Shown: in pieces, positions 1-53,592 of the stretch | Layout: every line of letters begins with the position of its first letter | How positions within the stretch are numbered: position 1 is the stretch's first letter | Made by a program: the position numbers and the translations under genes | The notes under the pieces: generated by a model | What the model saw: the letters and a program-made list of their open reading frames with translations, nothing else | Told to the model about the DNA's origin: nothing | Databases searched by the model: none | DNA from: a virus | Taxonomy: Duplodnaviria; Caudoviricetes | Reading direction: 5' to 3' (one strand) | Length of the DNA stretch: 53,592 bases | IMG/VR virus record: IMGVR_UViG_3300043420_001594 | Coordinates: 1 to 53,592 of that record

Positions 1-1
1 C

Positions 2-979
2 TTCACCAAGTTCTTCCATCTGGAGCGGATGTTCCGGTTGGATAAGTTTGACGATTACGGGCCAGAGGATGTGCTTGACCTGACGGTCGTGCAGTACATG
101 CCGTTCGGCGGCACCACTGTGGCGAATTTTCAGGGAGCCAGCTCCAGCTTCACGAATCAGGCGTACCAGCAGGCCGTCCAGAGCGAGCCCTATAGACCGG
201 GGAACCCTCCGGACAACGAGCAGTTCGTCCCGAGTGTTGGCGCCGGCTGCTACACCCGATGGAACCTCGCGCCCAACAACATCAACAACACCAATGTCAA
301 CTGGGGCTACAGTTTCAACGATTCGATCGCAGCCAACCCCACCAACTTCGACGCGTTCCTGCGGACCAACAATCCGGACATCGAGAACACGTTCTTCGGC
401 ATGCGGCTGGCCGCCAAGAAGGGCCTGCAGTTCTCTCAGGGATTCACGACCTTCCAGATCCCCGCCCCGGTGGTCCGCAGGGTCAAGAAACCGGCCCCCA
501 ACAACAACGCGCTCATCCGTCTGGAGGGCCACTTCTTCGTCAAGACGGAGGAGACGGGCAATCCGCCCGCTCCCGTCATCCCCGCCACCCCCACCACTTA
601 CGGCGGGATCTTGGGTGGCAGTTGGGTGTTCTTTCGCCCAGCTGGACAGCAGGACCCGTACGACTATGGAACCTGGCAGGCCGCCACAGCCGTGACCTTT
701 CCGATGGGTCTGCAGGCTGGCGAAACGGTGGTGTGGCAGGACGCGGCCACTCAGAGCAGGACGGGTCACGTACTGGAGGTCACGTTACCGGCGTTGGCTG
801 ACGGCACGTATGATGTGGTGCTGCGGCAGTACCGTCCCTACGTCGGGCCCACCAACCAGGCACTGCTCCATTACGATGAGGCCGTGGCGGTGGGGGCGGT
901 CGTGTTGGCCAACGGCGGAACCTTGACCGCCCTCTACGCCGTGCCAGAGTATCCGGGCCAAACCGCTCAGGACCCGTAG
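2..979 (+). CDS. Virion structural protein (tail/baseplate region), probably 5'-truncated
   Basis: The frame of ORF 29..979 is open back to base 2. The protein is Asn/Thr/Pro/Gly-rich and lies upstream of tail genes. Function inferred from context only. Confidence 0.5.
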   Translation, partial: FTKFFHLERMFRLDKFDDYGPEDVLDLTVVQYMPFGGTTVANFQGASSSFTNQAYQQAVQSEPYRPGNPPDNEQFVPSVGAGCYTRWNLAPNNINNTNVNWGYSFNDSIAANPTNFDAFLRTNNPDIENTFFGMRLAAKKGLQFSQGFTTFQIPAPVVRRVKKPAPNNNALIRLEGHFFVKTEETGNPPAPVIPATPTTYGGILGGSWVFFRPAGQQDPYDYGTWQAATAVTFPMGLQAGETVVWQDAATQSRTGHVLEVTLPALADGTYDVVLRQYRPYVGPTNQALLHYDEAVAVGAVVLANGGTLTALYAVPEYPGQTAQDP

Positions 980-1037
980 GCGTAGGTTGTGTCGAACCTG
1001 AAGGGGCCTTACACTGGTGCAACAACTGAGGTGTTGG

Positions 1038-1676
1038 ATGTCGATCGATAATCTCCCAGTACAGTACAACGTCAGGATCTCGGTGTTGCGCGACGGTGAA
1101 GTCGTGGAAAAGCGGGAGTCCCACAACGTCCTGACCAATACGGGCCGAGCCTGGTTGGCCAAGTTGGTGGGCGCGAACGCCTATCCGGTTGGCGGTGATC
1201 CAACTCCCCATACCCCCGATCGCATCAAATTCATGGGTTTGGGATGTGGTGGCTCGCTGCAGACTGGCGCCAATCTGTTGAAGTTTCAGAGCGCTACCGT
1301 CGACGTCACCAATCTGGAGGACGCGGTCCCGTTCAAGGCCGGCCCCAACAACACCAACTACTACTTGAAGCAGGTGACGCCGCAGGCCACCAACACCACC
1401 TTCTTCCCGACGGCCTACCGGACCCGGTTCATCTTGGAGATTGCGGAGAACGAGATCTCGTACGCCGGCTCCACTACCGCGGGGTCGAACCAGGCCGTCG
1501 GTACGAACGTGCCGATTTCTGAAGCGGGCCTCTACCTGAGCTCCGCTCCGAGTGGCGGGCTGGTTACTCCGGCGGCAGCCAAGACACTCGGTTCCATGGT
1601 CTGTTACGACACCTTCAGTCCCATCGTCATCACCCCTAACGTGATGGTTCGGATTGAGTGGGAACTCCGGTTCTAA
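1038..1676 (+). CDS. Tail-collar / baseplate-associated protein
   Basis: GAGGT RBS before ATG 1038. The pattern HNVLTNTGRAWLA...MGLGCG...ISEAGLY...IEWELRF resembles tail-collar/baseplate proteins that precede fibre genes. Confidence 0.6.
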   Translation: MSIDNLPVQYNVRISVLRDGEVVEKRESHNVLTNTGRAWLAKLVGANAYPVGGDPTPHTPDRIKFMGLGCGGSLQTGANLLKFQSATVDVTNLEDAVPFKAGPNNTNYYLKQVTPQATNTTFFPTAYRTRFILEIAENEISYAGSTTAGSNQAVGTNVPISEAGLYLSSAPSGGLVTPAAAKTLGSMVCYDTFSPIVITPNVMVRIEWELRF

Positions 1677-1702
1677 TTATCACCAGCTAATAAGAGGCGA
1701 AG

Positions 1703-4700
1703 ATGGCCTACAAGTATTTTGGACGACTGGCTGGTTCCACGCTGGCGACCGACGCGGTCACACTGACGTCCCCCGCCAACACCACCACGCCCTTCACGGC
1801 CGTGCTGCCGGCGTCCAAGTTCATCGCGTATGGGGAGAACGCCACCAGCGCGGCGTTCAATCGAGCTCTCACCGCCCTGTCCGTCAACACCGACGCGTTG
1901 GCAGGTGTGTTGGACTCTCCGGCACTCCGATATGAGGTACTGGAGCCGAGTCTTCAGGCCGGTAACCCCGGATACAGCTCTCTGGCGGGTGTGGCGGCGG
2001 GGGCTCAGAAGCTCGACTTGGGCGCAGGTGTGCACCGCCCCGTCACCTGGACGTACGTCGGACTGCACAAGGATCTGTTGCTCCGGCACATGCAGGTAGA
2101 GCGGATTGCCAGCCGATCGGATGGTCAACAACTGCTGGCTCCGTCCGACATCTACGTGAACGCCGCGGCTGCGGCGGTCTCGTCGTCCTACTTCCCCACC
2201 ACCTCCTACACCGGAACGTCCGACAACGCGTTGGCGCTCAAGATTCCGGGTGTCGTGGCGGTGGTGACGGATCTTCCTCCCTACGGTGGAGCCACCGCCC
2301 CCACAGCCGTCAGTTCGTTCGACTCGGACGGATGCCGGCTCACCAACAAGTCGTGGGAAGATCTGTACGCACGTCCCGGGTGTCTGGTGTCGATTACTGG
2401 CGCGACCAACAACCGCGGTCTCTACCGGATCGCCAGCCTGACGGGTGGGAACGGGAACGCCACCTCGAAGGCTGTGCTGACGCGCGCCTACACTGAGGTG
2501 ACGGTAGCGGACGGCACCATCTTCAACGTCGGGGACCTGGTGGGCTGGCGGCCCGAGCCGTCCGACCAGCAGAACGCGGGAACTCCCGCCGAGTACGTGA
2601 ACCGCGCCTATGTGGTGTTCAAGTTCTCGACCGGTAACAACAACCAAGCGGTCCTGTACCTAAGTGACTTGGGTGGCAGCGAGGACCTGAAGATCCAGGG
2701 AACGGCCGTCGCCCACAAGGTCAACCCCACCAGCACCGGCACCGTCTCTATCAGCCGGTATGGCTTGGTCGACCTGGAGTCCGGTGCGACCCAGAACGCG
2801 TCCTTCGTGATCGGCACGTATCTGCTGAATCTGGCCACGGTGGGGGCCAACCCCATCGCCAACCACAGCTCTACAATCAGCGCGATCCTACCGGCCAACC
2901 ACCCGGTTCGCTTCGACACCGTGGCGGCCGCCTACAACGCGACTGTGTGCGCGCCTCCCGGGTACGTCTTGAACCCGGTGATTGGGCTGAGCTCCAACTC
3001 ACTGGGCGGCGACCTCAAGGTCCACGCCCAGGTGCTCACGACGGCGGGGGAGAACTTGCGCTCAGGCGCCGGGACCGCCTCTAAGGGTTCGTTCGTACCC
3101 AGCACCCGGTTCGAGATGTCGCCGGGCTACCAGTCCCTAATGGAGGGGCTGTTCTCGTGGATCCACCGCGGAGACGATGGAGGTACGGGCGCGGGTCCGC
3201 AGGTCAGTCGATTTGCGTCGACCAGGCAGGTCTTGGGTGAGGGACTGTGGTACCTGACGTTCCAGCAGAACCTGCCCAGCATCCCGGCAGGGACGGCAAT
3301 TCAGATCGTCCCGCAACCAAATGAAACCGCCTACAACGCGACCGTGGTCCGGGTGTCTGGCACATCCTTGTGGATCAAGCACGTCTACTTGGATGGTAAG
3401 CAATACGGAAACGGCCACCCCGCCATCGCGGCGGGCGGAACGCTAACGTACGGGAACCCCGCCACCACCTACACCGTTGCGGCGGTGTGGGAGCCCCGGC
3501 TGGAAAGCACGCCGGGCCTGTACGTACCGGACGAGGGCTTGAACGCCCAGTACCACAACCACTACTCCGCCAACCCGGACATCCGCGGAAATCAGGGATC
3601 CGGTAACCGCATCAAGGCTTCGCTTAACCGTCCCCTCACGGTTGAGTTGCCGGCCAACGCAGGTCAGGCCGCATTCCAGGCAGAGAGCCCCCAGCAGGGC
3701 AACAACCAGGATTACGCGGTAATACGATCAGGCCCCGTCGGTGGACCGCCCAACACCATCGACATGGCGTTGGAGGTGGTGGACGGAACTACCTTGCGGA
3801 TCAAAGACGCGAACGCTACGGCGGGCGTAAGGTTCTCCGGGGCTGGTACCAACTTCGACGGGTCCAACAATGCGGCCCTGATGAATGGGGACTACGCCAG
3901 CAACATCCTCGGGGCGATCAATCAGGCCACCGGAAGTCTCAAGACGCATAGGCAACTGTTCACCAACGCACTCCTCCGCGGAGCGGGAGTGCAGGCGGGC
4001 GCAGGTCTGACGATTGACATTGGGGATGCGGAGTTTGTGGGCCTGGCGGGCCTGCATGTGGACGTGTCGGCGAAAACTGGATTTCCCGTGCCTGCCAACA
4101 GCACACTTCTGCTCCGGTGGACGGGTGTGTCGTATGAGGTGGTTGGTGGACTCGTCGAAGGTAGTGTTCCGATCGCTCGTATCACGACGAGTGTGGCGGC
4201 GGTAACGGAAATCCTGGATATGCGGTGGCTGGCCGGAAACATCGACCAGAAGCTGGACATCCGGGTCGGTGGATATGGTGCCCACTTCAGCACCGTCTCG
4301 GGTGCCATCGACTTCATCAACTACATCGACCAGTTCGGCCCCGATTACGTGGACAGAAAGTGGCGGATCCTGGTTTGCGGGGATGTGACGGAGCAGCGGT
4401 GGAACGTGAGATTTGAGGTGGACGGCGTCTGCATCGAGGGTCTCCCGGGCGTCACGATCACGTGGGATCCATCCCTTCAACCCGTCAACAAGAACTACGG
4501 ACTGTTTGACTTCGGGGGCCGCAGCGACCTGTCGTTCAAGAACCTGCACATCCGGTACACCCCTGGGGCGGGCGTCAACACCATCACGACGCCACCGGCC
4601 AGTCGGATGGTCTTCTTCAATAATTCTCCGACCCAGAACAACCGCCTCTTGTTCGATAACGTCAGGATTTCGAGTTCCGTGGCCAGCAAGTTGCACGGTT

Positions 4701-5464
4701 ATCTCCAACTCACTTCCGGCGTCAACGACCTGACGGTCCGCAACTGCTTGTGGGAAGGAGCGTCCGAAAGCGGTGTGTACCTGACCGGACAGGAAATTCG
4801 GCGGGTTAGGATTTCCGGAACCACCCTTAGGGGCAGCTACCCGCGGCAGTTGTCCGGAGGCTTGGGGGCCGGAATCCTCATAATCCCCTCCGCAGATGGA
4901 ACGGACATCTGGGTGACCGACTGTACGGTTGTGGAATGGTCGGACCGCGGCATCGACATCACCGCCACGTCCGCCAAGGTGGAGGGCTGCAACGTTGTGG
5001 AAATCCGGCACGGCGGCAACACCAGCCCCGTTCCTTTGGCGAAGGAAGCGCACGGTATCCGTATGACCGGCCTGGGCACTGATGTCGGGTTCCTTCGAGT
5101 CGGCGATTGCTTGGTTCAGGGGATCGGCACCGCCAACAAGGGCGGTCTGACCCGCGGTATCTCCGTTACGTCGGCAGTAGGATCGCAGGCAAACGCCCAC
5201 ATCAAGGACTGTCTCGTGGCGGACCTGCGGGCCGATGATGTGGCTGCCGAACGGTACGGGGTTTTCGCAGACGGTGTCGACGGCCTGATTATGGGCATCC
5301 GCTACTTCCCGCTTGCGGGTGGACCCACCGGAACGGAGGCGGGGGTCCGACTGCAGGCTACGGCCAACAGGTGGACGGTGGATGCTTGCCAGACCGGGGG
5401 TGCCGGTATCTCCAATGCCGGCGCCAGCACCTACATCGGCGCCATGAACCGGGACGACGCGTAA
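1703..5464 (+). CDS. Tail fibre / tailspike with C-terminal right-handed beta-helix (pectin-lyase-like)
   Basis: 1253 aa, Gly/Thr/Asn-rich. HFSTVSGAID is followed by repeating beta-helix-like strands (LSFKNLHI, LLFDNVRI, LTVRNCLW, IWVTDCTV, KVEGCNV, RVGDCLV). Confidence 0.7.
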   Translation: MAYKYFGRLAGSTLATDAVTLTSPANTTTPFTAVLPASKFIAYGENATSAAFNRALTALSVNTDALAGVLDSPALRYEVLEPSLQAGNPGYSSLAGVAAGAQKLDLGAGVHRPVTWTYVGLHKDLLLRHMQVERIASRSDGQQLLAPSDIYVNAAAAAVSSSYFPTTSYTGTSDNALALKIPGVVAVVTDLPPYGGATAPTAVSSFDSDGCRLTNKSWEDLYARPGCLVSITGATNNRGLYRIASLTGGNGNATSKAVLTRAYTEVTVADGTIFNVGDLVGWRPEPSDQQNAGTPAEYVNRAYVVFKFSTGNNNQAVLYLSDLGGSEDLKIQGTAVAHKVNPTSTGTVSISRYGLVDLESGATQNASFVIGTYLLNLATVGANPIANHSSTISAILPANHPVRFDTVAAAYNATVCAPPGYVLNPVIGLSSNSLGGDLKVHAQVLTTAGENLRSGAGTASKGSFVPSTRFEMSPGYQSLMEGLFSWIHRGDDGGTGAGPQVSRFASTRQVLGEGLWYLTFQQNLPSIPAGTAIQIVPQPNETAYNATVVRVSGTSLWIKHVYLDGKQYGNGHPAIAAGGTLTYGNPATTYTVAAVWEPRLESTPGLYVPDEGLNAQYHNHYSANPDIRGNQGSGNRIKASLNRPLTVELPANAGQAAFQAESPQQGNNQDYAVIRSGPVGGPPNTIDMALEVVDGTTLRIKDANATAGVRFSGAGTNFDGSNNAALMNGDYASNILGAINQATGSLKTHRQLFTNALLRGAGVQAGAGLTIDIGDAEFVGLAGLHVDVSAKTGFPVPANSTLLLRWTGVSYEVVGGLVEGSVPIARITTSVAAVTEILDMRWLAGNIDQKLDIRVGGYGAHFSTVSGAIDFINYIDQFGPDYVDRKWRILVCGDVTEQRWNVRFEVDGVCIEGLPGVTITWDPSLQPVNKNYGLFDFGGRSDLSFKNLHIRYTPGAGVNTITTPPASRMVFFNNSPTQNNRLLFDNVRISSSVASKLHGYLQLTSGVNDLTVRNCLWEGASESGVYLTGQEIRRVRISGTTLRGSYPRQLSGGLGAGILIIPSADGTDIWVTDCTVVEWSDRGIDITATSAKVEGCNVVEIRHGGNTSPVPLAKEAHGIRMTGLGTDVGFLRVGDCLVQGIGTANKGGLTRGISVTSAVGSQANAHIKDCLVADLRADDVAAERYGVFADGVDGLIMGIRYFPLAGGPTGTEAGVRLQATANRWTVDACQTGGAGISNAGASTYIGAMNRDDA

Positions 5465-5474
5465 GGAGCACAAG

Positions 5475-5891
5475 ATGACGGTATACGGATCATCCAGCGC
5501 GGGCACGCCCGTACGTGAGTCGGTCAAAACGTTCTCCAACTCAACCATCTCGGAAGGGCAGACCGGGCTCCAGCTCATGTACTTCATCACGCTGGGTGTC
5601 GGCACCAACGCCATGATTGAGGTGGAAGCGATTGGGGTCCGGACAACTGGCGGTGCCACCGCGTCTCGATATAGGGCGTACGTGTACGCCGATCATAAGA
5701 CCGGAGGAACTAACAACTCGCTAAATACCGAGACCGCCTACACCCCCACCGGCGGGGTGGGTCAGATCACCATTGGATGGGAAGATCAAGCATCCGGCGT
5801 GGCCAGCGTGTACCTCGAGTACACCAAGGACTACGCCACTACCCATACTCTGCGTGTACGTGCGGTTGGCGAGAACGTCACTCTCCAATAG
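5475..5891 (+). CDS. Small beta-rich tail-fibre-associated protein
   Basis: AAGGAG RBS; directly follows the fibre gene; Thr/Gly-rich. Confidence 0.55.
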   Translation: MTVYGSSSAGTPVRESVKTFSNSTISEGQTGLQLMYFITLGVGTNAMIEVEAIGVRTTGGATASRYRAYVYADHKTGGTNNSLNTETAYTPTGGVGQITIGWEDQASGVASVYLEYTKDYATTHTLRVRAVGENVTLQ

Positions 5892-5902
5892 CTAATGGGT
5901 AA

Positions 5903-5957
5903 GCAGAAGGGGCGACACCCCGACCGCCCGAAGGCGGTCAGGATGCGCACCCACTGC
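5903..5957. terminator. Stem-loop between convergent transcription units
   Basis: Core GACCGCC-CGAA-GGCGGTC (5922-5939) with an extendable imperfect outer stem. Lies between the + strand stop at 5891 and the - strand stop at 5962. Confidence 0.6.
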
Positions 5958-5961
5958 TGCC

Positions 5962-6474
5962 TTAGGCAGCCTGCTGACGAACCTTCCGGGCGCCCTTGTT
6001 CTTGGGCGCCAGGAGCTCCTCAACCATTTCGGGCGTGATCTCGGCGTTGGTGTTGGCGGCCTCGGCGGCGGGAGCCTCGGCGACCGGAGCCTCGGCGACC
6101 GGAGCCTCGGCGACCGGAGCCTCGGCGACCGGAGCCTCGGCGACCGGCGCCTTCAGCATCTCCACCAAGCCGTCGAGCTTGGTGTCGATGTTCTTCAGAC
6201 CTTCGGACGTCCGGGCGTCCAGGCTCTTCAACTCGGCGCTGAGTCGCACGACCTCCCGGTCCAGTCCCTCCAGCTCGTTGTCGAGCTTAGTCACACCTTC
6301 CTCCAGTTCCTTGGTCTTCTGGGCGATCTCCGTCAACTGGGCGTCCAGTCCCTCGGCCTTCTTCTCCAGATCCGCCGTCTCCTGCTTCCGGTCACGGTTC
6401 GCCACGTAGGCCTTGCGACCCACGTACGCCGTCACCACCACCGCAGCCACAGCACCAGCAATCTTACCCCACAT
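5962..6474 (-). CDS. Membrane-anchored coiled-coil protein with APVAE repeats
   Basis: N-terminal hydrophobic helix (IAGAVAAVVVTAYV), heptad coiled coil, APVAE repeats, AGGAG RBS; ends QQAA. Confidence 0.75.
   Translation of the reverse strand: MWGKIAGAVAAVVVTAYVGRKAYVANRDRKQETADLEKKAEGLDAQLTEIAQKTKELEEGVTKLDNELEGLDREVVRLSAELKSLDARTSEGLKNIDTKLDGLVEMLKAPVAEAPVAEAPVAEAPVAEAPVAEAPAAEAANTNAEITPEMVEELLAPKNKGARKVRQQAA
6061..6150. repeat. 15-bp tandem repeat x6 (CTCGGCGACCGGAGC) encoding APVAE
   Basis: Four exact units at 6076-6135 plus two variant flanking units. Confidence 0.95.
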
Positions 6475-6563
6475 GATGACTCCTGTATGGGAGGGGGATG
6501 TTGATAAATGGATATGTCCCTCCCTTCATCTTTCTTATCCCCAAATACGGGGCCGTTTTTGCA
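6475..6563 (-). promoter_or_regulatory. Repeated promoter + leader hairpin, copy 1
   Basis: About 90-nt block similar to 6910-6996. On the - strand: TGCAAA...GGGGATAAG, then a GGGAGGG/CCCTCCC leader stem, then the AGGAG RBS. Confidence 0.75.
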
Positions 6564-6630
6564 TTACTAGGTAAAGAAGAGGGCGCAGGTTTTATCCCGC
6601 GGCTCTTCCGATATGTTTTATGAACCAACC

Positions 6631-6759
6631 TTAGGCCGCCTTGGCGGCCTTGCGGTCTTTCAGCCAGTTGTCGAACTTCCCAACACCGTAGGTGGCCACC
6701 ACGTAGGTGGCGGTGAAGGTGGCGGCGGCGACGGCGGTTTTGGCGAGAACTTGACCCAT
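6631..6759 (-). CDS. 42-aa membrane peptide (MGQVLAKTAVAAATFTATYVVATYGVGKFDNWLKDRKAAKAA)
   Basis: Hand-translated and absent from the ORF track. GGAGG RBS; hydrophobic helix followed by a basic tail. Confidence 0.7.
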   Translation of the reverse strand: MGQVLAKTAVAAATFTATYVVATYGVGKFDNWLKDRKAAKAA

Positions 6760-6783
6760 GGCATCCTCCGGGTGGTTGTTGGA

Positions 6784-6909
6784 CTACGCAGCCTTCTTGG
6801 CAGCGGCGCGTTGCTTGACGTTAAAGTGCTGCGTCGTCTTGTCGGCCGCGTAGAAAATAGCAACGAAGAACAGAGCCTGTAGTGCGGCTTTGGCGGCGAG
6901 CTGTCCCAT
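6784..6909 (-). CDS. 41-aa membrane peptide (MGQLAAKAALQALFFVAIFYAADKTTQHFNVKQRAAAKKAA)
   Basis: Hand-translated. AGGAG RBS directly downstream of promoter copy 2; same layout as 6631..6759. Confidence 0.7.
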   Translation of the reverse strand: MGQLAAKAALQALFFVAIFYAADKTTQHFNVKQRAAAKKAA

Positions 6910-6996
6910 GTGAACTCCTGTGGGAGGGGAGTAGGTTGATACAGATATGTCCCTTCCTTCATCTTTCTTATCCCCAAATCCGAGTCCGTTTTTGCA
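6910..6996 (-). promoter_or_regulatory. Repeated promoter + leader hairpin, copy 2
   Basis: Shares GATATGTCCCT.CCTTCATCTTTCTTATCCCCAAAT.CG.G.CCGTTTTTGCA with copy 1. Confidence 0.75.
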
Positions 6997-6999
6997 GTT

Positions 7000-7452
7000 T
7001 TAGGGGATAAAAGTGCGTACCAGCTCCAGAAACCAGTCGTACGGTATTACTGCGTAATCCCCGCTGGCGGTCTTGTGGTGGGTGGGCGCGCAGACCAAAT
7101 CTCCGACCTGAAGGGTAAAGCCTGACTGACCAGTAGAGTCCTGGTGGCAGGTGAGGGGGCGGTCCAACACATCGATCGGTACGACCGCCAACTCTCCGTG
7201 CCCTTGAAACTCCACCACATAGGCTGGAGTTTTACCGATCCGGTAGGCCTGCTTCTTCAGGAAGTCGAGATCCCGGTCCTCAACACGATAACGTGGTTGA
7301 CCCGTCGTCTTGGCCTCCACCAACCACGCGTCACTTCGAACGTCCCGCCGGGCACCCCACCGGGCCCCGGAGGCAGGGGTTGTCCTGCCTCCGAGGTCCT
7401 GGGCGATGCGCCGCTCCTGTTTTACAGACAGCTGCTTGGACGTCTTCTTCAC
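7000..7452 (-). CDS. PD-(D/E)xK nuclease, Holliday-junction-resolvase-like
   Basis: E...TPASGA...DV...LVEAK motif. Likely start is GTG 7452, overlapping the upstream stop. Confidence 0.7.
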   Translation of the reverse strand: MKKTSKQLSVKQERRIAQDLGGRTTPASGARWGARRDVRSDAWLVEAKTTGQPRYRVEDRDLDFLKKQAYRIGKTPAYVVEFQGHGELAVVPIDVLDRPLTCHQDSTGQSGFTLQVGDLVCAPTHHKTASGDYAVIPYDWFLELVRTFIP

Positions 7453-7703
7453 GGTTCCACAAACGGCAGGGCTTGCTGCCTGCTGTTCTCTGCTGCCCGC
7501 GCTTGCACGAACAGGGCCACCTTTTGGACCCACGGGGAAACGGCGTCGCACAGGGCATCCATGTTGCTGGGGCTGTCAATCCACACGTCTGCGGCGGGTC
7601 TGAGATCGACGGCCTCCTGCTTGGTCGGCGCCACTACCTGCAGCACCATCTCGACGTTGCCGTGCCGGACTGTCATGAACGGTTCCTTTGCTGGCCTACC
7701 CAT
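7449..7703 (-). CDS. Hypothetical protein
   Basis: GGAGGTGGAG RBS before ATG 7703; coupled to both neighbours. Confidence 0.6.
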   Translation of the reverse strand: MGRPAKEPFMTVRHGNVEMVLQVVAPTKQEAVDLRPAADVWIDSPSNMDALCDAVSPWVQKVALFVQARAAENSRQQALPFVEP

Positions 7704-8679
7704 TCTCCACCTCCTTATTGATGTCGTCCCCATACATACTGGCATCCGGCAGGCTCTCCAGATTGGGGAACGTGTTGATCCCTATGTCGGCCCACGGACG
7801 GATCGTGTTGATCAGGTGCAGCACCGCCGTGGACAGGATCTGCATGTCCTGATCCAGCTTCTTGACGGTCCGCTCGACCGCATCGACCCGCGCCTTAGTG
7901 GAGTGGGTGGTGATGTCGCTGCGGATCTGCTGCACCTTACTGTCCAGCGAATTGGTCACCTGCTCCAACCGGTCACACATCTCGTTGATTCGGTTGTTCA
8001 TGTTACCGATGTTCTCGGTAATGGTGCCGGGGAGCTCGGGTGCCTGCGATGGCTTGGGAGTGCCCCGGCTCACCGGCATGAATGTCGGCTTCTTGGCGGG
8101 CGGCGGAAGCGTCACCACCCTCTTGACGGGCTTGGGTGGCTCAACCTTCACCTCCGCCACATCTACACTGACCTCCACCGGGGTCTTCACCGGTACGGCG
8201 ATGGTCTCGGTAACCTCCGGCTTGGTCGGGGCCTCGTCTTCAGCGACTTCCTCGTCGTCATCAGGCACGACCGGTTCATCCAGTTCTGAGAAATCGTGAT
8301 CCATCTGGTCCTCCTCTGTCTCCTGTGAGATCTCAATATCCCGCGGCGGCCATTCGGCCGGCGGGCCCTTGCCTTGTAGATTTGCCTGAATCTGCGCAAC
8401 GTACTGAAGGACGCCGGGTCTGAGGGCGGACTCGTTGCAGGCGGACAACTCCGCCGACGCGAACAGTTCCTGCCGCTCGATCACCCAATCGACCAACTCA
8501 TTGGCCATCAGACGGTACGCCCCATCATTTGGAGACAACCCCATCGCCTTGACCGCGATGTGGCGTACCTCAGCCTTGTCCAACACCGCCAGAGCCTTCT
8601 TGGACAGTTTCACTGGCTTGGGCGGTTTCGGAGCTTTCGGAGCTTTCGGAGCTTTCGGTTGCTTTGCTTTTGGCGGCAT
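7696..8679 (-). CDS. Hypothetical protein (Lys/Pro-rich N-terminus, acidic linker, C-terminal coiled coil)
   Basis: GAGGT RBS; KAP repeats; in operon. Confidence 0.7.
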   Translation of the reverse strand: MPPKAKQPKAPKAPKAPKPPKPVKLSKKALAVLDKAEVRHIAVKAMGLSPNDGAYRLMANELVDWVIERQELFASAELSACNESALRPGVLQYVAQIQANLQGKGPPAEWPPRDIEISQETEEDQMDHDFSELDEPVVPDDDEEVAEDEAPTKPEVTETIAVPVKTPVEVSVDVAEVKVEPPKPVKRVVTLPPPAKKPTFMPVSRGTPKPSQAPELPGTITENIGNMNNRINEMCDRLEQVTNSLDSKVQQIRSDITTHSTKARVDAVERTVKKLDQDMQILSTAVLHLINTIRPWADIGINTFPNLESLPDASMYGDDINKEVENG

Positions 8680-8950
8680 CAACACCTCTCACCATGTTGT
8701 GGCAGTTCAGGACCATCGCGTCTGTGTGTTGGTAACAGTCACCGTTGCACGGCAGGGACAGCCGATCACGGTTGTCCCGTATGAACGCGATGATTCGATC
8801 CCGCTTCTTATTGACTGGGTTGGCCGGTAGGTCTTGCGGCATTACTCGGTAATGAAGCAGGTCCTCCATCTGTTGGACCGTGACCTCCGGCGCCACCCTT
8901 ATACCCAATTGTTGCCAGACAACGTGCCTCAGTTCCGCGCGAGTCAGCAC
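8570..8950 (-). CDS. Hypothetical protein with Cys/His cluster (C-x3-C-x2-H...C)
   Basis: GGAGG RBS before GTG 8950; LPCNGDCYQH...CH. Confidence 0.6.
   Translation of the reverse strand: MLTRAELRHVVWQQLGIRVAPEVTVQQMEDLLHYRVMPQDLPANPVNKKRDRIIAFIRDNRDRLSLPCNGDCYQHTDAMVLNCHNMVRGVDAAKSKATESSESSESSETAQASETVQEGSGGVGQG
8626..8658. repeat. 9-bp tandem repeat (TTTCGGAGC x3.7) inside a gene overlap
   Basis: Reads as KAP repeats in 7696..8679 and as ESS repeats in 8570..8950. Confidence 0.9.
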
Positions 8951-9381
8951 AGTTCCTCCAGTCTGATGTCGATGCCTTCCCGCGCGTGGTCGGGTCCGTG
9001 ATACTTGTTTACCAGCACCGACACGAAACAACTGTCATCAATACCCGCCGTCTTCGAAATCAGGTCTTCGACGACCTTTACCAGGTTTGACGCGTCCCTC
9101 CTGCGGTACCGGTTCGGCGTACTCTTCGGAAAACCGCTGTTGTAGAGCGCGGGAAGAAACAGATCGAGAACGAGCCGGTGCGGTCGGTTCTGGTCCGGAG
9201 TCTGAAAGCTGAGCGGCAACTGCCGCAAGAGCTCGACTGATGCCTGCGCTAAGAATACTTTCATTTCCTTGGACTGGACCAGGCCGTTCCTGGTCTTGGT
9301 GTACATCTTGTTGGCGCTCGGGGGCAGGATCGTCAGGTTTGCCTGATACACCGTCCTCGTACCGCACTGTTCGTACTTCAC
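8944..9381 (-). CDS. rusA: RusA-like Holliday junction resolvase
   Basis: PPSANKMY N-terminal motif and RDASNLVKVVED...GIDDS pattern typical of the RusA family. AAGGAG RBS before GTG 9381. Confidence 0.75.
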   Translation of the reverse strand: MKYEQCGTRTVYQANLTILPPSANKMYTKTRNGLVQSKEMKVFLAQASVELLRQLPLSFQTPDQNRPHRLVLDLFLPALYNSGFPKSTPNRYRRRDASNLVKVVEDLISKTAGIDDSCFVSVLVNKYHGPDHAREGIDIRLEELC

Positions 9382-9919
9382 TGCTCTTCTCCTTCTTGCC
9401 ACGAAACGGTGCCGGCATGGGTGCGCGGTTAGGGTGGTGGCCGAGCGGCTGTGGTCGCTGGTTTGCCTGCTGGTCTCGGTAGATCAGCTCCCGGTACAGG
9501 CGCTCAAGTGACTTAGAGATCTTGCGTCTCCGCTCCTCCAGTTGTGCGTGACTCTGTTTGAAAAACAGGTAGTCCCGCATGGCCGAGAGGTATCGGGGGT
9601 CCGTCTCGATCGCGGCTGATCTGGACGCCTCGTTGGTCAGGCTCTTGTCCTGCAGGACCTCCATCTTGACGGTGGCGTACTGTAGGTCTACCCGTGCCTT
9701 GATGGCGCCCTCGAACGTCAACACGTTCGTGATCTCGTCGCTCAGGTAGTTGTAGAAGGACTGGAAGTCGTCCAGCAGGTCCACCGTCTGGTCCGTCGTC
9801 AATTCCCTGAGCCTTCTCGGCATCTCAGGCTCCGCGAACGGTGGGCCGTCTGGAGACCGATATCCCGTCCTCTCCAACTCCTGCTCCAACGAGCTCCTCA
9901 GTTCCATGAACACATCCAT
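9038..9919 (-). CDS. Helical protein, possibly UvsY-like recombination mediator; 3' end uncertain
   Basis: GGAGG RBS before ATG 9919 (MDVFMEL); helical, with IETDPRY. The frame runs about 340 nt into the rusA-like gene. Confidence 0.5.
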   Translation of the reverse strand: MDVFMELRSSLEQELERTGYRSPDGPPFAEPEMPRRLRELTTDQTVDLLDDFQSFYNYLSDEITNVLTFEGAIKARVDLQYATVKMEVLQDKSLTNEASRSAAIETDPRYLSAMRDYLFFKQSHAQLEERRRKISKSLERLYRELIYRDQQANQRPQPLGHHPNRAPMPAPFRGKKEKSSEVRTVRYEDGVSGKPDDPAPERQQDVHQDQERPGPVQGNESILSAGISRALAAVAAQLSDSGPEPTAPARSRSVSSRALQQRFSEEYAEPVPQEGRVKPGKGRRRPDFEDGGY

Positions 9920-10707
9920 CACACCTCCGTGGCAAAGCAGTGCTCCTGGAACTTGCACTGACGGCAGATGTACGGGACGTTGATGCGTGCAGGTGGTTCC
10001 TGGCGCTCCACATGTCCCTCCACCTCCCCGAGCAACGTGACGATCGCGTCCCACGTCTCTGACGAGAAGGGGACCTGGTACATCCGCTTACTTCCGTTGT
10101 TCCGGTTCACGTACAGCAACTGCGCCCGCGGCACGTCCATCGCGAACATGTAGAGGTGAAGTTGCCACACGTGCTCGGTCTTGGGCTTGCTGAGCGACAG
10201 GAAGCTGGACTCTCCGATCGACTTGATCTCCAGAACCCAGTCCTCATTACGGAACAGCCCGTCCGTGCTGCCCGCCACATGCAGTTCCTCGATCCGGATC
10301 TTGCACTCATCCACAAATCCTTCGTGGCGACTGAGGCGCTTCTGTAGGATGTGGTGGGTGCCGTGCCCCTCGTCAAAGATCGCCTGAGTGGCCGCACCAT
10401 GCTGTGGCTTGGGCGTCACGCTGGTACGGTCGTAGTAGAGGGCCCGCTTGCAAGTCGACGGAGACACCGAGGACGGATGGTACACCCCAACTTCGCGCGC
10501 CCACTCCGACCTCATCTCTTGCTGGATCAGATCATCCAGCAGCTCCACCACACTGAAGTCCTGACTATGTTGGGGCACCTCCCCTGACAAACACCGTCTC
10601 CCCTGCTCCACCATCTCGGGTGGAGGAGGAAGTTTGGGTTTCATGGCCTTCAATGCGGCACGGTGGCGAATCGCCAGATTGGCGAACCTCTCCTTAGAGT
10701 CCATCAC
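9919..10707 (-). CDS. Cas4-like PD-(D/E)xK exonuclease
   Basis: HPSS...C, G..H, GSTDG...LEIKS, QLHLYM and C-terminal CRQCKFQEHC (four-Cys Fe-S pattern). Confidence 0.85.
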   Translation of the reverse strand: MMDSKERFANLAIRHRAALKAMKPKLPPPPEMVEQGRRCLSGEVPQHSQDFSVVELLDDLIQQEMRSEWAREVGVYHPSSVSPSTCKRALYYDRTSVTPKPQHGAATQAIFDEGHGTHHILQKRLSRHEGFVDECKIRIEELHVAGSTDGLFRNEDWVLEIKSIGESSFLSLSKPKTEHVWQLHLYMFAMDVPRAQLLYVNRNNGSKRMYQVPFSSETWDAIVTLLGEVEGHVERQEPPARINVPYICRQCKFQEHCFATEV

Positions 10708-11450
10708 GACAACCCCCTCTTGACCAGCGACAGAAACGCCAGGTACCCGAGCACCACGTACCGGCTCTTTCCAAAAGAGACCAACAGGCAGTGCCCCCGT
10801 ACCGAACGGTCGGCAAACTTCTCGTCCAGCACCAGCCTGCCCTTCAGGGTGGCGTCCACTCTTGTGAGTCGTAGATTTAGAAAGAACCCCTTTGGGAAGT
10901 GCTCGTGCGGCACAACCGCTACCTCTTCCTTCCCGGTCAGATGGACCAGTAGGGCCGGATACCGATCCCGTGCACTCGCCTTTCCGGCGATGTCTTCCAA
11001 CATCTGTTGTGTGATCGCGACCGACGTGTCAGCCCGGACTGACTCCGAGAAGAACGGCGGCGTCACGACCGCATCGAAGTATCCCCAGTTAGGATCCGGG
11101 TCTGCCCGCCTCCTGTCTGAGTCGTTCCGCTGATTCAACACGTCCTGACCCCGTATCGATGCCAGCACCATCCGTATCAGCAGGCAATACTCTCGGTCCG
11201 CAAAGATTTCCTCCGGCATGACGGTCCAGCAGGCGTCACCCAGCATGCGCCTGACGGCGGACAAGTGCTGCTCATGCACGTGGGTCAGTACCGCCAACCC
11301 ACTCACGCGATGCGTGATGTTGTAGTGGTCGTGCGGCGCCGGGGAATCCGGCGTTTTGTGGATGACGAGCCCTGGGAGAAAGGGCGTCGCCTCCACTACA
11401 CGTGCGTCCATGGCGGGTCCCACCACGATCTCCACATTAGCCATGGCCAC
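10704..11450 (-). CDS. Two-domain protein whose C-terminal half resembles a degenerate copy of the 7000..7452 resolvase
   Basis: PALLVHLTGKEEVAVVP vs PAYVVEFQGHGELAVVP, and YVVLGYLAFLSLVK vs YAVIPYDWFLELVR. Confidence 0.55.
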   Translation of the reverse strand: MAMANVEIVVGPAMDARVVEATPFLPGLVIHKTPDSPAPHDHYNITHRVSGLAVLTHVHEQHLSAVRRMLGDACWTVMPEEIFADREYCLLIRMVLASIRGQDVLNQRNDSDRRRADPDPNWGYFDAVVTPPFFSESVRADTSVAITQQMLEDIAGKASARDRYPALLVHLTGKEEVAVVPHEHFPKGFFLNLRLTRVDATLKGRLVLDEKFADRSVRGHCLLVSFGKSRYVVLGYLAFLSLVKRGLS

Positions 11451-12594
11451 CTGCCAGTTTGGCCTGCACGGCCGTCTTCAACTCCTCCAACGCCGCGGGG
11501 GTGCTGTTGAGTACCTCTCTCACACCCTCAAGGCCTCCCGGAATCTTGTCGGTGTAATCGAGCAGGTAGTAGTGCGGACCCGCACGGCGGATCAGGTTCA
11601 TCTCCTTGGCCACGTTGACGAGACCGGACAGCAGGTCGATACCCTTGCCGGGGACGAAGCGGTACGTACCCTCCGCCCCCTCGGCGATCCCGAGCTTGCC
11701 CTTGCCGATCTTCCAGTTGATGTCCTTGAACAGGATGTCTCCATCCCTGTTCTTGGTCACTTTGCCGGGCCGAATGATCAGGTCGATGGCCTTGGCGTGC
11801 TTGAGGGCGTAGCCGGACGGCTGGCTCCACGGATTGAACCTGGCGGAGTAGGCGTCGAGGTTGGCGCGGACCGGAAGAATCAGGAACAGGGTGGTCTCAT
11901 TGAGCTCATCGCCCGGGGTCCGCATGGCCGTGTAGAACTTCTGGCAGAACGTGGTCATGAGGCTGGCCCACGTGGCCAAGCGGGCGTCCTCGTTCAAGTC
12001 CTTCTTGACCGAGTCCTTGGTCTCACCGGAACCCAGTTCGTTGATGATGCCGACCTGGAACTTGTTGGAGCGCACCAACCTGAGGACCGCCGTCAACAAC
12101 ACCTCGGCCGGGTTCTCCAGTGCATCCATATTGCCGAGGTTGATGAAGAGGGTGTTGCCGACCTCCTCGCCCCATTGTTCCGGAGTCGCGGTATCGGGGT
12201 CGATACCCTCCTGAAGCAGCTCATCCCTGGTCTTCCGGATCTTCACGCCCGCCATCCGCATGAACGGGAGGTCCGGCAGGTAGCCAAACGACATCCAGAA
12301 GGCGTTGGCCTTTTGGCCATGTATCCGCTGATTCTCCGCGATGATGTGGTTGGTGATCAGGTCCTTGCCGGCGCCATCGGGACCGAACACTTGGTTGATC
12401 GTGCCGGCGGGGAAACCGCCGTTCAGCGCCCGGTCCAGGTCCATCACACCGGTTGGTCGGCGGATCAGGTACGGCGTCTTCACTTCACTGAGCGGCTTGA
12501 TGCTGGCCGCGTCACCCAGGTCCTTCTGGATCGATCCGATCAGGTCACTCAGATCGTCCCGCTGGTCCGCAGGTTCCTTCTTCGCTTTAGCCAT
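11437..12594 (-). CDS. recA: RecA/UvsX-like recombinase
   Basis: PTGVMDLDRALNGGFPAG...QVFGPDGAGKD; QPSGYALKH matches the RecA GGxALKF motif. Confidence 0.85.
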   Translation of the reverse strand: MAKAKKEPADQRDDLSDLIGSIQKDLGDAASIKPLSEVKTPYLIRRPTGVMDLDRALNGGFPAGTINQVFGPDGAGKDLITNHIIAENQRIHGQKANAFWMSFGYLPDLPFMRMAGVKIRKTRDELLQEGIDPDTATPEQWGEEVGNTLFINLGNMDALENPAEVLLTAVLRLVRSNKFQVGIINELGSGETKDSVKKDLNEDARLATWASLMTTFCQKFYTAMRTPGDELNETTLFLILPVRANLDAYSARFNPWSQPSGYALKHAKAIDLIIRPGKVTKNRDGDILFKDINWKIGKGKLGIAEGAEGTYRFVPGKGIDLLSGLVNVAKEMNLIRRAGPHYYLLDYTDKIPGGLEGVREVLNSTPAALEELKTAVQAKLAGGHG

Positions 12595-12790
12595 TGTCCT
12601 TCTCCTTGTTGGTGGCGCGCCCCAATGCTGCGATTTGGGCGCGGCTGACGTTCAGGTCAAGGTGAGGTTCTTCGATGCGGGCGGGTCCCCTACCAGAAGC
12701 GACCTTTTCCAAGGCCTCCTCTTCGGTCGCGCACTCCCCGCTCTCCAGCAACTTCTTGACCGCCGCGTAATCGATTCCGTACTTCTCCAT
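12587..12790 (-). CDS. Small hypothetical protein
   Basis: GAGGT RBS before ATG 12790 (MEKYGID); fills the gap between the polymerase and recA-like genes. Confidence 0.6.
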   Translation of the reverse strand: MEKYGIDYAAVKKLLESGECATEEEALEKVASGRGPARIEEPHLDLNVSRAQIAALGRATNKEKDNG

Positions 12791-12798
12791 ACAGCACC

Positions 12799-14736
12799 TC
12801 ACTTGCACTCGTACCAGTTGGACCCGGTCTTACCGGCCGTATCCAACGGCACCCGTAAATCGAACGAGTTGAAGGGGTGGCCCATGTGCTTCCCAATCCG
12901 CTCGTTCAGCTCCCTGTCGTTTACGACCGCATCCGGCATCTCAAACACAATCTCGTCATGCACCTGGATCAACATCCGAGTGCCTGACGCCGTGATGAGC
13001 GGGTCCTCATAGATCTTGATCATCGCCATCTTCACGATCTCGGATGCCGTGCCCTGGATGGGCGTGTTCTTGACCTTTCTCTCCGCCTCTGACTGCTCTG
13101 ACCGGAGGCTGGAGTTGAGGCCTGGAACACCGCGGCGACGCTTCAGGATGGTCTCGCAGTAACCCGCGTCCCTCGCGTTCTTGATCGCGTTGTCAAAGTA
13201 CTTGGTGACGGCGGGAAAGGTCTTGAAGTACTTCTCGATCAACTCCTGCGCCTTCTCCTTGTCCACGCCGATCGTCATGGCCAGCTTGTTGGCGCCCTGC
13301 CCGTACATGAGGCCGAAGTTGATGGTCTTGGCGATCTTTCTGTATCCGATCAGCTCCTTCTCACGCGGGCTGATCACCTCGTCGGTCTCCTGCTTGTTCT
13401 TCTTGGCTTCGCCGATCCGGTCATCCTTGGCACGAGCCTCCTGAATCGCCTCATACGACGTACCAAACATCGTGGCGGCGGTGCTGGAGTGGACGTCCAG
13501 ACCCGTCATGATGGCGTTGCAGAGCGTCGGGTCACCGGACATGTGCGCCAGGATTCGCATCTCCAGCTGCTCATAGTCACGAGCCATCAGCTTGTAGCCG
13601 GGGCTAGCGATATAGGCGGACCGGATGTACCCGGGCTGGTTCTGCAGGTTTGGATCGGATGACGACAGGCGGCCAGTACGAGCGCCCGTCTGGTTGAACG
13701 TACAGTGGATGCGCCCATCTCCATGAACCTGTCGCAGGAGGTTTACCGTGTAGGTCGAGAACTTCTTGTCCAGATCCCGATACTTCAGCAGGTTGTTGGC
13801 GAAGGCGCAGCCCTTACCGGCCCACGCCTTGAGCGCCGTCTTGTTGAGCTGTGGCGCCCCCGATTCCGTGTAGGAGATCGGTTCGTACCCCAGCTTCCTG
13901 AAGAACAGGTTCGCCATTTGGTCGTTGCTGTTGAGGTTGATGTACAGCTGCTGAAGCTGGCGACCAAACCACTTCTGGATACCCAGGATCTCTGCCTCCA
14001 ACGCCGGGCCCTGCCGCTCCAGTTCCGTGCAGTCGAGCCTGATGCCCTCCCGTTCCATCGACCACAACACCTTAGTGAACGGAACCTCCGTCTTCACGAA
14101 GTAGTCCCATAGTGTGGGGTAGTCCTTGCTGTCCGTATTAGCGCGTAATAGCTGGGTACGCAGTTCCTTGAACAGGTTGAAGGTGGCGAACGCGTCAAGA
14201 CCAGCGTAGTTCACGACCTTGTCCTCGTTGGCGGGGTCCAGCAGGACTTCCTCAAGGGATCGCTTACGCAGGTCCGAACCAAACACTTTCTGGAACGGCA
14301 CCATCTCGATACCGAGGTACCGCTTGGTCAAGTCCTTGAGACCGTGCGATGCGTCGGAGTCGATGAGCGCGTGCATCACCATGGTGTCGTAGACACGGTA
14401 GTGGTTGCGGAGCAGGTGGCGGTTCAGGTCGATGCCGACGTTTAACAGCATCCACTGGTCAAAGTTGGCGTTGTGCCCGATCAGCTTGAGTTCCGGGTTC
14501 TCCAACAGGTCCTTGAAGTAGGGCAGGGCCTCCGGAAACACGACGTAACGATCGTTGCCCGAAGACATGGACAGGATGATGGCTCGGTCTGACGTTCTGG
14601 AGAGACCGGTGGTCTCAGTGTCGAACGCCAGGATCTTCTTGGTCGAAAGGATTGCGATCGCCTTATCGGCGTCCTGCGGTGTGCGTACCCGCATGGTATC
14701 GGGCAATAGCGTGAACATCGACATAAGAAACACCAT
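12799..14736 (-). CDS. polA: Family A DNA polymerase with 3'-5' exonuclease
   Basis: Exonuclease motifs FDTETTG, HNANFD, YAGLDA; TGRLSSSDPNLQN; motif A DYEQLEMR; motif B RKIAKTINFGLMYG; motif C QVHDEIV. No 5'-3' exonuclease domain. Confidence 0.95.
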   Translation of the reverse strand: MVFLMSMFTLLPDTMRVRTPQDADKAIAILSTKKILAFDTETTGLSRTSDRAIILSMSSGNDRYVVFPEALPYFKDLLENPELKLIGHNANFDQWMLLNVGIDLNRHLLRNHYRVYDTMVMHALIDSDASHGLKDLTKRYLGIEMVPFQKVFGSDLRKRSLEEVLLDPANEDKVVNYAGLDAFATFNLFKELRTQLLRANTDSKDYPTLWDYFVKTEVPFTKVLWSMEREGIRLDCTELERQGPALEAEILGIQKWFGRQLQQLYINLNSNDQMANLFFRKLGYEPISYTESGAPQLNKTALKAWAGKGCAFANNLLKYRDLDKKFSTYTVNLLRQVHGDGRIHCTFNQTGARTGRLSSSDPNLQNQPGYIRSAYIASPGYKLMARDYEQLEMRILAHMSGDPTLCNAIMTGLDVHSSTAATMFGTSYEAIQEARAKDDRIGEAKKNKQETDEVISPREKELIGYRKIAKTINFGLMYGQGANKLAMTIGVDKEKAQELIEKYFKTFPAVTKYFDNAIKNARDAGYCETILKRRRGVPGLNSSLRSEQSEAERKVKNTPIQGTASEIVKMAMIKIYEDPLITASGTRMLIQVHDEIVFEMPDAVVNDRELNERIGKHMGHPFNSFDLRVPLDTAGKTGSNWYECK

Positions 14737-14753
14737 AAGGATGAGGGTCAGCA

Positions 14754-14780
14754 GCGGGGGCCCCCACGTGGGACCCCCGC
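14754..14780. terminator. GC-rich hairpin between the SSB-like and polymerase genes
   Basis: GCGGGGG-CCCCCACGTGGGA-CCCCCGC in a 60-nt intergenic gap. No U-tract, so it may act in processing or attenuation. Confidence 0.45.
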
Positions 14781-14796
14781 CACCAACCAGCCGCTG

Positions 14797-15987
14797 CTAC
14801 TTCTCCCAGGGCACTGAGTCGACGTCACCTTGGTCCGGGTCCGCCACATGGGTGCCATCGCGCTCGATGAAGTACTGATCCACCATCTGCTGGACCGACT
14901 TCTCGTCACCCCACTCACGAGGAACCGGGCGGTTCATCGCCCTGGCCTGATCCTCAATGGTCATGCGGTCGAAGAAGATGAAGTTGAAGGGCTGGGTATT
15001 CTCCTTGTCCAACTGAGGATAGCTCTGCTGGGGTGTGAAGCCGGTGATGACGACGCGACTCGCCTTACCGACCGTCTCCTCCACGATCGTGAGATCGTAG
15101 TCCCACGGGCTCTCCACGGCCGCGGGGCGCACGGGCTTCCCACAGCCCTCCGAGAAGGTGGCCTCATCGCCCTCGCCATGGCGGACCACACACTCGATCA
15201 TGTGTCCAGCCCGCCCGGACTTCCCGCAGTGGTGGCACTCCACCTCCTCGTTCTGGAGGCTGTACTCGATCTCCGGGTCAATCATCCGGTCATAGTGGTT
15301 GGCCAGCTGGCCGCCACACGACTGGCAGCTGTAGCCATACACGCTGACCATGCCCTTGTTGCAGGAGACACACCGGTTAGGCAGGTCGGCCAGCTGCTGC
15401 TCGAACGCCTTTCGGGCCGACGGCCACAGTGACCAGTGCAGACGCCGGCCGAACGTCTTCTTGACACCCTGGTTGCAGAGCTCACAGACAGACTGACCGA
15501 ACCGGTTCTTGCCCGCGCAACGGACGTACTCGTAGTACGGGTTACCGGCCCTGGTCTTGCCCTTCTCGACTTCGTGGTAGTCCTCCAACACCACCACCGT
15601 GACGGCGTTGCTCTCGCCGGCCATCAACTCAGTCTTCTGATTCTCGATGGCGTAGTAGTACAGGAGGTCCGGGACCTCCCGTTGGCCGTTGTGCGAGTTA
15701 CCGATGACGTTACGACTGACCAACCTGCCGGACTTGGCGTCGTTGATCTTGATCCACTTACTGTAGTAGGTGAACCACAGTTGCTCGGGGTTCTGCGGGA
15801 TCAGGCGGATCCGGGTCGGGGTCTTGCCGGGGCTGAAATACTTCATGCGCATGGCCCAGTCGGGTGCGCGCCCCCCGCCACTGCCACCTCCCATCCCGCC
15901 GGGCTTGGGACGGCTCTTCATCAGGGCGTCGCGCTGGGCGGATGCTCGCTTGTAGAACTCTCGGAAGGACTCGTTGCTGCTTGCCAT
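14797..15987 (-). CDS. Putative single-stranded DNA-binding protein (gp32-like) with multiple CxxC motifs
   Basis: TRIRLIP motif, aromatic-rich core, acidic tail DVDSVPWEK, position between primase and polymerase; CELC, CVSC, CQSC, CHHC. Confidence 0.6.
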   Translation of the reverse strand: MASSNESFREFYKRASAQRDALMKSRPKPGGMGGGSGGGRAPDWAMRMKYFSPGKTPTRIRLIPQNPEQLWFTYYSKWIKINDAKSGRLVSRNVIGNSHNGQREVPDLLYYYAIENQKTELMAGESNAVTVVVLEDYHEVEKGKTRAGNPYYEYVRCAGKNRFGQSVCELCNQGVKKTFGRRLHWSLWPSARKAFEQQLADLPNRCVSCNKGMVSVYGYSCQSCGGQLANHYDRMIDPEIEYSLQNEEVECHHCGKSGRAGHMIECVVRHGEGDEATFSEGCGKPVRPAAVESPWDYDLTIVEETVGKASRVVITGFTPQQSYPQLDKENTQPFNFIFFDRMTIEDQARAMNRPVPREWGDEKSVQQMVDQYFIERDGTHVADPDQGDVDSVPWEK

Positions 15988-16955
15988 TTTTGGAACCTCA
16001 CAGTTATGGGTGATGCCGCGGTTTCAATCGCGACCTTTACTTGCCCAGGAGACAGATCGTCCGGAGACACGGGAGCACTCGTCCCGTAGTTCCCTACCCT
16101 GACGTCCACACCCCTGAGTTGTCGGGATACAACGCGTGTGGCGTCCCTGCCTGCGTCGTCATTGTCGAGGAACAGCACTAGCCGGTTCGACACCCTTGTC
16201 AGCAGGGTCTGTTGCTCGAGCGATAGGGACTTGCCCAGCAGCGCAACCACATTGGGGTAGCCCGCCTGGGCCACCCACATGGCTGCCTTGAAACCCTCGC
16301 AGATGACCACCGGCTCCACCGAATGGTGGAGACTGGCCTCATAGAACTTGTTGAGACCCCAGACGATCCTGCCCTTGTGCAGCTCATAGTGGGGGTGGAC
16401 CTCTTCAAGCTCCTGCTTGTAGATTTTGTACCGCGGAAAGTCGTCAACAACCGTCCGTCCTGACAGCCCCACCAAGTTGCCCAGGTGGTCCCGTAGCGGG
16501 AAGATGATCCGGCGTCTCGTGCGGTCAAATCCAATCTCATAGCGTTGCAGCACCTCCTCTGAGAAGCCCGCCCTCACCAAGGAGACGGGGCAAAACTCGA
16601 ACATGCCCAGGATTGCCTCTGGCAGAACCGGGACATCGAAGCAGACCCCCTGCTTCTTTTGGGCAGTCGGTCTGACCGACTCCAAATATCGCTGTACGTT
16701 GGCGACCGTGCTGTTGGGCATCCCGAGCTTGCGCAGCAGCGCCGGCAAGGCCCAGCCCTCACCACACACATGGCAGTAGCTGGTCCCGGTCTGACGAAAC
16801 CGGCCAGAGGGGCCAACATACACGTAGAAGGCGGGCGTCTTCTCCAGACCACCTTTGTGGAATGGACAGAACGCCGACAAGTTATCGGACGCGTTCATGA
16901 CGTCCGAAAACCGGATCTTCTCCTTGAGGATCAGCACCACCTCCTCACGTGTCAT
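15921..16955 (-). CDS. dnaG: DnaG-type primase
   Basis: CPFH...CHVC zinc finger, IIFPLRD...GLSGR, TOPRIM CEGF and FLDNDDAG. Confidence 0.9.
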   Translation of the reverse strand: MTREEVVLILKEKIRFSDVMNASDNLSAFCPFHKGGLEKTPAFYVYVGPSGRFRQTGTSYCHVCGEGWALPALLRKLGMPNSTVANVQRYLESVRPTAQKKQGVCFDVPVLPEAILGMFEFCPVSLVRAGFSEEVLQRYEIGFDRTRRRIIFPLRDHLGNLVGLSGRTVVDDFPRYKIYKQELEEVHPHYELHKGRIVWGLNKFYEASLHHSVEPVVICEGFKAAMWVAQAGYPNVVALLGKSLSLEQQTLLTRVSNRLVLFLDNDDAGRDATRVVSRQLRGVDVRVGNYGTSAPVSPDDLSPGQVKVAIETAASPITVRFQKWQAATSPSESSTSEHPPSATP

Positions 16956-18388
16956 TCGTCCTCCACGTCATCGAGATCCTCCGAGACCTCATCACGAGAA
17001 GCGTTCTTCGCCTTCATGTACTTTGCGCGCCATTCGTTGACCGCGCTCTCCAGCTTGGCCGCCTCCTGGCGAGGCGGTAAGACGGGCTTGGCCGCATCCT
17101 CATCAGAGTCGTCACCGACCGCATGCAGGTGCTCGCCCACATAGTCGAAGTTGACGCACGGCACGGCGGCGATCGTGAACCCGCTGGCAGCGGTTTCGCG
17201 ACAAGCAGCATAGTGGATGGACAGCTCGTTGACCCGCTTGTTACGAACCAACCGAAGACCCAGGTCACAGTCCATGACAGCGCCACTGTTCATGGCGATG
17301 CTGGCGGTGCCCCGGCTCTTCGTGTACTTCATGGCGGCACGCTCATTTTCCTGCAGAATCGCGAGCATCGGGATCTTGGTGCTCTTGGCGATCTGTTTGA
17401 GTTGCCGGCTGACCAGCGACAGGACCTTCCAGTCCAGAGCGTTGGACTTGGCGTCCGGCATCTCCAACATGTAGCTGGAGTCCAACATCACGAAGTGGGG
17501 CTTATACAGGTCGATCTTGCGCCGGATATCGTTCGGACCGCCCGGGCTACCGTCCGGCCTGTCCGCGTCCGTGAAGTACAGCTCCCCACCAAAGTCCGGA
17601 CCCGTCGTGCGGTTAACCACCTCCTTGATGGCCTCCTCCATCTCTGGAGAGATCTGCCCCTTGCGGTACAGCCCATAGTCGACCTTGGCGATCAGGCAGT
17701 TGATGCGCGTGCGGATCGCGTCCCACCGCATCTCCTTGCTGTAGACCAAGATACGCTTGCCTGCATTGAACAGGTGAGCCGCCACGATCAACCCGAACCA
17801 CGTCTTCATGGACTTGGGCAGCGCCCACACCATGATGAAGTCGCCGGGCTGGATGCCTCCGGTGTCCACGTTCATGCGTTCCCACGGGAACGGCATGCCC
17901 GTCATGCCGGCCCCCTTGATCACTTTGTTCAGGTCATCGAGGGTCTGCTGCTTGGCGACGTCCCGGTACCGGACGTCATTGCTGCTGCGCGACCTTTCCT
18001 GTAGCTCCCCCATCTTGCCGTACAGGGTCGTGATGGCGCCCGTCACATCTTCAGTGACGGACCCCAAGAACTCCTGCAGGTATTTATCGGCCTCGCGCCT
18101 GGACCAACCGTCCAACACTTTCTGGCACAGGTCCTGGAAGTTCTCGACCGGGCTCACCATCTCCAGGGTCGGCATCGTCTCCTGGATCTCCTGCTCGCTC
18201 GGTACGTGGCCGAAGTTGTGCTGTCGCGTGTAATGCGACTCAACCTTGGCCCACAGGTTGCGCCCGTCCATCGTACCGAACACCTCGAAGCGTAGGCCGC
18301 GCTCCCGGGCCTTCTCGAACATATCGTTTGGCCGACCTTCTGTGCCCTTGATGATCGCGCTCATACACTGAAGTTCCCAACTGGCCAT
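16952..18388 (-). CDS. dnaB: DnaB-like replicative helicase
   Basis: GGIQPGD...ALPKSMKT (Walker A variant), YSKEM, VMLDSSY, SRQLKQIAK...ILQENE; adjacent to the primase. Confidence 0.85.
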   Translation of the reverse strand: MASWELQCMSAIIKGTEGRPNDMFEKARERGLRFEVFGTMDGRNLWAKVESHYTRQHNFGHVPSEQEIQETMPTLEMVSPVENFQDLCQKVLDGWSRREADKYLQEFLGSVTEDVTGAITTLYGKMGELQERSRSSNDVRYRDVAKQQTLDDLNKVIKGAGMTGMPFPWERMNVDTGGIQPGDFIMVWALPKSMKTWFGLIVAAHLFNAGKRILVYSKEMRWDAIRTRINCLIAKVDYGLYRKGQISPEMEEAIKEVVNRTTGPDFGGELYFTDADRPDGSPGGPNDIRRKIDLYKPHFVMLDSSYMLEMPDAKSNALDWKVLSLVSRQLKQIAKSTKIPMLAILQENERAAMKYTKSRGTASIAMNSGAVMDCDLGLRLVRNKRVNELSIHYAACRETAASGFTIAAVPCVNFDYVGEHLHAVGDDSDEDAAKPVLPPRQEAAKLESAVNEWRAKYMKAKNASRDEVSEDLDDVEDE

Positions 18389-18422
18389 GCAACACCTCCA
18401 TAATTATTAGCCACTAATACCC

Positions 18423-18701
18423 TCAGATATCCGTGCCTCCTGAACCCAAATACTCCCGCCGGGGCGAGAGTGGCTGATCGGCCGAGCCCATCTTGCCGGC
18501 CACCACGCCCTCGATCGCTTCGATCAGGCGTTTGGCCAGATCGGCCACTTCGGGATGGTCCTCCAGCCCTGACAACTGGGCCATCCCGAAGCGCCGACCT
18601 TCCAACATGAACCCCACCTCAGCCGACACGGCACCCAGGGAGTTGACGGTGATGGCGTACGCATCAACCCCGTCGATCCTGCACAGGCTGAGCGGACGCA
18701 T
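18423..18701 (-). CDS. Hypothetical protein
   Basis: AAGGAG RBS; in operon. Confidence 0.6.
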   Translation of the reverse strand: MRPLSLCRIDGVDAYAITVNSLGAVSAEVGFMLEGRRFGMAQLSGLEDHPEVADLAKRLIEAIEGVVAGKMGSADQPLSPRREYLGSGGTDI

Positions 18702-18703
18702 CG

Positions 18704-19135
18704 CTACTCCTTGTCAAAGTAGGCTGCGTACAGCCGGGTTCGGATGTCCTCGTCGTGGCCCAGCAGAGATTTGCCGATGCTGTCGCGGGAAGCCTCCCAC
18801 ACCAGTTCGTACGCAACCTGCTGCGCCATCTTGATGCTCTCTTCATCGGGGGTGCAGGGGAGACTCACACTGGAGTGGACCTCCACGCTGTACGGGATCT
18901 TGTCCCACGTCCCCGTCCCATAGTAGGCGGCGTCCGATACCTTGGTCGCCACGCTCATGTTGACGCGGGCAGCCTGCTCGACCGGCACCGTCAACAACGC
19001 TTCCAACACCTGCTTTCTCGATTCCATTCGGTGGACCTGTTGTGCCTCTTCACGAGACTTTGGATCGGTTGAAGACCGCGTAACCGTGACGACGAGTGAC
19101 GCGTCACCCGCCGCCACCGACACACGCCCGCTCAC
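18704..19135 (-). CDS. Hypothetical protein
   Basis: GTGA start/stop coupling with the upstream gene. Confidence 0.6.
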   Translation of the reverse strand: MSGRVSVAAGDASLVVTVTRSSTDPKSREEAQQVHRMESRKQVLEALLTVPVEQAARVNMSVATKVSDAAYYGTGTWDKIPYSVEVHSSVSLPCTPDEESIKMAQQVAYELVWEASRDSIGKSLLGHDEDIRTRLYAAYFDKE

Positions 19136-19533
19136 AGCTTCACCGTGATCTCTTTGGGGCCGTCCACCTTGGGCCTACCCTCCACGATCGTCTTGGCGGA
19201 TGCCACCTGATCGCCCGGGATCGTGCCGTCCATCACCAACCGCTCCAGCGTCTCGGCGTCGATCTTCTTGATGACGCCGGGGATCAGTTTGACGCTATCC
19301 GGAAGTTTGCCGGCCTGGTAGTCCACCGATTGCGGAGCCCCGCTGCGGCGAAACGGACCCATCGTGAGGGGTCCGGCTGGAACCTGGCTGCGCACATGTT
19401 CCTTCGCTTCCGCCAAGCTGGCGTTGTACTGATCGGAAAGTTCGAAGAAACGGTTGAACACCAGCGGATTGTCGCTGATGTGGTCCATCAGGTCTTGACG
19501 GGCACGCTCGAAAGTAACGATCTTATCAGCCAT
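19132..19533 (-). CDS. Hypothetical protein
   Basis: GGAG RBS; in operon; helical N-terminus. Confidence 0.65.
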   Translation of the reverse strand: MADKIVTFERARQDLMDHISDNPLVFNRFFELSDQYNASLAEAKEHVRSQVPAGPLTMGPFRRSGAPQSVDYQAGKLPDSVKLIPGVIKKIDAETLERLVMDGTIPGDQVASAKTIVEGRPKVDGPKEITVKL

Positions 19534-20179
19534 TTTGCTTCTCCATACGGATTAGTTGGTCCGCCAACCTGACGGCAGACCAAATGTGTTGGCACGTCGA
19601 GTCCCAAGGACTGGTCGGATCGGATGGATCCGTCTTGGACAAGTCCTGTAGGGAGTTCGTCAACATGACGGGAACTGGGTAATCGACGTACATACCCTTC
19701 ATATATGCTTCTACCAATGAACCCGCCGTGTTCTGCACGTTCGGGGCCTTCGTGGGCATCAGGCTCTTGGCCGCTGCCTGTCCACACGCCACCGCCACCT
19801 TGGGCTGGATGGCGTGGATCTCTGCATGTACGCGATTGCTACACTTCACCACCTCCGGGTTTTTGGCCAACGGGACAACCTGCTCACCGTACAGTTCCCG
19901 CGGGTCGCGAGGAGGGCATCCAGTTACAGGGGTGTAGTAGAACTCCCCTGGATGCCGGCCCAAGTACATCATCAGCAGGTCAAGAACTCGGCTGTGGCCG
20001 GTGCCAGGAAACGTCCCACCACCAACCTCGCCAGGGTCTAGCCGATCCAGCACGAATACGACCGAGGCGTTCGGATTACCCGAACCCCTGATCGAGCCGC
20101 GCCGGTTCCTGTAGAGAGAGCACTCTTTACACGCCGCGTACTTGGCGTGGATGCTCCAGACGTCACCTGAGATCAACAT
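19526..20179 (-). CDS. Family-4 uracil-DNA glycosylase-like protein with divergent catalytic motifs
   Basis: CKECSL...GSGNPNASVVF, YYTPVTGCPP, C...EIHAIQPKVAVACGQAA match the UDG4 scaffold and its Fe-S cysteines. Confidence 0.7.
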   Translation of the reverse strand: MLISGDVWSIHAKYAACKECSLYRNRRGSIRGSGNPNASVVFVLDRLDPGEVGGGTFPGTGHSRVLDLLMMYLGRHPGEFYYTPVTGCPPRDPRELYGEQVVPLAKNPEVVKCSNRVHAEIHAIQPKVAVACGQAAAKSLMPTKAPNVQNTAGSLVEAYMKGMYVDYPVPVMLTNSLQDLSKTDPSDPTSPWDSTCQHIWSAVRLADQLIRMEKQNG

Positions 20180-21587
20180 ACCGCATACCGTGCTGCGCTA
20201 TCGCGCTCTTGAGGCTCCTGCACATACCCCAGCACGGACCGATACCCTTGTCCTCCAGCACCACCACTAGCGGCTCCTTCTTACCGGGATACCGCCTCTC
20301 GATCCTTCCCTTTCCTTGTTGGAAAGCCCCCCACGCTTTGAAGGGCGTGGCGAATATGACGGTATCGAGCGCCGCAACGTCGAGACCTTCCCGGGCTACC
20401 TGAAATGTCGCAAAAGATACGTTGGATTGCCGGATTATCTGGGCTCGTTCCGCACCCGGAGTCTTACCCGAGATGGCCCCAGAGGTCAAGTTTTTTGCAC
20501 CACCGACAGGGCCGAACAAATTCTTCAGTGCTTCTGGGTGCTCGGCACTGTGGGTCAGGACCAGAACCTTGCGTCCGCTCTCGGCTGCCTCCAAAGCCAT
20601 CGAGATGATTATGTTATTTCGTGCGGGCAGGGCTGCCAAGTAGGCGTAGAGCTTGCCGACCGAGAACTGCCCGGTCCGGTCCATGATCTGCCAGGCGTCG
20701 GGCGGCAACTTAAAGGGCGTGGTCTTGAAGTAGGTGGTGGCGGACAGGTCTCCCTGCAGGTCCGAGTGAAAGATCTCACCCACGTGTGCGTAGTAGGCGC
20801 CCTCAAGCCCGTCCTCCCGCTCTGCTGTCGCGGTCAGTCCGTACCTGCCCCCGAAGAACAGGGGGGCGGTCTTTAGGAACGTGGTGGCGGACAGGTGGTG
20901 GACCTCATCGAACACCACGGTCCCGAACCGTTTGCGGATCTCCATCGGTATCTGTTCGGCTCGGTTGGCCAGGGTGTGGATCATGGCCAGGACGAGCGGG
21001 CGATCCCACTGCGCCTTGGTTCCCTGAACGACCCCAATCTCCTGCTCCGTCAGATTCAGGAACTGGGTGGCCCGTTCCGCCCATTGGTCGATCAGGCCCT
21101 CATTGTTGACGATCACGATGGCGGGGAACCGCCGATCCGCGATCTTCTTGAGGGCCAGCACGGTCTTCCCCTTACCGCAAGCCAAGTTGAGGATCCCGTA
21201 CCGCGCGGGCTGGAGCTTGGACCACGCCGCCTGTTGCTCGGCGTTACGGAGGTTGATCTGATCCCCGAAGTCAACGTCGTCCCACGTAGGACTCAGGTCC
21301 ACCTCCTGCCAGCTCTGAACCTTCTCCCTCCAGTCCGCGTGAAGGTGGCGGCTCATTACCAAGTGATACCGCTCCTGCCGAGCCAACTGTATCTGCATGA
21401 CCGCACCAGTCCGGTTGTTGACGGTCTGGACGACCGCCGTGCGCAGCACAGCCTGCGGGTTCGCCACCAGCTCGAGCGGTATCCACATGTCCGCTGACAG
21501 GACGGTCTGCCCGGCGGCCCCCTCACCTCCGTCCTGCTCTGGTACGTAGATTAAGGGAACGTTACTTTTTGGCGTTACCGTCGCCAT
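20163..21587 (-). CDS. Superfamily 2 helicase (UvsW/XPB-like)
   Basis: LACGKGKT, FDEVHH, GLTAT, EGLDV, QGKGRIER. Confidence 0.9.
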   Translation of the reverse strand: MATVTPKSNVPLIYVPEQDGGEGAAGQTVLSADMWIPLELVANPQAVLRTAVVQTVNNRTGAVMQIQLARQERYHLVMSRHLHADWREKVQSWQEVDLSPTWDDVDFGDQINLRNAEQQAAWSKLQPARYGILNLACGKGKTVLALKKIADRRFPAIVIVNNEGLIDQWAERATQFLNLTEQEIGVVQGTKAQWDRPLVLAMIHTLANRAEQIPMEIRKRFGTVVFDEVHHLSATTFLKTAPLFFGGRYGLTATAEREDGLEGAYYAHVGEIFHSDLQGDLSATTYFKTTPFKLPPDAWQIMDRTGQFSVGKLYAYLAALPARNNIIISMALEAAESGRKVLVLTHSAEHPEALKNLFGPVGGAKNLTSGAISGKTPGAERAQIIRQSNVSFATFQVAREGLDVAALDTVIFATPFKAWGAFQQGKGRIERRYPGKKEPLVVVLEDKGIGPCWGMCRSLKSAIAQHGMRYVDLR

Positions 21588-21966
21588 CGGGTCCTCCTAT
21601 GGTCTGGCGCATCACCGCCAACACGTCGTTTCTGGCACTCAGCTCCAGCACCTCCGTCCTGGGCCTGCCGTCCAATCTCAGCACCAACGACACCATCGCG
21701 TTAAGCAACTTGTCGTACTGGTCGGCAGGTAGGCCCTTTGAGCTGAACGTCTCCAATATCCTGACAGCCTGGGGATCCTCGTCCGGTACCTCCAGCACCC
21801 GCAACAACTTTCGAACCGCTGCCTCGGTCGGTGTGCGGGAACCAGACTCGTACTCCCCCATCATCTTGCGGGATGGGCCGCCAAGCTGTTCAATTCTCCT
21901 AGCCGAGAGGCCGCGGCTTTCCCGCAGCTCCCGGAGGAGTTGGCCCAGCGAGGAGACCCTCGTCAC
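21562..21966 (-). CDS. XRE-family helix-turn-helix protein
   Basis: LGQLLRELRESRGLS...YESGSRTP...KLLRVL. Confidence 0.8.
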   Translation of the reverse strand: MTRVSSLGQLLRELRESRGLSARRIEQLGGPSRKMMGEYESGSRTPTEAAVRKLLRVLEVPDEDPQAVRILETFSSKGLPADQYDKLLNAMVSLVLRLDGRPRTEVLELSARNDVLAVMRQTIGGPDGDGNAKK

Positions 21967-21969
21967 GGC

Positions 21970-22032
21970 CTACACCACAATGAAACCGGTCGGCCCTTCC
22001 AACTGGGGCGCGACAGGCCTAACATTCTCCAT
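21970..22032 (-). CDS. Putative 20-aa leader peptide (MENVRPVAPQLEGPTGFIVV)
   Basis: Strong AAAGGAG RBS before ATG 22032; its stop lies 3 nt before the HTH start. Confidence 0.4.
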   Translation of the reverse strand: MENVRPVAPQLEGPTGFIVV

Positions 22033-22069
22033 GTTGTCTTCTCCTTTCCCATAACGTGGATAGTGAGGA

Positions 22070-22110
22070 TCCTGCCAGCTTATACCAGAAATACCACAGC
22101 AACTGTGAGG
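22070..22110 (-). promoter_or_regulatory. Candidate promoter of the replication operon
   Basis: Divergent intergenic region. The - strand GGTATAAG matches the -10-like element of the repeated promoter; the upstream element is poorly matched. Confidence 0.45.
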
Positions 22111-22118
22111 GGTTACAG

Positions 22119-23096
22119 ATGAGCAAGCTACCGAGTGTCCTGGACCAATACGACGATAACGGACTGCTGTTGCGCCGGACCTTCGATGGTAAGGACATTC
22201 CGGCAATCATCAAGACGGCCGCCGATCTTTCTAATCCGCGGGTGCGCCATGATGACGACTACGCGCTGGTGTATCAGGGCGAGTACGGCAAGGAGTATAG
22301 GCTTCCCGTCGCGGACGCGGGCAACGCCTTGGCTTCGGCGCTCTACTTTGCCGAGTACGGGGACGCGCTGCCGGCGGAGCACCAGAAGGTAGCGGCCGCT
22401 AACCTTAAGACTGCGTTGGAGTCTTTCGGTTTTGAGGTCCCGGAGCGCCTGACCAAGACCGCCGCCATCGAGTTGGGCCGTACCGGAGAGGCCGACAACA
22501 TGACGTTGGAGGCGCTGTTCGGTCTGCCCGACAACACCATCGAAGAGGTGAAGGGGGCGTTCGACGGCTGCAGTCCGCGTGGCAAGCGCCGCATGATGCT
22601 GCAGGTCAAGGAAGCGTCGGCCCAACTGCCCAGCTACATGCAGGACTACGGCCGCAATGAGATCGGCACGGATCTCGAGGCGTCGTTGGATCTCCGCAAG
22701 CTGGTGGTGCTGGAGAAGGAGGCGACGGCCAAGTTGAAGGAGCTGCTGGAGAAGTCGGCCAGCATGGATCCGGACCTCTTGGCCAGCGAGATCGAGGTCT
22801 TCGACATCGAGCACAACCTCACGCACCTGTACGGCAGGGTTCTGCCCGATCCATACGCTTCGGTGTTCGGCACCGGTTTCGGGCAAGCCGTGAAGACCGC
22901 GTCCGCGGGACCGCTTGAGATTGACGGACGCCACTACTCGTCCGACACTATCGAGGCGTTCGCCAGCAAGAGCGCCGACCGCATCAAGGATGCGTTTGGT
23001 GACGACTTCGCTGACGAGTTCTCACGCAGTCCGGTGTCAGTGCTGGCCAGCCTGCCCGTGACACACCAACAGGCCATCGCCCGGATGATCGGATGA
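22119..23096 (+). CDS. Virion-module protein with multiple K-x-A motifs
   Basis: First gene of the + strand block; IKTAA, QKVAA, TKTAA, VKEAS, EKSAS, VKTAS. Confidence 0.7.
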   Translation: MSKLPSVLDQYDDNGLLLRRTFDGKDIPAIIKTAADLSNPRVRHDDDYALVYQGEYGKEYRLPVADAGNALASALYFAEYGDALPAEHQKVAAANLKTALESFGFEVPERLTKTAAIELGRTGEADNMTLEALFGLPDNTIEEVKGAFDGCSPRGKRRMMLQVKEASAQLPSYMQDYGRNEIGTDLEASLDLRKLVVLEKEATAKLKELLEKSASMDPDLLASEIEVFDIEHNLTHLYGRVLPDPYASVFGTGFGQAVKTASAGPLEIDGRHYSSDTIEAFASKSADRIKDAFGDDFADEFSRSPVSVLASLPVTHQQAIARMIG

Positions 23097-23758
23097 TCAA
23101 GTTGTCGGAAGAGGCGGTATCGGCCAACCCGCTCACCAAGCGGGCTGCCTTTACGAACCCGGCCACCCACTCGCTCGTGCTCGGGCTCATTCTCCTCAAG
23201 GAGTTTGGGCCCGAGTACCTGGCGTGGGAGCCGGAGACCGTGTGGACCGAGGTCGAGAAGACCTGGGGCACTACCGTGTCGGAGATCAACAAAAACAAGA
23301 TCCAGGCGGTGCGACTCTGCTACGTACAGGACACGCCCTACCGAGCATGGGAAGTGTTCGAAGACATGGCGGCTGCGCTGAACGGCGTGATCCCGCGGTT
23401 TGACGCCTTACAGCGGCCGACTGCCGCCCATGCCGCCGCCGCGCTCGATATGATGCAGCAGATCCGAGAAACCCAGCTCATCAGTGATCAGATCTACCGG
23501 TACTGTGCGGCCGTTTTGATGGACACGGGTGTGGTGTGGGGTCCGGGTCCGTTATCACCGTGTAATAAATATCTGACCCCCATGGTGGGGGAGGCGCTTC
23601 AGAACCGGGTGGAATCCGCAGTTTCTCGCGGTAAGGTTCCGACCTTCGACGGAACCAACGAGGATGACACCCAGATCATGAAGTCCACGACCATCAAGGA
23701 CTACTGCGACTTCATGTCCCAGCAGCTCCTCCACCAGATGCGGCAACTGATGCCCTAA
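23093..23758 (+). CDS. Hypothetical virion-module protein
   Basis: ATGA coupling with the upstream gene; precedes the portal. Confidence 0.7.
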   Translation: MIKLSEEAVSANPLTKRAAFTNPATHSLVLGLILLKEFGPEYLAWEPETVWTEVEKTWGTTVSEINKNKIQAVRLCYVQDTPYRAWEVFEDMAAALNGVIPRFDALQRPTAAHAAAALDMMQQIRETQLISDQIYRYCAAVLMDTGVVWGPGPLSPCNKYLTPMVGEALQNRVESAVSRGKVPTFDGTNEDDTQIMKSTTIKDYCDFMSQQLLHQMRQLMP

Positions 23759-23770
23759 CGGGAGACCCTC

Positions 23771-25648
23771 ATGGCGGATGGAGTCAATCTAGGGGATCGG
23801 CGCCCACGCGCCCGATCTATCGGACGTCCAGAAACGTTCTACCCGAGCCCGTTTTTCGATATCGCGCAGAACTACATCCCACGGTCCGTTAAGGACACGT
23901 TCGATTGGTGTCAGTTCTACCAGTTGACCAACCCGCTGATCAGCAACGTCACCAACAAGATGTCGACGTACGCGATCACGGACCTGGTGTATGACGACGA
24001 AAATGAGGGTGTGGTTGACGAATACAGGGCGTTGTTCGAGAAGCAGTTTCGTCTCAGGACCTTTCTGGTAGAGACGAATTTGGATCGCTTTACCTACGGT
24101 AACTCGTTCGTGTCGGTCTCGTTTCCGTTCATCAAGATGCTGCAGTGCCGGCATTGTGGCGTCTCCAAGGAGGCCAGCAAGCTGAAGTATCAGTTTCGCG
24201 GTTTCAAGTTCGTGATCGACTGCAAGGACTGTGGGCAGTCCGGTGACGCCCTCGCCAAGGACGAGCCGGTCAAGAATCGGATGAAGATTCAGCTGATCCG
24301 CTGGAACCCCAAGAGCATCTCACTCAAGCACAATGAGTTGACGGGCGAAACCAAGTACTACTACTCGATGCCCCGCCAGATCAAGAACGAGATCATGCTG
24401 GGCAAACGGGACGTCCTGCAACAGACCCCGCAGGCCTTCATCGACGCGCTAGCTGCCGGAAAGGCGATCAGTCTGGACTCCAACAAGATCTTCCATGCCA
24501 GACGTCCGTCGGTCTCGCGGGATCCGTACGACAATGGCTGGGGCGCCCCCATGCTGCTGCCGGTCCTGAAGGACGTGTTCTTCCTGCAGGTGTTGAGGAA
24601 GGCGCAGGAAGCGGTGGCGATGGAGCACATCGTGCCGATGCGCACGATGTTCCCGCAGATTACGGCCGACGGTAACAATCCGTACGCCCACATCAATCTG
24701 AAGGACTGGCAGAAAGAGGTCGAGGGCCAGATCAAGAGGTGGCGTCAGGACAACAACCACATCCCCGTCATGCCGGTTCCGATCGGAACGCAGACGATTG
24801 GTGGTCAGGGTAGGGCCATGCTCCTGTTCCAGGAGTTGCGTGCGATCTCTGACGTCATCATCGCGGGCATGGGGGTGCCGACCGGTTTCGTGTACGGCGA
24901 GGCCATGTACTCGGGCGCCAGCGTGAACATGCGGGCCCTGGAGAACGAGTTCTTGGGCAACCGGCAGGACATGTTGCGGCTGGTTGAGTTCGTCCGTGAC
25001 CGTGTCGCCACGTTCTTGGACTTGCCGGCAATCCGCCTGCGTTTCAAGCCCTTCAAGATGGCAGACGACATGCAACGCACCCAGATGCTGATGCAGATGA
25101 GCCAGTCTGGATACGTATCGCGCCGCACCATGCTGCAGTCGATGGATTTCGACTACGCGACTGAGATGGAGATCATCCAGAGCGAGATGTTGGACGCGCA
25201 GAAGAACCAGCGCAAGCAGGCCATCGCGCAGGCGGAGACCCAGGGCGAGGCCATGCTCGCCAGCACCAGGTACCAGATTGAGGCCCAGCAGGCACAGCAG
25301 CAGGCCGCGGCAGAATCGCAACCCCCCATTCCTCCGGGAGGCGCCGCCCCACCAGAACAGGTGCCGCCCGAGCAGGCGCCCCCACCACCCGAAGAGGCGG
25401 CACCACCTCCAGCGGCCGGAAACCAAGTGGTCGATCTGTTCGCGGAAGCCAAAAAGATCAGTAGCCAGCTAAAAAAGATGGATGAGGTTGAGCGGTACCA
25501 GGCTCTGGCCCGCATCAAAGCCCAGAATCCAGACCTATACATGCTGATCAACCAGGCCGTGGCTGGAGGGAACGGCAATAACCGTCCCCTCCAGCCGTTG
25601 CCCGAGAAGCTACCCCCCAGGGCTGGACCCGGTAGGGCGCAGATTTAG
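23771..25648 (+). CDS. Portal protein with inserted Zn-ribbon
   Basis: Portal-like order of elements: NPLISNVTNKMS, YGNSFV, IFHARRP...WGAPMLLPVLK, IIAGMGVP...YSGASV. CRHC...CKDC insert; Pro/Gln-rich tail. Confidence 0.75.
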   Translation: MADGVNLGDRRPRARSIGRPETFYPSPFFDIAQNYIPRSVKDTFDWCQFYQLTNPLISNVTNKMSTYAITDLVYDDENEGVVDEYRALFEKQFRLRTFLVETNLDRFTYGNSFVSVSFPFIKMLQCRHCGVSKEASKLKYQFRGFKFVIDCKDCGQSGDALAKDEPVKNRMKIQLIRWNPKSISLKHNELTGETKYYYSMPRQIKNEIMLGKRDVLQQTPQAFIDALAAGKAISLDSNKIFHARRPSVSRDPYDNGWGAPMLLPVLKDVFFLQVLRKAQEAVAMEHIVPMRTMFPQITADGNNPYAHINLKDWQKEVEGQIKRWRQDNNHIPVMPVPIGTQTIGGQGRAMLLFQELRAISDVIIAGMGVPTGFVYGEAMYSGASVNMRALENEFLGNRQDMLRLVEFVRDRVATFLDLPAIRLRFKPFKMADDMQRTQMLMQMSQSGYVSRRTMLQSMDFDYATEMEIIQSEMLDAQKNQRKQAIAQAETQGEAMLASTRYQIEAQQAQQQAAAESQPPIPPGGAAPPEQVPPEQAPPPPEEAAPPPAAGNQVVDLFAEAKKISSQLKKMDEVERYQALARIKAQNPDLYMLINQAVAGGNGNNRPLQPLPEKLPPRAGPGRAQI

Positions 25649-25840
25649 ACCCATCAGCATGATGGACCTGTCACCACACCGATCGCACTTCCCCATCTGG
25701 TAGTGCGTCGATGGAATGTCATAATGGCGGACGCATTTTGGGCACACCCAGAGGGCTGTCCACGACTCGAAGTGGCGGCAGTCCCGGCAGTCCTTGGGAT
25801 CCGCGCACCACCCGTCCTTCAGACTACATCGGGTCCTCAT
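25610..25840 (-). CDS. Small Cys-rich (multi-CxxC) protein
   Basis: CRDC, CPKC, CDRC; TAATG coupling to the upstream 35-aa ORF. Confidence 0.6.
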   Translation of the reverse strand: MRTRCSLKDGWCADPKDCRDCRHFESWTALWVCPKCVRHYDIPSTHYQMGKCDRCGDRSIMLMGLNLRPTGSSPGG

Positions 25841-25947
25841 TACTTTTCCGGGTCGAGCGCGTCCTCGACGGCGTCATCAAATTCGCCCAGGCTTGACATG
25901 CCGCAGCCGGGGCTCCACTCGACTATCGCCTCAACCCTGTTCTTCAT
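25840..25947 (-). CDS. 35-aa acidic peptide (MKNRVEAIVEWSPGCGMSSLGEFDDAVEDALDPEK)
   Basis: Hand-translated; GGAGGAG RBS directly downstream of promoter copy 3. Confidence 0.55.
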   Translation of the reverse strand: MKNRVEAIVEWSPGCGMSSLGEFDDAVEDALDPEK

Positions 25948-25949
25948 GG

Positions 25950-26033
25950 TAGACTCCTCCTGGAGAGCGGATAAAGTTGGATAGACGTGTGCTCTCCATC
26001 ATTCTTATACCCATGCAGAGACCCGAACTTGCC
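25950..26033 (-). promoter_or_regulatory. Repeated promoter + leader hairpin, copy 3 (divergent from the RNAP gene)
   Basis: CATCATTCTTATACCCA...CCG...TTGC has the same CTTAT-to-TTGC spacing as copies 1 and 2. Leader stem TGGAGAGC/GCTCTCCA. Confidence 0.6.
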
Positions 26034-26044
26034 AGGAGGCCAGG

Positions 26045-29000
26045 ATGTCAGTTCTAGACCCCGAGAGAGTCATGCGGACTCTCGAAGACCGGGTGGCGGA
26101 CAGGATCAAGTCGTTCTTTCCACTGAAGGGTAAGAAGCAGACGTTGGTTGTTCGCGACGTCTATGCCGGCAAGGATGTGGACGTCGATGATATCCACGAA
26201 CAGAAGAAGGCTCGCCTACGGGGGAAGACCTGGTCGACCGGCGTGTACGGAAACATCGATCTGGTCGACAACGCTACCGGAAAGGTCGTGGACAGCGCCG
26301 ACAGCATCAAACTGCTCAGCCTGCCCAAGATCACGCGTCGGTACAGCTACATCATCGAAGGCAGTGAGTATCAGGCCGACAACCAGTGGCGGTTGAAGTC
26401 TGGCGTGTACGCCCGCGAGAAAGCCAACGGGGAACTGGAGACCCAGTTCAATCTGGCGAAGGGGCGTGGATTCCGCATGGGGTTCGACCCGCAGAAGCGG
26501 CGATTCCAGCTGTCGTACGGCACCGCCAATATCCCGCTCCTCCCAGTCCTCCAGGCCATGGGTGTGCCGGACGAGCAGATCCGTAAGTCGTGGGGCGATC
26601 AAGTCTACGCGGCCGCGGTGGCTCAGAAGTCCAAGGGCCAGCTTGTGAAGTTGGCCAGGGCGTTGGAGCCCTACAAGTCCGTGGACACTGACGCGGACGC
26701 CATTCCGATTATTCGGGATTCGTACGGTGCCACTGTCCTGAACCCCGACACCACCGCAATCACGCTCGGTAAGCCGCACGACAAAGTGACGGGCGACGCC
26801 CTCTTATCATCGGCTAATAAGTTGCTGGGGATCAGCCGGGGTGAGCAGGAGGTCGATAACCGAGACTCCCTGCGCTTCAAAGAACTGTGGTCGATTGAGG
26901 ATCACCTGCCCGAGCGCATCCAAAACTCCGCTAAGCGGATCCGTCTCAAGATGATGAACAACCTGGACCGAAAGAGTCAGGTCCGTCAGATCGTCACCAA
27001 CGACGTGTTCAACGTTCCGGTCAAGGCGTTCTTCACCAGCACGTCGCTGTCCCAGCAGACCAGCCAGGTCAACCCGATCGATATGATCGGCGGATTCCTC
27101 CGCACCACCATCATGGGCCCTGGTGGTATTTCGAACGAGAATGCGGTCGGCATGGACGCCAAGATGATCGACCCCAGCTTCCTGGGATTCGTGGATCCGG
27201 TCCACACCCCTGAGGGCGAGAAGTCGGGTGTGACGGGGCACCTGTCGCTGGGTGTCTCTAAGCGTGGTGTGGAACCGACGATTCGCGTGTGGGATACGGC
27301 GGCGAAGCAGTACACCGACAAGACTCCGACCGAATTGGCGCTCAAGAACGTGGCGTTCGCGGACCAGTACCTGTTTGCGAAGGGCAAGGAACCTCAGATC
27401 CGCGGTAAGGTCGCGACCGTCATTCCTCCGGGTGGTTCGGATCCCGTGGTGGTGGACCCTAAGGAAGTGGGCTACATCCTGCAGTCACCTAAGACCGTCT
27501 TCTCCATGACCGCCAATCTGGTGCCTTTCTTGGCGTCCGACCAGGCCAACCGCGCCGGTATGGCGACCCGTCACATGGAGCAGGCCATCTCCCTAAAGAA
27601 CCGGGAGGAACCTCTCGTCCAGACAGTCAGCGGCAACCCAAACGAGCGCTACGGTACGTGGGAGAAGATCATGGGGTCGTTGAACTCCCATGCCGCCCCC
27701 GTATCTGGGAAGGTCGAGTCCATCACGTCTGACTCCATCACGTTGGTGGACGCGGACAAGAAGAAGCACGTCGTGCAGCTGTACGACAACTTTCCGCTCA
27801 ACGACGCCAAGGCCTTCATCTCCAGTACCCCCACCATCAAGGTGGGGGACACGGTGGAGAAGGGGCAGTTGGTGGCCGACACCAACTTCACCAAGGGTGG
27901 GGCGCTCTCGATGGGCATGAATCTCCGTATCGGATTCCTACCCTACAAGGGGTTGGTGTTCGAGGACGGCATCGTGATCAGCGAGACCGGGTCCAGGAAA
28001 CTGACCAGCGAGCACCTCCATAAGTCCAGAGCCTATCTGGACAAGGAGATGTACCTGGGTCTCAAGAAGTTCCGCGCCAACTATCCGGGCGTCGTGACGG
28101 ACGAGAACGCCAAGAAATTGGACGAGGACGGCGTCATCAAGAAGGGGGAGATCGTCAACCCCGGCGACACCATCATGACGATCCTGCAGAAGTCGGATCC
28201 TTCGAGTGAGCAGCTCATGCTCAGGGGCATCCACAAGGCCTTGGTACGCCCGTGGAAGAACAAATCCGTCACATGGGACAAGCCCTACTCAGGCGTCGTG
28301 ACGGACGTGGTGCGTAACGGCAAGGAAGTGCAGGCCTTCATCAAGACTGAGGAGCCCGCCGATATTGGCGATAAACTTTCTGGCCGCCACGGCAACAAAG
28401 GTGTCATCACGGCCGTGATCCCGGACGAGGAGATGCCGAAGGACAAGGACGGCAACCCTCTCGAGATCATCGTGAACCCTTCGGGCGTTCCGGGCCGCAT
28501 CAACTTGGGGCAGGTGTTGGAGACCAGCCTCGCCAAAGTGGCGGACAAGAGGGGCGAGCCCTACGCGGTCGACAACTTTCAGCCCGTCGACGGCAAGAAG
28601 ATCATTCAGGTCAAAGGCCACTGGCGCACCATCAAGAAGGAGACGGGCGAAGTGACGCGCACGTGGGTTGACCCGCATGAGCGTGAGGTCGGTTACCACG
28701 AGCTCGTCAAACAGGAACTCCAGGCCAACAAGGTCAGCGAAACGGAAGAACTGTTTGACGGCGTGACCGGCAAGAGCCTTGGGCAGGTTCTGGTCGGCAA
28801 ACAGTACATCATCAAGCTGATGCACCAGATCGACAAGAAGTTGTCGGCCCGGTCACACGGCTACGGCAACGAGTACGACCAGAATCTCCAGCCCAAGGGC
28901 GGTGGCAAGGCGGGCGCACAGCGATTTGGTGAGCTCGGCTACTACGCCATGCTGGCGCACGGGTCCGTCCACAACCTCCGCGAAGCCGCCACTTACAAGG

Positions 29001-32000
29001 GCGACAAGCAGCAGGATGAGGTGTGGACGGCCCTACAGGCTGGTGAGCCCCTGCCCACCCCGAAACCATCGTTTGCGTACCAGAAGTTCCTAGCCTACCT
29101 GAATGCGGTGGGCGTGAACGTCGACAAAGAGGGCAACGAGCTAATCGTCAAGCCCTTCACAGATGCCCTGATCCTCGCCCAGTCCAACGGAGAACTCACC
29201 GATGCCTCCAAGGTGGTGCGTGGTAAGGACCTGAAGCCCGAGAAGGGTGGTCTGTTCGACGAGCAGGTAACGGGCGGTCCCGGTGGAAAGAACTGGTCCC
29301 ACATCGTGCTGGCGGACCGGATCCCCAATCCTCTATTCGAGAAGGCGATCGTGTCACTGCTTGGCCTGCGGGAAGCGGATTATGACGCGGTAATATCTGG
29401 AGAGAAGGGGTACACCAAGGACGGGAAGCTGGTTCCGGCCGAAGAGGCCGACAAGACCGGTCCCTCCGCCATCGTGGAGCGGCTCAAGAAGGTGAAGGTC
29501 GACGAAGAGTTGGCCTCGGCGCTGGAGGCCGTGAAGACGGCGCGACGCACAGACCTCGACCGCGCCAACAAGAAGGTCAAGTACCTGCGGGCCCTCAAGA
29601 ACACAGAGCTGTCGGCTGACTTGGCCTACACGCTCGGAAACCTGCCGGTCCTCCCCCCGGTGTTTCGCCCCGTCAGCACGATGGAGGGCGGTGACCTCAA
29701 CATCGACGGCCTCAACATGCTGTACCGGGACGTCGCCCTGCTGAACGGTAAGCTCAAGGAAGCGGAAGGTGTGTTGCCCGACGAGGCGGTCGCCTCTCTG
29801 CGCAAGGACCTGTACGACGCAGTGGACGCGCTGATGGGCACGCGCCCCGACAGCGAAGGGGGCAAGACCGAGGACGGGCAACCTAAACCGCCCGGTATCC
29901 TAACGATCCTGTCGGGACGCTCCAGCCCCAAGACCAGCTACTTTCACGACAAGCTGATGGACCGGCCGCAAGACCTGTCCATGCGCTCTGTCATCGTTCC
30001 GGACATGACGCTGGGTCTCGACGAGGTAGGCATCCCACGCAAGGGCGCGATGAAGGTGTACCGCCCCTTCGTGGTTCGTGAGCTGGTACGGATGGGATAC
30101 ACGCCGCTCCAGGCTCGGGAGGAGATGGAGAAGAAGACCGCGCTGGCCAACAGGGCGTTGGATGTGGTGGTGTCGCAACGACCCGTTCTGTTCAAGCGGG
30201 ACCCCGTCCTCCACAAGTTCGGGATCATGGCGTTTCGCCCACGTCTGCATGATGAGCTGGCCATCCACATCCACCCGCTGGTGACCGGTGGCTTTAACGC
30301 CGACTTTGACGGCGACGCCATGGCGATCTTCGTGCCGGTATCCAATGAGGCGGTGCAGGAAGCCTACAAGATGCTTCCGTCCAACAACCTCTACAACGCC
30401 GCGACCGGCAAGGTGATGTACCAGCCCTCCATGGAGAGCCAGCTCGGTCTCTACCTGATAACGCAGTTCGGTAAGGAGACGGGCAAGAAGTATGGGTCGG
30501 ACAAGCAGCTGATGGACGATGTGAGGGCCGGCAAGACCCTCATGACGGACGTGGTGACGGTCGGTGGCAAGAAGACGACGGCCGGCCGGCTCTCTTTCTA
30601 CAACACGCTGCCCGAGTCTGTCCGCGACGACTCCTACCTCACGGATCCCACGCAGGTGATGGGCGACAAAAACCTTCAGAAGGTAATGCGCAAGATCGCG
30701 ACCAAGCAGCCGGGAGAGTTCGCCAACGTGATCGACAAGATCAAGGACCTGGGCTTCAATCACTCCTACGACATCGGCTTCTCTTTCGACCTCAACGATT
30801 TCGACACCCTGCGCAACATCCGTCAGGACGCCCTCAAGAAGGCGGAGGCGGAGGTACTGAAGATCAGGGCATCCAAGATGACGCCTGCTCAGCAGGAGGC
30901 CAAGATCGTGGATGCGTACACCCAGGCCACCAAGGACATGAGCGTGGAGGCCAAGAAGGTGCTGGGTAGTAAAGGCAACAAGCTGTTCGCGATGAACCAG
31001 GCGGGCGTCAAGCCGAGTTGGGCGCAGCTCCAGCAGATGGTGCTGGCGCCCATGCTGCTCCAGAACGCCAAGGGCCGGACCATCCCGGTCCCCGTCACCA
31101 AGTCGTACGCCGAAGGGCTCGATACCTCCGGCTACTGGGTCGCCAGCTCCGGCGCCCGCAAGGGGTTGGTCGAGAAGGTGCTGCAGGTCCAGGAACCGGG
31201 CGCACTGTCCAAGCAGATCGTCAACACGGTGGTGCCGTACGTCGTCACCAATCCTGACTGCGGCACCAAGAGCGGTATCGCGTTGGGCGTGGACGACTCG
31301 GACCTGGTGGACCGGTACGTCGCCAAGGACACGGCTCTGGAGAAAGGCGGGGTCATTCCGGCCGGAACCCTCATCACCCCGTCGGTGGTGGCGAACCTGA
31401 AGGCCAACAAGATCACCAGAGTCGTGGCCCGCTCGCCCATGAAGTGCGAGTCACCGAAGGGGTTGTGTTCAAAATGCTACGGTCTGTCGGACGGTGGCCA
31501 GCCGTTGGCGGTCGGCACCAACATCGGCGTGCTGGCTGGCCAGGCCATCGGTGAGCGCGGCACTCAGCTGTCGATGAAGTCATTCCACACCGGTGGTTTG
31601 GCTGGGTCGGGGAGCAGCGTGGTGGGTGGTTTGGAACGGATCTCCGAGCTCTTGAAAATGCCGAAGATCCTGCCCAACGCCGCCACCATCTCGCACGCCA
31701 ACGGAGACGTCACCAAGATCGAGAAGAGTCCGGTAGGTGGTTGGGACGTATCAGTCGGTAATGAGACTCACTACGTTCCTGCCAGTCGCTCACTCCTGGT
31801 TCGGAAGGGCGAGAAGGTCAAGAAGGGTCAGCAACTCTCCAGCGGATCGATCGATCCGCGCGAACTGCTCGAACAAACCAACATGGAGACGGTGCAGCGC
31901 TACATCTCCGACGAGATCCACAAGGTCTACGCGGCCGAAGGTATCAAGCGTCGTAACGTCGAGGTGGTGACCAAGGCGCTGACCAATTTGGGGCGCGTAG

Positions 32001-32311
32001 AAGACCCGGGCGATAACGACCAGTTTATCCGCGGCGACTTCATCTCGCTGAACCACGCCCAGTCGCTGAACCGGGAGAAGCAGCACGCCAACCCGATTCA
32101 AGTCTCGCCGGTCCTGCGAGGAACCGAGACCTTGGCGCTCGACCAGTCTGATGACTGGATGGCCCGCATGCAGTATCGTAAGCTCAAGGAGACGCTGACC
32201 CGCGCCGCCAACGAGAATTGGAAATCCAACATTCACGGCGTCCACCCCACCCCGGCCATCGCGTACGGGGCGGAATTCGGCCGCAACACGACGGGCGAGG
32301 GTCCGTACTGA
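26045..32311 (+). CDS. Single-chain multisubunit-type DNA-directed RNA polymerase (beta-beta' fusion)
   Basis: Beta motifs: TPEGEKSG, DQANRAGM, FEDGIVIS, GDKLSGRHGNKGVI, AQRFGELG. Beta' motifs: KPEKGGLFD, LPVLPPVFRP, NADFDGD (30296-30316), GARKGL, RSPMKC..LCSKCYG, GQAIGERGTQLSMKSFHTGG. One uninterrupted frame. Confidence 0.95.
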   Translation: MSVLDPERVMRTLEDRVADRIKSFFPLKGKKQTLVVRDVYAGKDVDVDDIHEQKKARLRGKTWSTGVYGNIDLVDNATGKVVDSADSIKLLSLPKITRRYSYIIEGSEYQADNQWRLKSGVYAREKANGELETQFNLAKGRGFRMGFDPQKRRFQLSYGTANIPLLPVLQAMGVPDEQIRKSWGDQVYAAAVAQKSKGQLVKLARALEPYKSVDTDADAIPIIRDSYGATVLNPDTTAITLGKPHDKVTGDALLSSANKLLGISRGEQEVDNRDSLRFKELWSIEDHLPERIQNSAKRIRLKMMNNLDRKSQVRQIVTNDVFNVPVKAFFTSTSLSQQTSQVNPIDMIGGFLRTTIMGPGGISNENAVGMDAKMIDPSFLGFVDPVHTPEGEKSGVTGHLSLGVSKRGVEPTIRVWDTAAKQYTDKTPTELALKNVAFADQYLFAKGKEPQIRGKVATVIPPGGSDPVVVDPKEVGYILQSPKTVFSMTANLVPFLASDQANRAGMATRHMEQAISLKNREEPLVQTVSGNPNERYGTWEKIMGSLNSHAAPVSGKVESITSDSITLVDADKKKHVVQLYDNFPLNDAKAFISSTPTIKVGDTVEKGQLVADTNFTKGGALSMGMNLRIGFLPYKGLVFEDGIVISETGSRKLTSEHLHKSRAYLDKEMYLGLKKFRANYPGVVTDENAKKLDEDGVIKKGEIVNPGDTIMTILQKSDPSSEQLMLRGIHKALVRPWKNKSVTWDKPYSGVVTDVVRNGKEVQAFIKTEEPADIGDKLSGRHGNKGVITAVIPDEEMPKDKDGNPLEIIVNPSGVPGRINLGQVLETSLAKVADKRGEPYAVDNFQPVDGKKIIQVKGHWRTIKKETGEVTRTWVDPHEREVGYHELVKQELQANKVSETEELFDGVTGKSLGQVLVGKQYIIKLMHQIDKKLSARSHGYGNEYDQNLQPKGGGKAGAQRFGELGYYAMLAHGSVHNLREAATYKGDKQQDEVWTALQAGEPLPTPKPSFAYQKFLAYLNAVGVNVDKEGNELIVKPFTDALILAQSNGELTDASKVVRGKDLKPEKGGLFDEQVTGGPGGKNWSHIVLADRIPNPLFEKAIVSLLGLREADYDAVISGEKGYTKDGKLVPAEEADKTGPSAIVERLKKVKVDEELASALEAVKTARRTDLDRANKKVKYLRALKNTELSADLAYTLGNLPVLPPVFRPVSTMEGGDLNIDGLNMLYRDVALLNGKLKEAEGVLPDEAVASLRKDLYDAVDALMGTRPDSEGGKTEDGQPKPPGILTILSGRSSPKTSYFHDKLMDRPQDLSMRSVIVPDMTLGLDEVGIPRKGAMKVYRPFVVRELVRMGYTPLQAREEMEKKTALANRALDVVVSQRPVLFKRDPVLHKFGIMAFRPRLHDELAIHIHPLVTGGFNADFDGDAMAIFVPVSNEAVQEAYKMLPSNNLYNAATGKVMYQPSMESQLGLYLITQFGKETGKKYGSDKQLMDDVRAGKTLMTDVVTVGGKKTTAGRLSFYNTLPESVRDDSYLTDPTQVMGDKNLQKVMRKIATKQPGEFANVIDKIKDLGFNHSYDIGFSFDLNDFDTLRNIRQDALKKAEAEVLKIRASKMTPAQQEAKIVDAYTQATKDMSVEAKKVLGSKGNKLFAMNQAGVKPSWAQLQQMVLAPMLLQNAKGRTIPVPVTKSYAEGLDTSGYWVASSGARKGLVEKVLQVQEPGALSKQIVNTVVPYVVTNPDCGTKSGIALGVDDSDLVDRYVAKDTALEKGGVIPAGTLITPSVVANLKANKITRVVARSPMKCESPKGLCSKCYGLSDGGQPLAVGTNIGVLAGQAIGERGTQLSMKSFHTGGLAGSGSSVVGGLERISELLKMPKILPNAATISHANGDVTKIEKSPVGGWDVSVGNETHYVPASRSLLVRKGEKVKKGQQLSSGSIDPRELLEQTNMETVQRYISDEIHKVYAAEGIKRRNVEVVTKALTNLGRVEDPGDNDQFIRGDFISLNHAQSLNREKQHANPIQVSPVLRGTETLALDQSDDWMARMQYRKLKETLTRAANENWKSNIHGVHPTPAIAYGAEFGRNTTGEGPY

Positions 32312-32321
32312 TCGGGAGTTC

Positions 32322-33440
32322 ATGCGGATCGAGCTTGCTACAGTTCAGGCCGTGAACGTGCGGGACTACACGGTCGACGTGTTGACCGAGCAGAATAGCC
32401 ATCCGTTGATCGGAGTCCCCCTCCTGACCCCGCTCAACCATCCGGACCACATGGGAGGGATCAACTTCCTCCCAGAAGTCGGGTCCAGCTGCTACATCTG
32501 TTTCCCGGACGACGGAACCTACTTTGTTCTGGGGTTCTTCATCAAGGCCGGTGTGGTGGATCCGCTGGTCAGCCCTGGCCCCAATTTCACGGCAAAACGC
32601 GAACCTCTGGAGCCGGGCGACATCTGCATGGCCACGGTGGACGGGAATCAGGTTGTGCTGCGGAGAGGTGGGCTGGTTCAGATCGGCTCCAACGGGCTCT
32701 GTCAACGGCTCTACATCCCGGGCCGCAACATCATCCGCGACTACTTCCAGCGATACCACGCCATCAGTCCGATCGGAGAGATCGACTGGGGTCACGCGCA
32801 ACTCGTCAAAGAAGAGAACCTGGCGGACGGCAACACGTCCGTGGCGGTCCGCTACAATATCCGCCGGATCCTCCAGGAGGACGTGTCGACCAAACCCTAC
32901 ACGCTGGAGATTCGTTTCGGGGTGCTGACAGAGAAGAATCTGGACAGTGATACGGACGAGAAGAACCACCTGTTCGCTAACCCCGGATTCAAGGCGCAGG
33001 AAGGTACCGGAGTATCGAATAGTGCGGAAGGAACTCTCAGCTTCACGATCTTCGACCACAACGACAACGCCAACAAAGTGGTGTACGCGTTCCAGTTGAG
33101 TCGGCAAGGCGACATGTTTCTGATGTCGGACGGACACGTCCACATGGAGGTAGCGCAGACGCTGTACGTGTACGCAGGGGATCACATCACGATCGAAACT
33201 GCGAATAACAAGAATATCGTCCTTAAGGTAGGGGGAGGTGGAAAACTCTACCTGGGTAGTGGGTCTGCCTCCGAAGACGCGATATTAGGGAACCAACTAC
33301 GCACCCAGTTAAACGCGCTTATCGATACGTTCAATAGCCACACCCACGGAACTGGCGTTGGGCCCAGCGGTGTTCCCGCCCCGCAGGCTTCCAGCATCAC
33401 TACCGCCGTCCTATCCACGCACGTCAAGGTAGCGGGGTAG
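32322..33440 (+). CDS. Baseplate central spike (gpV/gp5-like)
   Basis: OB-fold-like N-terminus (FLPEVGS...FVLGF), beta-strand repeats and C-terminal FNSHTH (HxH metal-binding tip). Confidence 0.7.
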   Translation: MRIELATVQAVNVRDYTVDVLTEQNSHPLIGVPLLTPLNHPDHMGGINFLPEVGSSCYICFPDDGTYFVLGFFIKAGVVDPLVSPGPNFTAKREPLEPGDICMATVDGNQVVLRRGGLVQIGSNGLCQRLYIPGRNIIRDYFQRYHAISPIGEIDWGHAQLVKEENLADGNTSVAVRYNIRRILQEDVSTKPYTLEIRFGVLTEKNLDSDTDEKNHLFANPGFKAQEGTGVSNSAEGTLSFTIFDHNDNANKVVYAFQLSRQGDMFLMSDGHVHMEVAQTLYVYAGDHITIETANNKNIVLKVGGGGKLYLGSGSASEDAILGNQLRTQLNALIDTFNSHTHGTGVGPSGVPAPQASSITTAVLSTHVKVAG

Positions 33441-33444
33441 CTGA

Positions 33445-33906
33445 ATGCCGTTGTCACAGCCTAAACTCAAAGACTCCCTACGGATCATCCTAGATAAGGA
33501 CTACCTGGGATTTTCTGGATTCCCGACCACTTCTGCGGAAGTTGGATTGGCGTGGGGAGAAGCGTTGAACAAATACTTTGAGGACATCGCGGTCCCCGCC
33601 GGTATAACGGGCGAGCGTCTAGCCGCCGCTAAATCGGCTTTCGCCGTCATATTCGTTCCCACGTTCGCTGCACCGACCGCGCTCGCACTATTCTCGACCG
33701 CCATGACCGCCTACGCGGCCACACTAGTTGCCGTCCCGGCACCAATTCCTGGGGCTCTGCCCCCTCCTGCCCCGCTGACGTTGAACCCCCTACCCAATAC
33801 AACTAGCGCAGAGGTGGCGGCCAACACAATCGCAACCGCGGTAGACGTCTGGGCTAGGACAGGAACACTTACCTTACCCCCGGCAGCCCCGGTACCTTGG
33901 TCATGA
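33445..33906 (+). CDS. Hypothetical protein downstream of the spike
   Basis: Ala/Pro-rich; directly follows the spike gene. Confidence 0.6.
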   Translation: MPLSQPKLKDSLRIILDKDYLGFSGFPTTSAEVGLAWGEALNKYFEDIAVPAGITGERLAAAKSAFAVIFVPTFAAPTALALFSTAMTAYAATLVAVPAPIPGALPPPAPLTLNPLPNTTSAEVAANTIATAVDVWARTGTLTLPPAAPVPWS

Positions 33907-33987
33907 GGTCCTGCTTCTCCGTACCAGGCCTAGCTGTTAGCATGTGCTAAGTTGACCGCGTGCTCGCGAACATTACGAGGTAATACG

Positions 33988-35955
33988 ATGCAGCTCACCC
34001 GCAAGATTGAAGGCCCCAAATTTGAGAAGGTGGCGGCCAAGTTCCTATTGAGCGAAAACCCAACGACTTACGCGAGTGAGCTGCTGGCCCACCTGTACAA
34101 GCAGCACCCCTACTTGGGCCAACACCAGGTCAACCTCTCGATTGAGGGCCAGGACGACAGTCTCGGCTACATGTACGGCATCTTCACCGTCAAGGCGGCG
34201 GATGAGGCGGCCGCCGCTGCACCCGTGATGGGTATGACCTCCGGCATGGCGCCACAGTCAGCCAAGCCCACCCTGAGGATCCCGGTGGTGGTGGACAACA
34301 AGAAGGTTCATTCCTTCGACGTCTTCATCACGCCGGAGGGCGCGTTCATGCCGCTCAGCGAGACCCGCGTGGCGGCCGCGTTGTTCGAAGCCAGCCCGTA
34401 CGGAAAGGCCCCGTTCTCCGAGCAAAAGTTGGTCGCCGATGACCAGAAGCAGGACTACCGTACTGACGCGGGTCCTGGTACTGAGATGGGCCGCGCCTTC
34501 TACATGAGCAAGATGTCGTCGGTTCTTCCGAGCGTGCTGAAAAAGCTGGCCTCCCACATCGACCGAGACGCTGCTCAGGCCTACCTGGACAAGTTGTCTC
34601 AGGACCACGCCCTCGTGTCGGCCATCAAGCTGAACCCGCAGTTTGCGGACGCGATCCTCGAACTAGACCAAGCCTCCATGCAGAAGACCGCTTCAGCGGA
34701 AGACCTGGATGTCGATGTGGACGTCGCCGTCTACAGCAAGGCCCCGGGCGGTTACGACGTCCTGTGTGGATCGTTTGATGGCAGCACCCACCACGTCAAG
34801 CTCAGCAACGCACAGGCTGAGCAGCTACCGGTGGACTTTCGTCAGGCTGTCGTTGAGCACGGCGTCGCCATGGTGGTGAGCCGGCAGCACGCCCCGCTGG
34901 AACCGGTCGAGAAGACCGCCTCTTTGCGTGACGTCGAGGAGACCGGCATCTACTCGGTCATGAACAAGGCTGGGTCGGCTCAGCGTGCCGTTGTGATCCG
35001 CGAGGTCATGCGTCTCAACGGAGATGACGCCACCAGCCTGTTGGTCATCGGACCTGCCGGGACTTCCTTGCAGGAGAAGGTGGCGGGCGTGCGGTGCGGT
35101 GACCTGGACGTATCGGCAATCAAGGGATCGGAACCGTACGGTGAGGGCGTGTTCGTGACCCCCAAGGGAGTGATTGAACCCGTCAAAATCGCCAGCACCA
35201 TTACGCAACGTGGTGAGGTGACGTACCTGTACGAGCATCCTTTTTACGGAAAGGGTCAGCTGAAGCTGGCAAACGTCAAGCGTCCCGTCCACATCAGCGG
35301 ATCGGACTTCCTGTTCCCCAAGGACGCCAAGTTCGTTCCCACTAACCCGGGTCTGGGTTACGCGCACGACACCACCACGGTCGACAAGGTGGCGAGCCGT
35401 CGCGACCTCATCAACAAGGTTCAGCTCCTATCGGACGGCTCAGAATTCACGTTCCGGGGCAGCCCGCTGGGCGACCACAAGATCGAGAACGTCAAAGAGG
35501 CGCAGGCGCTCCTGACTCTGGGCTTGCTCGGGGACTCCCCGGTGTCGGCGCTCGACAAGATCGCCAAGGCCAAGAAGAGCGGGGAAGTGACGTTTGTGGC
35601 GAGCCGCCAGTACGGCAAGGCCGACAAAGTCAAGAAGGCGGCGGCGCAACCAATTGACGTGAGCAACATTCGCGTAGATCTTACCAAGGAAGCGGCAGCC
35701 TTGTCGGGTTCCGACACGGTGGATTCGGTCCTGTCGCTCAACTTCATTAACCCGGAGAACATCCAGGGTTACATCGACTGCCTGCCCGATTACGAGACTG
35801 CGGTGCGCAAGCTAGCTGAGTTGCTGATCGGTGTCCGGCTTGGTCTGTCGGACGTTCCGGAGTCAGCCGTGTCGTCGGCCCTTCAGGGCATGGAACGCGC
35901 GATCATCGGCCTGAAGAAACTGCAGATCAGGGTGGGGCTGGAGAGCCGTGCGTGA
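33988..35955 (+). CDS. Large virion-module protein with about 10 K-x-A/S motifs
   Basis: GAGGT RBS; FEKVAA, KKLAS, QKTAS, EKTAS, VKIAS, DKVAS, VKKAA, TKEAA. Confidence 0.7.
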   Translation: MQLTRKIEGPKFEKVAAKFLLSENPTTYASELLAHLYKQHPYLGQHQVNLSIEGQDDSLGYMYGIFTVKAADEAAAAAPVMGMTSGMAPQSAKPTLRIPVVVDNKKVHSFDVFITPEGAFMPLSETRVAAALFEASPYGKAPFSEQKLVADDQKQDYRTDAGPGTEMGRAFYMSKMSSVLPSVLKKLASHIDRDAAQAYLDKLSQDHALVSAIKLNPQFADAILELDQASMQKTASAEDLDVDVDVAVYSKAPGGYDVLCGSFDGSTHHVKLSNAQAEQLPVDFRQAVVEHGVAMVVSRQHAPLEPVEKTASLRDVEETGIYSVMNKAGSAQRAVVIREVMRLNGDDATSLLVIGPAGTSLQEKVAGVRCGDLDVSAIKGSEPYGEGVFVTPKGVIEPVKIASTITQRGEVTYLYEHPFYGKGQLKLANVKRPVHISGSDFLFPKDAKFVPTNPGLGYAHDTTTVDKVASRRDLINKVQLLSDGSEFTFRGSPLGDHKIENVKEAQALLTLGLLGDSPVSALDKIAKAKKSGEVTFVASRQYGKADKVKKAAAQPIDVSNIRVDLTKEAAALSGSDTVDSVLSLNFINPENIQGYIDCLPDYETAVRKLAELLIGVRLGLSDVPESAVSSALQGMERAIIGLKKLQIRVGLESRA

Positions 35956-36749
35956 ACCACCAGCCGCATGAATACTGGCTCAAGTACATGCTCCTATTCT
36001 CCGGAGCCACGCTTGACCAGATCGTACAGGCGGCTCGTCTTTATCAGATGGTTCCCCCTACCCTCGAGTATCTGAGGGCTCTGAGGGGCCAGCTCAACGG
36101 GACGAAGCCGTCTCCATTCCGCATGAACAGCGGCGCTACCCGTGCGTGGGTGCGCCGTCAGCGCATCATGTCGATGGCGAACAATGATCCTGCGGCCACG
36201 GAGGCGAGGGAGCTATTATCGGATAATAAGCTACGCCCAATCCTAGAGACCCTCTTGATGACGGACATCGACCTCAACAAGGTGGTGGCGCACGTCCACA
36301 CCATGACGGGGCGTGCGGTGTCCAAAGAAGTGGTAGACCGGTTCAGACACTATTTCTGGAACCGCGACATCATGTCGTTGGCGGACTGGATGGCGTACCT
36401 GGAGGACCATCCAAATGGCCGCGACCTACTGTCCTGCAGAAAGCAGGGCGAAGAGTTTGCGCTGTGGAAACTGGGTCACAGGGTTGAGTTGTCCAAGCAA
36501 GAGATCCTGCAGACCATCATGCACGAGTCCGCCATGCGGTTCGTAGAGCTGAACAGCTACAGCAACGGCATGAAGACCGCGATGGCGGCTAAGTTCTGGG
36601 CGGACAACGTGTTCAAGTCAGTGCAGGCCTTGGACCAGACGGGCGACTCCGTCAAACAGGTGGTCGACAACCTCCGAGAGGTCGCCATTAAGCTGGGTCG
36701 TCGAGAAATATCCAGCGTCGAAAAGGTCAGGAAACTTCCAAAGGAGTAG
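35952..36749 (+). CDS. Hypothetical helical protein
   Basis: GTGA coupling with the upstream gene; intact 265-aa ORF. Confidence 0.7.
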   Translation: MNHQPHEYWLKYMLLFSGATLDQIVQAARLYQMVPPTLEYLRALRGQLNGTKPSPFRMNSGATRAWVRRQRIMSMANNDPAATEARELLSDNKLRPILETLLMTDIDLNKVVAHVHTMTGRAVSKEVVDRFRHYFWNRDIMSLADWMAYLEDHPNGRDLLSCRKQGEEFALWKLGHRVELSKQEILQTIMHESAMRFVELNSYSNGMKTAMAAKFWADNVFKSVQALDQTGDSVKQVVDNLREVAIKLGRREISSVEKVRKLPKE

Positions 36750-36751
36750 CC

Positions 36752-37117
36752 GTGGACGAGGCCTTGATGCAGATGTTCGAGGGCGTGGTGCAGGACTTCC
36801 GTTCAGGCGGAATTGTGGTCCAGCCTCCCGCGCAGTTTGTGGAGTCGGCCAACAAGATCCCGGGCGTGCGGGCTGAGTACCACGTCGGACCCGTGAAGGT
36901 GCAGTTTCATTTCTGGGGAGACCCAGACTTTCCGGTGAACCTGGAGGCTGGGATCAGGTCAGCCCTACGAGCCTTCCCGTCAGATTCTGTGGTGGTTGAG
37001 TACGTCCCAGAGGTCGAGAGCTGGTACACTCACGTGAACGAGCCGCCGCTCGGCACGAGCCCCGAGTTGGCCGAGCAGCTGATCAAGAAGATCTCGGGAG
37101 CCCTCCAGGATGGCTGA
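36752..37117 (+). CDS. Hypothetical protein
   Basis: AAGGAG RBS; in operon. Confidence 0.65.
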   Translation: MDEALMQMFEGVVQDFRSGGIVVQPPAQFVESANKIPGVRAEYHVGPVKVQFHFWGDPDFPVNLEAGIRSALRAFPSDSVVVEYVPEVESWYTHVNEPPLGTSPELAEQLIKKISGALQDG

Positions 37118-37916
37118 GAAGAAGACCCCGTATTGGAAGCAGGTGTTGGTGGCGGCACCAGCGTTCGGGGCCAAGACCCTTGTGTCAGACCTTCCAAAGG
37201 GTACGATCGAACACGTTGTGGAGTCCAGGGTCAGCGGATCCAAGCTCCCGCTCAGCACCCTGATCCGTCAGGGCGGTATTGGGCGTGGAGGTGGGCGCGC
37301 CCTAGGTGGTGCCCTCGGGATCCTGACGGCGCCCCTCTACCTAAAGGGCCTGCAGATGGCGGGCTCTAAGGACCGCAAGGAACGACTCAAAGGCTTGGGT
37401 CTCATCGCCGGAAGTGGTGGCGTAGCCGTCGGACAAAAAGGCCTCGTAGAAGGGTTTCGGGCAGGCAGAGCCGCCGGGATGGCCGTACCCGCTGCCTTGG
37501 CGCAGGGTGGTAAGATTGGTCTGTTCCGCGCGGGATACAAAACACCCCTCTCCCTCCTGATGGCCTCCAGTCTGGTCAAAAAGAAGAAAGATCAGTCTGC
37601 CGCCAGCAAGTACCTCAAGCCCGCACTCATGGGTGGCGCGCTGGGTGGTTTGGGCAGAGGGGCTGAGAGTCTGTTGACTCAGACGGGAGCCCGCACCCTC
37701 AAATCCGCGATTCCGGCTGCCGCTGGCGGCGCTGCGTCTGGTTTGCTGGGAGGTCTGGTGCTGGGCGGTGCGGTGGATCTGGCCACCCGCATGACGTCCA
37801 AGGGCAAGGAGAAGAAATCCTCCCATCCACTGGCCTCGGTCTTGGCGCACGTCCCAGAAGACATCAGGTCCGACGTAGAGCAGTGGGCGACCGACAAGCT
37901 CTCTGAGATGGAGTAG
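37110..37916 (+). CDS. Basic glycine-zipper membrane-like protein (candidate ejection protein)
   Basis: Several GxxxG segments (GGALGGLGRG, AAAGGAASGLLGGLVLGG) separated by Lys-rich linkers. Confidence 0.6.
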   Translation: MAEKKTPYWKQVLVAAPAFGAKTLVSDLPKGTIEHVVESRVSGSKLPLSTLIRQGGIGRGGGRALGGALGILTAPLYLKGLQMAGSKDRKERLKGLGLIAGSGGVAVGQKGLVEGFRAGRAAGMAVPAALAQGGKIGLFRAGYKTPLSLLMASSLVKKKKDQSAASKYLKPALMGGALGGLGRGAESLLTQTGARTLKSAIPAAAGGAASGLLGGLVLGGAVDLATRMTSKGKEKKSSHPLASVLAHVPEDIRSDVEQWATDKLSEME

Positions 37917-37921
37917 AGCGG

Positions 37922-39721
37922 ATGAGTCTGCTGCGCTACATCATGAAGCATGCACAGGTGACGCCTTCGGCCGCCAAGCCGGAGGACAAGCCAGCTGTCG
38001 AGCGCGGCAATAACGTCCCCACCATGAAGCCCGACTTCAAGCCGATGGCCCATCAGGAGGCCGCGGTACAAAAATTATTCGATAATAAGGGGCGGCTGAT
38101 CCTAGCCCATCAGATGGGATCCGGTAAGACGCTGACCTCGATCTACGGGTTCGAGAAGATGCGCCAGTTCGGCAAGGCCAATAAGGCGATCGTCGTGGTG
38201 CCGGCGGGTCTCCGGGAAAACTTCGCAAGAAGCGGTGTGGAAAAGGCGACCAACTCTTCGTTTCAGGTTATCGGATCGTCCGAAGAAAAGAACCGGATGA
38301 GCAACTATGTTCGTCCGGACGAGGTCGACCCCAACAAAACCTACACGATCGTCTCGTACGACCAGATGAGACGCGACCCCGTAGGTCTGATGCAGCGAAC
38401 TGGTGCCGACACCATCATTGCGGACGAGTTCCACAAGACCCGCAACGACCGGTCTCAGGTGTACCGGTCGATGATGCAGGCCCGACAATACGCCACCAAC
38501 TTCATCGGAGTCACCGCATCCCTGATCAATAACCGCCCGGATGAAGTTGCCAAGCTCCTGAACTTATCAGAGGGAGGACCTCCAGTGTCTCCCCGAGACT
38601 TCATGAACCGGTACACCCGGACGGTCGGCACCGCGGAGGGGTTCGGGGGCAGCAAGAAGCGGGTCATCGGGATCAACAATCCTGAAGAATTCGCCATGAA
38701 GGTGGTGCCACGGGTCGACTACTTCGAAACCGGAGACATTCCTGGCGCTGCAATGCCCAGAAAGGACGTCAAGAATGTGTACGTCCCGATGTCTAAGGAG
38801 CAGTACCACCTGTACAGGCTGGCGCTCAATAAGCTGGGGCCCGTGCAAGAGTACATCACCCGGCGCGATCCCAACATCACGCTGAAGGACGCGGACAAAC
38901 TGTTTACCCAGTTGACGCAAGCACGGCAGATCAGCAACTCCATCGCCATGGGTCGCAAGGACGTGTCGGTAGACCAGGCGGCTGAAAGGACTCCGAAGGT
39001 CCGCAAGGTGCTGCAGGATACGGCCCAACACCTGCAGGACCGCCCCGACAACTCCGTGGTCCTGTACAGCAACCTGATCCGCGGTGGCGTGGACGTGCTC
39101 TCGGCTGGACTCAAGAAGGCCGGTATCCCGCATGCGCTCTTTATTGGCGCGGGTACTGAGTTGGGGGACGGAAAGGTCACCAACGTCAGTCGCTCGCAGG
39201 GAGTCGAAGACTTCAAAGCCGGTAAGGTCAAGGTGATCGTGTTGTCGGGCGCCGGCGCAGAGGGGCTGGATCTCAAAAACGCCACTGCCTTCTATTCGCT
39301 TGACGGTCACTTCAATCCTGAAAGGATCATGCAGGCAGAGGCACGGGCTCGGCGTCTGGGCGGGCAGGCCCACCGTCCTCCAGAACAGCGGGTTGTTGAC
39401 GTTCGCCGATATCAGTCGGTGGTCCCGGCGTCAGAGCAACCCGGTGTATTCGGAAAGATGCTGGGTAAGAAGACCCCACAAACCACTGACGAGTGGGCCT
39501 ACAACGTTGCTGGACGAAAGTTTCAGACAGCTCGCCAGTTCTATGACGTGATGCACAAGCCCACCAAGTACATTCGCAAAGAGTACTACACCAGGCGGGA
39601 CGGGACCCGAGCGATCCGCTACACCTACGCCCAGCAAGTTAGTCAGCCGAGAGGCCTATTTAGGAAGTTGTTCGGTCCAAAGGACACAGCCACCGCACCC
39701 GTTAAGCCGCTTGTTGGGTAA
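37922..39721 (+). CDS. SNF2-family helicase/ATPase
   Basis: AHQMGSGKT, IADEFHK, TASLINN, GAEGLDL, FNP...QAEARARRLG. Confidence 0.85.
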   Translation: MSLLRYIMKHAQVTPSAAKPEDKPAVERGNNVPTMKPDFKPMAHQEAAVQKLFDNKGRLILAHQMGSGKTLTSIYGFEKMRQFGKANKAIVVVPAGLRENFARSGVEKATNSSFQVIGSSEEKNRMSNYVRPDEVDPNKTYTIVSYDQMRRDPVGLMQRTGADTIIADEFHKTRNDRSQVYRSMMQARQYATNFIGVTASLINNRPDEVAKLLNLSEGGPPVSPRDFMNRYTRTVGTAEGFGGSKKRVIGINNPEEFAMKVVPRVDYFETGDIPGAAMPRKDVKNVYVPMSKEQYHLYRLALNKLGPVQEYITRRDPNITLKDADKLFTQLTQARQISNSIAMGRKDVSVDQAAERTPKVRKVLQDTAQHLQDRPDNSVVLYSNLIRGGVDVLSAGLKKAGIPHALFIGAGTELGDGKVTNVSRSQGVEDFKAGKVKVIVLSGAGAEGLDLKNATAFYSLDGHFNPERIMQAEARARRLGGQAHRPPEQRVVDVRRYQSVVPASEQPGVFGKMLGKKTPQTTDEWAYNVAGRKFQTARQFYDVMHKPTKYIRKEYYTRRDGTRAIRYTYAQQVSQPRGLFRKLFGPKDTATAPVKPLVG

Positions 39722-39729
39722 GAGGCCAC

Positions 39730-39960
39730 ATGAACGCGTACCGTAGACAGAGAATCCTAAGCAAAGTGGCTTCCCGTCGCTCAAGACACGCGTACGAGAA
39801 ATCTGCCGGATTGGCCTCTATCGCCAAATTGAGCAACCAGGAGCTGGCCGCGTTGCTGCGAAAAGCCCTCAAAAACAAGCCAGCGATCGAGAATGCCCTG
39901 GGGCAAGCCCTGAACCGGTGGCCCAAGTACCATAACATGATCATTCAAGCTCTTTCCTGA
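39730..39960 (+). CDS. Small basic protein with K-x-A motifs
   Basis: AGAGG RBS; LSKVAS, YEKSAG. Confidence 0.6.
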   Translation: MNAYRRQRILSKVASRRSRHAYEKSAGLASIAKLSNQELAALLRKALKNKPAIENALGQALNRWPKYHNMIIQALS

Positions 39961-39968
39961 GGTCGGTC

Positions 39969-40451
39969 GTGCCGTTCACTAGTGAGAAGCAACGCCGCTT
40001 TATGTTTGCCGAGCACCCCCGTATCGCCAAGCGCTGGGCCCACGAGAACCCAGAAGGCGACGAGGGCCTCCCCACCTACGCGCATGGGAAGACCACATCC
40101 CCTGACCTCAAGAAGCGCTGGGAAAGGTTGAAGGCTCGTCGTAGTATCGGTAAGCCTCAGGAGGGTGAAGAAATGAAGTACAGTGACAAGGGGGTGGCCG
40201 CCCCATCCAAGGGCCAGAAGTACGCGAAGAAGAAGATGGCTGGCCTGTCGGACCTGATCAAGAAGGCGCAGCCTTCTGGCCCCGTCAATGTCCGCGAAGC
40301 CAGCAATCCCAAGATGAGCTGCATGACCTGCAAGTACTTCACTCCCCTGTCGGGCAACCGCGCGGGCCCAGGTATGTGTGGTGTGGGGTCGAGGCCCGTC
40401 CCCGTCAAAGGCACGGATGTCAGCGATTCGTATGAGTCGAAGGTGGTGTGA
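39969..40451 (+). CDS. Basic protein with C-terminal CxxC domain
   Basis: MPFTSEKQRRFMFA N-terminus; CMTC...C domain similar to 41322..41537. Confidence 0.65.
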   Translation: MPFTSEKQRRFMFAEHPRIAKRWAHENPEGDEGLPTYAHGKTTSPDLKKRWERLKARRSIGKPQEGEEMKYSDKGVAAPSKGQKYAKKKMAGLSDLIKKAQPSGPVNVREASNPKMSCMTCKYFTPLSGNRAGPGMCGVGSRPVPVKGTDVSDSYESKVV

Positions 40452-40452
40452 C

Positions 40453-41049
40453 ATGATGGGAAACAAGGAAAAGGCCAAGCTCTTGGCCCGTTTCGCCAAG
40501 GTTAAGGAGGCCGACGGTATGATGCCCGAGGCCGAAGATGAGGGCGAGATGGAGAACGGCAGCGTTGGCGGAGACCCCGCCGGGATGCTGTGCCAGGTTC
40601 TCGGTATGCTGTTGGCGATGCGGCAGAACTATCACTCCAGCCACTGGCAAGTCAGCGGTCCCAACTTCTATGGCGACCACCTGATGTTCAGCAAACTGTA
40701 CGAGTCTGTTAGTGACGACATCGATACTCTCGGAGAGAGGCTGGTGGCCAAGTATGGAGCCGACAAGGTTGACGGCGCCAAATTGAGCCAGACGCAGGCC
40801 CAGATTCTCATGGATCTGGCCCAACAGGCGGACCCGGTTCAGCGCGGTATCTCTTCAGAGAAGGCGTACCAGGCTCTGGTCAAGAGCGTGTACGAGGCCC
40901 TGAAGGAGATGGGTGCGCTCTCGCTCGGCTTGGACGACTTCCTGATGGCGTCAGCCAACACGCACGAGACCAATGAGTACCTACTTGGTCAACGTGCCGG
41001 CGGTACTGGCGGCGGTGTCTCGATCACAATGCTGCGAAAGGCCATGTAG
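40453..41049 (+). CDS. dps: Dps/ferritin-like protein
   Basis: HSSHWQVSGPNFYGDHLMFSKLY...DIDTLGER matches the Dps ferroxidase signature (H, H, D, E). Confidence 0.8.
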   Translation: MMGNKEKAKLLARFAKVKEADGMMPEAEDEGEMENGSVGGDPAGMLCQVLGMLLAMRQNYHSSHWQVSGPNFYGDHLMFSKLYESVSDDIDTLGERLVAKYGADKVDGAKLSQTQAQILMDLAQQADPVQRGISSEKAYQALVKSVYEALKEMGALSLGLDDFLMASANTHETNEYLLGQRAGGTGGGVSITMLRKAM

Positions 41050-41067
41050 CCTGAATACGGGGTATCC

Positions 41068-41313
41068 GTGGTAGACCTGAGCGAGCAGATCAAGAAGGCG
41101 GCGGCGGAGCTCCGGGTCAAGTCCCTCAAGGACATCCAAGTGGAGACCGCCAAGACGTGGGCGGGGCGTGCCTGCGTGGCGGCCGGTATGGGGCGAGAGC
41201 AGGACGCGATCGAGTACGCCCATGAGGCCATAGAGCACGCAGCACTGTCTGGCAAGGAAGGACTCCTGACAGACATTCGCGCGTCCCTGCGGGCCTGCGG
41301 GGTCGATGTCTAG
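41068..41313 (+). CDS. Hypothetical protein
   Basis: Helical; IKKAA near the N-terminus. Confidence 0.6.
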   Translation: MVDLSEQIKKAAAELRVKSLKDIQVETAKTWAGRACVAAGMGREQDAIEYAHEAIEHAALSGKEGLLTDIRASLRACGVDV

Positions 41314-41321
41314 GAGGCTGG

Positions 41322-41537
41322 ATGAACCAGTACGTCCGGAAAGAGCTGAACCCTCCCGGACTGCGATTATCTAGGCCCGGTGAGCCGTCATGTGCTGATT
41401 GTCAGCACGCCGTGTCCGGTATGGCGGATGCGCACTCCGGGGCTATGACGTGTCGAGCTGGTCATCGAGATGTCCCAGTCCGCCAAGACTTTCTGTGCAA
41501 CCTGTATGAGCCCGCGGATGGTGAGGATCAGGACTGA
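41322..41537 (+). CDS. Small four-Cys protein with HiPIP-like spacing
   Basis: AGGAGG RBS; CADC...C...C. Confidence 0.6.
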   Translation: MNQYVRKELNPPGLRLSRPGEPSCADCQHAVSGMADAHSGAMTCRAGHRDVPVRQDFLCNLYEPADGEDQD

Positions 41538-41740
41538 ACCGTCACGGTCCACTTCTGCACCTGCACCCGGGCACCCGGGATCATGTGTCGGACCAGCTGT
41601 TTGACCGACTCCTTTTCCGCGTGGGCGAGCGGCCACCTGATGTGTAGGATCAGGGTATCGCCTTGCTCCTCGTAACGATCCAGTGTATTGCCGAGGGCGC
41701 GGGACAGCATCGCCACGACCCCGGAGAAACGCGTGTTCAA
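41528..41740 (-). CDS. Possible small antisense gene
   Basis: Protein-like 70-aa ORF filling the gap before the terminase; overlaps its uncertain start. Confidence 0.3.
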   Translation of the reverse strand: MNTRFSGVVAMLSRALGNTLDRYEEQGDTLILHIRWPLAHAEKESVKQLVRHMIPGARVQVQKWTVTVQS

Positions 41741-43406
41741 AGTTCACCCCCGGCAAACCCAACAAGTATCCGCCGCATCCCTGGAACTCTTTCCGTCCGA
41801 GTTCACGAGCCACATCATGCGGATGCCGCATGAAGGGGCGCTGGCCCCATTCTCATTCACCGGTCGAGAGTACCTGATACCTGTCTACGATACACCGCAC
41901 CCGCGGGTGCTGCTGATGTTTGCGCGTCAGTCCGAGAAGTCAACAACCCTCGGCAACAAGATCTTGGCGCTGTCGTGCCTGCGTCACCACTTCAAGTCCC
42001 TATTCGTGAGTCCCTCACAACAGCAGACCGAGGTGTTTAGTCGTGACAAACTGTCGTCCCCGCTCAACCTGTCGGAAGACCTGCGCACGTTCTTGGACAA
42101 GAGCGCCAACAACGTGCTGTTCAAGCGGTTCATCACCGACTCCAGCGTGACGTTGAGGTACGCGTTTCTTCACGCCGACCGTACGCGCGGTATTCCGGCA
42201 GACGCGCTGTTCTTGGACGAGATCCAAGACATCTTGACGGACGTGATCCCGATCATCGAGGAGTGTATGTCGCACTCCCCCTACCAGCTCATGACGTATT
42301 CGGGCACCCCAAAATCACTCGATAATACGATCGCCTACTACTGGAACACCTTCTCGACCCAGAACGAGTGGATGATCCCGTGCGACCGGTGCGGTGGTGG
42401 TGACTACCGGCACTGGGACGTGATCGGTTACGACAACATCGGTCCTGAGGGACTGATCTGCAGTAGATGCAAGAAGGGTATCGACCCTCGGCATTCAGAT
42501 GCCCGGTGGGTATCGCAGAGGTCTGCGCGGTGGTTGCAAGCACCAGATGGAATTCCATTTGAGGGGTACCGGATCCCCCAGATCCTGACCAACTGGGTCA
42601 ACTGGCCCAAGGTCCTGGACAAGAAGAATCGATACGGCAAGGCACAGTTCTACAACGAGGTGCTGGCGCTACCGTACGACTCCGGCGACAAGCCCATCAA
42701 ACGGGAGACCCTGCTGGAACAGTGCAGCGGCATCTCGTTTGCGGATTCCGTCAACTTCTCGGGCAGATCAACCCTGTACATGGGAATCGACTGGGGCGGC
42801 ACCACCAACGCGGGGGGTGGTGAGGAGGGCGGCGTTAGGAAGTCCGCCCCCGCCAGCAGCTACACCGTGGTATCAATCGGCGGATATCTGGGCGGCAAGT
42901 TCCAGTACATCTACTTCCGGCGGTTCGAGGGTGAGGAGGCGGTCATGGACAACATGCTGCCCGTCATCATCCAGCTGGTAGATCGATACAAGATCTCGAT
43001 CATCGGTACCGACTACGGCGGTGGCCTCCACCCGAACGACCGTCTGATCCGACAGTTCGGTATCCGCCGTGTGGCTCGCTATCAGTACGTCAATACCCGC
43101 AAGATCTACTTCAACAAGGACCTGCACCACTGGATGGTCAACCGGACAGAAGCCCTCATGGCCCTCATCAACGCCATCAACCGTAAGGACGAGATCCGAT
43201 TCCCCACATTTAGTGACTGGGAATTCCCTTTTGCGCAGGACCTGCTGTCAGTCTTCACCGAGTACAACAGCTCCAACACCCAAATGATCATCACGAAGGC
43301 GCCGGGCTCCTCTGACGACACCATGCACTCCATGATGTACTGCTGGCTGGCCAGCATGATCGAGCACCCACGGCCCGACATTCTGGCTGCGGACCGAACT
43401 CACTAG
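41688..43406 (+). CDS. terL: Terminase large subunit (lambda gpA-like, with Zn motif); start uncertain
   Basis: ARQSEKST (Walker A variant), RGIPADALFLDEIQD, SGTPK, CDRC...CSRC, FYNEVLALPY, MGIDWG, DDTMHS. Confidence 0.85.
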   Translation: MPRARDSIATTPEKRVFKVHPRQTQQVSAASLELFPSEFTSHIMRMPHEGALAPFSFTGREYLIPVYDTPHPRVLLMFARQSEKSTTLGNKILALSCLRHHFKSLFVSPSQQQTEVFSRDKLSSPLNLSEDLRTFLDKSANNVLFKRFITDSSVTLRYAFLHADRTRGIPADALFLDEIQDILTDVIPIIEECMSHSPYQLMTYSGTPKSLDNTIAYYWNTFSTQNEWMIPCDRCGGGDYRHWDVIGYDNIGPEGLICSRCKKGIDPRHSDARWVSQRSARWLQAPDGIPFEGYRIPQILTNWVNWPKVLDKKNRYGKAQFYNEVLALPYDSGDKPIKRETLLEQCSGISFADSVNFSGRSTLYMGIDWGGTTNAGGGEEGGVRKSAPASSYTVVSIGGYLGGKFQYIYFRRFEGEEAVMDNMLPVIIQLVDRYKISIIGTDYGGGLHPNDRLIRQFGIRRVARYQYVNTRKIYFNKDLHHWMVNRTEALMALINAINRKDEIRFPTFSDWEFPFAQDLLSVFTEYNSSNTQMIITKAPGSSDDTMHSMMYCWLASMIEHPRPDILAADRTH

Positions 43407-43488
43407 CCCATTACTCGGTAATGTCTGGACGAGCTTTCAACTTCGGACGGGCCGGTGCTACCATGCTGTAGGTTGCGAGAGGTTTACC

Positions 43489-44487
43489 GTGGACCTAGAA
43501 CAGTACCTGCTTTCAAAATCTGCTTGTGGCGCTGACTGCGGTTGCGGGTGCGGCGGGAAAGTCGATCCCGACACCTTGAAGATGTACGGCCAAAAGGCCG
43601 CCACGCAATTTGTGGGGGAGCAGGTCCCCATGAACGACTCCATCGTGCAGATGGCCAAAGAGGCCAATCTGAACCACGAGCAAGTTAAGCGCGTGGTCGA
43701 GCACGCCAACAACCTGGCCTTCTCCCAGATGTTCAAAGCCGGGTTCTCTCAGAACATCACGTTCCCGATGGCCGACACCTCAGTGGTCATGCAGAATCTG
43801 GAGGCGCCCATGCAGGTCAAGCAGGCCAGTGTCGATATCGTGAAGGGCAGCAGGTATGTCCCGGGTCAGGAGCGTGTGTCGCTGGAGGCAGCGTTCGGCT
43901 ACAACTCCGTCACCCGCGCGATCGAGAAGACCGCCGCCCCTGTCATTGACCGTCATGACCTTACGCGCCAGTACCTCGACAAGGTCGGGGCAGTCCAGAA
44001 GATGCAGTCGGACATGGAGATCTTGGCCGATTCATTTGAGCTGAAGATGGTGGCGTTGGACCGGATGGTCAAGCAGGCTCAGACCGAAGGTTACTCATCC
44101 GAGGTAATTGGTTCTTGCGTGGACGCCGCCAATCCTTCCAGCATCATCCTGAACTACTTGGGCGACCGCTACGGTTCCGCCATCTCGGTCGGATCGATCC
44201 ACAAGCTGGCCCAGATGGGCATGGAGATGGTGAGCAACCCGATCACCGACTCTGTGGTGACCCTACAGAACATGCAGGAGCAACTATTTCAGTTGAGCTC
44301 CAGCATCGAGCGGGCCCAGCAACAGGTTGGTTTGATGCTGCAGACCATGCAGGCGCCCCAGCAACAGAACTCGGCATCGCGGTTGTTCTCGTCGAACAAT
44401 AGCCCCGGCCCCTCTCGGCCTACTCCTGAGGCTCCCCAGGCCACTGTACCGCAACCGCAGGACCAAGCTCCCTTGGAGTCCTACTAG
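43489..44487 (+). CDS. Head-module coiled-coil protein with K-x-A motifs
   Basis: LSKSAC, VKQAS, IEKTAA, HKLAQ; lies between terminase and protease. Confidence 0.7.
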   Translation: MDLEQYLLSKSACGADCGCGCGGKVDPDTLKMYGQKAATQFVGEQVPMNDSIVQMAKEANLNHEQVKRVVEHANNLAFSQMFKAGFSQNITFPMADTSVVMQNLEAPMQVKQASVDIVKGSRYVPGQERVSLEAAFGYNSVTRAIEKTAAPVIDRHDLTRQYLDKVGAVQKMQSDMEILADSFELKMVALDRMVKQAQTEGYSSEVIGSCVDAANPSSIILNYLGDRYGSAISVGSIHKLAQMGMEMVSNPITDSVVTLQNMQEQLFQLSSSIERAQQQVGLMLQTMQAPQQQNSASRLFSSNNSPGPSRPTPEAPQATVPQPQDQAPLESY

Positions 44488-44495
44488 GGTGGTGG

Positions 44496-45098
44496 ATGAG
44501 CAGTCTCGTCAAAATCGCAGATAACACACGCGCAGCATCCGATCTCAAGAACTTGGTGGCGTCCTGTCGGGCGGAGTACCGAGGACTAGATCAGGAGAAA
44601 ACGGCGGCCGTTCTGGAGAGAATCCTGGCGGCCCCTGTGCGCGCTGTCGGCAGGAGGGCCCTTAACGTGCTGTTGGGTCCAGTGGCCAAGTCGGGTCCGT
44701 TCAAGGGATCCCGTATGGTCAGACTGCCCGGCAAGGCAGGTTGGCGGTCGATCAGCCAAGGCGAGTTCCAAGCCATCCAGGCTGGACGTTCTCCGGGCAG
44801 GGCAGTACGGATTGATGCGAAGGGCGGACCCGGTTTCTTCAAGGAAGTGCATGGCCGCGGCGGGCTTGTCGGTGCCGCGCGGCGCAATCCCGGAAAGGCC
44901 GCGTTGGGTGTCGGCGGCGCGTACTTGTTGGCCACGAGCCCGGCGGCGCGCGAGATGGCGAAGGGCTTCCTCCCTAGTAAGCGGGAGAACCCGGTGGCAC
45001 CAGAGGTTGAACAGATGTTCGCCGGTCCCGCCACCCCACCGATCAACCCCATCGCCCGCACCGATTGGAAACCCACCTCTTTCACCATGACCAGGTAG
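44496..45098 (+). CDS. Basic Gly-rich protein with hydrophobic segment
   Basis: LVKIAD, EKTAA; GKAALGVGGAYLLA. Confidence 0.65.
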   Translation: MSSLVKIADNTRAASDLKNLVASCRAEYRGLDQEKTAAVLERILAAPVRAVGRRALNVLLGPVAKSGPFKGSRMVRLPGKAGWRSISQGEFQAIQAGRSPGRAVRIDAKGGPGFFKEVHGRGGLVGAARRNPGKAALGVGGAYLLATSPAAREMAKGFLPSKRENPVAPEVEQMFAGPATPPINPIARTDWKPTSFTMTR

Positions 45099-45107
45099 GA
45101 GCACCAG

Positions 45108-45746
45108 ATGAGTCGTTTTAGCGAGATCGTGAAAGAAGCGTCGAAGCGTCCTGGTGGCGTACCTAGGACTCCGAAGGGACAGGGCGGAATGTCTGGTCTC
45201 GCCGACGTCCTCAACAAGAAGTGGGGCGGGCCTTTCCCACACTCATCGGGGAAGCCCTTTGACGCCGTCACCGAAACACTGATCAACCAGAACCCGCGCG
45301 GGTTCGCCAGATTGAAGTCTGTCTTCACCAGTCCTGCCGCTCGCCGGTTCGGGATGTATGGTGCGGGAGCCCTCGGTGTCGTTGGAACGGTAGCGGCGGT
45401 TGACGCGATCCGAGATTCGCTCGACAAGAAGATTGGCAGGGAAAAGGCGTTCAAGAACATGATCAAGGAGAACCCGACCCTCGCCTCCGGGAGTCCGGCT
45501 CACGTCAAGAAAGTGTTCAACACCCTCTACACCTTCAACAAGGACATGGCGAAGGATCCGTTGGTAGCGGGTTCGTTTACCCGCCGGTCTCTACAGTTCA
45601 GGGAAGAGGGCCTCCAACCGATGGACATCAAGACGTTGACCGAGATCCGGAAGCACATGAGCGATAGTAGGGGCGGCGGCTCGGCTGCTCGTGGAGTGGT
45701 TGGCGACCTCGGGACGATCAGCGGACTCGCCAGGTTCGCGGGTTAG
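45108..45746 (+). CDS. Basic protein with transmembrane-like segment
   Basis: AGGAG RBS; IVKEAS; MYGAGALGVVGTVAAV. Confidence 0.7.
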   Translation: MSRFSEIVKEASKRPGGVPRTPKGQGGMSGLADVLNKKWGGPFPHSSGKPFDAVTETLINQNPRGFARLKSVFTSPAARRFGMYGAGALGVVGTVAAVDAIRDSLDKKIGREKAFKNMIKENPTLASGSPAHVKKVFNTLYTFNKDMAKDPLVAGSFTRRSLQFREEGLQPMDIKTLTEIRKHMSDSRGGGSAARGVVGDLGTISGLARFAG

Positions 45747-45756
45747 TGAGGATCTG

Positions 45757-46002
45757 ATGCTGAGCGATCGGAAAGATCGGATCCTGCAGAAGTTGGCGCA
45801 GATGGGTCCGCCGCAGGCCAGTATGATGTCGGCGGGGGCTCCTCAGCTCGTGGCTCCTCCACAGAACCTTGGGGTCACCAACCCGCCAGCACCCGTTCCG
45901 TATGGAGGGGCTCGCCCGCCCATGCAATCTCCGCTCAACATGATCAGCCCCAACACCCTAAAGACACCGGCCGTAAGGGCTCTGACGGGCAAGTATCGTT
46001 AA
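45757..46002 (+). CDS. Small Pro-rich protein with K-x-A leader
   Basis: GAGG RBS; MLSDRKDRILQKLAQ. Confidence 0.55.
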   Translation: MLSDRKDRILQKLAQMGPPQASMMSAGAPQLVAPPQNLGVTNPPAPVPYGGARPPMQSPLNMISPNTLKTPAVRALTGKYR

Positions 46003-46015
46003 TGGAGGCCCGCGC

Positions 46016-47608
46016 ATGCTGAAACTGATCACACTGCCGGGCGTCAGCGATACCGGGGACATCTTGATTCAGGCGATCTTTCCGGGAGCTCCGCTTGTCA
46101 AAACGGCTTCCGCGGCCCTCCATCCGGAGATTCAAAAGTACCTGGGCGACCTGAAGTCGAAACCTGAGAAACTGTACGTGCTGGTCAACGCGCTGGGCGC
46201 GGGGGAGTGGTACGGCAGCAACATCAACGGCGACTACTTCGAGGAACGGGAACTCAACACACCGCAGGGTTCTGAGTTCGGGTTTCGCACGTTCTTGGAC
46301 TCAGGCGTCTACCGACACCACGTCAACAAGGACATTAAGAAATCGTTCGGCAAGGTGATGGTGTCGGTCTACAACCCCATCATGCACCGAGTCGAGCTGG
46401 TCATTGAGATTGACCGGGCTAAGGCTGCGCAAGAGGGCCACGGGGATCTGGTTGACCAACTGGACGCCGGCAAGAACCCGGCTGTCTCGATGGGCTGCCG
46501 GGTGGCGTTCGACGTCTGCAGTATCTGCGGAAACAAGAGCAAGACCCGCAACGATTACTGTCTGCATGCCAAGACAATGATGAATCAGGTCCTACCCGAC
46601 GGTAGAAAAGTGTATGTTCTGAACCCCAACCCCAAGTTCTTCGACATCTCCTTCGTGCTGATCGGGGCGGACCGCACCAGCTACGCAATGGCAAAGGTGG
46701 CGTCGGTGTACGGCGTATCACCGGGTAATATGTTGTCGGCGGACTTGGCGGAAGAGTACGGTTTGCGGGATCGCTCATCCGTCACCATGCTGGCGGAAAA
46801 GCTGGCCAACAAGCAGAAACTCTCCAATATGGTCAAGAACCTGCCCGCCATTTCGGCCAAGGTGATGCCCGGCATCACCGGACAGGAACCCAACCTACCT
46901 GCTGAACTGTTGGATCGGCTGGCCCAAAAGCCTCTCCCCTCCGTCACCACTACGCTGTCAGCCTCAGGGATCGTCTTGAAGCCTGCCGAATACCAGCGTA
47001 TCGTTCTGATGAAGATGGGGCAGGCCGACAAGGCCGCTCGTCTCGCGAAACTTGGGTCGGTGTTCCGCCCCAACGGGCATGCCGATCACTCGATCCGGTA
47101 CCTAGACGCTCGGCACTACGACGTGGACGTTCGGGATATGGCGATCCCCTACTTGGAGAAGAGGTCCGCCTTCGATCCCGTTCTCAGTCGTAGACTTCAG
47201 AAGGCCTCGGCATCCTCGCGCACGCATGAGCAGTTTGCAGATGACGAGTTGCTCGATAAGATCGCATCTGGGTACAACGGTTACCGGGAGCAGATGTTGG
47301 AGAACATCAGTACCCTGGTGGCCACAACAACGGGCAGGGATCCAACCCTGCTCACGGCGCTGTCTGGCGCAGACCTCGAAGGGATGTTCTTGGGCAACGG
47401 TCTGGCAAAATCAGCGGAGGTGAGCCCCCCGCAGGCCCTGCTAGGCGCGGTACCATGGGCATACCTTTACGGAGCCTTCGGTGGAGGTTCTGGGGAGGGT
47501 ACTGACAAGGCAGAGTCGTTCGTCGCTAAGCACCCGCTGTTGGCGGCGTCCATTTTGGCTGGCCTCGGGAAACTGAGTGCTGGCCTGGTGAAGGCAAAGT
47601 TGGTTTAG
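46016..47608 (+). CDS. Prohead (maturation) protease, HK97/assemblin-like, with Zn finger
   Basis: SNINGDYF...YRHH...FGKV...VELV...AVSMGC.V..DVCSICGN...CLH...FFDISFV..GAD; upstream of scaffold candidates and MCP. Confidence 0.7.
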   Translation: MLKLITLPGVSDTGDILIQAIFPGAPLVKTASAALHPEIQKYLGDLKSKPEKLYVLVNALGAGEWYGSNINGDYFEERELNTPQGSEFGFRTFLDSGVYRHHVNKDIKKSFGKVMVSVYNPIMHRVELVIEIDRAKAAQEGHGDLVDQLDAGKNPAVSMGCRVAFDVCSICGNKSKTRNDYCLHAKTMMNQVLPDGRKVYVLNPNPKFFDISFVLIGADRTSYAMAKVASVYGVSPGNMLSADLAEEYGLRDRSSVTMLAEKLANKQKLSNMVKNLPAISAKVMPGITGQEPNLPAELLDRLAQKPLPSVTTTLSASGIVLKPAEYQRIVLMKMGQADKAARLAKLGSVFRPNGHADHSIRYLDARHYDVDVRDMAIPYLEKRSAFDPVLSRRLQKASASSRTHEQFADDELLDKIASGYNGYREQMLENISTLVATTTGRDPTLLTALSGADLEGMFLGNGLAKSAEVSPPQALLGAVPWAYLYGAFGGGSGEGTDKAESFVAKHPLLAASILAGLGKLSAGLVKAKLV

Positions 47609-47715
47609 GCTCTAAGGTAGGGCCTGTTGCCAACGACCGGTACTGCGCCTAGGCTGTTTCGGCGGTCCAAGATGGTCAGCACCAACAACGCTGTGTGTTA
47701 CACGAGGAGTTACAG

Positions 47716-48285
47716 ATGAACGAGATTCTTGCTCAAGCGTACGGTACCCGTGAGAAGTTGGCCTCGGCCGTCGAGAAGACCGCCGAGGCGGCGCTCCTGG
47801 ACGAGCTGGTCAAGGTTGCGGAGGCTGAGGGCGTGGACCTGAACCAGCTCGACGACAATGACATCGCCGAGATCCTGGCCAGCGCCATGCAGGAGGCTGC
47901 CGCCGAGAAGACGGCGTCGGCTGAGGACGAGGGCCTGTCGGATGTCGACAGCGCCAAGCTCCAGGAGGCTGACTTCCTGGGTCGCGTGATGGCTCACGCC
48001 ATGTTCGACGAGATGGCTAGCATTCAGGACGGCGATGTCGAGAAGACGGCGTCGGCTGAGGAGCAGGAGTTCCTGCAGGCCTTCGAGTCGATGGCCGTCT
48101 ACAAGGCCAACGAGATCCTGGCCGCCGTTGGCGTCGAGGAAGCGGGCGAGCACGTCAAGACCGCGGCTCCGTACGAGGTCGAGGACGACCAGCTCGCGAC
48201 CGCCATCATCGAGCGCGCCGGCGAGCTGCTGGACGAGGCTGGTTGGGATGTCGATGCCATCGCGAGGGCGCTGGAAGGCATGTAA
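47716..48285 (+). CDS. Acidic scaffold-like protein with repeated EKTASA
   Basis: GAGGAG RBS before ATG 47716; very acidic; six K-x-A motifs. Confidence 0.65.
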   Translation: MNEILAQAYGTREKLASAVEKTAEAALLDELVKVAEAEGVDLNQLDDNDIAEILASAMQEAAAEKTASAEDEGLSDVDSAKLQEADFLGRVMAHAMFDEMASIQDGDVEKTASAEEQEFLQAFESMAVYKANEILAAVGVEEAGEHVKTAAPYEVEDDQLATAIIERAGELLDEAGWDVDAIARALEGM

Positions 48286-48293
48286 GGGTCTTT

Positions 48294-48400
48294 GCTCAAC
48301 CCATCACCTGGTAATAAACTGGTGCGGTGGGTTGGGCGGACGATAGCCTCGGTCGCGGCCCACCAGGTAGTCGCTGAGACTGGGTGGTGGGCCGCGACCG
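48294..48400 (+). promoter_or_regulatory. Tandem stem-loops in intergenic region
   Basis: Stem 1 GCTCAACCCATC/GGTGGGTTGGGC with G-U pairs. Stem 2 is a perfect 16 bp (48350-48365/48385-48400) just before the AGGAGAGG RBS. Confidence 0.65.
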
Positions 48401-48419
48401 GACGGCAGGAGAGGTCGGG

Positions 48420-49100
48420 ATGTCATCGAGTAAACTGATCCAAAGCCTGATGGGCGCCAAGCCGGTCACCAAGACCGCGTCGGCTGAGCCCGGTCTGACG
48501 GACCCGGTCTACGTTGAGAAGTTGGCTTCCGCCGTCGACTTCATCCACGACCACTACGAGACCTTGGACATGGCCAAGGTGGCGGCGGCCAAGAGCGTCC
48601 CTGCTGCGGAAAAGATGCCGGCTAAGGAGATGGAGGTCACAAAGGCCATCACGGCTCCACCGGTTGACGACAAGATGGCCGACAAGGTCCGCGCATCTCT
48701 GGCGGAGAGCCTGAAGAATCGGCTCAAGAAGAAGGAGGCTGAGGCCTCCGTACAAGACGACGCAGTTGTCCAGTCAGTGCTGGGCAAGCTGTTGCGGATG
48801 CGTGCTGAGGTAGAGGCTCCGGCCGAAGAAAAGGCCGAGAAAGCCCCCGAGCAGCAGTCGCAAACTGAACCTGACTCCCCTGTGGAGGAGGAGACTGAGG
48901 TCAAGGCCGCCAGTTTGGCAGACTTGTCCTTGGCGGACGTACTGGAAGGTGCGCTCCGGGCCAACGAACTTGAGGAGGGCGTCTCCAGGGAACGCTCGAA
49001 GACTGCAAGTGTTCGTGGCGAAAAAGGGCCAACGGCCCGCAAAGCGGCTGTCCAGACCCTGAAGCAGGGCTTGATGGCCAAGTTCGGTAAGGAGGCGTAA
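48420..49100 (+). CDS. Scaffold/core-like protein with K-x-A motifs
   Basis: RBS before ATG 48420; TKTASA, EKLAS, AKVAA, VKAAS, SKTAS. Confidence 0.65.
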   Translation: MSSSKLIQSLMGAKPVTKTASAEPGLTDPVYVEKLASAVDFIHDHYETLDMAKVAAAKSVPAAEKMPAKEMEVTKAITAPPVDDKMADKVRASLAESLKNRLKKKEAEASVQDDAVVQSVLGKLLRMRAEVEAPAEEKAEKAPEQQSQTEPDSPVEEETEVKAASLADLSLADVLEGALRANELEEGVSRERSKTASVRGEKGPTARKAAVQTLKQGLMAKFGKEA

Positions 49101-49104
49101 ACAC

Positions 49105-49452
49105 ATGGAACGGTTGGATGAAAACTCCGTCCGTCAAGTCCTCTCCCAGGTGGGTCCGGTTCTCCGGGCACTCGTGGAAGAGAACGTGAAGCTAGCGAGT
49201 GCTTTGAAGGAAGCGCAGCGCGCCGAACAGGCGGAAGAGATCGTGACCATGATGGATGCTCGTGGTCTCAGCGATAGGTCGGTTCCTTTTAAGCAGAAGG
49301 TGGCAGCTTTGCTATCTTCTAAGAAGGACCTCGGCGTCGTCAAAGAGGCTCTGGCAATCGTCACCCCCGACATGTCCTTTGCTTCGTTGTCGGATGTTCC
49401 GGACAACGATGCCACCGACACGCTCGAGGGCTACCTGCTCTCGGGGCAGTAA
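49105..49452 (+). CDS. Head-module helical protein
   Basis: AAGGAGG RBS; VKLAS. Confidence 0.65.
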   Translation: MERLDENSVRQVLSQVGPVLRALVEENVKLASALKEAQRAEQAEEIVTMMDARGLSDRSVPFKQKVAALLSSKKDLGVVKEALAIVTPDMSFASLSDVPDNDATDTLEGYLLSGQ

Positions 49453-49474
49453 TCAGTAACTTCGGAGGTTCAAA

Positions 49475-50074
49475 ATGGCAGCTAAGACGATTAGTGCGAC
49501 TCGTCGCCGCAACGTCACGCCCACCTCGTCGATCCTTCGGATCGTGACGCGGGATGTGGACTGCAGCGCGTTTCCTGTAGCACCTGAGGATGGTCAGTTT
49601 GTAATCACCGCGGGCGACACCGCGGGCACCGGGTTCAGCGACTGGGCTAATGGTACGCCCTACGTGTTTTCGGATGCGACTGCGAACAACGTGACCGCTG
49701 AAGACGCGATTGGCTCAAGCATCAAGATGGTGTGGTCGTCTGCTCTGCAGACCGACCGCCAGGCTCTCGGCAACACCAAGGTGCCGGTGCTCTTCTTGGG
49801 CGGCGTGGAAGTGGAGTGCCAACTCCTCAATGCTGACGACAGCCTCGCGCTCAACCACGCCAACTACTACCCGGCCGGCACGTTGGTGACGGTCAAGAAG
49901 GCGTCGTCGTCTGTGCAGGGGACTGCTAACCGTCTGGTCATCAACCCGCTGGCGTCTGGCCACTATGGTTGGGCCGTTGGCTACGTGACCAAGACCACCA
50001 GCGACACGGCGGCGGACGGTAAGTCCGTCACCATCATGCTGTACGATCAGCCCCGCAAGGTCGGCAACTTCTAA
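49475..50074 (+). CDS. Probable capsid decoration/minor head protein
   Basis: GGAGG RBS; beta-rich; immediately upstream of the MCP. Function inferred from position. Confidence 0.55.
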   Translation: MAAKTISATRRRNVTPTSSILRIVTRDVDCSAFPVAPEDGQFVITAGDTAGTGFSDWANGTPYVFSDATANNVTAEDAIGSSIKMVWSSALQTDRQALGNTKVPVLFLGGVEVECQLLNADDSLALNHANYYPAGTLVTVKKASSSVQGTANRLVINPLASGHYGWAVGYVTKTTSDTAADGKSVTIMLYDQPRKVGNF

Positions 50075-50092
50075 TCCTAAGGAGGACACACA

Positions 50093-51301
50093 ATGAACCA
50101 GAATGTACCAGGAGAGGTCCTCAACGAGCTATTCTTGACGAAGCTCGACACTGAGGCCGGCAAAGAGAAGATCGCTCAGCTGGGCTCGGACTACATCCGT
50201 GACCGTCTCCGTGAGGAGTCGTTCTCGGCCAAGGTCCTGGCCAAGCGTCAGGTCTCGCGTTCGGAGCTGCAGGTCAGCGTCAACCACGACTACTTGGTCA
50301 AGATCGTTGAGATCGAGCCCCAGAGCCGTGCGATGTCGATGAGCTTCCGCGGTCAGCCGAGCGTCAAGTACTACACTGGCGATCGCTTTGAGTGCGCGTT
50401 CCACACCGTTGGTTCGCTGCGCTACGAGCAGACGGAACAGGAGCTGATGGCGTACTCGATGCCCATCACGCAGATCATCCGTCAAAACATCGTCAACGAC
50501 ATCGCTGAGGTTGAGGACCGCGTGTTCCTCGGCCACATCGAGTCGGCGTGCCAGGCGCTGCAGAAGGATGCCAACAGCATCGCTCTGACCGCGGCGTTCG
50601 CGGATGCCACGGCCTTCACGGCCCGCAACGTCGCCAAGACCTCTGGTGGCGTCAAGGAAGTGGGCAAGGCCAAGGGCATCGACGCCATCGCCAACACCGC
50701 TGCCGCCAGCGATGCTGCGGGTCTGTCGGAGAACCTGATCTTCCCCGTCCAGAAGGACGACATGATCAAGTTGTTCCAGCTCTTTACGGGCACGGGCAAC
50801 CGTGGTTCGCGTCTGCGCTGCGATCAGTTCCTCATCACCGACACCGACTTCGAGGACATCAACTCGTGGGCGCTGGCGGACATGGGCGACAAGATCGTGG
50901 GCGAGACCAGCGTCGACGGTTACAAGTACTCGACGGTGATCGGCCGCAAGTTCATCCGTACCCTGAAGACGGACATCCTCCGTCCCGGCAACATCTACGC
51001 CTTCGCGGCGCCGGAGTTCCTGGGCGGCTTCATGGTGCTGAACAAGCTGCAGTTCTACGCTGACAAGGAGCGCAACCGCGTTTCGTTCGAGGCGTGGGAG
51101 GACATCGGCATGTACATCGGCAATATCGCTGGTTGCCGCAAGCTGGAGCTGTACGCGGGTGCGGTTGAGGTGGCGGCCACCAATACCGCGACCGAGTCGG
51201 CTTACCGCGCCAAGTACCTGCCGGTGGCTGAGGATCAGCTGGGCAAGAAGAACAACCTCGTCGCCGAGGGTGGCACCTTCCCGAATATCCAGCAGTTCTA
51301 A
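50093..51301 (+). CDS. Major capsid protein (HK97 fold)
   Basis: AAGGAGG RBS, strongly biased codons, 402 aa. Follows the protease-scaffold-decoration order; DIAEVEDRVFL helix and WEDIGMYIGN C-terminal strand. Confidence 0.75.
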   Translation: MNQNVPGEVLNELFLTKLDTEAGKEKIAQLGSDYIRDRLREESFSAKVLAKRQVSRSELQVSVNHDYLVKIVEIEPQSRAMSMSFRGQPSVKYYTGDRFECAFHTVGSLRYEQTEQELMAYSMPITQIIRQNIVNDIAEVEDRVFLGHIESACQALQKDANSIALTAAFADATAFTARNVAKTSGGVKEVGKAKGIDAIANTAAASDAAGLSENLIFPVQKDDMIKLFQLFTGTGNRGSRLRCDQFLITDTDFEDINSWALADMGDKIVGETSVDGYKYSTVIGRKFIRTLKTDILRPGNIYAFAAPEFLGGFMVLNKLQFYADKERNRVSFEAWEDIGMYIGNIAGCRKLELYAGAVEVAATNTATESAYRAKYLPVAEDQLGKKNNLVAEGGTFPNIQQF

Positions 51302-51317
51302 GCTGGGGGTCCTGATG

Positions 51318-51361
51318 GGTGCGCCCCGTACATCCTGGTGGTGTGCGGGGCGTACCTGTTT
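51318..51361 (+). terminator. Hairpin after the major capsid gene
   Basis: 17-bp stem (51318-51334/51340-51356) with G-U pairs that form only on the + strand RNA, followed by TGTTT. Confidence 0.65.
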
Positions 51362-51457
51362 CCGGGGATGGTTGGGTTGACGACCAAGTCACTGATAGAC
51401 TGGGTGCGGATATTATCCTAAAGTGGCGTGGCCATTCACGGCACATAGGAGTCGAAC

Positions 51458-51907
51458 GTGATTTACGTCATCACCAACCTGATCCACACCTCTGGCGACC
51501 AGCATCGTCGTGGGCATCGTCTTCGCGAGTTCCGCAAGGGGCGCGTTCAGATTGGTCCTCGTAGCATCGATGAGGGCAGGTCCGCCTCCTTCTCGGAAGA
51601 GATGTACAACCAGTACAAGGAGCGGATCGACCACTACCAGCAGATCGGTATGATCAAGGTGGTGTCGTTCGGCGGCCCGGACCCCGTCATCCCCGCCGAG
51701 GATCCGGTCATCCTCCAAGAGACCGTCAGCGTGGTCGAGGCGGCGTCGGCGTCGGTGGAGCCGGCGCAAGAGGCAGCGGCACCCGAAAGTGTGTCGGAGC
51801 CGGCCGAGATCCCGGCCCCAGAGAAGTCGGATTCCGTTGACCCAGAGGAAGAGGTGCCGGCCGCGCCGGCAGCCAAGCGCAGGGGCCGTCCTCCCAAGGA
51901 GAAGTAA
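51458..51907 (+). CDS. Hypothetical protein with acidic linker and C-terminal AT-hook-like motif
   Basis: AGGAG RBS; ends KRRGRPPKEK. Confidence 0.65.
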   Translation: MIYVITNLIHTSGDQHRRGHRLREFRKGRVQIGPRSIDEGRSASFSEEMYNQYKERIDHYQQIGMIKVVSFGGPDPVIPAEDPVILQETVSVVEAASASVEPAQEAAAPESVSEPAEIPAPEKSDSVDPEEEVPAAPAAKRRGRPPKEK

Positions 51908-52450
51908 ATGGCGGACAATACCGACAAGGCTGAGCTTGGTATCCAACCGACGGTTGCGGCGGGTCTTCCGCCCAGACTGTTGCACGTCATCGCGATGGTG
52001 CGGGCCAAACTCCGGGACTACCCAGAGCTAAACCGACTGGTGGCGGGGCAGGAGACTAGTGATCGTCAGATCGCCTTAGCCATCATGGAGGCGATCGATG
52101 ACTACAACACCACGCCCCCGCTCATCGATCCCGTCACCCTGGACACTCACCCATCCATCTCGCTGCTGGTGAACGGCACCATCATCTATGTGCTGGAGTC
52201 GGTGGGTTTGCTGCAGACCCGCAACCAGATGAACTACGCAGACGGGCAGGGCGTGCAGGTCGGGGTCAACGACAAGTCCCCCATGCTGATGCAGTGGATC
52301 GGTCTGTTCCGCGGACAATATGAGCAGAAGAAGATGCGGCTCAAGCAGGCCGTTAACCTGAAGGGCGCGCTCAATCAGGGAGGCGTTCCATCCGAGTACG
52401 CCTTCGTGAACGGATTCTTCGACAACCTCTCAGACGGTAACCCGAGGTAA
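51908..52450 (+). CDS. Probable head-tail adaptor/neck protein
   Basis: VRAKLRD...SDRQI..AI..AIDDYN pattern and post-MCP position. Confidence 0.55.
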   Translation: MADNTDKAELGIQPTVAAGLPPRLLHVIAMVRAKLRDYPELNRLVAGQETSDRQIALAIMEAIDDYNTTPPLIDPVTLDTHPSISLLVNGTIIYVLESVGLLQTRNQMNYADGQGVQVGVNDKSPMLMQWIGLFRGQYEQKKMRLKQAVNLKGALNQGGVPSEYAFVNGFFDNLSDGNPR

Positions 52451-52452
52451 CG

Positions 52453-52857
52453 ATGCCGCAGATTCCTTACAAGGACACCCAGACTCTGGTCGTCCCTTTG
52501 GCCAACCCCAACGTGATTGTGTCGCTACCGATCCCGGACAGCCAACACTACCTCGGCTTCGCTATTCAGATCATCGACGCCAAGTGTGACGTCGGCAATC
52601 CTGCGGTCGATGGCGGATTTCGGGTTGAGGCGAACCTGGGCGGAGTAGACAGCAACGGAGATCCCGCGTGGGCTGTCGTCTACTCGGCGGACTTCTACGC
52701 TCCCCAAGATCCCCACTTTCATCAGGGTGAGGTCATCACCTTTAGCCTTCGCGCCCCTGCTAAGAATGGGATCAGAGTCGTCTCGAAGAGCGCCGTCACA
52801 GCAGGCGGCAAGGTCATGGTCTCCATGTACGAGCGTGCTTACCCGCCGCAGGTTTAA
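52453..52857 (+). CDS. Hypothetical beta-rich virion protein
   Basis: GAGGT RBS; in operon. Confidence 0.6.
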   Translation: MPQIPYKDTQTLVVPLANPNVIVSLPIPDSQHYLGFAIQIIDAKCDVGNPAVDGGFRVEANLGGVDSNGDPAWAVVYSADFYAPQDPHFHQGEVITFSLRAPAKNGIRVVSKSAVTAGGKVMVSMYERAYPPQV

Positions 52858-52881
52858 TATTATCAAGTAATGGGGCAGCGG

Positions 52882-53112
52882 ATGTCTGATCAAATTGCAC
52901 GCACATCCCCAGACGACCGTCGACTAACGGCGGCTGCGGAGTTCTTTCGGTCCTTGAAGAAGGAGGCCGGAGTTCCTGCAGCCGGCGGAATCCGCGCAGC
53001 TGCCCGTCGGGCAGTTCGTGGGCTCGTCCATACCAACCCGCTCCCGACACGGGGCGAGTCGGCGTTAAAACAATCCCTCGAGGCGAGGCTAACCAAGGCC
53101 CTGCGGGCCTAA
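52882..53112 (+). CDS. Small basic protein with K-x-A motif
   Basis: FFRSLKKEAG followed by an Arg-rich segment. Confidence 0.55.
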   Translation: MSDQIARTSPDDRRLTAAAEFFRSLKKEAGVPAAGGIRAAARRAVRGLVHTNPLPTRGESALKQSLEARLTKALRA

Positions 53113-53127
53113 CGTAAGGAGACCGTG

Positions 53128-53592
53128 ATGAACGCGATTGGAAAGTTTCAGTTGAAGCAGGCGCTGACCGAAGAGCTGACCAAGGAAGCAAAGAAGAAGG
53201 GCCTTGGTACCGCGGCTGAGGGCGCGACCTTGGGTGCCTTGTTGGCCGGACCCCTAGGTGCTGCTATTGGTGCGGGGATTGGTCGCAAGATGGGCAGTGG
53301 CAAGGGTGAGCGGTACAAGGGCTCACCCGCCGCTCGTGCTGCTGGCGGGGCACTCCTCGGCGGCCTCCCTCTCGCAGTACTGGGTGTCCGGCTTGGCGCT
53401 AAGGGCCATCTCAGGTCCGCCATCGCCTCGCACATCGCGGGCACTGCAGGTAGCGTGATCGGTGCCCGCCGAGCTGCGGCGAGCGCGTACGCCGGAAAGA
53501 ATAAGCACGCCTCGCCCGCCTCTGGTGCGGCGGTCGGTGGCGCGCTGCTGGGTCCAGTGGGCGCGATGATCGGTGCCGCAGCAGGAAAGAAG
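53128..53592 (+). CDS. Basic glycine-zipper protein, 3'-truncated
   Basis: AAGGAG RBS; hand translation MNAIGKFQLKQALTEELTKEAKKKGLG...GALLAGPLGAAIGAGIG...; open to the window end. Confidence 0.7.
   Translation, partial: MNAIGKFQLKQALTEELTKEAKKKGLGTAAEGATLGALLAGPLGAAIGAGIGRKMGSGKGERYKGSPAARAAGGALLGGLPLAVLGVRLGAKGHLRSAIASHIAGTAGSVIGARRAAASAYAGKNKHASPASGAAVGGALLGPVGAMIGAAAGKK

What the first reader, a model, noticed from the sequence alone, without database searches (positions are those of the whole stretch)
1679..52871. AT-rich 13-bp palindromic site repeated roughly every 2-3 kb across the window
Seen: ATYAB-N3-VTAAT (e.g. ATTACGCGGTAAT 3711, ATTACTCGGTAAT 8841 and 43410, ATTAGCCACTAAT 18406, ATTATCGGATAAT 36215) occurs at 18 strict and 3 near sites. 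Twelve strict sites lie inside coding regions (fibre, polymerase, RNAP, SNF2, terminase, protease). A rough hand estimate at about 60% GC predicts fewer than one by chance. Spacing is fairly even, e.g. 21355, 23554, 26806, 29382, 31750, 33972, 36215, 38074. Inference: this is the site for a dimeric DNA-binding protein acting genome-wide (organisation, protection, packaging or stepwise ejection) rather than a simple operator. The XRE HTH at 21562 is one candidate binder.
Basis: partly seen in the sequence, partly recalled or inferred. Interest (0 to 1): 0.85.

Follow-up and report, generated by a model that had tools for sequence, protein, structure and literature searches.

The report
Evenly spaced palindrome across jumbo phage
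A short AT-rich palindrome is written about every 3 kb into this GC-rich phage fragment, often by rare synonymous codons inside genes, and most likely marks where a phage DNA-binding protein sits along the whole genome.

Summary
ATYA-N5-TRAT occurs 18 times in 53.6 kb. Dinucleotide shuffles give 0.66 and codon-preserving shuffles give 0.86. Spacing is more even than random (CV 0.41; P=0.0014 even if each gene may hold only one site).

The window is about 30% of an uncultured jumbo phage with a fused beta-beta' RNA polymerase. Relatives carry the same kind of motif at a similar density. Site positions mostly differ between relatives. In W vs a relative 18.5% diverged, 0 of 32 core bases changed. 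At 42314 four synonymous codon choices create the site.

Sites lie near gene starts only in one relative, G001. In W the trend is weak, and in G003, G005 and G006 it is absent. This argues against a plain promoter.

Best reading (about 0.5): a genome-wide binding or loading site for a dimeric phage protein. The leading candidate is a ParB-family protein. Near-complete relatives encode it, always with a motif 100-141 nt upstream of its gene. It is not in the window. G001's consensus shares 11 bp with the KorB operator.

The XRE and AT-hook candidates are not supported.

The parts
1679..1691 (.). site ATCACCAGCTAAT, intergenic between ORF 1017..1676 and fibre-like ORF 1703..5464; 11 nt before the ATG
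3711..3723 (.). site ATTACGCGGTAAT inside ORF 1703..5464 (1253 aa, beta-helix), 2008 nt from its start
6563..6575 (.). possible near site ATTACTAGGTAAA (one mismatch), intergenic; on the - strand it directly abuts a GCAAAAAC-N-GGGGATAAGAA-ATG promoter-like element
   Evidence: near sites show no excess as a class
7046..7058 (.). site ATTACTGCGTAAT inside the 3' part of resolvase-like ORF 7000..7551 (-); about 49 nt upstream of a second TGCAAAAAC-N-ATAAGAA-ATG element
8841..8853 (.). site ATTACTCGGTAAT inside ORF 8570..9031 (-), an ORF with homologs in three relatives
14137..14149 (.). site ATTAGCGCGTAAT inside DNA polymerase A gene 12799..14736 (-); G001 has a site at the aligned position
18406..18418 (.). 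site ATTAGCCACTAAT, intergenic, 17 nt upstream of the DnaB-like helicase start (18388, - strand), downstream of a terminator-like hairpin at 18452-18471
21355..21367 (.). site ATTACCAAGTGAT inside helicase gene 20163..21587 (-)
23554..23566 (.). site ATCACCGTGTAAT inside ORF 23093..23758 (+); G005 has a site at the aligned position
26806..26818 (.). site ATCATCGGCTAAT inside the fused beta-beta' RNAP gene 26045..32311, 761 nt in; kept in L012 and at the aligned position in G001
29382..29394 (.). possible near site ATGACGCGGTAAT (one mismatch) inside the RNAP gene; all 13 bases identical in L012
31750..31762 (.). site ATCAGTCGGTAAT inside the RNAP gene, 5705 nt in; kept in L012 only
33972..33984 (.). 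site ATTACGAGGTAAT, 3 nt before ATG 33988; its spacer holds the GAGG ribosome-binding site; kept in L012
36215..36227 (.). site ATTATCGGATAAT inside ORF 35952..36749; core kept and spacer changed in L012
38074..38086 (.). site ATTATTCGATAAT inside SNF2 ATPase gene 37922..39721; uses the rare codons TTA, GAT and AAT
42314..42326 (.). site ATCACTCGATAAT inside terminase large-subunit gene 41688..43406; the peptide KSLDNTI is the same in G001, G003 and G005, but only the window uses AAA TCA .. GAT AAT
43410..43422 (.). site ATTACTCGGTAAT, intergenic, 3 nt after the terminase stop and 66 nt before ORF 43489
46717..46729 (.). site ATCACCGGGTAAT inside the protease-like gene 46016..47608
48303..48315 (.). 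site ATCACCTGGTAAT, intergenic, upstream of the block 48384..51301 that ends in the major head gene; G003 (15925) and G001 (76631) have intergenic sites in the same neighbourhood
52859..52871 (.). site ATTATCAAGTAAT, intergenic, 1 nt after the stop of 52453..52857

Best explanation
The 13-15 bp element tATYAB-N3-VTAATa is the recognition or loading site of a phage-encoded, sequence-specific protein that binds duplex DNA as a dimer and acts along the whole genome. Selection keeps one site roughly every 3 kb. Where no intergenic gap is available, the site is written into genes through rare synonymous codons. The most likely binder (about 0.3 overall) is a ParB/KorB/Noc-type protein encoded outside this 30% fragment. 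It is expected about 15-17 kb beyond the right end of the window. Inferred model: the protein loads at each site and spreads or slides over the neighbouring kilobases. The entire phage chromosome is then coated, silenced or organised, and the protein also regulates its own gene. Shown here: the motif, its enrichment, even spacing, purifying selection, positional turnover, lineage distribution, and its link to the ParB-like gene in relatives. Inferred: binding itself, the identity of the binder in this phage, and spreading.
For: Enrichment: 18 sites vs 0.66-0.86 expected. Only the 5-bp spacer is enriched. One-mismatch sites show no excess.

Spacing: more even than random in W (P=0.0014 under a one-per-gene null) and in G001 (CV 0.52, P<5e-5).

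Selection at the DNA level: 0 of 32 core bases changed between W and L012. Background divergence is 18.5%, and 33.7% at RNAP third codon positions. At 42314 the peptide is identical in three relatives, but only W uses AAA/TCA/GAT/AAT.

Density is conserved and place is not. G001 has 35 sites vs 1.24 expected, G003 24 vs 2.06, G005 15 vs 1.56. G006 has 55 vs 16.6 with a 4-bp spacer. Of 12 intragenic W sites tested, only 3 have a site at the aligned position in any relative at 58-65% identity.

Dyad symmetry: 28 of 35 G001 sites are TATTAG-N3-CTAATA.

Placement is blind to gene starts in G003, G005 and G006.

ParB link:
- A ParB_N plus HTH_ParB protein is found in 4 of 4 near-complete motif-bearing records (G001, G006, G009, G010). 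It is found in 0 of 2 motif-less relatives (G007, G008).
- A motif lies 101-141 nt upstream of that gene's start in G001/L082, G009, L084 and L083, and as a gap-6 variant in G006. Its type follows each lineage's own motif.
- Only 1 of 50 other G001/G006 ortholog pairs shares an upstream site, against 0.8 expected.
- 19 of 35 G001 sites are ATTAGCSGCTAAT. The inner 11 bp equal the KorB operator TTTAGCSGCTAAA.
- RK2 has 12 such operators in about 60 kb, lying 4-10 bp to more than 1 kb from promoters.
- In W and G001 the motif sits 0-49 nt upstream of a promoter-like element at 2 of 2 and 5 of 10 copies.
Against: No protein-DNA binding was tested.

No ParB_N, HTH_ParB or homolog of the relatives' ParB-like protein is in the window. 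For this phage the binder is therefore extrapolated.

The KorB DNA-binding domain (PF08535) is absent from all 5 records searched. The ParB-like proteins resemble Spo0J and Noc, not KorB.

No W site has the TTAGCnGCTAA core.

In G001 the ParB-like gene is flanked by 5 copies of a different palindrome, TGACCACAAnnTTGTGGTCA. That is a more conventional parS or operator candidate.

Many other genes share the phyletic pattern of present in the motif clade and absent in G007/G008, for example the SNF2 ATPase. The genomes sampled amount to only about two or three independent lineages.

W shows a polarity that a symmetric dimer does not predict. All 8 ATCA half-sites lie on the gene-upstream side and no TGAT lies on the downstream side. 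Five of the eight could simply reflect avoidance of the rare TTA codon in the favoured frame.

In G001 the sites do lie close to gene starts (median 126 vs 596 nt), which is promoter-like.

RK2 operators keep their positions between relatives. These sites do not.
Confidence: 0.5

Rival explanations
1. The motif is the promoter (or initiator) of the phage's own fused beta-beta' RNA polymerase. Transcription would start at the conserved A just after TAAT. Intragenic copies would be internal promoters that keep transcription going along long operons.
For: The phage encodes a multisubunit RNAP, and no sigma-70 region 2 was found. Known RNAP-encoding jumbo phages have AT-rich, roughly 10-nt early promoter motifs (PMC7598289, passages read). 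Intergenic sites are enriched: 6 of 18 in about 4-5% of the sequence. Several sit between stop or terminator and ribosome-binding site. In G001, 11 of 35 sites have a gene start within 60 nt (2.4 expected), six of them at 12-14 nt. The W polarity is 8:0, with the strict TAAT-A on the downstream side. No other strongly over-represented motif was found in W.
Against: Sites lie no nearer to gene starts than random positions in G003, G005 and G006. In W the difference is not significant. Positions within genes look uniform and are not conserved between relatives. The element is a near-perfect 15-17 bp palindrome in G001. The spacer changes from 5 to 4 bp between lineages. G007 and G008 have the RNAP at 41% identity but 0 and 3 sites, and no analogous motif. 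Most larger intergenic gaps in W lack the motif, including the divergent junction 21966-22056. At 33972 and at G003 56907 the ribosome-binding site lies inside the motif. A separate bipartite promoter-like element exists: GCAAAA-N-GG[CT]ATAAGA, then ATG.
Confidence: 0.2
2. The motif is the target of a phage-encoded enzyme that marks the DNA. Candidates are a site-specific nickase (localized single-strand interruptions, as in T5-type or tf-type phages; recalled, not checked in a paper) or a methyltransferase or base-modifying enzyme.
For: An interrupted palindrome with a 5-bp spacer is the usual architecture of type II recognition sites (my own knowledge). The sites are genome-wide, ignore gene boundaries and are sharply defined.
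Against: No nuclease or methyltransferase gene with a matching distribution was identified. The only hint is a weak phrog methyltransferase hit (E 0.00096) for ORF 5962..6474. The available public runs are contigs only, so nicks, read starts and modification cannot be seen. Enrichment with even spacing is not what restriction-type sites usually show.
Confidence: 0.1
3. The motif serves replication or recombination as a site needed at regular intervals. It could be a priming or helicase-loading site, or a Chi-like signal for the phage's recombination-dependent replication.
For: The roughly 3 kb spacing is of the order of Okazaki fragments (my own knowledge). The phage encodes primase, DnaB-like helicase, a UvsX-like recombinase, a Cas4-like exonuclease and resolvases. 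The polarity follows gene direction, and here GC skew changes sign at the same boundary near 22 kb.
Against: Known priming and Chi signals are short and asymmetric, not 13-17 bp palindromes (my own knowledge). Outside W the polarity is not significant (11:6, P=0.33). No direct evidence was obtained.
Confidence: 0.07
4. The palindrome acts as a DNA or RNA hairpin, for example an N4-type hairpin promoter or an RNA processing or terminator signal.
For: The element has 5-bp arms and a 3-nt centre. Positions 5 and 9 are complementary in 12 of 18 sites (permutation P=0.045). T-to-C changes at position 3 would keep a G-T pair on the template strand.
Against: In 8 of 18 W sites position 3 (C) cannot pair with position 11 (A) on the sense strand, and 4 of 18 sites mismatch at positions 5/9. 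In G005, by my reading, only 3 of 15 sites pair at 5/9. Positions 6/8 pair in 5 of 18 sites (P=0.99). The arms are almost all A-T, and no T-run follows.
Confidence: 0.03

Closest known systems
KorB operators (OB) of IncP plasmid RK2 and the KorB ParB-family CTP sliding clamp
   Same: Both are 13-bp palindromes with a single central base pair. Both are dispersed at about one per 3-5 kb (12 OB in about 60 kb) and lie next to promoters, far from them, or inside operons. In relative G001, 19 of 35 sites share the inner 11 bp TTAGCSGCTAA with OB. Near-complete relatives encode a ParB-family protein with a motif upstream of its own gene.
   Different: The window's own sites (ATTAC-N3-GTAAT) share only TTA...TAA with OB. 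No KorB DNA-binding domain is found, and no ParB-like gene lies in the window. Site positions turn over, whereas OB positions are conserved in R751. The host element is a 175-185 kb phage, not a plasmid. There are about 3-5 times more sites per genome, most of them in coding sequence.
Noc-NBS, SlmA-SBS and MatP-matS: chromosome-wide palindromic sites for organising proteins
   Same: These are short palindromes scattered over a whole replicon, in and between genes, and read by a dimer. Noc is a ParB-family protein, and structures of it are among the PDB matches of the phage protein (7ol9, E 4.7e-4).
   Different: The site sequences are recalled, not checked here. The cellular sites are far sparser (recalled). 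Even spacing is not a known feature of them. No membrane-targeting or division-related function can be inferred for the phage.
Stoperators of Cluster A mycobacteriophages (L5, Bxb1); recalled, no paper read
   Same: These are 13-bp sites repeated about every 2 kb through a phage genome and oriented with transcription. One phage protein binds them to act genome-wide rather than at one operator.
   Different: Stoperators are asymmetric, lie almost only in short intergenic gaps, and are bound by the immunity repressor. Here the site is a palindrome, 12 of 18 copies are inside genes, polarity is weak, and no repressor is identified.
[quoted passage not shown]
   Same: Both are AT-rich, sharply conserved motifs of about 10 nt in phages with their own multisubunit RNAP (PMC7598289).
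   Different: Those motifs lie upstream of early operons, centred near -10. Here sites ignore gene starts in 3 of 5 genomes, are palindromic, and occur in all gene classes.

Membership tests
KorB/OB global regulatory system (IncP plasmids) | Operator TTTAGC(G/C)GCTAAA | tested here: not met
   There are 0 true OB sites in W and in G001. W has 0 sites with the core TTAGCnGCTAA. G001 has 19 of 35 sites with the inner 11 bp but A/T swapped at the ends (OB sequence).
KorB/OB global regulatory system (IncP plasmids) | KorB DNA-binding domain (Pfam PF08535) | tested here: not met
   No match at E<=1 in 5 of 5 records: G000, G001, G003, G005, G006.
ParB-CTPase family with parS-type loading sites | ParB N-terminal (CTP-binding) domain plus ParB HTH in one protein encoded by the element | tested here: inconclusive
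   Not in the window, which is only about 30% of the genome. Present in G006, G009 and G010, with ParB_N above the Pfam cut-off and GYRRYQA and ENMQR boxes aligned to Spo0J GERRYRA and ENLQR. Present in diverged form in G001, with GFQR and ENLAR boxes.
ParB-CTPase family with parS-type loading sites | The protein binds the palindromic site and closes or slides with CTP | not testable with these tools
   There is only indirect support: co-occurrence in 4 of 4 vs 0 of 2 records, and a motif 101-141 nt upstream of the gene in every lineage seen.
ParABS partition system | ParA ATPase partner next to parB and a parS cluster beside the operon | tested here: not met
   The neighbours of the ParB-like gene have no ParA-type domain; one is an AAA+ ATPase. 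The cluster beside the G001 gene is a different palindrome.
Phage RNAP promoter | Lies upstream of, and oriented toward, the genes it serves | tested here: not met
   Gene start within 60 nt downstream: W 3 of 18 (1.1 expected), G001 11 of 35 (2.4), G003 1 of 24 (1.6), G005 1 of 15 (0.7), G006 3 of 55 (3.4). Distance to the next start differs from random only in G001.
Phage RNAP promoter | Transcripts start at the motif | not testable with these tools
   Only assembled contigs of public runs were available, with no read ends.
Hairpin or cruciform element (N4-type promoter or terminator) | Arms stay complementary through compensatory change | tested here: not met
   Eight of 18 sites have C3 opposite A11. 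Positions 5/9 pair in 12 of 18 (P=0.045) and positions 6/8 in 5 of 18.
Stoperator-type genome-wide repressor sites | Asymmetric site, one orientation relative to transcription, intergenic | tested here: inconclusive
   Polarity is 8:0 in W, 11:6 elsewhere, 19:6 in all (P=0.015). But the site is a palindrome and 12 of 18 copies are in coding sequence.

The most novel reading that the evidence does not exclude
A lineage of jumbo phages encodes a ParB/KorB/Noc-type clamp. It gives the clamp about 50-60 loading sites, one every 3-4 kb over the entire 175-185 kb genome, many built into essential genes by synonymous codon choice. The whole viral chromosome is thereby coated, condensed or marked as 'self' by one protein. 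That would be a virus-encoded chromatin or genome-identity system, with half-site and spacer co-evolving with the protein between lineages.
Probability: 0.22. Interest if true: 0.85.

Novelty: new variant of a known kind. Interest (0 to 1): 0.68.

Why it matters
If the reading is right, a virus keeps a spacing rule for a protein-binding site strongly enough to override codon preference in its polymerase, terminase, helicase and RNAP genes. The rule persists while individual sites come and go. That would extend the KorB/Noc type of 'whole-replicon' DNA reader from plasmids and chromosomes to large lytic-type phages. It would offer a tractable model for how sliding or spreading proteins set site density. 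It would also give a sequence signature for binning fragments of this uncultured phage group. Even if the sites turn out to be promoters, they would define the recognition element of a previously unstudied fused beta-beta' phage RNA polymerase.

Tried and rejected
1. DNA search of 7.9 kb of the window against GenBank phages found no match. A protein search with the RNAP found only distant cultured relatives at about 31% identity, for example Vibrio phage D69. D69 has 0 strict TATTA-N5-TAATA sites.

2. XRE HTH and AT-hook protein as binders: rejected on phyletic grounds. The Dps-like protein 40378..41049 also has no homolog in relatives.

3. Sigma factor: no Sigma70_r2 in G000, G001, G006 or G008. 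G010 has one sub-threshold hit.

4. Terminator-then-motif arrangement: 5 upstream vs 2 downstream cases in W plus G001, and none in G003, G005 or G006. This is too few to weigh.

5. Other over-represented words in W (CAGGCTCT, TCTGCATG) lie scattered in coding sequence without common flanks.

6. Public reads: all runs that hold the phage are kept as contigs. RNA-labelled runs gave only short, low-depth pieces, and no starts, ends or nicks can be read. Only 40 of 183 listed strain differences were shown, and none of those fell in a motif. Parts without cover mean nothing.

7. AlphaFold2 of the G001 ParB-like protein with a 4-row alignment gave mean pLDDT 42.6. It was not used, and no fold search was made on it.

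8. More ParB-like loci were sought in viral and metagenome contigs. Only 6 loci came back each time, all from the two known lineages, and none from the window's lineage.

9. Literature: searches for a described genome-wide palindrome in phages, for ParB with jumbo phage (no listed paper holds 'jumbo phage') and for Salmonella phage Arash (0 papers) found nothing on this motif. This covers only those searches of the held library. The KorB papers' supplementary tables were not seen, and no claim here depends on them.

Papers, and what I saw of each: PMC11790492, passages and the Main section. PMC13768133, passages. PMC7598289, passages. PMC7824862, passages. T5/tf nicks, stoperators, the NBS, SBS and matS sequences, N4 hairpin promoters and restriction-site architecture are recalled, not read.

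Full report
**What the window is**

The window is a whole IMG/VR virus record of 53,592 bp with an estimated completeness of 30%. It is 60% G+C.

Genes run rightward in 1-5891, leftward in 5962-21966 and rightward from 22056. Identified genes:
- DNA polymerase A, two helicases, an XRE HTH, an SNF2 ATPase and a terminase large subunit.
- One 2088-residue protein with bacterial-type RNAP beta domains followed by beta' domains.
- Primase, DnaB-like helicase, a UvsX-like recombinase, a Cas4-like exonuclease and resolvases.
- Portal-like, protease-like and major-head-like proteins.

The RNAP has relatives at 41-93% identity on 21 IMG/VR loci. Several lie on contigs of 143-185 kb, three of them with terminal repeats. 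The window is therefore a fragment of an uncultured jumbo phage from aquatic samples. Each genome has a single RNAP copy.

**The observation**

All 18 strict sites are real.
- Chance gives 0.66 in dinucleotide shuffles. It gives 0.86 (maximum 3 in 200) when every protein sequence and each gene's codon usage are kept.
- Only a 5-bp spacer between ATYA and TRAT is enriched: 18 hits, against 0-4 for the other 15 spacers.
- Of 41 TAAT words in the window, 17 lie in these sites.
- One-mismatch sites are not enriched: 22 against about 21.5 expected. The element is all-or-none.
- Twelve sites are in coding sequence and six are intergenic.
- Spacing is regular: CV 0.41, minimum gap 1096, maximum gap 5296. 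Fewer than 1 in 20,000 uniform placements reach that CV. A null allowing at most one site per gene or gap reaches it with P=0.0014.

**Selection acts on the DNA**

Relative L012 has 93% RNAP identity. It differs from the window at 18.5% of aligned bases and 33.7% of RNAP third codon positions. The four shared strict sites show 0 changes in 32 core bases, while spacers and flanks do change. The near site 29382 is identical in L012.

At 42314 the peptide KSLDNTI is the same in G001, G003 and G005. Only the window spells it AAA TCA CTC GAT AAT, where the relatives use AAG, TCG/AGC/AGT, GAC and AAC. At 38074 the site uses the rare TTA codon. Eight of the 11 intragenic sites framed share the frame xxA TYA nnn nnT AAT Axx. 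The frame that would put TAA in phase is absent.

**The motif is a trait of the clade, and its places are not**

Counts of ATYA-N5-TRAT against controls:

| Record | Size | Sites | Control (reversed pattern) | Codon-shuffle mean |
|---|---|---|---|---|
| G001 | 143 kb | 35 | 0 | 1.24 |
| G002 | – | 15 | 0 | – |
| G003 | – | 24 | 2 | 2.06 |
| G005 | – | 15 | 2 | 1.56 |

In G001 the motif is nearly a perfect palindrome. 28 of 35 sites are TATTAG-N3-CTAATA and 19 of 35 are ATTAGCSGCTAAT. Its spacing is also regular (CV 0.52).

The lower-GC lineage (G006, G009, G010) uses a 4-bp spacer instead. G006 has 55 ATYA-N4-TRAT against 16.6 expected and 25 ATTA-N4-TAAT against 3.9. For the strict TATTA-N4-TAATA, G009 has 18, G010 has 10 and G006 has 7, against 0 in the controls.

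The two relatives at 41% RNAP identity have 0 (G007, 146 kb) and 3 (G008, 185 kb) 5-bp-spacer sites. They show no comparable palindrome.

Twelve intragenic W sites were mapped onto aligned positions. Relatives at 58-65% identity have a site at only three of them: 14137 and 26806 in G001, and 23554 in G005. Among 50 G001/G006 ortholog pairs, one shares an upstream site, against 0.8 expected. In L012, two sites lie in a segment of about 6 kb that the window lacks.

**Is it a promoter?**

This was my first guess, since the phage has its own RNAP and no sigma was found.

In favour:
- Intergenic sites are enriched.
- Some sites sit between a stop codon or terminator-like hairpin and the ribosome-binding site.
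- In G001, 11 of 35 sites have a gene start within 60 nt, against 2.4 expected.

Against:
- In G003, G005 and G006 the sites are no closer to gene starts than random positions. In W the difference is not significant.
- Positions inside genes are spread from 0.08 to 0.91 of gene length.
- The element is a palindrome, and the spacer length changes between lineages.
- G007 and G008 keep the RNAP without the motif.
- Most larger intergenic gaps of W lack it.
- At 33972 the ribosome-binding site lies inside it.
- A different, clearly directional element precedes small genes: GCAAAA(A)C, about 19 nt, GG[CT]ATAAGA, then ATG. It occurs twice in W, ten times in G001 and about a dozen times in G006.
- The palindrome, or in W once the near site 6563, lies 0-49 nt upstream of that element in 2 of 2 W copies and 5 of 10 G001 copies. 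That is where an operator would sit.

**Polarity**

I oriented sites by gene direction. In W all eight ATCA half-sites are then on the upstream side, and TGAT is never on the downstream side. The two words are about equally common in the sense strand overall: P(C|ATYA)=0.90 and P(G|TRAT)=0.85.
- W alone gives P=0.008.
- The other genomes give 11:6 (P=0.33).
- All together give 19:6 (P=0.015).

Five of the eight W cases replace the very rare TTA by TCA in the favoured frame. Codon cost may therefore explain much of the polarity. I leave it as a partly unexplained feature that a symmetric dimer does not predict.

**Who binds?**

The XRE HTH has no detectable homolog in G001 or G003. The AT-hook protein has none in any of the six relatives compared.

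A better lead came from the G001 consensus. Its inner 11 bp equal those of the KorB operator TTTAGC(G/C)GCTAAA. RK2 carries twelve such operators in about 60 kb, from a few bp to more than 1 kb from promoters. KorB is a ParB-family CTP clamp that loads there and slides.

G006, G009 and G010 encode a 304-residue protein with ParB_N above the Pfam cut-off and a ParB HTH. Its GYRRYQA and ENMQR boxes align to Spo0J. Spo0J, other ParB proteins and Noc are its best solved relatives. G001 has a diverged homolog with a lysine-rich tail.

All four near-complete motif-bearing records have this protein. G008 (99% complete) and G007 (78%) have neither the protein nor the motif.

In every lineage seen, a motif of that lineage's own type lies upstream of the gene's start:

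| Record | Distance upstream of start |
|---|---|
| G001 and L082 | 106 nt |
| G009 | 106 nt |
| L084 | 126 nt |
| L083 | 141 nt |
| G006 (6-bp-spacer variant) | 101 nt |

This is the one strongly conserved site position I found, as expected for autoregulation.

Cautions:
- The window has no such gene. By synteny it would lie 15.8-16.3 kb past the right end.
- The KorB-specific domain is absent.
- W's own sites do not resemble OB beyond TTA...TAA.
- In G001 five copies of another palindrome flank the gene and could be its true target.
- Many genes share the same phyletic pattern.
- Only two or three independent lineages were sampled.

**Verdict**

The finding is real and not ordinary. It is a sharply defined palindromic site kept at an even density of about 3 kb by selection that overrides codon preference. 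It is conserved as a rule rather than as positions across a clade of jumbo phages.

My weights for the readings:
- Genome-wide binding or loading site for a dimeric phage protein: 0.5. Within that, about 0.3 overall for a ParB/KorB/Noc-type protein encoded outside the window.
- Promoter of the phage RNAP: 0.2.
- Enzyme mark (nick or modification): 0.1.
- Replication or recombination signal: 0.07.
- Hairpin: 0.03.

The rest is unassigned. Nothing here shows binding. The decisive experiments are listed separately.

Noticed in passing
window 26045-32311: A single 2088-residue ORF joins bacterial-type RNAP beta domains (Rpb2_6, E 1e-52) to beta' domains (Rpb1_2, Rpb1_5). There is one copy per genome in all relatives, with no sigma-70 region 2 found. 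Cultured relatives such as Vibrio phage D69 match at about 31% and have the region annotated as several hypothetical proteins.
   Followed up: partly
window 6538 and 6971 (- strand); G001 105-29916 and 128186; G006 mainly 131-168 kb: A directional bipartite element lies in front of small, partly paralogous genes: GCAAAA(A)C, about 19 nt, GG[CT]ATAAGA(ACT), then ATG. It occurs 2 times in W, 10 in G001 and about 12 in G006. It looks like an early-promoter class with a TATAAG-like -10. In G001 the intervening stretch forms a hairpin with compensatory changes (CAAAAC/GTTTTG, CAGAAC/GTTCTG).
   Followed up: partly
L050/L071 (G001 54127-55493): Five copies of the 20-bp palindrome TGACCACAAnnTTGTGGTCA flank the gene upstream of the ParB-like gene and the ParB-like gene itself. 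It is found nowhere else in G001 or in the other genomes held. It is a classical operator or parS-like cluster.
   Followed up: partly
window 25648-26045: This 396-bp non-coding gap before the RNAP gene is the most variable stretch between the window and a 99%-like strain in run X3 (many substitutions and two small insertions at 25627-26020). It holds a TATAAGAA-tg-ATG element pointing away from the RNAP gene. G003 and G005 have the same arrangement.
   Followed up: no
window 1-20000: No sigma-70-type promoter-like site was found, where shuffles give 4.4 (sd 2.4).
   Followed up: no
window 40378-41049: A ferritin/Dps-like protein (Pfam Ferritin E 1.3e-6; phrog 'DNA binding protein') has no homolog in the six relatives compared.
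   Followed up: no
window 19526-20179: A uracil-DNA-glycosylase-superfamily protein (E 3.6e-5, at the Pfam cut-off) is conserved in the motif-bearing relatives and not found in G007 or G008. The SNF2 ATPase 37922..39721 has the same distribution.
   Followed up: no
L012 8274-14234: The closest relative has about 6 kb between the RNAP-downstream genes and the homolog of ORF 33988..35955 that does not align to the window, where that interval is 0.8 kb. This extra segment carries two motif sites.
   Followed up: no
G007 and G008 (whole records): The motif-less relatives over-represent 8-bp palindromes such as CGAGCTCG (88 vs 28.9 expected in G007) and GCTCGAGC (38 vs 12.2 in G008). The cause was not examined.
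   Followed up: no

Follow-up and report, generated by a model that had tools for sequence, protein, structure and literature searches.

In the phages studied so far, prohead proteases follow a cut-after-Glu rule: T4 gp21 cuts after Glu with Leu or Ile at P3, and phiKZ gp175 and SPN3US gp245 at (S/A/G)-x-E or A-x-E. Herpesvirus assemblin (pUL26) has Val, Leu or Ile at P3 and an Ala-Ser scissile pair; the pseudorabies sites are YLQA↓T and VQA↓S. According to the available text of PMC9026906, T4 bears 10-residue capsid-targeting sequence (CTS) leaders on packaged proteins, and its scaffolds and propeptides show a multi-cut pattern. The accessible part of PMC10052503 describes SPN3US gp245 as cleaving a 64-residue propeptide from its own C-terminus and removing several propeptide fragments, with several motif copies in the propeptides and again a multi-cut pattern. 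Assemblin, as presented in the available portion of PMC4498786, carries its protease as a fusion with a scaffold-like part; one cleavage site follows the protease domain directly and another precedes the C-terminus by about 60 residues.

The window analysed here is the whole of a 53,592 nt stretch, positions 1 to 53,592 of the Caudoviricetes virus record IMGVR_UViG_3300043420_001594. Its + strand head module (22-53.6 kb; 33 proteins, 10,180 aa) was set against the other 23 proteins (0-22 kb). In the head-assembly proteins K-x-A-(S/A) most likely marks predicted cut points of this uncultured phage's own T4-type capsid protease. We consider it quite probable that h-x-K-x-A↓S/A/G represents prohead-protease sites, that protein 46016 is a serine protease of gp21/assemblin fold and, less firmly, that the leaders discussed below are CTS-like. 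The signal in this lineage would read (L/V/M/I)-(E/V)-Lys-(T/V/L)-Ala↓(Ser/Ala/Gly), the scissile bond being predicted to follow Ala. Features are listed in Table 1 and referred to by their first coordinate.

Table 1. Features of the head module, with predicted cleavage sites (↓)
Feature	Coordinates	Strand	Evidence
Prohead protease with fused helical C-terminal half, 530 aa	46016..47608	+	phrog_18299, gp21 fold
His102, candidate catalytic His	46319..46321	+	invariant in 103/103 homologues, 48/48 rows
Ser158 (AVSMG), candidate catalytic Ser	46487..46489	+	invariant in 103/103 homologues, 48/48 rows
Predicted site 1, K29-T-A31↓S, leader end	46100..46108	+	K 103/103, A 103/103; pLDDT<50 segment 29-32
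Predicted site 2, K227-V-A229↓S	46694..46702	+	K 101/103, A 101/103; pLDDT<50 segment 217-237
Predicted site 3, K262-L-A264↓N, linker	46799..46807	+	K 91/103, A 86/103; pLDDT<50 segment 255-270
Predicted site 4, K465-S-A467↓E	47408..47416	+	K 102/103, A 93/103; pLDDT<50 segment 460-470
SNF2-type helicase, predicted 11-residue leader MSLLRYIMKHA↓Q	37922..39721	+	Pfam SNF2-rel_dom 4.4e-19; site codons 37946-37954
212-aa protein, predicted leader MSRFSEIVKEA↓S	45108..45746	+	14/21 orthologues
200-aa protein, predicted leader MSSLVKIA↓D	44496..45098	+	11/13 orthologues
Predicted substrate, 325 aa	22119..23096	+	six K-x-A-[SA] at 32, 90, 113, 164, 212, 259
Predicted substrate, 655 aa	33988..35955	+	10 K-x-A-[SAG] sites, 10 vs 1.38 expected
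Predicted substrate, 332 aa	43489..44487	+	K111-Q-A↓S 22/22, K147-T-A↓A 21/22, K195-Q-A↓Q 20/22 orthologues
Acidic scaffold-like protein, 189 aa	47716..48285	+	K-x-A-[SAG] 4 vs 0.49 expected, p~0.0005
Scaffold-like protein, 226 aa	48420..49100	+	five K-x-A-[SA], 5 vs 1.14 expected, p~0.005
Small head-module protein, 115 aa	49105..49452	+	K29-L-A↓S in 17/17 orthologues
Major capsid protein	50093..51301	+	tblastn match: Arash gp226, annotated as major capsid protein
RNA polymerase of multisubunit type, beta and beta' fused, 2088 aa, within head module	26045..32311	+	Pfam Rpb2_6 1.1e-52, Rpb1_2 3.5e-27, Rpb1_5 1e-24
Portal protein (weak match)	23771..25648	+	phrog_2739 E 3.3e-4; gene order as Arash gp204 portal
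Large terminase subunit	41688..43406	+	phrog_675 3.2e-60

Module counts were assessed against 1000 shuffles within each protein, which keep its composition. The module holds 74 instances of h-x-K-x-[AS] (44.2 expected, z 4.8), 108 of K-x-A (66.0, z 5.7), 39 of K-x-A-[SA] (11.8, z 7.9) and 24 of K-x-A-S (4.5, z 9.2), and none of the four counts was reached in any of the shuffles. Among the other 23 proteins there is no excess of K-x-A-[SA] (4 against 4.7) or of K-x-A (30 against 30.1), the counts for h-x-K-x-[AS] and K-x-A-S being 26 against 19.7 and 3 against 1.8. The original prediction of K-x-A/S words across the virion module therefore describes a real signal, both relative to 0-22 kb and against a composition-matched background, and all its words (KTAS, KTAA, KVAS, KLAS, KEAS, KQAS) were found. 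An unbiased scan of all three- and four-residue patterns ranked KTAS first (8 against 0.23, z 17), followed by EKTA and then K.AS and TASA. About 20 proteins had been said to carry the motif: at least one loose match is indeed present in 25 of the 33, mostly at chance level (as in the RNA polymerase, 6 against 9.2), but the excess is concentrated in about 7-11. For K-x-A-[SAG] the per-protein excess has p<0.01 in 22119, 33988, 47716 and 48420, and p<0.05 in 49105, 43489 and 41068. The multiple copies expected in five proteins were recovered, K-x-[AS] exceeding the shuffle expectation in 22056/22119 (11 against 3.5), 33952/33988 (21 against 9.1), 46016 (13 against 6.6), 47695/47716 (6 against 2.0) and 48384/48420 (9 against 5.9). 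The RNA polymerase has 16 such matches against 24.2 expected, and neither it nor the large terminase subunit contains a K-x-A-[SA] site.

Of the two P1 residues proposed, Ala stands and Ser falls away, since K-x-S is not enriched (37 against 43.7). The rules of the known enzymes are not enriched here either, whether that of T4 ([LI]-x-E, 81 against 75.8), of phiKZ ([SAG]-x-E, 152 against 144.4) or of herpesviruses ([VLI]-x-A, with [VLI]-x-A-S at 15 against 14.2). The same is true of the reversed and neighbouring patterns SA.K, R.AS, K.GS, E.AS, K.S, K.G and A.A; the control patterns do show two local excesses, KA.S at 13 against 5.3 in Vibrio phage D69 and at 9 against 3.5 in the related locus L016. 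The signal is at the protein rather than the DNA level, because codons at the sites vary (four Ala codons, Ser codons from both boxes) and 24 of 29 + strand matches to the DNA pattern lie in frame 0, with only three on the - strand.

Protein 46016 matches the head maturation protease family phrog_18299 (E 8.9e-9, residues 69-226), with no Pfam match at E<=0.01. Its AlphaFold2 model (mean pLDDT 77.6) has the gp21/assemblin fold (Foldseek probability 1.00) and aligns with T4 gp21 (5jbl) at Z 11.6 and rmsd 3.3 over 149 residues within model residues 1-216; the next structural match is far below, the herpesvirus proteases being structurally weak matches (VZV 1vzv Z 5.3, HCMV 8j3s Z 4.4). Like gp21 it has a His...Ser pair, here invariant, and the VSMG serine singled out originally corresponds to Ser158. 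The 48 rows of Table 1 comprise the window's protein and 47 further representatives at 33-48% identity. Unlike gp21, the protein has a folded helical C-terminal half and, in the protease domain, an invariant or nearly invariant Cys-x2-Cys-x10-Cys-x-His cluster. The predicted pieces are a leader (1-31), the protease domain (32-229), a linker, a helical domain (about 265-467) and a C-terminal piece (468-530). Only four segments of the model have pLDDT<50, and each holds one conserved, predicted K-x-A self-site. In the 48-row set the Lys is kept in 46 (K29), 40 (K227), 45 (K262) and 37 (K465) rows. Predicted site 2, with Ser at P1' in 70 of 103 homologues, lies directly behind the protease domain, as a release site would. 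Two N-terminal strands counted in the gp21-like fold (model range 1-216) would be lost on cutting at predicted site 1, and a 63-residue C-terminal piece would be released by a cut at predicted site 4. That 46016 may be the enzyme cutting K-x-A↓, as first proposed, is supported by its fold, flanking self-sites, conservation and lineage.

In the predicted substrates, too, sites are retained in orthologues at 30-50% identity. Conservation is higher at K-x-A than at other positions, for Lys (0.63 vs 0.44, p 0.002) and for Ala (0.59 vs 0.40, p 0.001), although in 49105 (0.72 vs 0.94) and the major capsid protein (0.47 vs 0.59) the motif Lys is less conserved than other Lys. The six sites of 22119 compare with 0.57 expected (0/2000 shuffles), and among 68 orthologues the Lys is kept in 64 (K32), 61 (K90), 68 (K113) and 66 (K164). 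Four sites of 47716 are retained in 19-20 of 20 orthologues; EKTA[SAG] islands persist within variable acidic linkers, and some orthologues have extra copies. In 48420, EKLA↓S is present in 18/18 orthologues and K174 in 16/18, with turnover elsewhere: 48420 lacks the N-terminal KLA↓G seen in its orthologues and has a KTA↓S 7 residues downstream. Protein 33988, whose model has no PDB fold match, has a 16-residue leader with K14-V-A at its end; among 59 orthologues the Lys is kept in 55 (K14), 49 (K364), 50 (K426), 57 (K467), 51 (K524), 59 (K567) and 53 (K608). In the major capsid protein, residues 23-29 contain GKEKIAQ, the KEKIAQ previously noted near its N-terminus, and K26-I-A28↓Q (codons 50168-50176) predicts a 28-residue N-terminal propeptide. 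The K-I-A falls in the same column in 17 of 19 sequences and at most two columns away in all 19; the equivalent position reads LVKEA↓G in Salmonella phage Arash and LTKEA↓G in D69.

K-x-A occurs in the first 40 residues of 16 of the 33 module proteins (7.6 expected, reached by 2/2000 shuffles), compared with 4 of the other 23 (3.5 expected). For the SNF2 helicase an automatic count places the leader K-x-A in the same column in 17 of 20 rows and within two columns in 20/20; in the alignment itself the leader is absent from two rows, those of the Arash helicase and of the L021 fragment, and present in the window's helicase. The Arash homologue was detected in virions. By analogy with the T4 capsid-targeting sequence, the leaders probably bring proteins into the prohead core.

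K-x-A might instead be a short motif that serves docking or assembly without being cut, with the scaffold, the portal, the capsid protein or the protease's helical half as the partner recognising it, the real scissile bonds being elsewhere or few. A pure targeting signal would also be expected to give the leader enrichment, and some conserved sites are in folded regions: 364, 426, 467, 524 and 608 of 33988 are in confidently folded strands or helices, where on the model they may be conserved for structure rather than cleavage, and the K415 K-x-A of the protease is inside helix 411-437. Over the models of 46016 and 33988 together, however, 9 of 24 sites fall in segments with pLDDT<50, which make up 14% of the residues (binomial p 0.004), a placement that is not significant in 33988 alone (p 0.15), where sites 14, 233, 549/550 and 567 are in such segments. 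Sites occupy disordered linkers and flank the protease domain on both sides; a small P1 and P1' (Ala, then Ser, Ala or Gly) with variable P2 is typical of a protease site; and the EKTA islands match the multi-cut pattern that the available texts on T4 and SPN3US report. We therefore regard an uncut motif as unlikely.

Cleavage by a host protease, or by a second phage protease off the contig, is less likely still. The latter could be encoded elsewhere, because the phage is probably about 170-190 kb long and the window covers only 53.6 kb of it, but the protease's own sites are the best conserved, and the signal is retained by relatives of Salmonella and Vibrio origin as well as by those of marine and other metagenomes, tracking the protease lineage across hosts at GC 0.44-0.63. 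K.AS is above expectation in 25 of 26 related loci (z>=2 in 20), a count that overstates independence because the loci are partly redundant, several pairs having identical ORF coordinates. Arash (OQ632216) has 16 K.AS against 4.2 and D69 20 against 4.2. In Mycobacterium phage Alice, which has KTAG directly after its protease domain, the signal shifts to an RTAG variant (7 against 0.32) along with the diverged protease, and therefore follows the phage, not the host.

The last alternative, in which the excess arises from composition, from internal duplications in low-complexity scaffolds or from a DNA-level repeat, has in its favour that the richest proteins are Ala- and Lys-rich and partly repetitive (47716 19.9% Ala; 48420 16% Ala, 10.5% Lys), but is highly improbable and already contradicted by the shuffles, the unenriched reversed and neighbouring patterns, the differing codons and frame specificity of the copies, and the conservation of sites in unrelated, non-repetitive proteins (protease, major capsid protein, helicase, 22119).

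The window's lineage forms a clade separate from the giant phages, with Arash and D69 as cultured relatives and, more distantly, the cluster C mycobacteriophages. Arash and Vibrio phages D69, D181 and D148 have protease homologues at 37-45% identity and share with the window the K-x-A-S excess and the order portal, RNA polymerase, helicase, head proteins, protease, scaffold-like genes and major capsid protein, the polymerase being split in Arash (gp206, gp216) and fused in the window. In the Arash virion proteome, coverage is 86.6% for the major capsid protein, 84.9% for the protease homologue gp222 and 100% for the helicase, figures compatible with processing or with its absence; the sample, with 116 'virion' proteins, is probably not pure. 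The words 'protease', 'cleav' and 'proteol' have no occurrences in the main text of the Arash paper.

With cleavage at K-x-A as the preferred reading, protease and substrates would co-assemble into the prohead, and the protease would then cut itself at K29-x-A, K227-x-A, K262-x-A and K465-x-A, freeing the catalytic domain from the helical C-terminal half and the 63-residue tail. Multi-site cutting of the acidic scaffold-like proteins 47716, 48420, 49105 and 43489, and of 22119 and 33988, would follow, then trimming of the capsid propeptide and removal of 8-35-residue N-terminal leaders from other head-module proteins, the SNF2 helicase included.

Such a course would resemble that of T4 in the position of the protease gene in the head module, upstream of scaffold-like and capsid genes, in the many predicted substrates, several cuts in scaffold-like proteins and capsid propeptide, and in the self-processing at both protease ends and short leaders. 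Here many head and ejection proteins are predicted to undergo extensive processing, and a virion RNA polymerase is encoded among head genes, as in phiKZ and SPN3US, and the predicted 63-residue tail is close to the about 64 residues removed in SPN3US gp245 (available text of PMC10052503). The predicted Ala-Ser pair, the fusion of protease to a scaffold-like part and the positions of the two sites, one right behind the protease domain and one about 60 residues short of the C-terminal end, are those of assemblin (available portion of PMC4498786), although herpesviruses infect animals and this virus bacteria. The P3 Lys, by contrast, is that of none of them, and P1 is predicted to be Ala rather than the Glu of T4, phiKZ and SPN3US. 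A Lys-x-Ala cutting rule for a prohead protease was not found reported in a literature search; the rule predicted for this lineage would differ from the cut-after-Glu rule of the studied phages.

When all three- and four-residue patterns were scanned without bias against shuffles preserving the composition of each protein, KTAS emerged as the top pattern of the head module (22-53.6 kb, 33 proteins), with eight instances against 0.23 expected (z 17), followed by EKTA, K.AS, TASA and KTA (a dot denotes any residue); the same scan gave no comparable excess in the window's other genes. Over 1000 within-protein shuffles, the module counts were 108 against about 66 for K.A, 39 against 11.8 for K.A[SA], 24 against 4.4-4.5 for K.AS and, under the loose definition h.K.[AS] with h hydrophobic, 74 against 44.2, none of them being reached by a single shuffle. 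The corresponding figures for the other 23 proteins of the window were 30 against 30.1, 4 against 4.7, 3 against 1.8 and 26 against 19.7, so that the excess over a composition-matched background is confined to the module, as originally predicted. The A/S alternative of that prediction survives only for Ala: K.S is not enriched in the module (37 against 43.7), and P1, the residue before the predicted cut, is therefore taken to be Ala. Nor was module enrichment seen for the T4 rule [LI].E (81 against 75.8), the phiKZ rule [SAG].E (152 against 144.4) or the herpes rule. The 39 sites draw on every one of the four Ala codons and on both boxes of Ser codons, and the matching DNA pattern lies in frame 0 in 24 of 29 plus-strand hits, with three hits on the other strand. 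The motif signal acts at the protein level, not at the DNA level.

The excess is concentrated in a few proteins, here named by the start of their genes. It is significant at p<0.01 in each of 22119, 33988, 47716 and 48420, and at p<0.05 in 49105, 43489 and 41068. At least one loose match occurs in 25 of the 33 module proteins, while K.A[SA] is absent from the RNA polymerase, the terminase, the helicase body and the capsid protein body. Because of this concentration, the about 20 proteins first thought to carry the code must include many chance matches. The features of the 53.6-kb phage fragment, whose GC content is about 0.60, are collected in the table below. The ferritin/Dps-like gene sits within the head module, and the fused RNA polymerase reading frame is placed between the portal and head proteins; its homologues in Salmonella phage Arash are two genes, gp206 and gp216. 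The polymerase of the window has just four Cys (1739, 1801, 1808 and 1811) and zero K-x-A-[SA] sites.

Features of the window, with predicted leaders (arrow, predicted cut) and K-x-A sites kept in orthologues
Feature	Position	Strand	Details
Replication genes	5.9-22 kb	-	family A DNA polymerase, primase, DnaB-like helicase, UvsX-like recombinase, Cas4-type exonuclease
Cas4-type exonuclease and Holliday junction resolvase	9919-10707 and 7000-7551	-	replication module; exonuclease phrog_1706, 6.4e-32
Protein 22119	22119	+	68 orthologues: K32 in 64, K90 in 61, K113 in 68, K164 in 66
Portal, weak match	23771	+	
Fused beta-beta' RNA polymerase, 2088 aa	26045-32311	+	beta-like (Rpb2 domains 2, 3, 6, 7) and beta'-like (Rpb1 domains 1, 2, 3, 5) in one frame
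Protein 33988	33988	+	leader MQLTRKIEGPKFEKVA↓A; 59 orthologues: eight sites kept in 40-59
SNF2 helicase	37922	+	leader MSLLRYIMKHA↓Q
Dps/ferritin-like protein	40378-41049	+	Pfam Ferritin 1.3e-6; phrog_3636 DNA binding protein 3.3e-13
Large terminase (TerL)	41688	+	
Protein 43489	43489-44487	+	K111 22/22, K147 21/22, K195 20/22
Protein 44496	44496	+	leader MSSLVKIA↓D
Protein 45108	45108	+	leader MSRFSEIVKEA↓S
Head-maturation-protease match, 530 aa	46016-47608	+	phrog_18299 'head maturation protease', E 8.9e-9
Cys/His cluster of the 46016 protein, residues 168-184	46517-46567	+	Cys168-x2-Cys171-x10-Cys182-x-His184
Acidic scaffold-like protein	47716	+	four sites, each in 19-20 of 20
Acidic scaffold-like protein	48420	+	EKLA↓S 18/18, K174 16/18
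Protein 49105	49105	+	K29 17/17
Major capsid protein (MCP)	50093	+	leader of 28 residues; K-I-A 19/19 within two columns

Position preferences drawn from 44 window sites and 556 sites of related loci extend the signal to Leu/Val/Met/Ile at P5, Glu or Val at P4, Lys at P3, Thr/Val/Leu at P2, Ala at P1, Ser > Ala > Gly at P1' (the residue after the cut) and Ala at P2'. Orthologues were taken from 24 IMG/VR loci and from protein searches; IMG/VR yielded only five loci with 33988 relatives and none with a 22119 homologue, and the orthologues of these two were therefore obtained through protein searches. The motif is conserved in homologues of the predicted substrates: over nine pooled families, conservation is 0.63 for the Lys of K-x-A against 0.44 for other Lys (p 0.002) and 0.59 against 0.40 for its Ala (p 0.001), the Lys contrast being reversed in 49105 and the MCP. 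In the 47716 alignment, islands of EKTA[SAG] stand amid acidic linkers of variable length, and some orthologues add tandem copies. The N-terminal KLA↓G of 48420 orthologues is gone from the window's protein, which has KTA↓S seven residues downstream; this turnover points to selection for the presence of a site rather than for one fixed residue. In protein 43489, Cys 13, 17, 19 and 21 lie within residues 10-38 between two N-terminal K-x-A sites, that is, in the predicted propeptide; the SNF2 helicase has no Cys, but the predicted mature parts of many other module proteins do contain it, and a restriction of Cys to propeptides is no general rule in this window.

Built on 59 homologues, the AlphaFold2 model of protein 46016 has a mean pLDDT of 77.6. 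Its N-terminal domain (model residues 1-216) matches T4 gp21 (5jbl_A) in VIA-align with Z 11.6 and rmsd 3.3 over 149 of 165 residues, the next-best row having Z 5.3, and Foldseek gives the same enzyme a probability of 1.00, a TM by target of 0.63-0.66 and E 1.7e-3. The herpes proteases score far lower, at Z 5.3 for VZV (1vzv; 118 aligned, rmsd 4.0) and Z 4.4 for HCMV (8j3s), below the tool's own trust level. The C-terminal half is modelled, with good confidence, as a helical domain. No Pfam family matches the protein at E<=0.01, and a PDB sequence search with the protease-family profile found nothing relevant (best E 0.2, a KorA domain). The candidate catalytic residues His102 and Ser158 are invariant in 103 of 103 homologues and in all 48 rows of an alignment with further representatives. 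The likeness to gp21 comprises the fold, a conserved candidate catalytic His followed by Ser and the placement of the gene, which shares the head module with those of the portal, TerL, the two acidic proteins and the MCP.

Asp166, Cys168, Cys171 and Cys182 are likewise invariant in the 103 homologues; at position 184, 93 of them have His and nine have Cys. The cluster of Cys and His at residues 168-184 lies within the gp21-like domain, and equal spacing is visible in gp90 of Mycobacterium phage Alice. It is probably a metal-binding knuckle, and His184 seems to belong to a Cys3-His/Cys metal site rather than to be a catalytic His. T4 gp21 is not known to have such a knuckle. Many homologues carry inteins or homing-endonuclease domains (PF05203, PF14528, PF14890), among them P0049, P0051, P0083, P0099, P0100 and P0102 as well as many representatives of 800-1700 residues; their profile matches split near positions 67, 90-100 and 162, the last of which adjoins the candidate catalytic Ser158-Met-Gly-Cys161.

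The motif is conserved within the protease itself, four Lys columns being kept in 91-103 of 103 aligned homologues (120 were listed; 17 outside 480-600 residues, mostly intein-bearing, were dropped). K29-x-A31 retains both residues in all 103 and K227-V-A229 in 101 each, with Ser at P1' in 70; Lys and Ala are kept in 91 and 86 at K262-x-A264, and in 102 and 93 at K465-x-A467. A further set comprised 47 cluster representatives of 33-48% identity, those of 450-700 residues among 124 new ones, and here Lys is kept in 46, 40, 45 and 37 of 48 rows at K29, K227, K262 and K465, respectively. The only segments of the model with pLDDT<50 (29-32, 217-237, 255-270 and 460-470) are exactly the four conserved K-x-A sites; four of the protein's eight K-x-A sites fall in the 10% of its residues below that value (p 0.005). 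The protein is predicted to run from a leader through the protease, a linker and a helical domain to a 63-residue tail, with putative self-sites immediately behind the protease domain (K227-V-A↓S) and about 63 residues short of the end (K465-S-A). When the protease and 33988 models are taken together, nine of 24 sites lie in the 14% of residues with pLDDT<50 (p 0.004); for 33988 alone, loop placement has p 0.15. Foldseek found no credible PDB match for the 33988 model (best E 2.5e-3, TM 0.10-0.20, rmsd about 29).

K-x-A occurs within the first 40 residues of 16 of the 33 module proteins against 7.6 expected, a figure reached by two of 2000 shuffles, compared with 4 of 23 against 3.5 outside the module. 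Four families, those of the helicase, 45108, 44496 and 48420, keep their leaders across orthologues. Of 20 helicase orthologues, 17 have the leader K-x-A in an identical column and, by computed count, all 20 have it within two columns, with two rows of the printed alignment (the Arash helicase and a fragment from locus L021) carrying no leader. Such short N-terminal leaders, ending in a predicted protease site and borne by unrelated proteins, resemble the capsid targeting sequence of T4, which has ten residues and ends in a gp21 site (PMC9026906). By analogy, K-x-A leaders may serve in capsid targeting. In Arash, whose RNA polymerase starts MPKSA↓S, the helicase and RNA polymerase are reported to rank with the most abundant proteins in the virion preparation, the products of the two polymerase genes coming first (PMC10585845).

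The signal extends to relatives. By protease, the nearest cultured ones are Arash (45% identity; on Salmonella), D69, D181 and D148 (37%; on Vibrio) and, more distantly, cluster C mycobacteriophages (28%; on M. smegmatis). Arash has the same gene order in its head module; the main text of its paper mentions neither a protease nor cleavage, and for the virion proteins it lists coverage figures alone. Of 26 related loci, several of them near-duplicates, 25 have more K.AS than the shuffle mean and 20 reach z>=2; L005, L006, L016, L021 and L024 stay below z 2, and L026 has no excess. Five control patterns gave no consistent excess, except for KA.S in D69 (13 against 5.3) and L016 (9 against 3.5). 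In annotated genes, K.AS numbers 16 against 4.2 in Arash, where LVKE and VKEA also rank high, and 20 against 4.2 in D69, where KVAS and KEAS do so. Alice (L032) encodes the homologous prohead protease domain in the first approximately 300 residues of gp90 (14905-19440; 1511 residues, annotated hypothetical). Its enriched word is RTAG (7 against 0.32, z 13.8) rather than K-x-A-S, with sites in gp81, gp82, gp89, gp90 and gp98, and KTAG directly follows the protease domain. At 50% identity, the protease family comprises 4,581 clusters with E<=0.001 and 2,206 with E<=1e-30.

The best explanation of these observations is that h-x-K-x-A↓S/A/G is a predicted prohead-protease cleavage code. A protease-scaffold-like precursor would process itself, scaffold-like proteins would be degraded at multiple sites, and leaders would be removed from capsid and cargo proteins. 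In a much less likely rival reading, K-x-A serves for docking and is not itself cut. Low-confidence segments of the 33988 model contain sites 14, 233, 549/550 and 567, but the conserved sites 364, 426, 467, 524 and 608 are placed within folded elements, so that cutting of every K-x-A is not required; beside this stands the coincidence of the protease's conserved sites with its low-confidence loops. In another, also unlikely, an enzyme other than 46016 cuts the sites, beside which stand the persistence of the signal in relatives from different hosts and the conserved motifs of 46016 itself. Attributing the excess to composition, repeats or a DNA-level motif is contradicted by the shuffles, the control patterns and the codon and frame data.

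Head-protein processing at a short motif is itself well known in T4, phiKZ and SPN3US (PMC10052503, PMC9026906). Whereas those enzymes cut after Glu, the enrichment predicts a cut after Ala with Lys at P3, and the herpes assemblin rule of Ala↓Ser is close to the predicted K-x-A↓S pair. The predicted 63-residue tail of 46016 recalls SPN3US gp245, which removes a 64-residue C-terminal piece by self-cutting (PMC10052503), and its predicted layout recalls the release and maturation sites of herpes pUL26 (PMC4498786). Searches of the literature outside subscription journals turned up the work on T4, phiKZ and SPN3US, but neither an account of a K-x-A or R-T-A-G rule nor anything on Bxz1-type protease processing. 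Compared with known systems, the predicted rule differs, having Ala at P1 and Lys at P3, and so does the lineage; further additions are the modelled coincidence of four putative self-sites with four disordered loops and, at the level of sequence, the tested leader excess, the R-T-A-G variant in a cultured mycobacteriophage and the apparent site turnover in 48420.

Under the cleavage reading, we tentatively suggest, as a possibility rather than an expectation, that a very large, mostly uncultured lineage switched a T4-type prohead protease from after-Glu to after-Ala cutting with a basic P3 (K-x-A↓S here, R-T-A↓G in cluster C mycobacteriophages), and that the same signal, ending a leader of 8-16 residues, is a portable address tag loading enzymes (the SNF2 helicase and perhaps the Arash RNA polymerase) into the capsid, to be injected from there. 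What a phage head retains, and in which form, is determined by prohead proteases. To our knowledge, few cleavage rules are known from experiment: L/I-x-E in T4, (S/A/G)-x-E in phiKZ and SPN3US, and x-x-A↓S in herpes. If true, the K-x-A rule would make mature capsid, scaffold and cargo proteins predictable in uncultured phages with genomes of about 170-190 kb, which number in the thousands, and would provide a specificity link between T4-type and herpes-type enzymes, and its leader would be a candidate packaging tag. Were the address-tag reading also true, the cargo set of any phage in the lineage would be readable from sequence alone, and the leader would be usable for packaging foreign proteins.

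Follow-up and report, generated by a model that had tools for sequence, protein, structure and literature searches.

The gene at 26045..32311 of the stretch of phage DNA analysed here (the window: 53,592 nucleotides, about 30% of a phage genome of ~180 kb) encodes an RNA polymerase in which the end of beta runs directly into the start of beta', at the canonical subunit boundary. From its sequence, the observation of a genuine single-polypeptide beta-beta' phage RNA polymerase is confirmed. The lineage that carries it is a large uncultured group of tailed phages with genomes of ~170–190 kb. We consider it probable, with some reserve, that the fused core acts together with a phage sigma-like factor, is made late, is packaged into the virion and drives early phage transcription independently of the host polymerase.

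A first-pass annotation had described a 2088-aa open reading frame with beta motifs followed by beta' motifs, and this is borne out by the order of the Pfam domains and the lack of any internal stop. Residues 339–993 match Rpb2_3, Rpb2_6 (PF00562, E 1e-52) and Rpb2_7, and residues 1197–1880 match Rpb1_1, Rpb1_2 (PF00623, E 3.5e-27), Rpb1_3 and Rpb1_5 (E 1e-24). The double-psi barrel region of beta (Rpb2 domain 6) and the active-site barrel of beta' with NADFDGD are thereby both represented. The motifs QRFGELG (residues 959–965, nt 28919–28939), KPEKGGLFD (residues 1064–1072, nt 29234–29260) and NADFDGD were all found where the annotation had placed them. The gene and its elements are the following.

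26034..26039, + strand: Shine-Dalgarno-like AGGAGG, 5 nt before the polymerase ATG, read from the sequence
26045..32311, + strand: fused beta-beta' RNA polymerase gene, 2088 codons plus stop in an uninterrupted frame
26045..29125, + strand: beta module, residues 1–1027 (phmmer against PDB)
27032..27130, + strand: homologue of the rifampicin-binding region of beta, residues 330–362 (T. aquaticus alignment)
28202..28234, + strand: flap-tip-helix equivalent SSEQLMLRGIH, residues 720–730, gapless against T. aquaticus SPEERLLRSIF
29126..29179, + strand: beta/beta' junction, residues 1028–1045, from the ends of both homology ranges
29270..29287, + strand: TGGPGG loop, residues 1076–1081, replacing the deleted beta' zinc-binding domain
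29492..29644, + strand: beta' clamp-helices equivalent, about residues 1150–1200, against T. thermophilus beta' 455–520 without long gaps
30296..30316, + strand: catalytic NADFDGD, residues 1418–1424, read from the translation
31259..31477, + strand: second beta' zinc site, kept (C1739, C1801, C1808, C1811), aligned to T. thermophilus DCGT...C...CxxC
31583..31606, + strand: trigger-loop start FHTGG (residues 1847–1851) and insertion-free site after residue 1854, from the alignment to bacterial beta'

When the protein was compared with PDB sequences (phmmer), residues 13–1019 aligned to cyanobacterial beta 29–1047 and residues 269–1027 to T. aquaticus beta 321–1100. Beta homology ends at residue 1027, which corresponds to residue 1100 of 1119 in Thermus aquaticus beta, and homology to beta' sets in near residue 1046, corresponding to T. 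thermophilus beta' residue 21. The junction, previously placed between QRFGELG and KPEKGGLFD, is therefore located at about residues 1028–1045, without a real linker. The 11-column C-terminal tail of bacterial beta is deleted at this point. The residues flanking the junction are invariant in 35 clade members, as are D1420, D1422 and D1424 of the catalytic motif. Matches to bacterial chains are strong for both beta' (E 1e-118) and beta (E 5e-86), and the beta part is nearer to bacterial than to archaeal (1e-25) or Pol II (1e-21) chains.

The enzyme had been called streamlined, and its size agrees with this: 2088 aa against 2542–2953 aa for beta plus beta' in 26 complete bacterial pairs sampled, with about 450 alignment columns lost. 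Missing are the N-terminal zinc-binding domain of beta' (32 columns with CxC...CxxC deleted after residue 1081) and the bacterial trigger-loop insertion (~156 columns, after residue 1854). The clade shows no variation at T1076, G1077, G1078 and G1081 in the loop at the first of these sites, and the four cysteines of the second zinc site are nearly invariant. In the rifampicin-binding region, the D, H, S and L of T. aquaticus 'fkDe...rHkrriSaL', which we take to be rifampicin-contact and resistance positions, are replaced by S340, G350, T355 and M357. Two elements that presumably receive sigma in bacteria align without loss, namely the clamp helices, taken here as the main docking site of sigma region 2, and the flap-tip helix (the equivalent of residues 720–730), taken as that of region 4.

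The closest relatives among phage records are the enzymes of Salmonella phage Arash and of Vibrio phages D69, D181 and D148, the Vibrio proteins sharing 31–32% identity over 98% of the query. The polymerase gene is co-directional with the portal, terminase, protease-like and capsid genes, with which it forms a single block, and the replication block is on the opposite strand. Its neighbours in the window are as follows.

23771..25648, + strand: gene of the portal protein (625 aa), immediately upstream of the polymerase gene and co-directional
25703..25984, + strand: small ORF of 93 aa, no family assigned, between the portal and polymerase genes
32322..33440, + strand: 372-aa ORF, possible baseplate hub or spike (predicted), downstream of the polymerase gene
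37922..39721, + strand: SNF2-family helicase, 599 aa (Pfam SNF2-rel_dom, E 4e-19), in the same block as the polymerase gene
41688..43406, + strand: terminase large subunit (PHROG 675, E 3e-60; match to Arash gp1)
50093..51301, + strand: major capsid protein (tblastn match, E 7e-21, to Arash gp226, annotated 'major capsid protein')

The portal gene reported upstream of the polymerase is indeed one, as judged from its match to Arash gp204 'portal protein' (tblastn, 31.5% identity, E 1e-83); the same ORF has a weak PHROG portal match (E 3.3e-4). The order portal, small ORF, polymerase is common to this phage, Arash and D69, the small ORF being gp205 in Arash and VPHD69_0260 in D69. For the 93-aa ORF itself there was no PHROG or Pfam family match and no BLASTP match at E 1e-5 in G001, a complete relative. 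The major capsid protein is 73% identical to its G001 orthologue, and the helicase is the orthologue of Arash gp217 (E 1e-43). The spike proposed downstream of the polymerase was not confirmed. A language-model feature search of the atlas links the 372-aa ORF (0.95) to a cluster in which 58% of members have Phage_base_V, which is a lead only, and its AlphaFold model is poor (pLDDT 54.7).

Late expression and virion packaging, also suggested by the annotation, are plausible: the gene is portal-adjacent, and packaging is supported by homology only, through the Arash proteins Gp206 and Gp216, with Arash a distant proxy for the phage of the window (31–32% identity only, enzyme split in two). According to the accessible part of the Arash report (PMC10585845), Gp206 is the most detected protein in the particles, with 3516 spectra, more than the major capsid protein, and Gp216 gave 1210 spectra. 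The sigma factor Gp10 (467 spectra, 100% coverage) and the helicase Gp217 were likewise found in particles (PMC10585845). The same source gives a virion proteome of 116 proteins, nucleotide-metabolism enzymes included, and its authors allow that abundant intracellular proteins may have been carried over. This could mean that the fused polymerase is not a virion protein but is made after infection from genes transcribed by the host, and serves middle or late transcription with the phage sigma without being injected. The long particle list fits such a view, and neither a packaging signal nor a processing site was recognised here. However, the gene lies among portal, terminase and capsid genes and not in the replication block, the Arash homologue outnumbers the capsid protein in spectra, and the polymerase locus is single in five of five related genomes, three of which are complete with terminal repeats. 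A weak point in the same direction is that the + strand from 21.5 to 41.4 kb has no sigma-70 consensus promoter, against one on the minus strand and 5.0 expected. A search for a phage promoter motif found none, which counts against the reading preferred here. We regard a polymerase made only after infection as rather unlikely.

As the annotation had stated, no alpha, omega or sigma family is recognisable in the window, which is only ~30% of the genome (47 ORFs searched with PHROGs, 44 with Pfam). In G001 there was no alpha or omega Pfam match at E <= 0.001 in 213 of the 215 ORFs. The idea that the enzyme needs no alpha is thus in line with one complete relative, for an absence judged by Pfam alone, and host alpha or omega could be recruited by the fused enzyme. 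The accompanying idea that it may need no sigma is not supported, because a sigma-70-family protein of 280–320 aa is conserved in all five related genomes carrying the fused polymerase (three complete, two nearly or partly so). Its gene is located outside the portion of the genome covered by the window. A profile of 22 sigma-like members matched nothing other than sigma factors in the 60 PDB sequences listed, with RpoS as the top match (E 3.6e-9; positions 114–283 against RpoS 133–322, regions 2 to 4). The AlphaFold model of the protein (pLDDT 80) has sigma factors for all of its top 50 Foldseek matches, and it is 30% identical to Arash Gp10 (E 4e-29). For the sigma homologue P0292 the longest contig is of 169,782 bp, as it is for the polymerase 93% identical to that of the window. 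From the relatives and P0292, we infer that a sigma gene is present in this phage too. With a polymerase and a sigma of its own, transcription independent of the host enzyme is possible, and the phage may transcribe its DNA in this way.

Alternatively, the single polypeptide would work without an initiation factor or with a non-sigma factor, and the phage sigma-like protein would redirect the host polymerase. The phage sigma could serve the host enzyme: reviews, in their accessible text, assume such a role for the sigma homologues encoded by jumbo phages that lack an RNA polymerase, and known jumbo-phage polymerases function without a canonical sigma. It is nevertheless improbable that this applies here, given that the sigma-like gene accompanies the fused polymerase in five of five genomes, that the Arash homologue is in particles alongside the polymerase and that the clamp helices and flap-tip helix, docking sites of bacterial sigma, are retained.

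The fusion is widespread and stable. In each of 21 related viral loci (41–93% identity), two of which run into a contig end, the matching region is a single open frame, and 120 of 120 listed homologues combine Pfam domains of beta and of beta' in the same protein. All 150 best representatives of 50%-identity clusters cross the junction (144 with one HSP over residues 1000–1090, six reaching 1085–1087). The whole of beta plus beta' is found in one protein in at least 118 clusters at 50% identity (118 of these 150 representatives). The ORF is also present on an independent 51,492-bp contig from a different sample, where it differs by 34 substitutions, of which 23 are synonymous and 11 are not, with no stops and no indels. 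Metagenomes from several studies, of freshwater, aquatic and lagoon origin, contain near-identical DNA. A stop codon at the junction, which the annotation had named as a risk, was found neither in the 21 relatives nor in the independent contigs covering the junction. These comparisons show that the fused gene is conserved and under purifying selection.

In two trees, a branch separates nine fused proteins together with Arash and D69 from all 27 bacteria, with an SH-aLRT of 100 under both LG+G4 and LG+C20+F+G4. Arash and D69 are the sister group of the fused clade in both. The bacteria represent at least 12 phyla, and the trees come from quick searches without an outgroup and without Bacillota, Cyanobacteria, Campylobacterota or Wolbachia. 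The branch between the fused enzyme and all 27 bacteria is long, and among at least 600 bacterial matches the best 80 have only 27–32% identity. A phage lineage, rather than a bacterial rpoBC clade, is thus favoured for the fused polymerase, within the bacteria sampled. Natural rpoB-rpoC fusions exist in some bacteria (Helicobacter, Wolbachia). Still, nothing was found in favour of an artificial fusion of two genes, by misassembly or frameshift, or of a recent capture of a host rpoBC operon by a phage or prophage, and both are so improbable that we reject them, given the single frame in 21 of 21 relatives, the independent contig free of indels with mostly synonymous changes, the low identity to bacteria and the separate position in the tree.

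The cellular fusions are joined at the same natural boundary as the phage enzyme. They consist of full-size subunits (~2900 aa) working with alpha, omega and the host sigma, whereas the phage enzyme has 2088 aa and is devoid of the beta' zinc-binding domain and of lineage insertions. Compared with the canonical alpha2 beta beta' omega core, alpha and omega were not found in G001 and the zinc-binding domain is missing. The enzyme of the Arash and Vibrio type is cut after the active site, in Arash into 1525 aa and 606 aa encoded 4.8 kb apart. The beta/beta' boundary is fused in Gp206 too, since one alignment spans query residues 25–1474. Arash also has a genome of ~180 kb, the homologous sigma Gp10 and another sigma gene, gp196; searching the fused clade gave no supported homologue of gp196. 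In its accessible text, the Arash paper names Gp206 'beta subunit' and a fusion is not mentioned (PMC10585845).

The mReC polymerases (Weinheimer and Aylward 2020, PMC7481178) are, like the fused clade, bacterial-like beta/beta' enzymes of metagenomic tailed phages, forming a clade apart from cells and including some compact subunits (~1000 and 900–975 aa). In the part of that paper available to us, beta and beta' are separate genes in 47 of 47 rows listed, in contrast to the one 2088-aa protein here, and fusion is mentioned only for crAssphage (PMC7481178). The mReC were defined by two proteins of at least 800 aa each on a phage contig, and here there is one. None of 12 taxon numbers of fused loci is among the available mReC rows, in a comparison made by listing and not by sequence. 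The accessible literature describes the phiKZ/AR9-type jumbo phages as having multisubunit-type polymerases without alpha or omega, one set being packaged in the virion for early transcription. These consist of two sets with 4–5 polypeptides and have no recognisable sigma-70-family factor, whereas the fused clade has a single set, made of one polypeptide, along with a sigma-70-family gene. The crAss-like gp66 and the tape-measure-fused polymerase of P23-45 are, from the same kind of sources, single-polypeptide two-barrel enzymes borne by the virion, as proposed here. They are too divergent for beta/beta' profiles, in contrast to the fused polymerase with the E values given above. No description of the fully fused beta-beta' form was found in the literature searched.

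The single polypeptide encoded by the gene is the complete catalytic core of a bacterial-type multisubunit RNA polymerase, and in the explanation that we prefer the covalent link would do what the alpha dimer does in assembly. The core would pair with the phage sigma-like factor through the kept clamp helices and flap-tip helix. Made late, alongside the portal, terminase and capsid proteins, it would be packaged and enter the cell with the DNA, where transcription of early genes would do without the host polymerase and would probably be rifampicin-insensitive. A further reading, put forward tentatively as a real possibility, is that the link is ancestral to a very large superclade of phage polymerases with a virion-borne two-protein holoenzyme and was followed by re-splits elsewhere. 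Here the link would stand in for the alpha-dimer assembly platform, and the fused core would need only the phage sigma-70-family factor to make, with two proteins, a complete bacterial-type holoenzyme. Carried by the capsid, this holoenzyme would begin transcription as soon as it enters the cell, independently of the host polymerase and of rifampicin. New, non-canonical breaks at about residues 470, 1100–1170 and 1500 would have arisen later in Arash/D69 and in two metagenomic groups, while the original junction stayed fused.

Should the preferred explanation be right, a 2088-aa core and a sigma of ~290 aa, with neither alpha nor omega, would constitute the smallest known bacterial-type transcription machine with a canonical sigma. 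It would bear directly on whether two-barrel RNA polymerases can be assembled only with an alpha dimer, as has long been held, and would provide a compact orthogonal polymerase, probably rifampicin-insensitive, for structural work and synthetic biology. Current reviews, in the parts accessible, describe phages with an RNA polymerase but no sigma, or with a sigma but no RNA polymerase. The fused lineage, which is large, with the at least 118 clusters counted above, has both and fills a gap in these accounts.

The fused RNA polymerase (RNAP) is encoded by an uninterrupted frame of 2088 codons at 26045..32311 on the plus strand, with AGGAGG preceding its ATG by 5 nt. Pfam domains of the beta subunit (Rpb2_3, Rpb2_6 with an E-value of 1e-52, and Rpb2_7) occupy residues 339-993, and those of beta' (Rpb1_1, Rpb1_2 with E 3.5e-27, Rpb1_3, and Rpb1_5 with E 1e-24) lie at residues 1197-1880. 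The motifs QRFGELG, KPEKGGLFD and NADFDGD were correctly placed by the first-pass annotation and correspond to residues 959-965, 1064-1072 and 1418-1424. Its best matches among PDB sequences are bacterial (Thermus beta', E 7e-118; T. aquaticus beta, E 5e-86), and archaeal and Pol II chains reach E 1e-25 to 1e-18 at most. When aligned with PDB sequences, the last beta-homologous residue is 1027, opposite residue 1100 of the 1119 of T. aquaticus beta, and the first beta'-homologous residue is about 1046, opposite residue 21 of T. thermophilus beta'. The two subunits are therefore linked at their natural ends, essentially without a linker.

One open frame runs across the match in all 21 related viral-contig loci (41-93% identity; two are cut by contig ends), and an independent-sample contig of 51,492 bp spans the full ORF with 34 substitutions (23 synonymous, 11 nonsynonymous), no indel and no stop. 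Within what contigs can reveal, this rules out both an assembly artefact and a stop codon at the junction, the latter raised by the first-pass annotation; no such stop is present in the related loci or the independent contig. Near-identical DNA was found in freshwater, aquatic and lagoon metagenome runs from several studies; no RNA is listed among these runs, the one labelled metatranscriptomic being probably DNA. The fusion is also widespread. The protein database gave 2847 matches at E <= 1e-20 among 7999 scored, and in 120 of 120 rows among the matches listed the beta and beta' Pfam domains occur together in one protein, on contigs of up to 199 kb. A 500-residue query across the junction was compared with 1.84 billion cluster representatives, and the best 150 were examined. 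Of these, 144 show a single alignment over residues 1000-1090, the remaining six also cross the junction, reaching residues 1085-1087, and 118 have the entire beta and beta' in one protein. Many homologues (e.g. loci L018-L021 and L024, database proteins P0006, P0044 and P0060) contain in-frame insertions, each about 340-490 aa long and bearing LAGLIDADG or intein Pfam domains. Up to three occur in one RNAP, at six recurring sites that adjoin the most conserved motifs (window residues ~390, 637, 779, 990, 1430 and 1847). A length above 2200 aa is seen in 73 of the 150 best representatives.

The closest phage records in a collection of 50,697 are the Vibrio phages D69, D181 and D148 and the Salmonella phage Arash (31-32% identity), all of which have their RNAP in two pieces. 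In Arash, Gp206 (1525 aa) comprises beta and the N-terminal half of beta', and Gp216 (606 aa) the remainder; as in the fused RNAP, the canonical beta/beta' boundary is still fused, inside Gp206. Matches in bacterial genomes numbered at least 600, the best 80 being only 27-32% identical. In trees of 38 rows (2003 or 1961 columns; LG+G4 and LG+C20+F+G4), one branch with an SH-aLRT of 100 under both models separates nine fused proteins, Arash and D69 from all 27 bacteria, which represent at least 12 phyla; these were quick searches with long branches, heterogeneous composition and no outgroup, and Bacillota, Cyanobacteria, Campylobacterota and Wolbachia were unsampled. The fused RNAP thus falls outside the sampled bacteria in both trees. 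Shorter homologues from distant metagenomic lineages (P0131-P0184) are either pieces of ~1117-1139 aa covering residues 6 to 1125-1172 or pieces of ~916-1138 aa covering 470 to about 1507. All of them cross the canonical boundary, which suggests an ancient beta-beta' fusion, with the splits at ~470, 1100-1170 and 1500 arising later.

The fused clade, i.e. the phage relatives with beta and beta' in one chain, was aligned with 27 bacterial beta and beta' pairs. About 450 columns present in at least 60% of the bacteria are missing from it, at the following places.

Columns lost from the fused clade (position in the fused RNAP, columns, region)
N-terminus: about 31, beta N-terminus
After 185-187: about 66, beta lobe
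After 238: 11, beta lobe
After 760: about 114, lineage insertion
After 1027: 11, beta C-terminal tail
After 1081: 32, beta' zinc-binding domain (CxC...CxxC)
After 1134: 11, beta'
After 1752: 10, beta'
After 1854: about 156, trigger-loop insertion

A single insertion, residues 851-885, is specific to the fused clade. The beta' zinc-binding domain is replaced by a TGGPGG loop, invariant in 35 members of the clade, and the second zinc site is kept (C1739, C1801, C1808, C1811). The catalytic aspartates and the clamp-helix and flap-tip-helix segments are also retained in the alignments. The segment that is homologous to the rifampicin pocket has S340, G350, T355 and M357 at the places where T. aquaticus has D, H, S and L, which we take to be positions of rifampicin resistance. 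That the enzyme is rifampicin-insensitive is accordingly a prediction only.

The first-pass annotation proposed that the enzyme may need neither alpha nor sigma. The first part is compatible with the complete related genome G001, in which a Pfam scan of 213 of the 215 ORFs (the two omitted straddle locus borders, one being the RNAP itself) gave no match to an alpha or omega family. The second part is not supported, as a sigma-70-family gene is present in all five related genomes searched. In G001 it is a 323-aa ORF (11304-12272) with Sigma70_r3 and r2 matches below threshold. Its family comprises 188 database proteins, many with Sigma70_r3. A profile built from 22 members retrieved sigma factors exclusively among the 60 PDB sequences shown; RpoS ranks first (E 3.6e-9), aligned from region 2 to region 4. 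The top 50 Foldseek matches of the AlphaFold model (pLDDT 80.3) are all sigma factors; the TM scores are low (0.21-0.29), as one would expect when a multi-domain protein is modelled on its own. This sigma-like protein is 30% identical to Gp10, the sigma of Arash (E 4e-29). Its gene sits outside the genome region covered by the window. The longest contig of the family member P0292 measures 169,782 bp, and so does the contig of an RNAP 93% identical to that of the window, a coincidence that is suggestive, though no proof, of the sigma-like gene being present in the phage of the window itself. Arash has a second sigma gene, gp196 (L002:2465-3499; Sigma70_r2, 39 bits), whose sequence shows no relation to that of Gp10. 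A counterpart in the fused clade was sought and rejected, since one weak G001 match (E 0.0049) was unsupported by hhalign (probability 0.2%) or by phmmer against PDB.

The window is the whole viral record, rated 30% complete, and is collinear with 43-103 kb of G001 (181,199 bp, terminal repeats). Its minus-strand replication block encodes a family A DNA polymerase, a primase, a DnaB-like helicase, a RecA-like protein and a Cas4-like nuclease. The plus-strand block contains the portal, a small ORF, the RNAP, six ORFs of unknown function, an SNF2 helicase, the terminase, a protease-like protein and the major capsid protein, so that a location inside the virion gene block was a fair description. 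The RNAP was also said to lie between portal and spike; the portal is there, and the downstream 372-aa ORF was not retained as a spike, being a lead only in the Atlas feature search with an AlphaFold pLDDT of 54.7. The same search gave no usable match for the 667-aa ORF at 33952-35955. Three other plus-strand ORFs deserve mention.

Additional features of the window
1703-5464, plus strand: 1253-aa protein, weak right-handed beta-helix match
37922-39721, plus strand: SNF2-family helicase, conserved downstream of the RNAP, orthologue of Arash Gp217
40378-41049, plus strand: ferritin/Dps-like domain ORF between helicase and terminase (Pfam E 1.3e-6; PHROG 'DNA binding protein')

The first shares 33% identity with a 2522-aa G001 protein across 746 residues and, given also the beta-helix match, probably represents a tail fibre or spike. 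The gene for Gp217 directly follows that for the beta' C-terminal piece in Arash, and the helicase could be a polymerase-associated translocase. A 1180-aa G001 ORF has weak similarity to Arash gp8 (E 0.002). G001 also encodes, among others, a Ro60/TROVE-vWA protein (L042:15117-16841), a ThiF-family protein (L040:7455-8117) and a patatin-like phospholipase (L042:4373-5350).

Between 21500 and 41400 of the window, one promoter-like site with sigma-70 consensus was found, on the minus strand, versus 5.0 +/- 2.3 in shuffles, and no convincing plus-strand terminator was found between the portal and RNAP genes. The candidate motif TTCTTATMCCC, obtained by eye and k-mer enrichment, has three matches versus 0.7 expected, a number reached in 4 of 100 shuffles. 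Only AT-rich words are enriched in 63 G001 upstream regions, and no usable phage promoter motif emerged from either analysis.

Phages that encode a beta and a beta' of bacterial-like type have been named mReC, multisubunit-RNAP-encoding Caudovirales (PMC7481178). In all 47 supplement rows examined beta and beta' are two genes, unlike the single chain of the window, and the paper's text mentions fusion for crAssphage alone (PMC7481178). As described in the sources consulted, the virion RNAPs of phiKZ and AR9 are split and lack sigma, and those of crAss-like phages and P23-45 consist of one chain that has diverged beyond the reach of beta/beta' profiles. RNAPs lacking alpha and omega have precedent in jumbo phages, according to reviews; a phage RNAP alongside a canonical sigma falls outside the dichotomy that the same reviews draw. 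In the literature searched (subscription journals being outside its coverage), no paper was found that describes a phage with a bacterial-type RNAP whose beta and beta' are fully fused, and annotations of the type 'beta subunit/beta' subunit' already exist for homologues in databases. What sets the present protein apart is that a strongly bacterial-like core is complete within a single chain and is paired with a gene of the sigma-70 family.

In the virion proteome of Arash, Gp206 was detected more than any other protein (3516 spectra), 1210 spectra belong to Gp216, the sigma Gp10 has 467 at 100% coverage, and the helicase Gp217 is also detected (PMC10585845). The list comprises 116 proteins and its authors caution about possible carry-over (PMC10585845). 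The main alternative, a non-virion enzyme serving middle or late genes, seems to us rather improbable. The Arash proteome, the conserved portal-RNAP synteny, the late-type neighbourhood and the single RNAP locus in each of the five related genomes lead us to favour, with some confidence, a model in which the fused core is packaged into the virion along with the phage sigma. Both would be injected into the cell and would there transcribe the early phage genes independently of the host enzyme.

Follow-up and report, generated by a model that had tools for sequence, protein, structure and literature searches.

In phage T4, as far as the passages of PMC9958956 on its head-bound proteins go, these proteins carry an N-terminal capsid targeting peptide of about 10 residues, a tag given there as common to IPII and IPIII only and removed by the prohead protease gp21, which, besides trimming the capsid protein and cleaving itself, digests scaffold proteins at numerous points. 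The T4-type prohead protease of the giant phage SPN3US, gp245, is described in the relevant sections of PMC10052503 as cutting after A-X-E, as removing from head and ejection proteins both short (20 and 24 residues) and long propeptides, in which multiple motif copies occur, and as cutting itself. In P1 the N-terminal 30 residues of DarB, a 250-kDa anti-restriction protein, suffice for capsid loading, and the same portion of that account reports that a shared consensus was not found among Dar N-termini (PMC9024508). Polyvalent proteins of phages and conjugative elements, as characterized in an excerpt of Iyer et al. (2017; PMC5512222), are packaged and multi-domain, frequently include an SNF2 ATPase, and are processed by peptidases.

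The window analysed here is the whole stretch of 53,592 nucleotides from a large, uncultured Caudoviricetes phage (IMG/VR record IMGVR_UViG_3300043420_001594), whose closest cultured relatives are Salmonella phage Arash and Vibrio phage D69. An earlier note had drawn attention to short leaders ending in K-x-A on unrelated proteins of this stretch; all ten that it listed are in the sequence at their places, and the observation is confirmed as real. The features concerned, all on the + strand, are as follows.

22056–23096, +: acidic 346-aa protein upstream of the portal, 11 K-x-A sites versus 2.2 expected (counts)
33988–35955, +: 655-aa protein, 16 K-x-A sites versus 5.2 expected (counts)
37922–37954, +: leader of the SNF2 ATPase (protein 37922–39721), residues 1–11, K9-H-A11
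39730–39771, +: candidate leader of a 76-aa basic ORF, residues 1–14, K12-V-A14 (sequence)
40453–40512, +: leader of the Dps/ferritin-like protein (40453–41049), residues 1–20, K18-E-A20
41068–41100, +: leader of an 81-aa ORF, GTG start, K9-K-A11, conserved in the close relative L014
43489–43524, +: leader of a 332-aa head-module protein, GTG start, K10-S-A12 (sequence)
44496–44519, +: leader of a 200-aa basic glycine/alanine-rich protein, K6-I-A8 (conservation)
45108–45140, +: leader of a 212-aa basic protein, K9-E-A11 (conservation)
45757–45798, +: leader of an 81-aa ORF, K12-L-A14; the L014 orthologue retains ...ILHKLA
46016–47608, +: head maturation protease, domain about 16–216 plus a C-terminal extension (PHROG, fold search)
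47716–48285, +: acidic scaffold-like protein, pI 4.05, six K-x-A sites (conservation, counts)
48420–49100, +: second acidic scaffold-like protein, nine K-x-A sites (conservation, counts)
50168–50176, +: K26-I-A28 of the major capsid protein (50093–51301), candidate maturation site (alignment)
52960–52968, +: candidate K31-E-A33 of an 80-aa basic ORF (52870–53112) (sequence)
53128–53190, +: N-terminus of a glycine-zipper-like protein, K10-Q-A12 and K19-E-A21; the ORF runs off the window end

It is rather likely that K-x-A is the recognition and cut site of the phage's own T4-gp21-like protease, and that the leaders are propeptides on prohead-resident cargo; on the best reading of the sequence, the system would be a variant of those of T4 and SPN3US with a new motif. 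So far as the cited portions describe those phages, the likenesses to T4 are the short N-terminal peptides, a protease whose best fold match is T4 gp21, and a motif found again on the capsid protein, on the scaffold-like proteins and on the protease that the phage itself encodes. The differences are the motif itself, a roughly 300-residue C-terminal extension on the protease, and a tagged set that has an SNF2 ATPase and a Dps-like protein and is known here from sequence alone. With SPN3US (and phiKZ) the window shares, on the same partial accounts, a T4-type protease, propeptide-like leaders and multiple motif copies, although it comes from a different phage group and its fixed residues are Lys and Ala, Glu being only a frequent residue before Lys, whereas gp245 cuts after Glu. 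The T4-type proteases in these descriptions cut after Glu, so that recognition of Lys and Ala would mean a genuine shift in specificity, a point against this reading.

The motif is unevenly distributed, in excess and conserved. Among 23 + strand genes in 37110–53592, compared with composition-matched draws, K-x-A lies within residues 1–15 of 8 head-module proteins, a count that none of the 300 draws attains (2.25 expected), within residues 1–22 of 11 (3.4 expected) and within residues 1–35 of 15 (5.4 expected), and the control motifs A.K, R.A, E.A and K.L are not enriched in the same N-terminal count. The 22 other window genes show no clear excess (3 versus 1.1 expected, a value that 9% of draws reach), and K-x-A does not exceed expectation in the RNA polymerase, portal and terminase, which speaks against the protease-site reading. 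A similar division is found in D69, where 7 of 25 structural genes carry an N-terminal K-x-A against 2.2 expected (0.2% of 500 draws reach 7) and the early genes show no excess (5/76 versus 4.9 expected); the head proteins of D69 and Arash have the same site pattern. Across 14 orthologue alignments no i,i+2 residue pair is conserved as often as K.A, which has 24 sites versus 12 for the next pairs. Many of these sites are conserved islands within variable sequence, kept in relatives of about 50% identity though the flanks differ. The fuller consensus is hydrophobic-(E/V/T)-K-(T/V/L/E)-A-(S/A), with Glu immediately before Lys in 43% of 329 sites; the rule of the T4 protease is Leu/Ile-x-Glu.

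The leaders are add-ons. The earlier note had proposed as a test whether they belong to the conserved folds, and they lie outside them: Pfam SNF2-rel_dom begins at residue 44 of the SNF2 protein and the ferritin domain at residue 47 of the Dps-like protein (PF00210, 29.3 bits versus a cut-off of 24.5). The AlphaFold model of the SNF2 protein has a detached helix at 3–11, disorder at 12–24 and the fold from about 35–43. The leader is absent from distant homologues of both proteins. In tblastn comparisons with cultured-phage helicases the matches begin at query residues 23–44, and the Arash SNF2 orthologue begins directly at the helicase motif; a Dps leader ending in K-x-A is present in 9 of the 10 closest homologues, versus any K-x-A in the N-terminal extension of only 2 of 37 distant ones. 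The one measurement is indirect: the Arash helicase gp217 appears in virion mass spectrometry with 1148 spectra and 100% coverage, which favours packaging, but it is without a leader, and the preparation, with 116 proteins listed, is not clean, because ribonucleotide reductase (663 spectra) is present.

From 120 SNF2 relatives listed, K-x-A falls within residues 1–22 in 67 of 83 full-length N-termini against 11.5 expected, and in long relatives it lies 35 residues or fewer before the helicase domain in 18 of 23 against 6.7 expected, shuffle tests over related sequences overstating significance because such sequences share ancestry. Several fused relatives have an additional N-terminal portion similar to the glycine-rich protein encoded upstream, and the K-x-A in these fused forms indicates that the motif works as a joint and not at the N-terminus only. 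Such fusions with a K-x-A joint recall polyvalent proteins, but in the window most modules are encoded by individual genes that each have a leader, and processing would be by the head protease and not by a built-in peptidase domain. The window SNF2 protein is a stand-alone 599-aa ATPase in which Pfam and PHROG profile searches found no methylase domain; a DarB-like PHROG family matches it weakly (E 8.9e-4). It shares the SNF2-type ATPase module with DarB, which according to parts of PMC9024508 and PMC5512222 is head-loaded via an N-terminal signal, but it stands alone and its tag ends in a motif common to many head proteins.

The assignment of 46016–47608 as a protease is made with moderate confidence. 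It matches phrog_18299, head maturation protease, at E 8.9e-9, and in an unbiased fold search of 48,161 chains its top match is T4 gp21 (5jbl_A; 131 residues aligned, rmsd 3.6) at Z 7.0, a score inside the range that the search tool calls common, from a model of mean pLDDT 57.6. Pfam (E <= 0.01) and Foldseek (E <= 0.001) searches returned no match, and hhalign against T4 gp21 gave a probability of 0.08. All 17 sequences compared have K29 and A31, which stand within a variable stretch; H101, H102 and S158 are invariant too. K-x-A sits at the domain borders, and the candidate self-processing sites are K29-T-A31, K227-V-A229, K262-L-A264 and K465-S-A467.

The adjoining scaffold-like proteins are similarly rich in sites. 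The 47716 protein, whose true start is 47716, has its six against 1.6 expected; four of the six are conserved, and the EKTA sites are kept in 94–100% of 16 sequences amid varying flanks. The 48420 protein (true start 48420) has its nine against 4.1 expected. In the capsid protein K26-I-A28 is present in 13/13 aligned sequences, weak evidence because the flanks are conserved too, and Arash and D69 capsid proteins have a similar ...L[VT]KEA at residue 27. Some conserved K-x-A in the capsid protein and in a 115-aa protein lie in fully conserved helices, where they may be structural. The multiple scaffold sites, among which those of the proteins at 22056–23096 and 33988–35955 are counted, the protease sites at K29, K227 and K465 and the capsid N-terminal site together make a T4-like processing pattern. 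The assumption that K-x-A is specific to N-terminal tags thus did not hold: it is a general site, found also inside scaffold-like proteins, at protease borders and at SNF2 joints.

Among the remaining leaders, that of the 200-aa protein keeps K-x-A, in the form ...LEK[RQKH]A, in 86% of 14 aligned sequences, and that of the 212-aa protein, which has a single hydrophobic, TM-like segment at 83–101, in 83% of 6. The 45757-type leader heads orthologues of the 45108 protein in more distant relatives, and the leader of the 76-aa ORF resembles the ...ILxKLA leaders of the 45757 ORF and of those orthologues. The 332-aa protein has seven K-x-A versus 1.4 expected, with internal sites K111, K147 and K195 conserved in 88–100% of 16 aligned sequences within variable flanks. 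Its leader has K-x-A in only 2 of 20 related loci and K-x-D in 15, so that the helix may work there without a cut site; retention of the helix with loss of the alanine suggests an independent role for the helix. For the ORFs at 39730, 52870 and 53125/53128 no homologue was found in 24 related loci, and theirs are candidate leaders only; the glycine-zipper-like protein is 44.5% Gly+Ala, with three hydrophobic segments.

Whether a leader does more than present a cut site separates the readings most closely matched to these data. K-x-A might be a cut site only, the proteins entering the prohead by other contacts, or the tagged proteins might assist assembly and, once trimmed, disappear with no delivery to the host; the two forms together are unlikely. 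In their favour, K-x-A is frequent within proteins as well as at the joints of fusions, some relatives have SNF2 fused behind another protein that could be its carrier, the T4 tag is limited to IPII and IPIII in the passages of PMC9958956, and the leaders share across families only a loose pattern, a short helix with a hydrophobic residue at -2/-3 and then K-x-A. In a fixed-register matrix built from SNF2 leaders (shuffled-null maximum 4.8), 11 SNF2 leaders score 25 to 30, and the next matches are one 48420-family leader at 10.4, an internal acidic-protein stretch at 7.0 and a further SNF2 leader, with K one residue early, at 6.1. Against these points, T4 and P1 N-terminal peptides suffice for loading in the parts of PMC9958956 and PMC9024508 that deal with them, the 332-aa family keeps a helix that has lost its alanine, and the leaders, with their predicted helix, are hydrophobic at both -2 and -3 whereas internal sites mostly follow G/S/D/E. 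The idea of a portable packaging tag thus fares well in that the leaders are add-ons outside the folds and less well in that many further copies of K-x-A lie within head proteins and where proteins are fused. The earlier note's statement on the T4 tag agrees with the passages of PMC9958956, and its interpretation as a whole is partly supported.

An uncut docking peptide for the inner capsid shell or scaffold, the scaffold repeats being multiple docking sites, is improbable. Encapsulin cargo-loading peptides are the comparison here, and a short conserved linear motif that is set among variable linkers, that a ferritin-like protein carries and that scaffold-like proteins have in several copies would fit; the motif at protease domain borders and fused-protein joints is instead the T4-type processing-site pattern, as far as that is described, and a T4-type protease gene adjoins the leader genes. 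Very improbable is a role unrelated to the capsid, such as a host-protease degradation signal, a membrane-binding amphipathic helix or a Dps DNA-binding tail. A basic, glycine-rich composition and hydrophobic segments are seen in several of the tagged proteins, and the Dps leader is lysine-rich like the tails of cellular Dps proteins, yet the recurrence of K-x-A in the protease, scaffold-like proteins and fusion joints, and the confinement of the D69 excess to structural-module genes, would be left unexplained. Chance, composition or wrongly assigned starts, such as a K-E-A that is really a translated ribosome-binding site (AAGGAGGC), have the least probability of all and are largely refuted. 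The motif is loose, the genome is alanine-rich with 60% G+C, and the Dps gene is one case with a perfect internal AAGGAGG and, 8 nt later and right after K-E-A, an ATG that forms an alternative start. Against this, composition-matched draws and the four control motifs show no such excess, the motif survives at about 50% identity, and most leaders are encoded by codons unlike a ribosome-binding site. Dps relatives retain the leader as a peptide while the AAGGAGG-encoded K-E-A becomes K-K-A, which argues for the long form.

If K-x-A is processed by the phage's own protease, that enzyme would, inside the prohead, trim itself and chop the acidic scaffold-like proteins at many K-x-A sites, and may shorten the capsid protein close to the N-terminus. 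From a varying group of unrelated proteins, comprising the SNF2 ATPase, the Dps-like protein, membrane-type proteins rich in glycine, and small ORFs, it would also remove a short N-terminal helix. We infer from the sequence both the cutting at K-x-A and the bond concerned; the leader may double as an address label, with cargo injected into the host. Should the protease, like that of T4, work nowhere but in the prohead, a leader-bearing protein would be inside the prohead when cut, and the clipped protein would remain within the capsid, from which it could pass into the host together with the DNA. In that case a K-x-A leader probably marks capsid-loaded proteins, a helicase-type enzyme and a DNA-protecting protein being among the unrelated proteins that would come under one leader type.

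The protease leader ending in K29-T-A31 has the same motif and was not in the earlier list, which also lacked the leaders of the 47716 protein, ending in K21-T-A23, and of the 48420 protein, K18-T-A20 in the window copy, whose orthologues begin MSSL..LI.KLA. The proteins at 22056–23096 and 33988–35955 lie outside the span of the leader genes (37922–53200); the second, of 655 residues, has K14-V-A16 near its N-terminus and two ...KTAS sites.

The K-x-A leaders lie among the genes of a single block on the + strand, in a window that is itself a 53.6-kb fragment of an uncultured virus record estimated to be 30% complete; contigs of its relatives reach about 180 kb. Besides the head genes proper the window encodes tail genes, and a portal-like protein is found upstream of the block.

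Features of the + strand block and a gene upstream of it
Upstream of the block: portal-like protein (phrog_2739)
37110-53592, + strand: the single block
37110-37916, + strand: glycine-rich protein, first gene of the block, followed by SNF2
37922-39721, + strand: SNF2 ATPase (PF00176, E 4.4e-19)
After SNF2: small ORFs; Dps/ferritin-like protein (PF00210, 29.3 bits)
41688-43406, + strand: large terminase (PF05876)
Between terminase and protease: proteins of 332, 200, 212 and 81 residues
46016-47608, + strand: 530-residue protein matching PHROG head maturation protease
After the protease: two acidic proteins, likely true starts 47716 and 48420
Between the acidic proteins and the capsid protein: proteins of 115 and 199 residues
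50093-51301, + strand: major capsid protein, followed by more small proteins

The earlier note had listed ten leaders closed by K-x-A, and all ten are present where it placed them. Measured against composition-matched draws, K-x-A falls within the first 15 residues of 8 of the 23 head-module proteins (2.25 expected, with 8 reached in none of 300 draws), within the first 22 residues of 11 (3.4 expected) and within the first 35 of 15 (5.4 expected), and the control motifs A.K, R.A, E.A and K.L gave no excess in the same test. Short N-terminal peptides on unrelated proteins of the head module, which a T4-type capsid-targeting system would show, are present at 8 in 23 and are conserved in the relatives. 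Among the other genes of the window the motif was found in 3 of 22 (1.1 expected). Vibrio phage D69, a cultured relative whose protease is 37% identical to that of the window, carries an N-terminal K-x-A on 7 of 25 structural gene products (2.2 expected) and on 5 of 76 early and replication gene products (4.9 expected), and the excess in this phage is confined to the structural block. A single shared tag sequence was considered and rejected: a fixed-register matrix built from 35 SNF2 leaders missed most leaders of the other families, and for this reason the leaders are best described, on their sequences, as a loose helix-plus-K-x-A class with a common pattern and not one sequence. The three leader-bearing ORFs at 39730, 52870 and about 53125 had no homologue in the 24 related loci. 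A leader-like peptide ending in K13-R-A15 and followed by a glycine-rich stretch also opens a 396-residue protein of the replication block (14797-15987, - strand), which may be a chance K-x-A or a tagged non-structural protein; it sits between a 645-residue ORF (12799-14736) and a 344-residue ORF (15921-16955), putatively DNA polymerase and primase, as judged from position.

The 24 loci fetched for comparison are mostly about 50% identical to the window, and across 14 protein-family alignments K.A was the most conserved pair of residues at a spacing of two, with 24 sites against 12 for the next pairs. Many of these sites are conserved islands amid variable sequence, and some sit within fully conserved helices. 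In a logo of 329 sites K is preceded by E (43%), V or T at -1 and by a hydrophobic residue at -2, and after K come T, V, L or E, then A, then S or A, and a final A; the leader of the SNF2 proteins has the consensus M-S-L-x-x-(Y/F/L)-(L/I)-x-K-x-A. The 120 SNF2 relatives listed comprise 83 with full-length N-termini, 14 short forms with probably mis-called starts and 23 long forms; K-x-A lies in the first 22 residues of 67 of the 83 (11.5 expected), an excess to be read with the caution that shuffle tests on related sequences overstate significance through common ancestry. More informative is the persistence of K and A while the linker after them changes freely. The leader of the 332-residue protein reads K-x-D in 15 of 20 relatives.

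A peptide of this kind could simply be the beginning of a conserved fold, an outcome that the note had itself offered as grounds for abandoning its reading, and the leaders of the SNF2 and Dps-like proteins were found to lie outside both folds. The window protein is a SNF2 family ATPase, with the N-terminal lobe (PF00176, residues 44-340) and the helicase C-terminal lobe (PF00271, E 1.5e-9) both recognized; its AlphaFold model (mean pLDDT 82) places a helix over residues 3-11 and leaves 12-24 disordered, and the fold sets in at about residue 35. When the protein was compared with cultured phages by tblastn, the helicase matches began at query residues 23-44, and the SNF2 orthologue of Salmonella phage Arash begins right at the helicase motif. 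The Dps-like protein, whose PF00210 match (E 9.5e-7, above the cut-off of 24.5 bits) starts at residue 47 and which also matches phrog_3636 and phrog_858, is assigned on sequence a ferritin-like four-helix domain. In 9 of its 10 closest homologues a leader closed by K-x-A precedes a variable acidic linker, and any K-x-A occurs in the extension of only 2 of 37 distant ones. The Arash orthologue and most of the distant Dps homologues lack the leader. A ribosome-binding-site artefact, in which K-E-A would be no more than the reading of AAGGAGGC, could concern the Dps gene at most, and comparison with relatives speaks against it there, as the internal AAGGAGG-ATG is not conserved as such in them and the leader peptide is.

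That K-x-A closes the leaders is only part of its distribution, and the description of it as a leader motif needs to be broadened, since it recurs inside head proteins, in the protease and at fusion joints. Copies are numerous in the 189-residue acidic protein (6 against 1.6 expected), the second acidic protein (9 against 4.1) and the 332-residue protein (7 against 1.4), and, outside the span of the original finding, in a 346-residue acidic protein adjoining the portal gene (11 against 2.2) and a 655-residue protein (16 against 5.2). K29 and A31 of the protease show no variation across 17 sequences, in a stretch that is otherwise variable, additional conserved K-x-A sites lie at 227-229, after the catalytic domain, and near 465, and the capsid protein has one at K26. 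The leader motif is therefore the same as that of the scaffold-like, protease and capsid proteins. It is found in D69 and Arash head proteins as well, one scaffold-like protein of D69 having ten copies. Long SNF2 relatives have K-x-A no more than 35 residues before the helicase domain in 18 of 23 cases (6.7 expected). In several relatives (P0058, P0066, P0087, P0089, P0092, P0094, P0095, P0098 and others) a homologue of the glycine-rich protein encoded at 37110-37916 is fused to SNF2 in a protein of about 820-900 residues, and most of these fusions have K-x-A at the joint, P0092 having none there. Two SNF2 relatives, P0077 and P0088, stand out by their length, 962 and 881 residues, and a LAGLIDADG-type domain (PF14528) in one of them suggests an intein inside its helicase.

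Well-studied phages provide a framework for these observations. In T4 the scaffold is digested by the protease, which also trims itself and the capsid protein and strips short N-terminal peptides from internal proteins, and a tag of about 10 residues is enough to load foreign proteins (PMC9958956). SPN3US follows an A-X-E rule and has propeptides both short and long (PMC10052503), and in P1 the N-terminal 30 residues of DarB, an enzyme containing SNF2, bring it into the head (PMC9024508; PMC5512222). By analogy with T4 and SPN3US, K-x-A is most likely the recognition site of the phage's own head protease, and the leaders would most likely be propeptides of proteins present within the prohead at the time the protease turns active. 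The likeness to the T4-type system is that the window leaders end in a motif also marking scaffold-like, protease and capsid proteins, where cutting would occur; the difference is that T4 cuts after x-E, whereas the fixed residues of the window motif are K and A. Glutamate occupies -1 in 141 and +5 in 49 of the 329 K-x-A sites; it is not fixed, and the system would therefore work like that of T4 by another rule. That the motif is cut and at which bond, that the helix is an address label and that the cargo is injected are each things we infer from this analogy. Several observations count against it: the K-x-D leaders of the 332-residue protein in most relatives, the conserved sites within fully conserved helices, the loose pattern across leader families and the three leader-bearing ORFs that had no homologue in the related loci.

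A different arrangement is found in encapsulins, where the cargo-loading peptide is an uncut docking peptide on the cargo and the shell has neither portal nor packaging motor. An encapsulin system was rejected for the window, because terminase, portal-like protein and tail genes are encoded and the container is accordingly a phage capsid, not an encapsulin shell; a docking peptide that stays uncut within such a capsid is a less likely alternative. For this phage capsid a fuller picture can be drawn, tentatively and with somewhat less than even credence: the K-x-A helix would be a transferable address label that, in a clade of phages of about 180 kb, loads a changing toolkit for injection (the SNF2 ATPase, maybe acting on the incoming genome together with the phage's fused beta-beta' RNA polymerase, the Dps-like DNA-protecting protein, J-domain proteins and glycine-zipper membrane proteins), and a T4-type protease would have switched from a glutamate to a lysine/alanine rule.

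The candidate protease is itself divergent. The PHROG head maturation protease family matches it (E 8.9e-9), and a Pfam scan, in which Peptidase_S77 would be the model for the T4 gp21-type family, returned nothing at E <= 0.01. Its profile found nothing below E 0.86 among the sequences of solved structures, Foldseek with its model found nothing in the PDB at E <= 0.001 (E values 0.29-0.40), and hhalign of the profile with T4 gp21 fell short of significance (probability 0.08), the sole stretch pairing window ...AVS158M with T4 ...GVS140S, where S140 is presumably the catalytic serine of gp21. In an unbiased fold comparison against 48,161 chains T4 gp21 (5jbl_A) ranked top (Z 7.0, rmsd 3.6, 131 of 165 residues aligned) and varicella protease scored Z 4.7, both with an AlphaFold model of mean pLDDT only 57.6. 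All 17 sequences compared have H101, H102 and S158. The gene lies among the head genes, just before the scaffold-like and capsid genes, as expected of a prohead protease, and the order terminase, three small proteins, protease, two acidic proteins, capsid protein is the same in Arash and D69. Because of the top fold rank of gp21 and the three invariant residues, and despite the lack of significance in the Pfam, Foldseek, PDB and hhalign comparisons, the protein is regarded with moderate confidence as a divergent T4/herpesvirus-type assembly protease. Prediction of a complex between residues 32-224 of the protease and residues 1-45 of SNF2, with alignments for each, scored 0.15 and 0.23, below the 0.32 mark for any verdict, and so speaks neither for nor against an interaction. 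The protease domain has a distant homologue in Mycobacterium phage Alice (L031), where it makes up the N-terminal part of gp90, a 1511-residue protein encoded just before the capsid gene; extension of the motif to cluster C mycobacteriophages was rejected, as K-x-A is only mildly in excess in gp90 (19 against 8.8) and not clearly so in the neighbouring proteins.

The first tools that a phage has in a cell it has just infected are the proteins loaded into its capsid, and these are known in detail only for a few model phages, namely T4, P1 and the phiKZ group. A motif present both on maturation sites and on probable cargo would make the set of likely head-internal proteins readable from sequence across an uncultured marine and freshwater clade of phages of about 180 kb, together with the cultured D69 and Arash. 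If the Lys-x-Ala rule is true, the known specificity range of T4/herpesvirus-type assembly proteases is widened; should the leader prove to be an address label, it would provide a new handle for packaging foreign proteins into these capsids and point to the SNF2 ATPase and the Dps-like protein as injected early factors. Searches on capsid targeting sequences and prohead proteases, and on SNF2 and virion RNA polymerase, found no description of the K-x-A motif, and among the papers listed for the motif itself none concerned phages. The Arash paper does not describe the motif either and contains no occurrence of 'protease' or 'cleav'. The Arash helicase, which has no leader, is represented by 1148 spectra in a virion list of 116 proteins, but this count is weak evidence because the list includes ribonucleotide reductase, and so broad a list cannot be used to test the idea.

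A Pfam scan of eight further leader-bearing accessory proteins of the relatives found a J-domain in two and no other family. Both are glycine-rich proteins encoded upstream of SNF2, in related loci L009 (815-1660; DnaJ J-domain, E 9.3e-7) and L004 (2459-3157; DnaJ J-domain, E 3.7e-5), and each has a K-x-A close to its N-terminus. The closest relative, L014, has an extra 377-residue gene (4348-5478) between the small ORFs and the terminase, and its product, with an N-terminal ...LIEKLA leader, matches no Pfam family. The fused RNA polymerase of the window (26045-32311, + strand), whose gene directly follows the portal-like gene, combines beta-type and beta'-type domains in one protein of 2088 residues (Rpb2 domain 6, E 1.1e-52, and Rpb1 domains 1, 2, 3 and 5); in Arash the beta and beta' subunits are separate and among the most abundant proteins of the virion preparation. 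The longest frame of the terminase, at 41688, opens with TTG, and because L-P-x-A-L-D/E is conserved in its relatives at the very start of the open frame, ahead of any Met, comparison of these frames suggests that the terminase start is conserved as a non-ATG codon.
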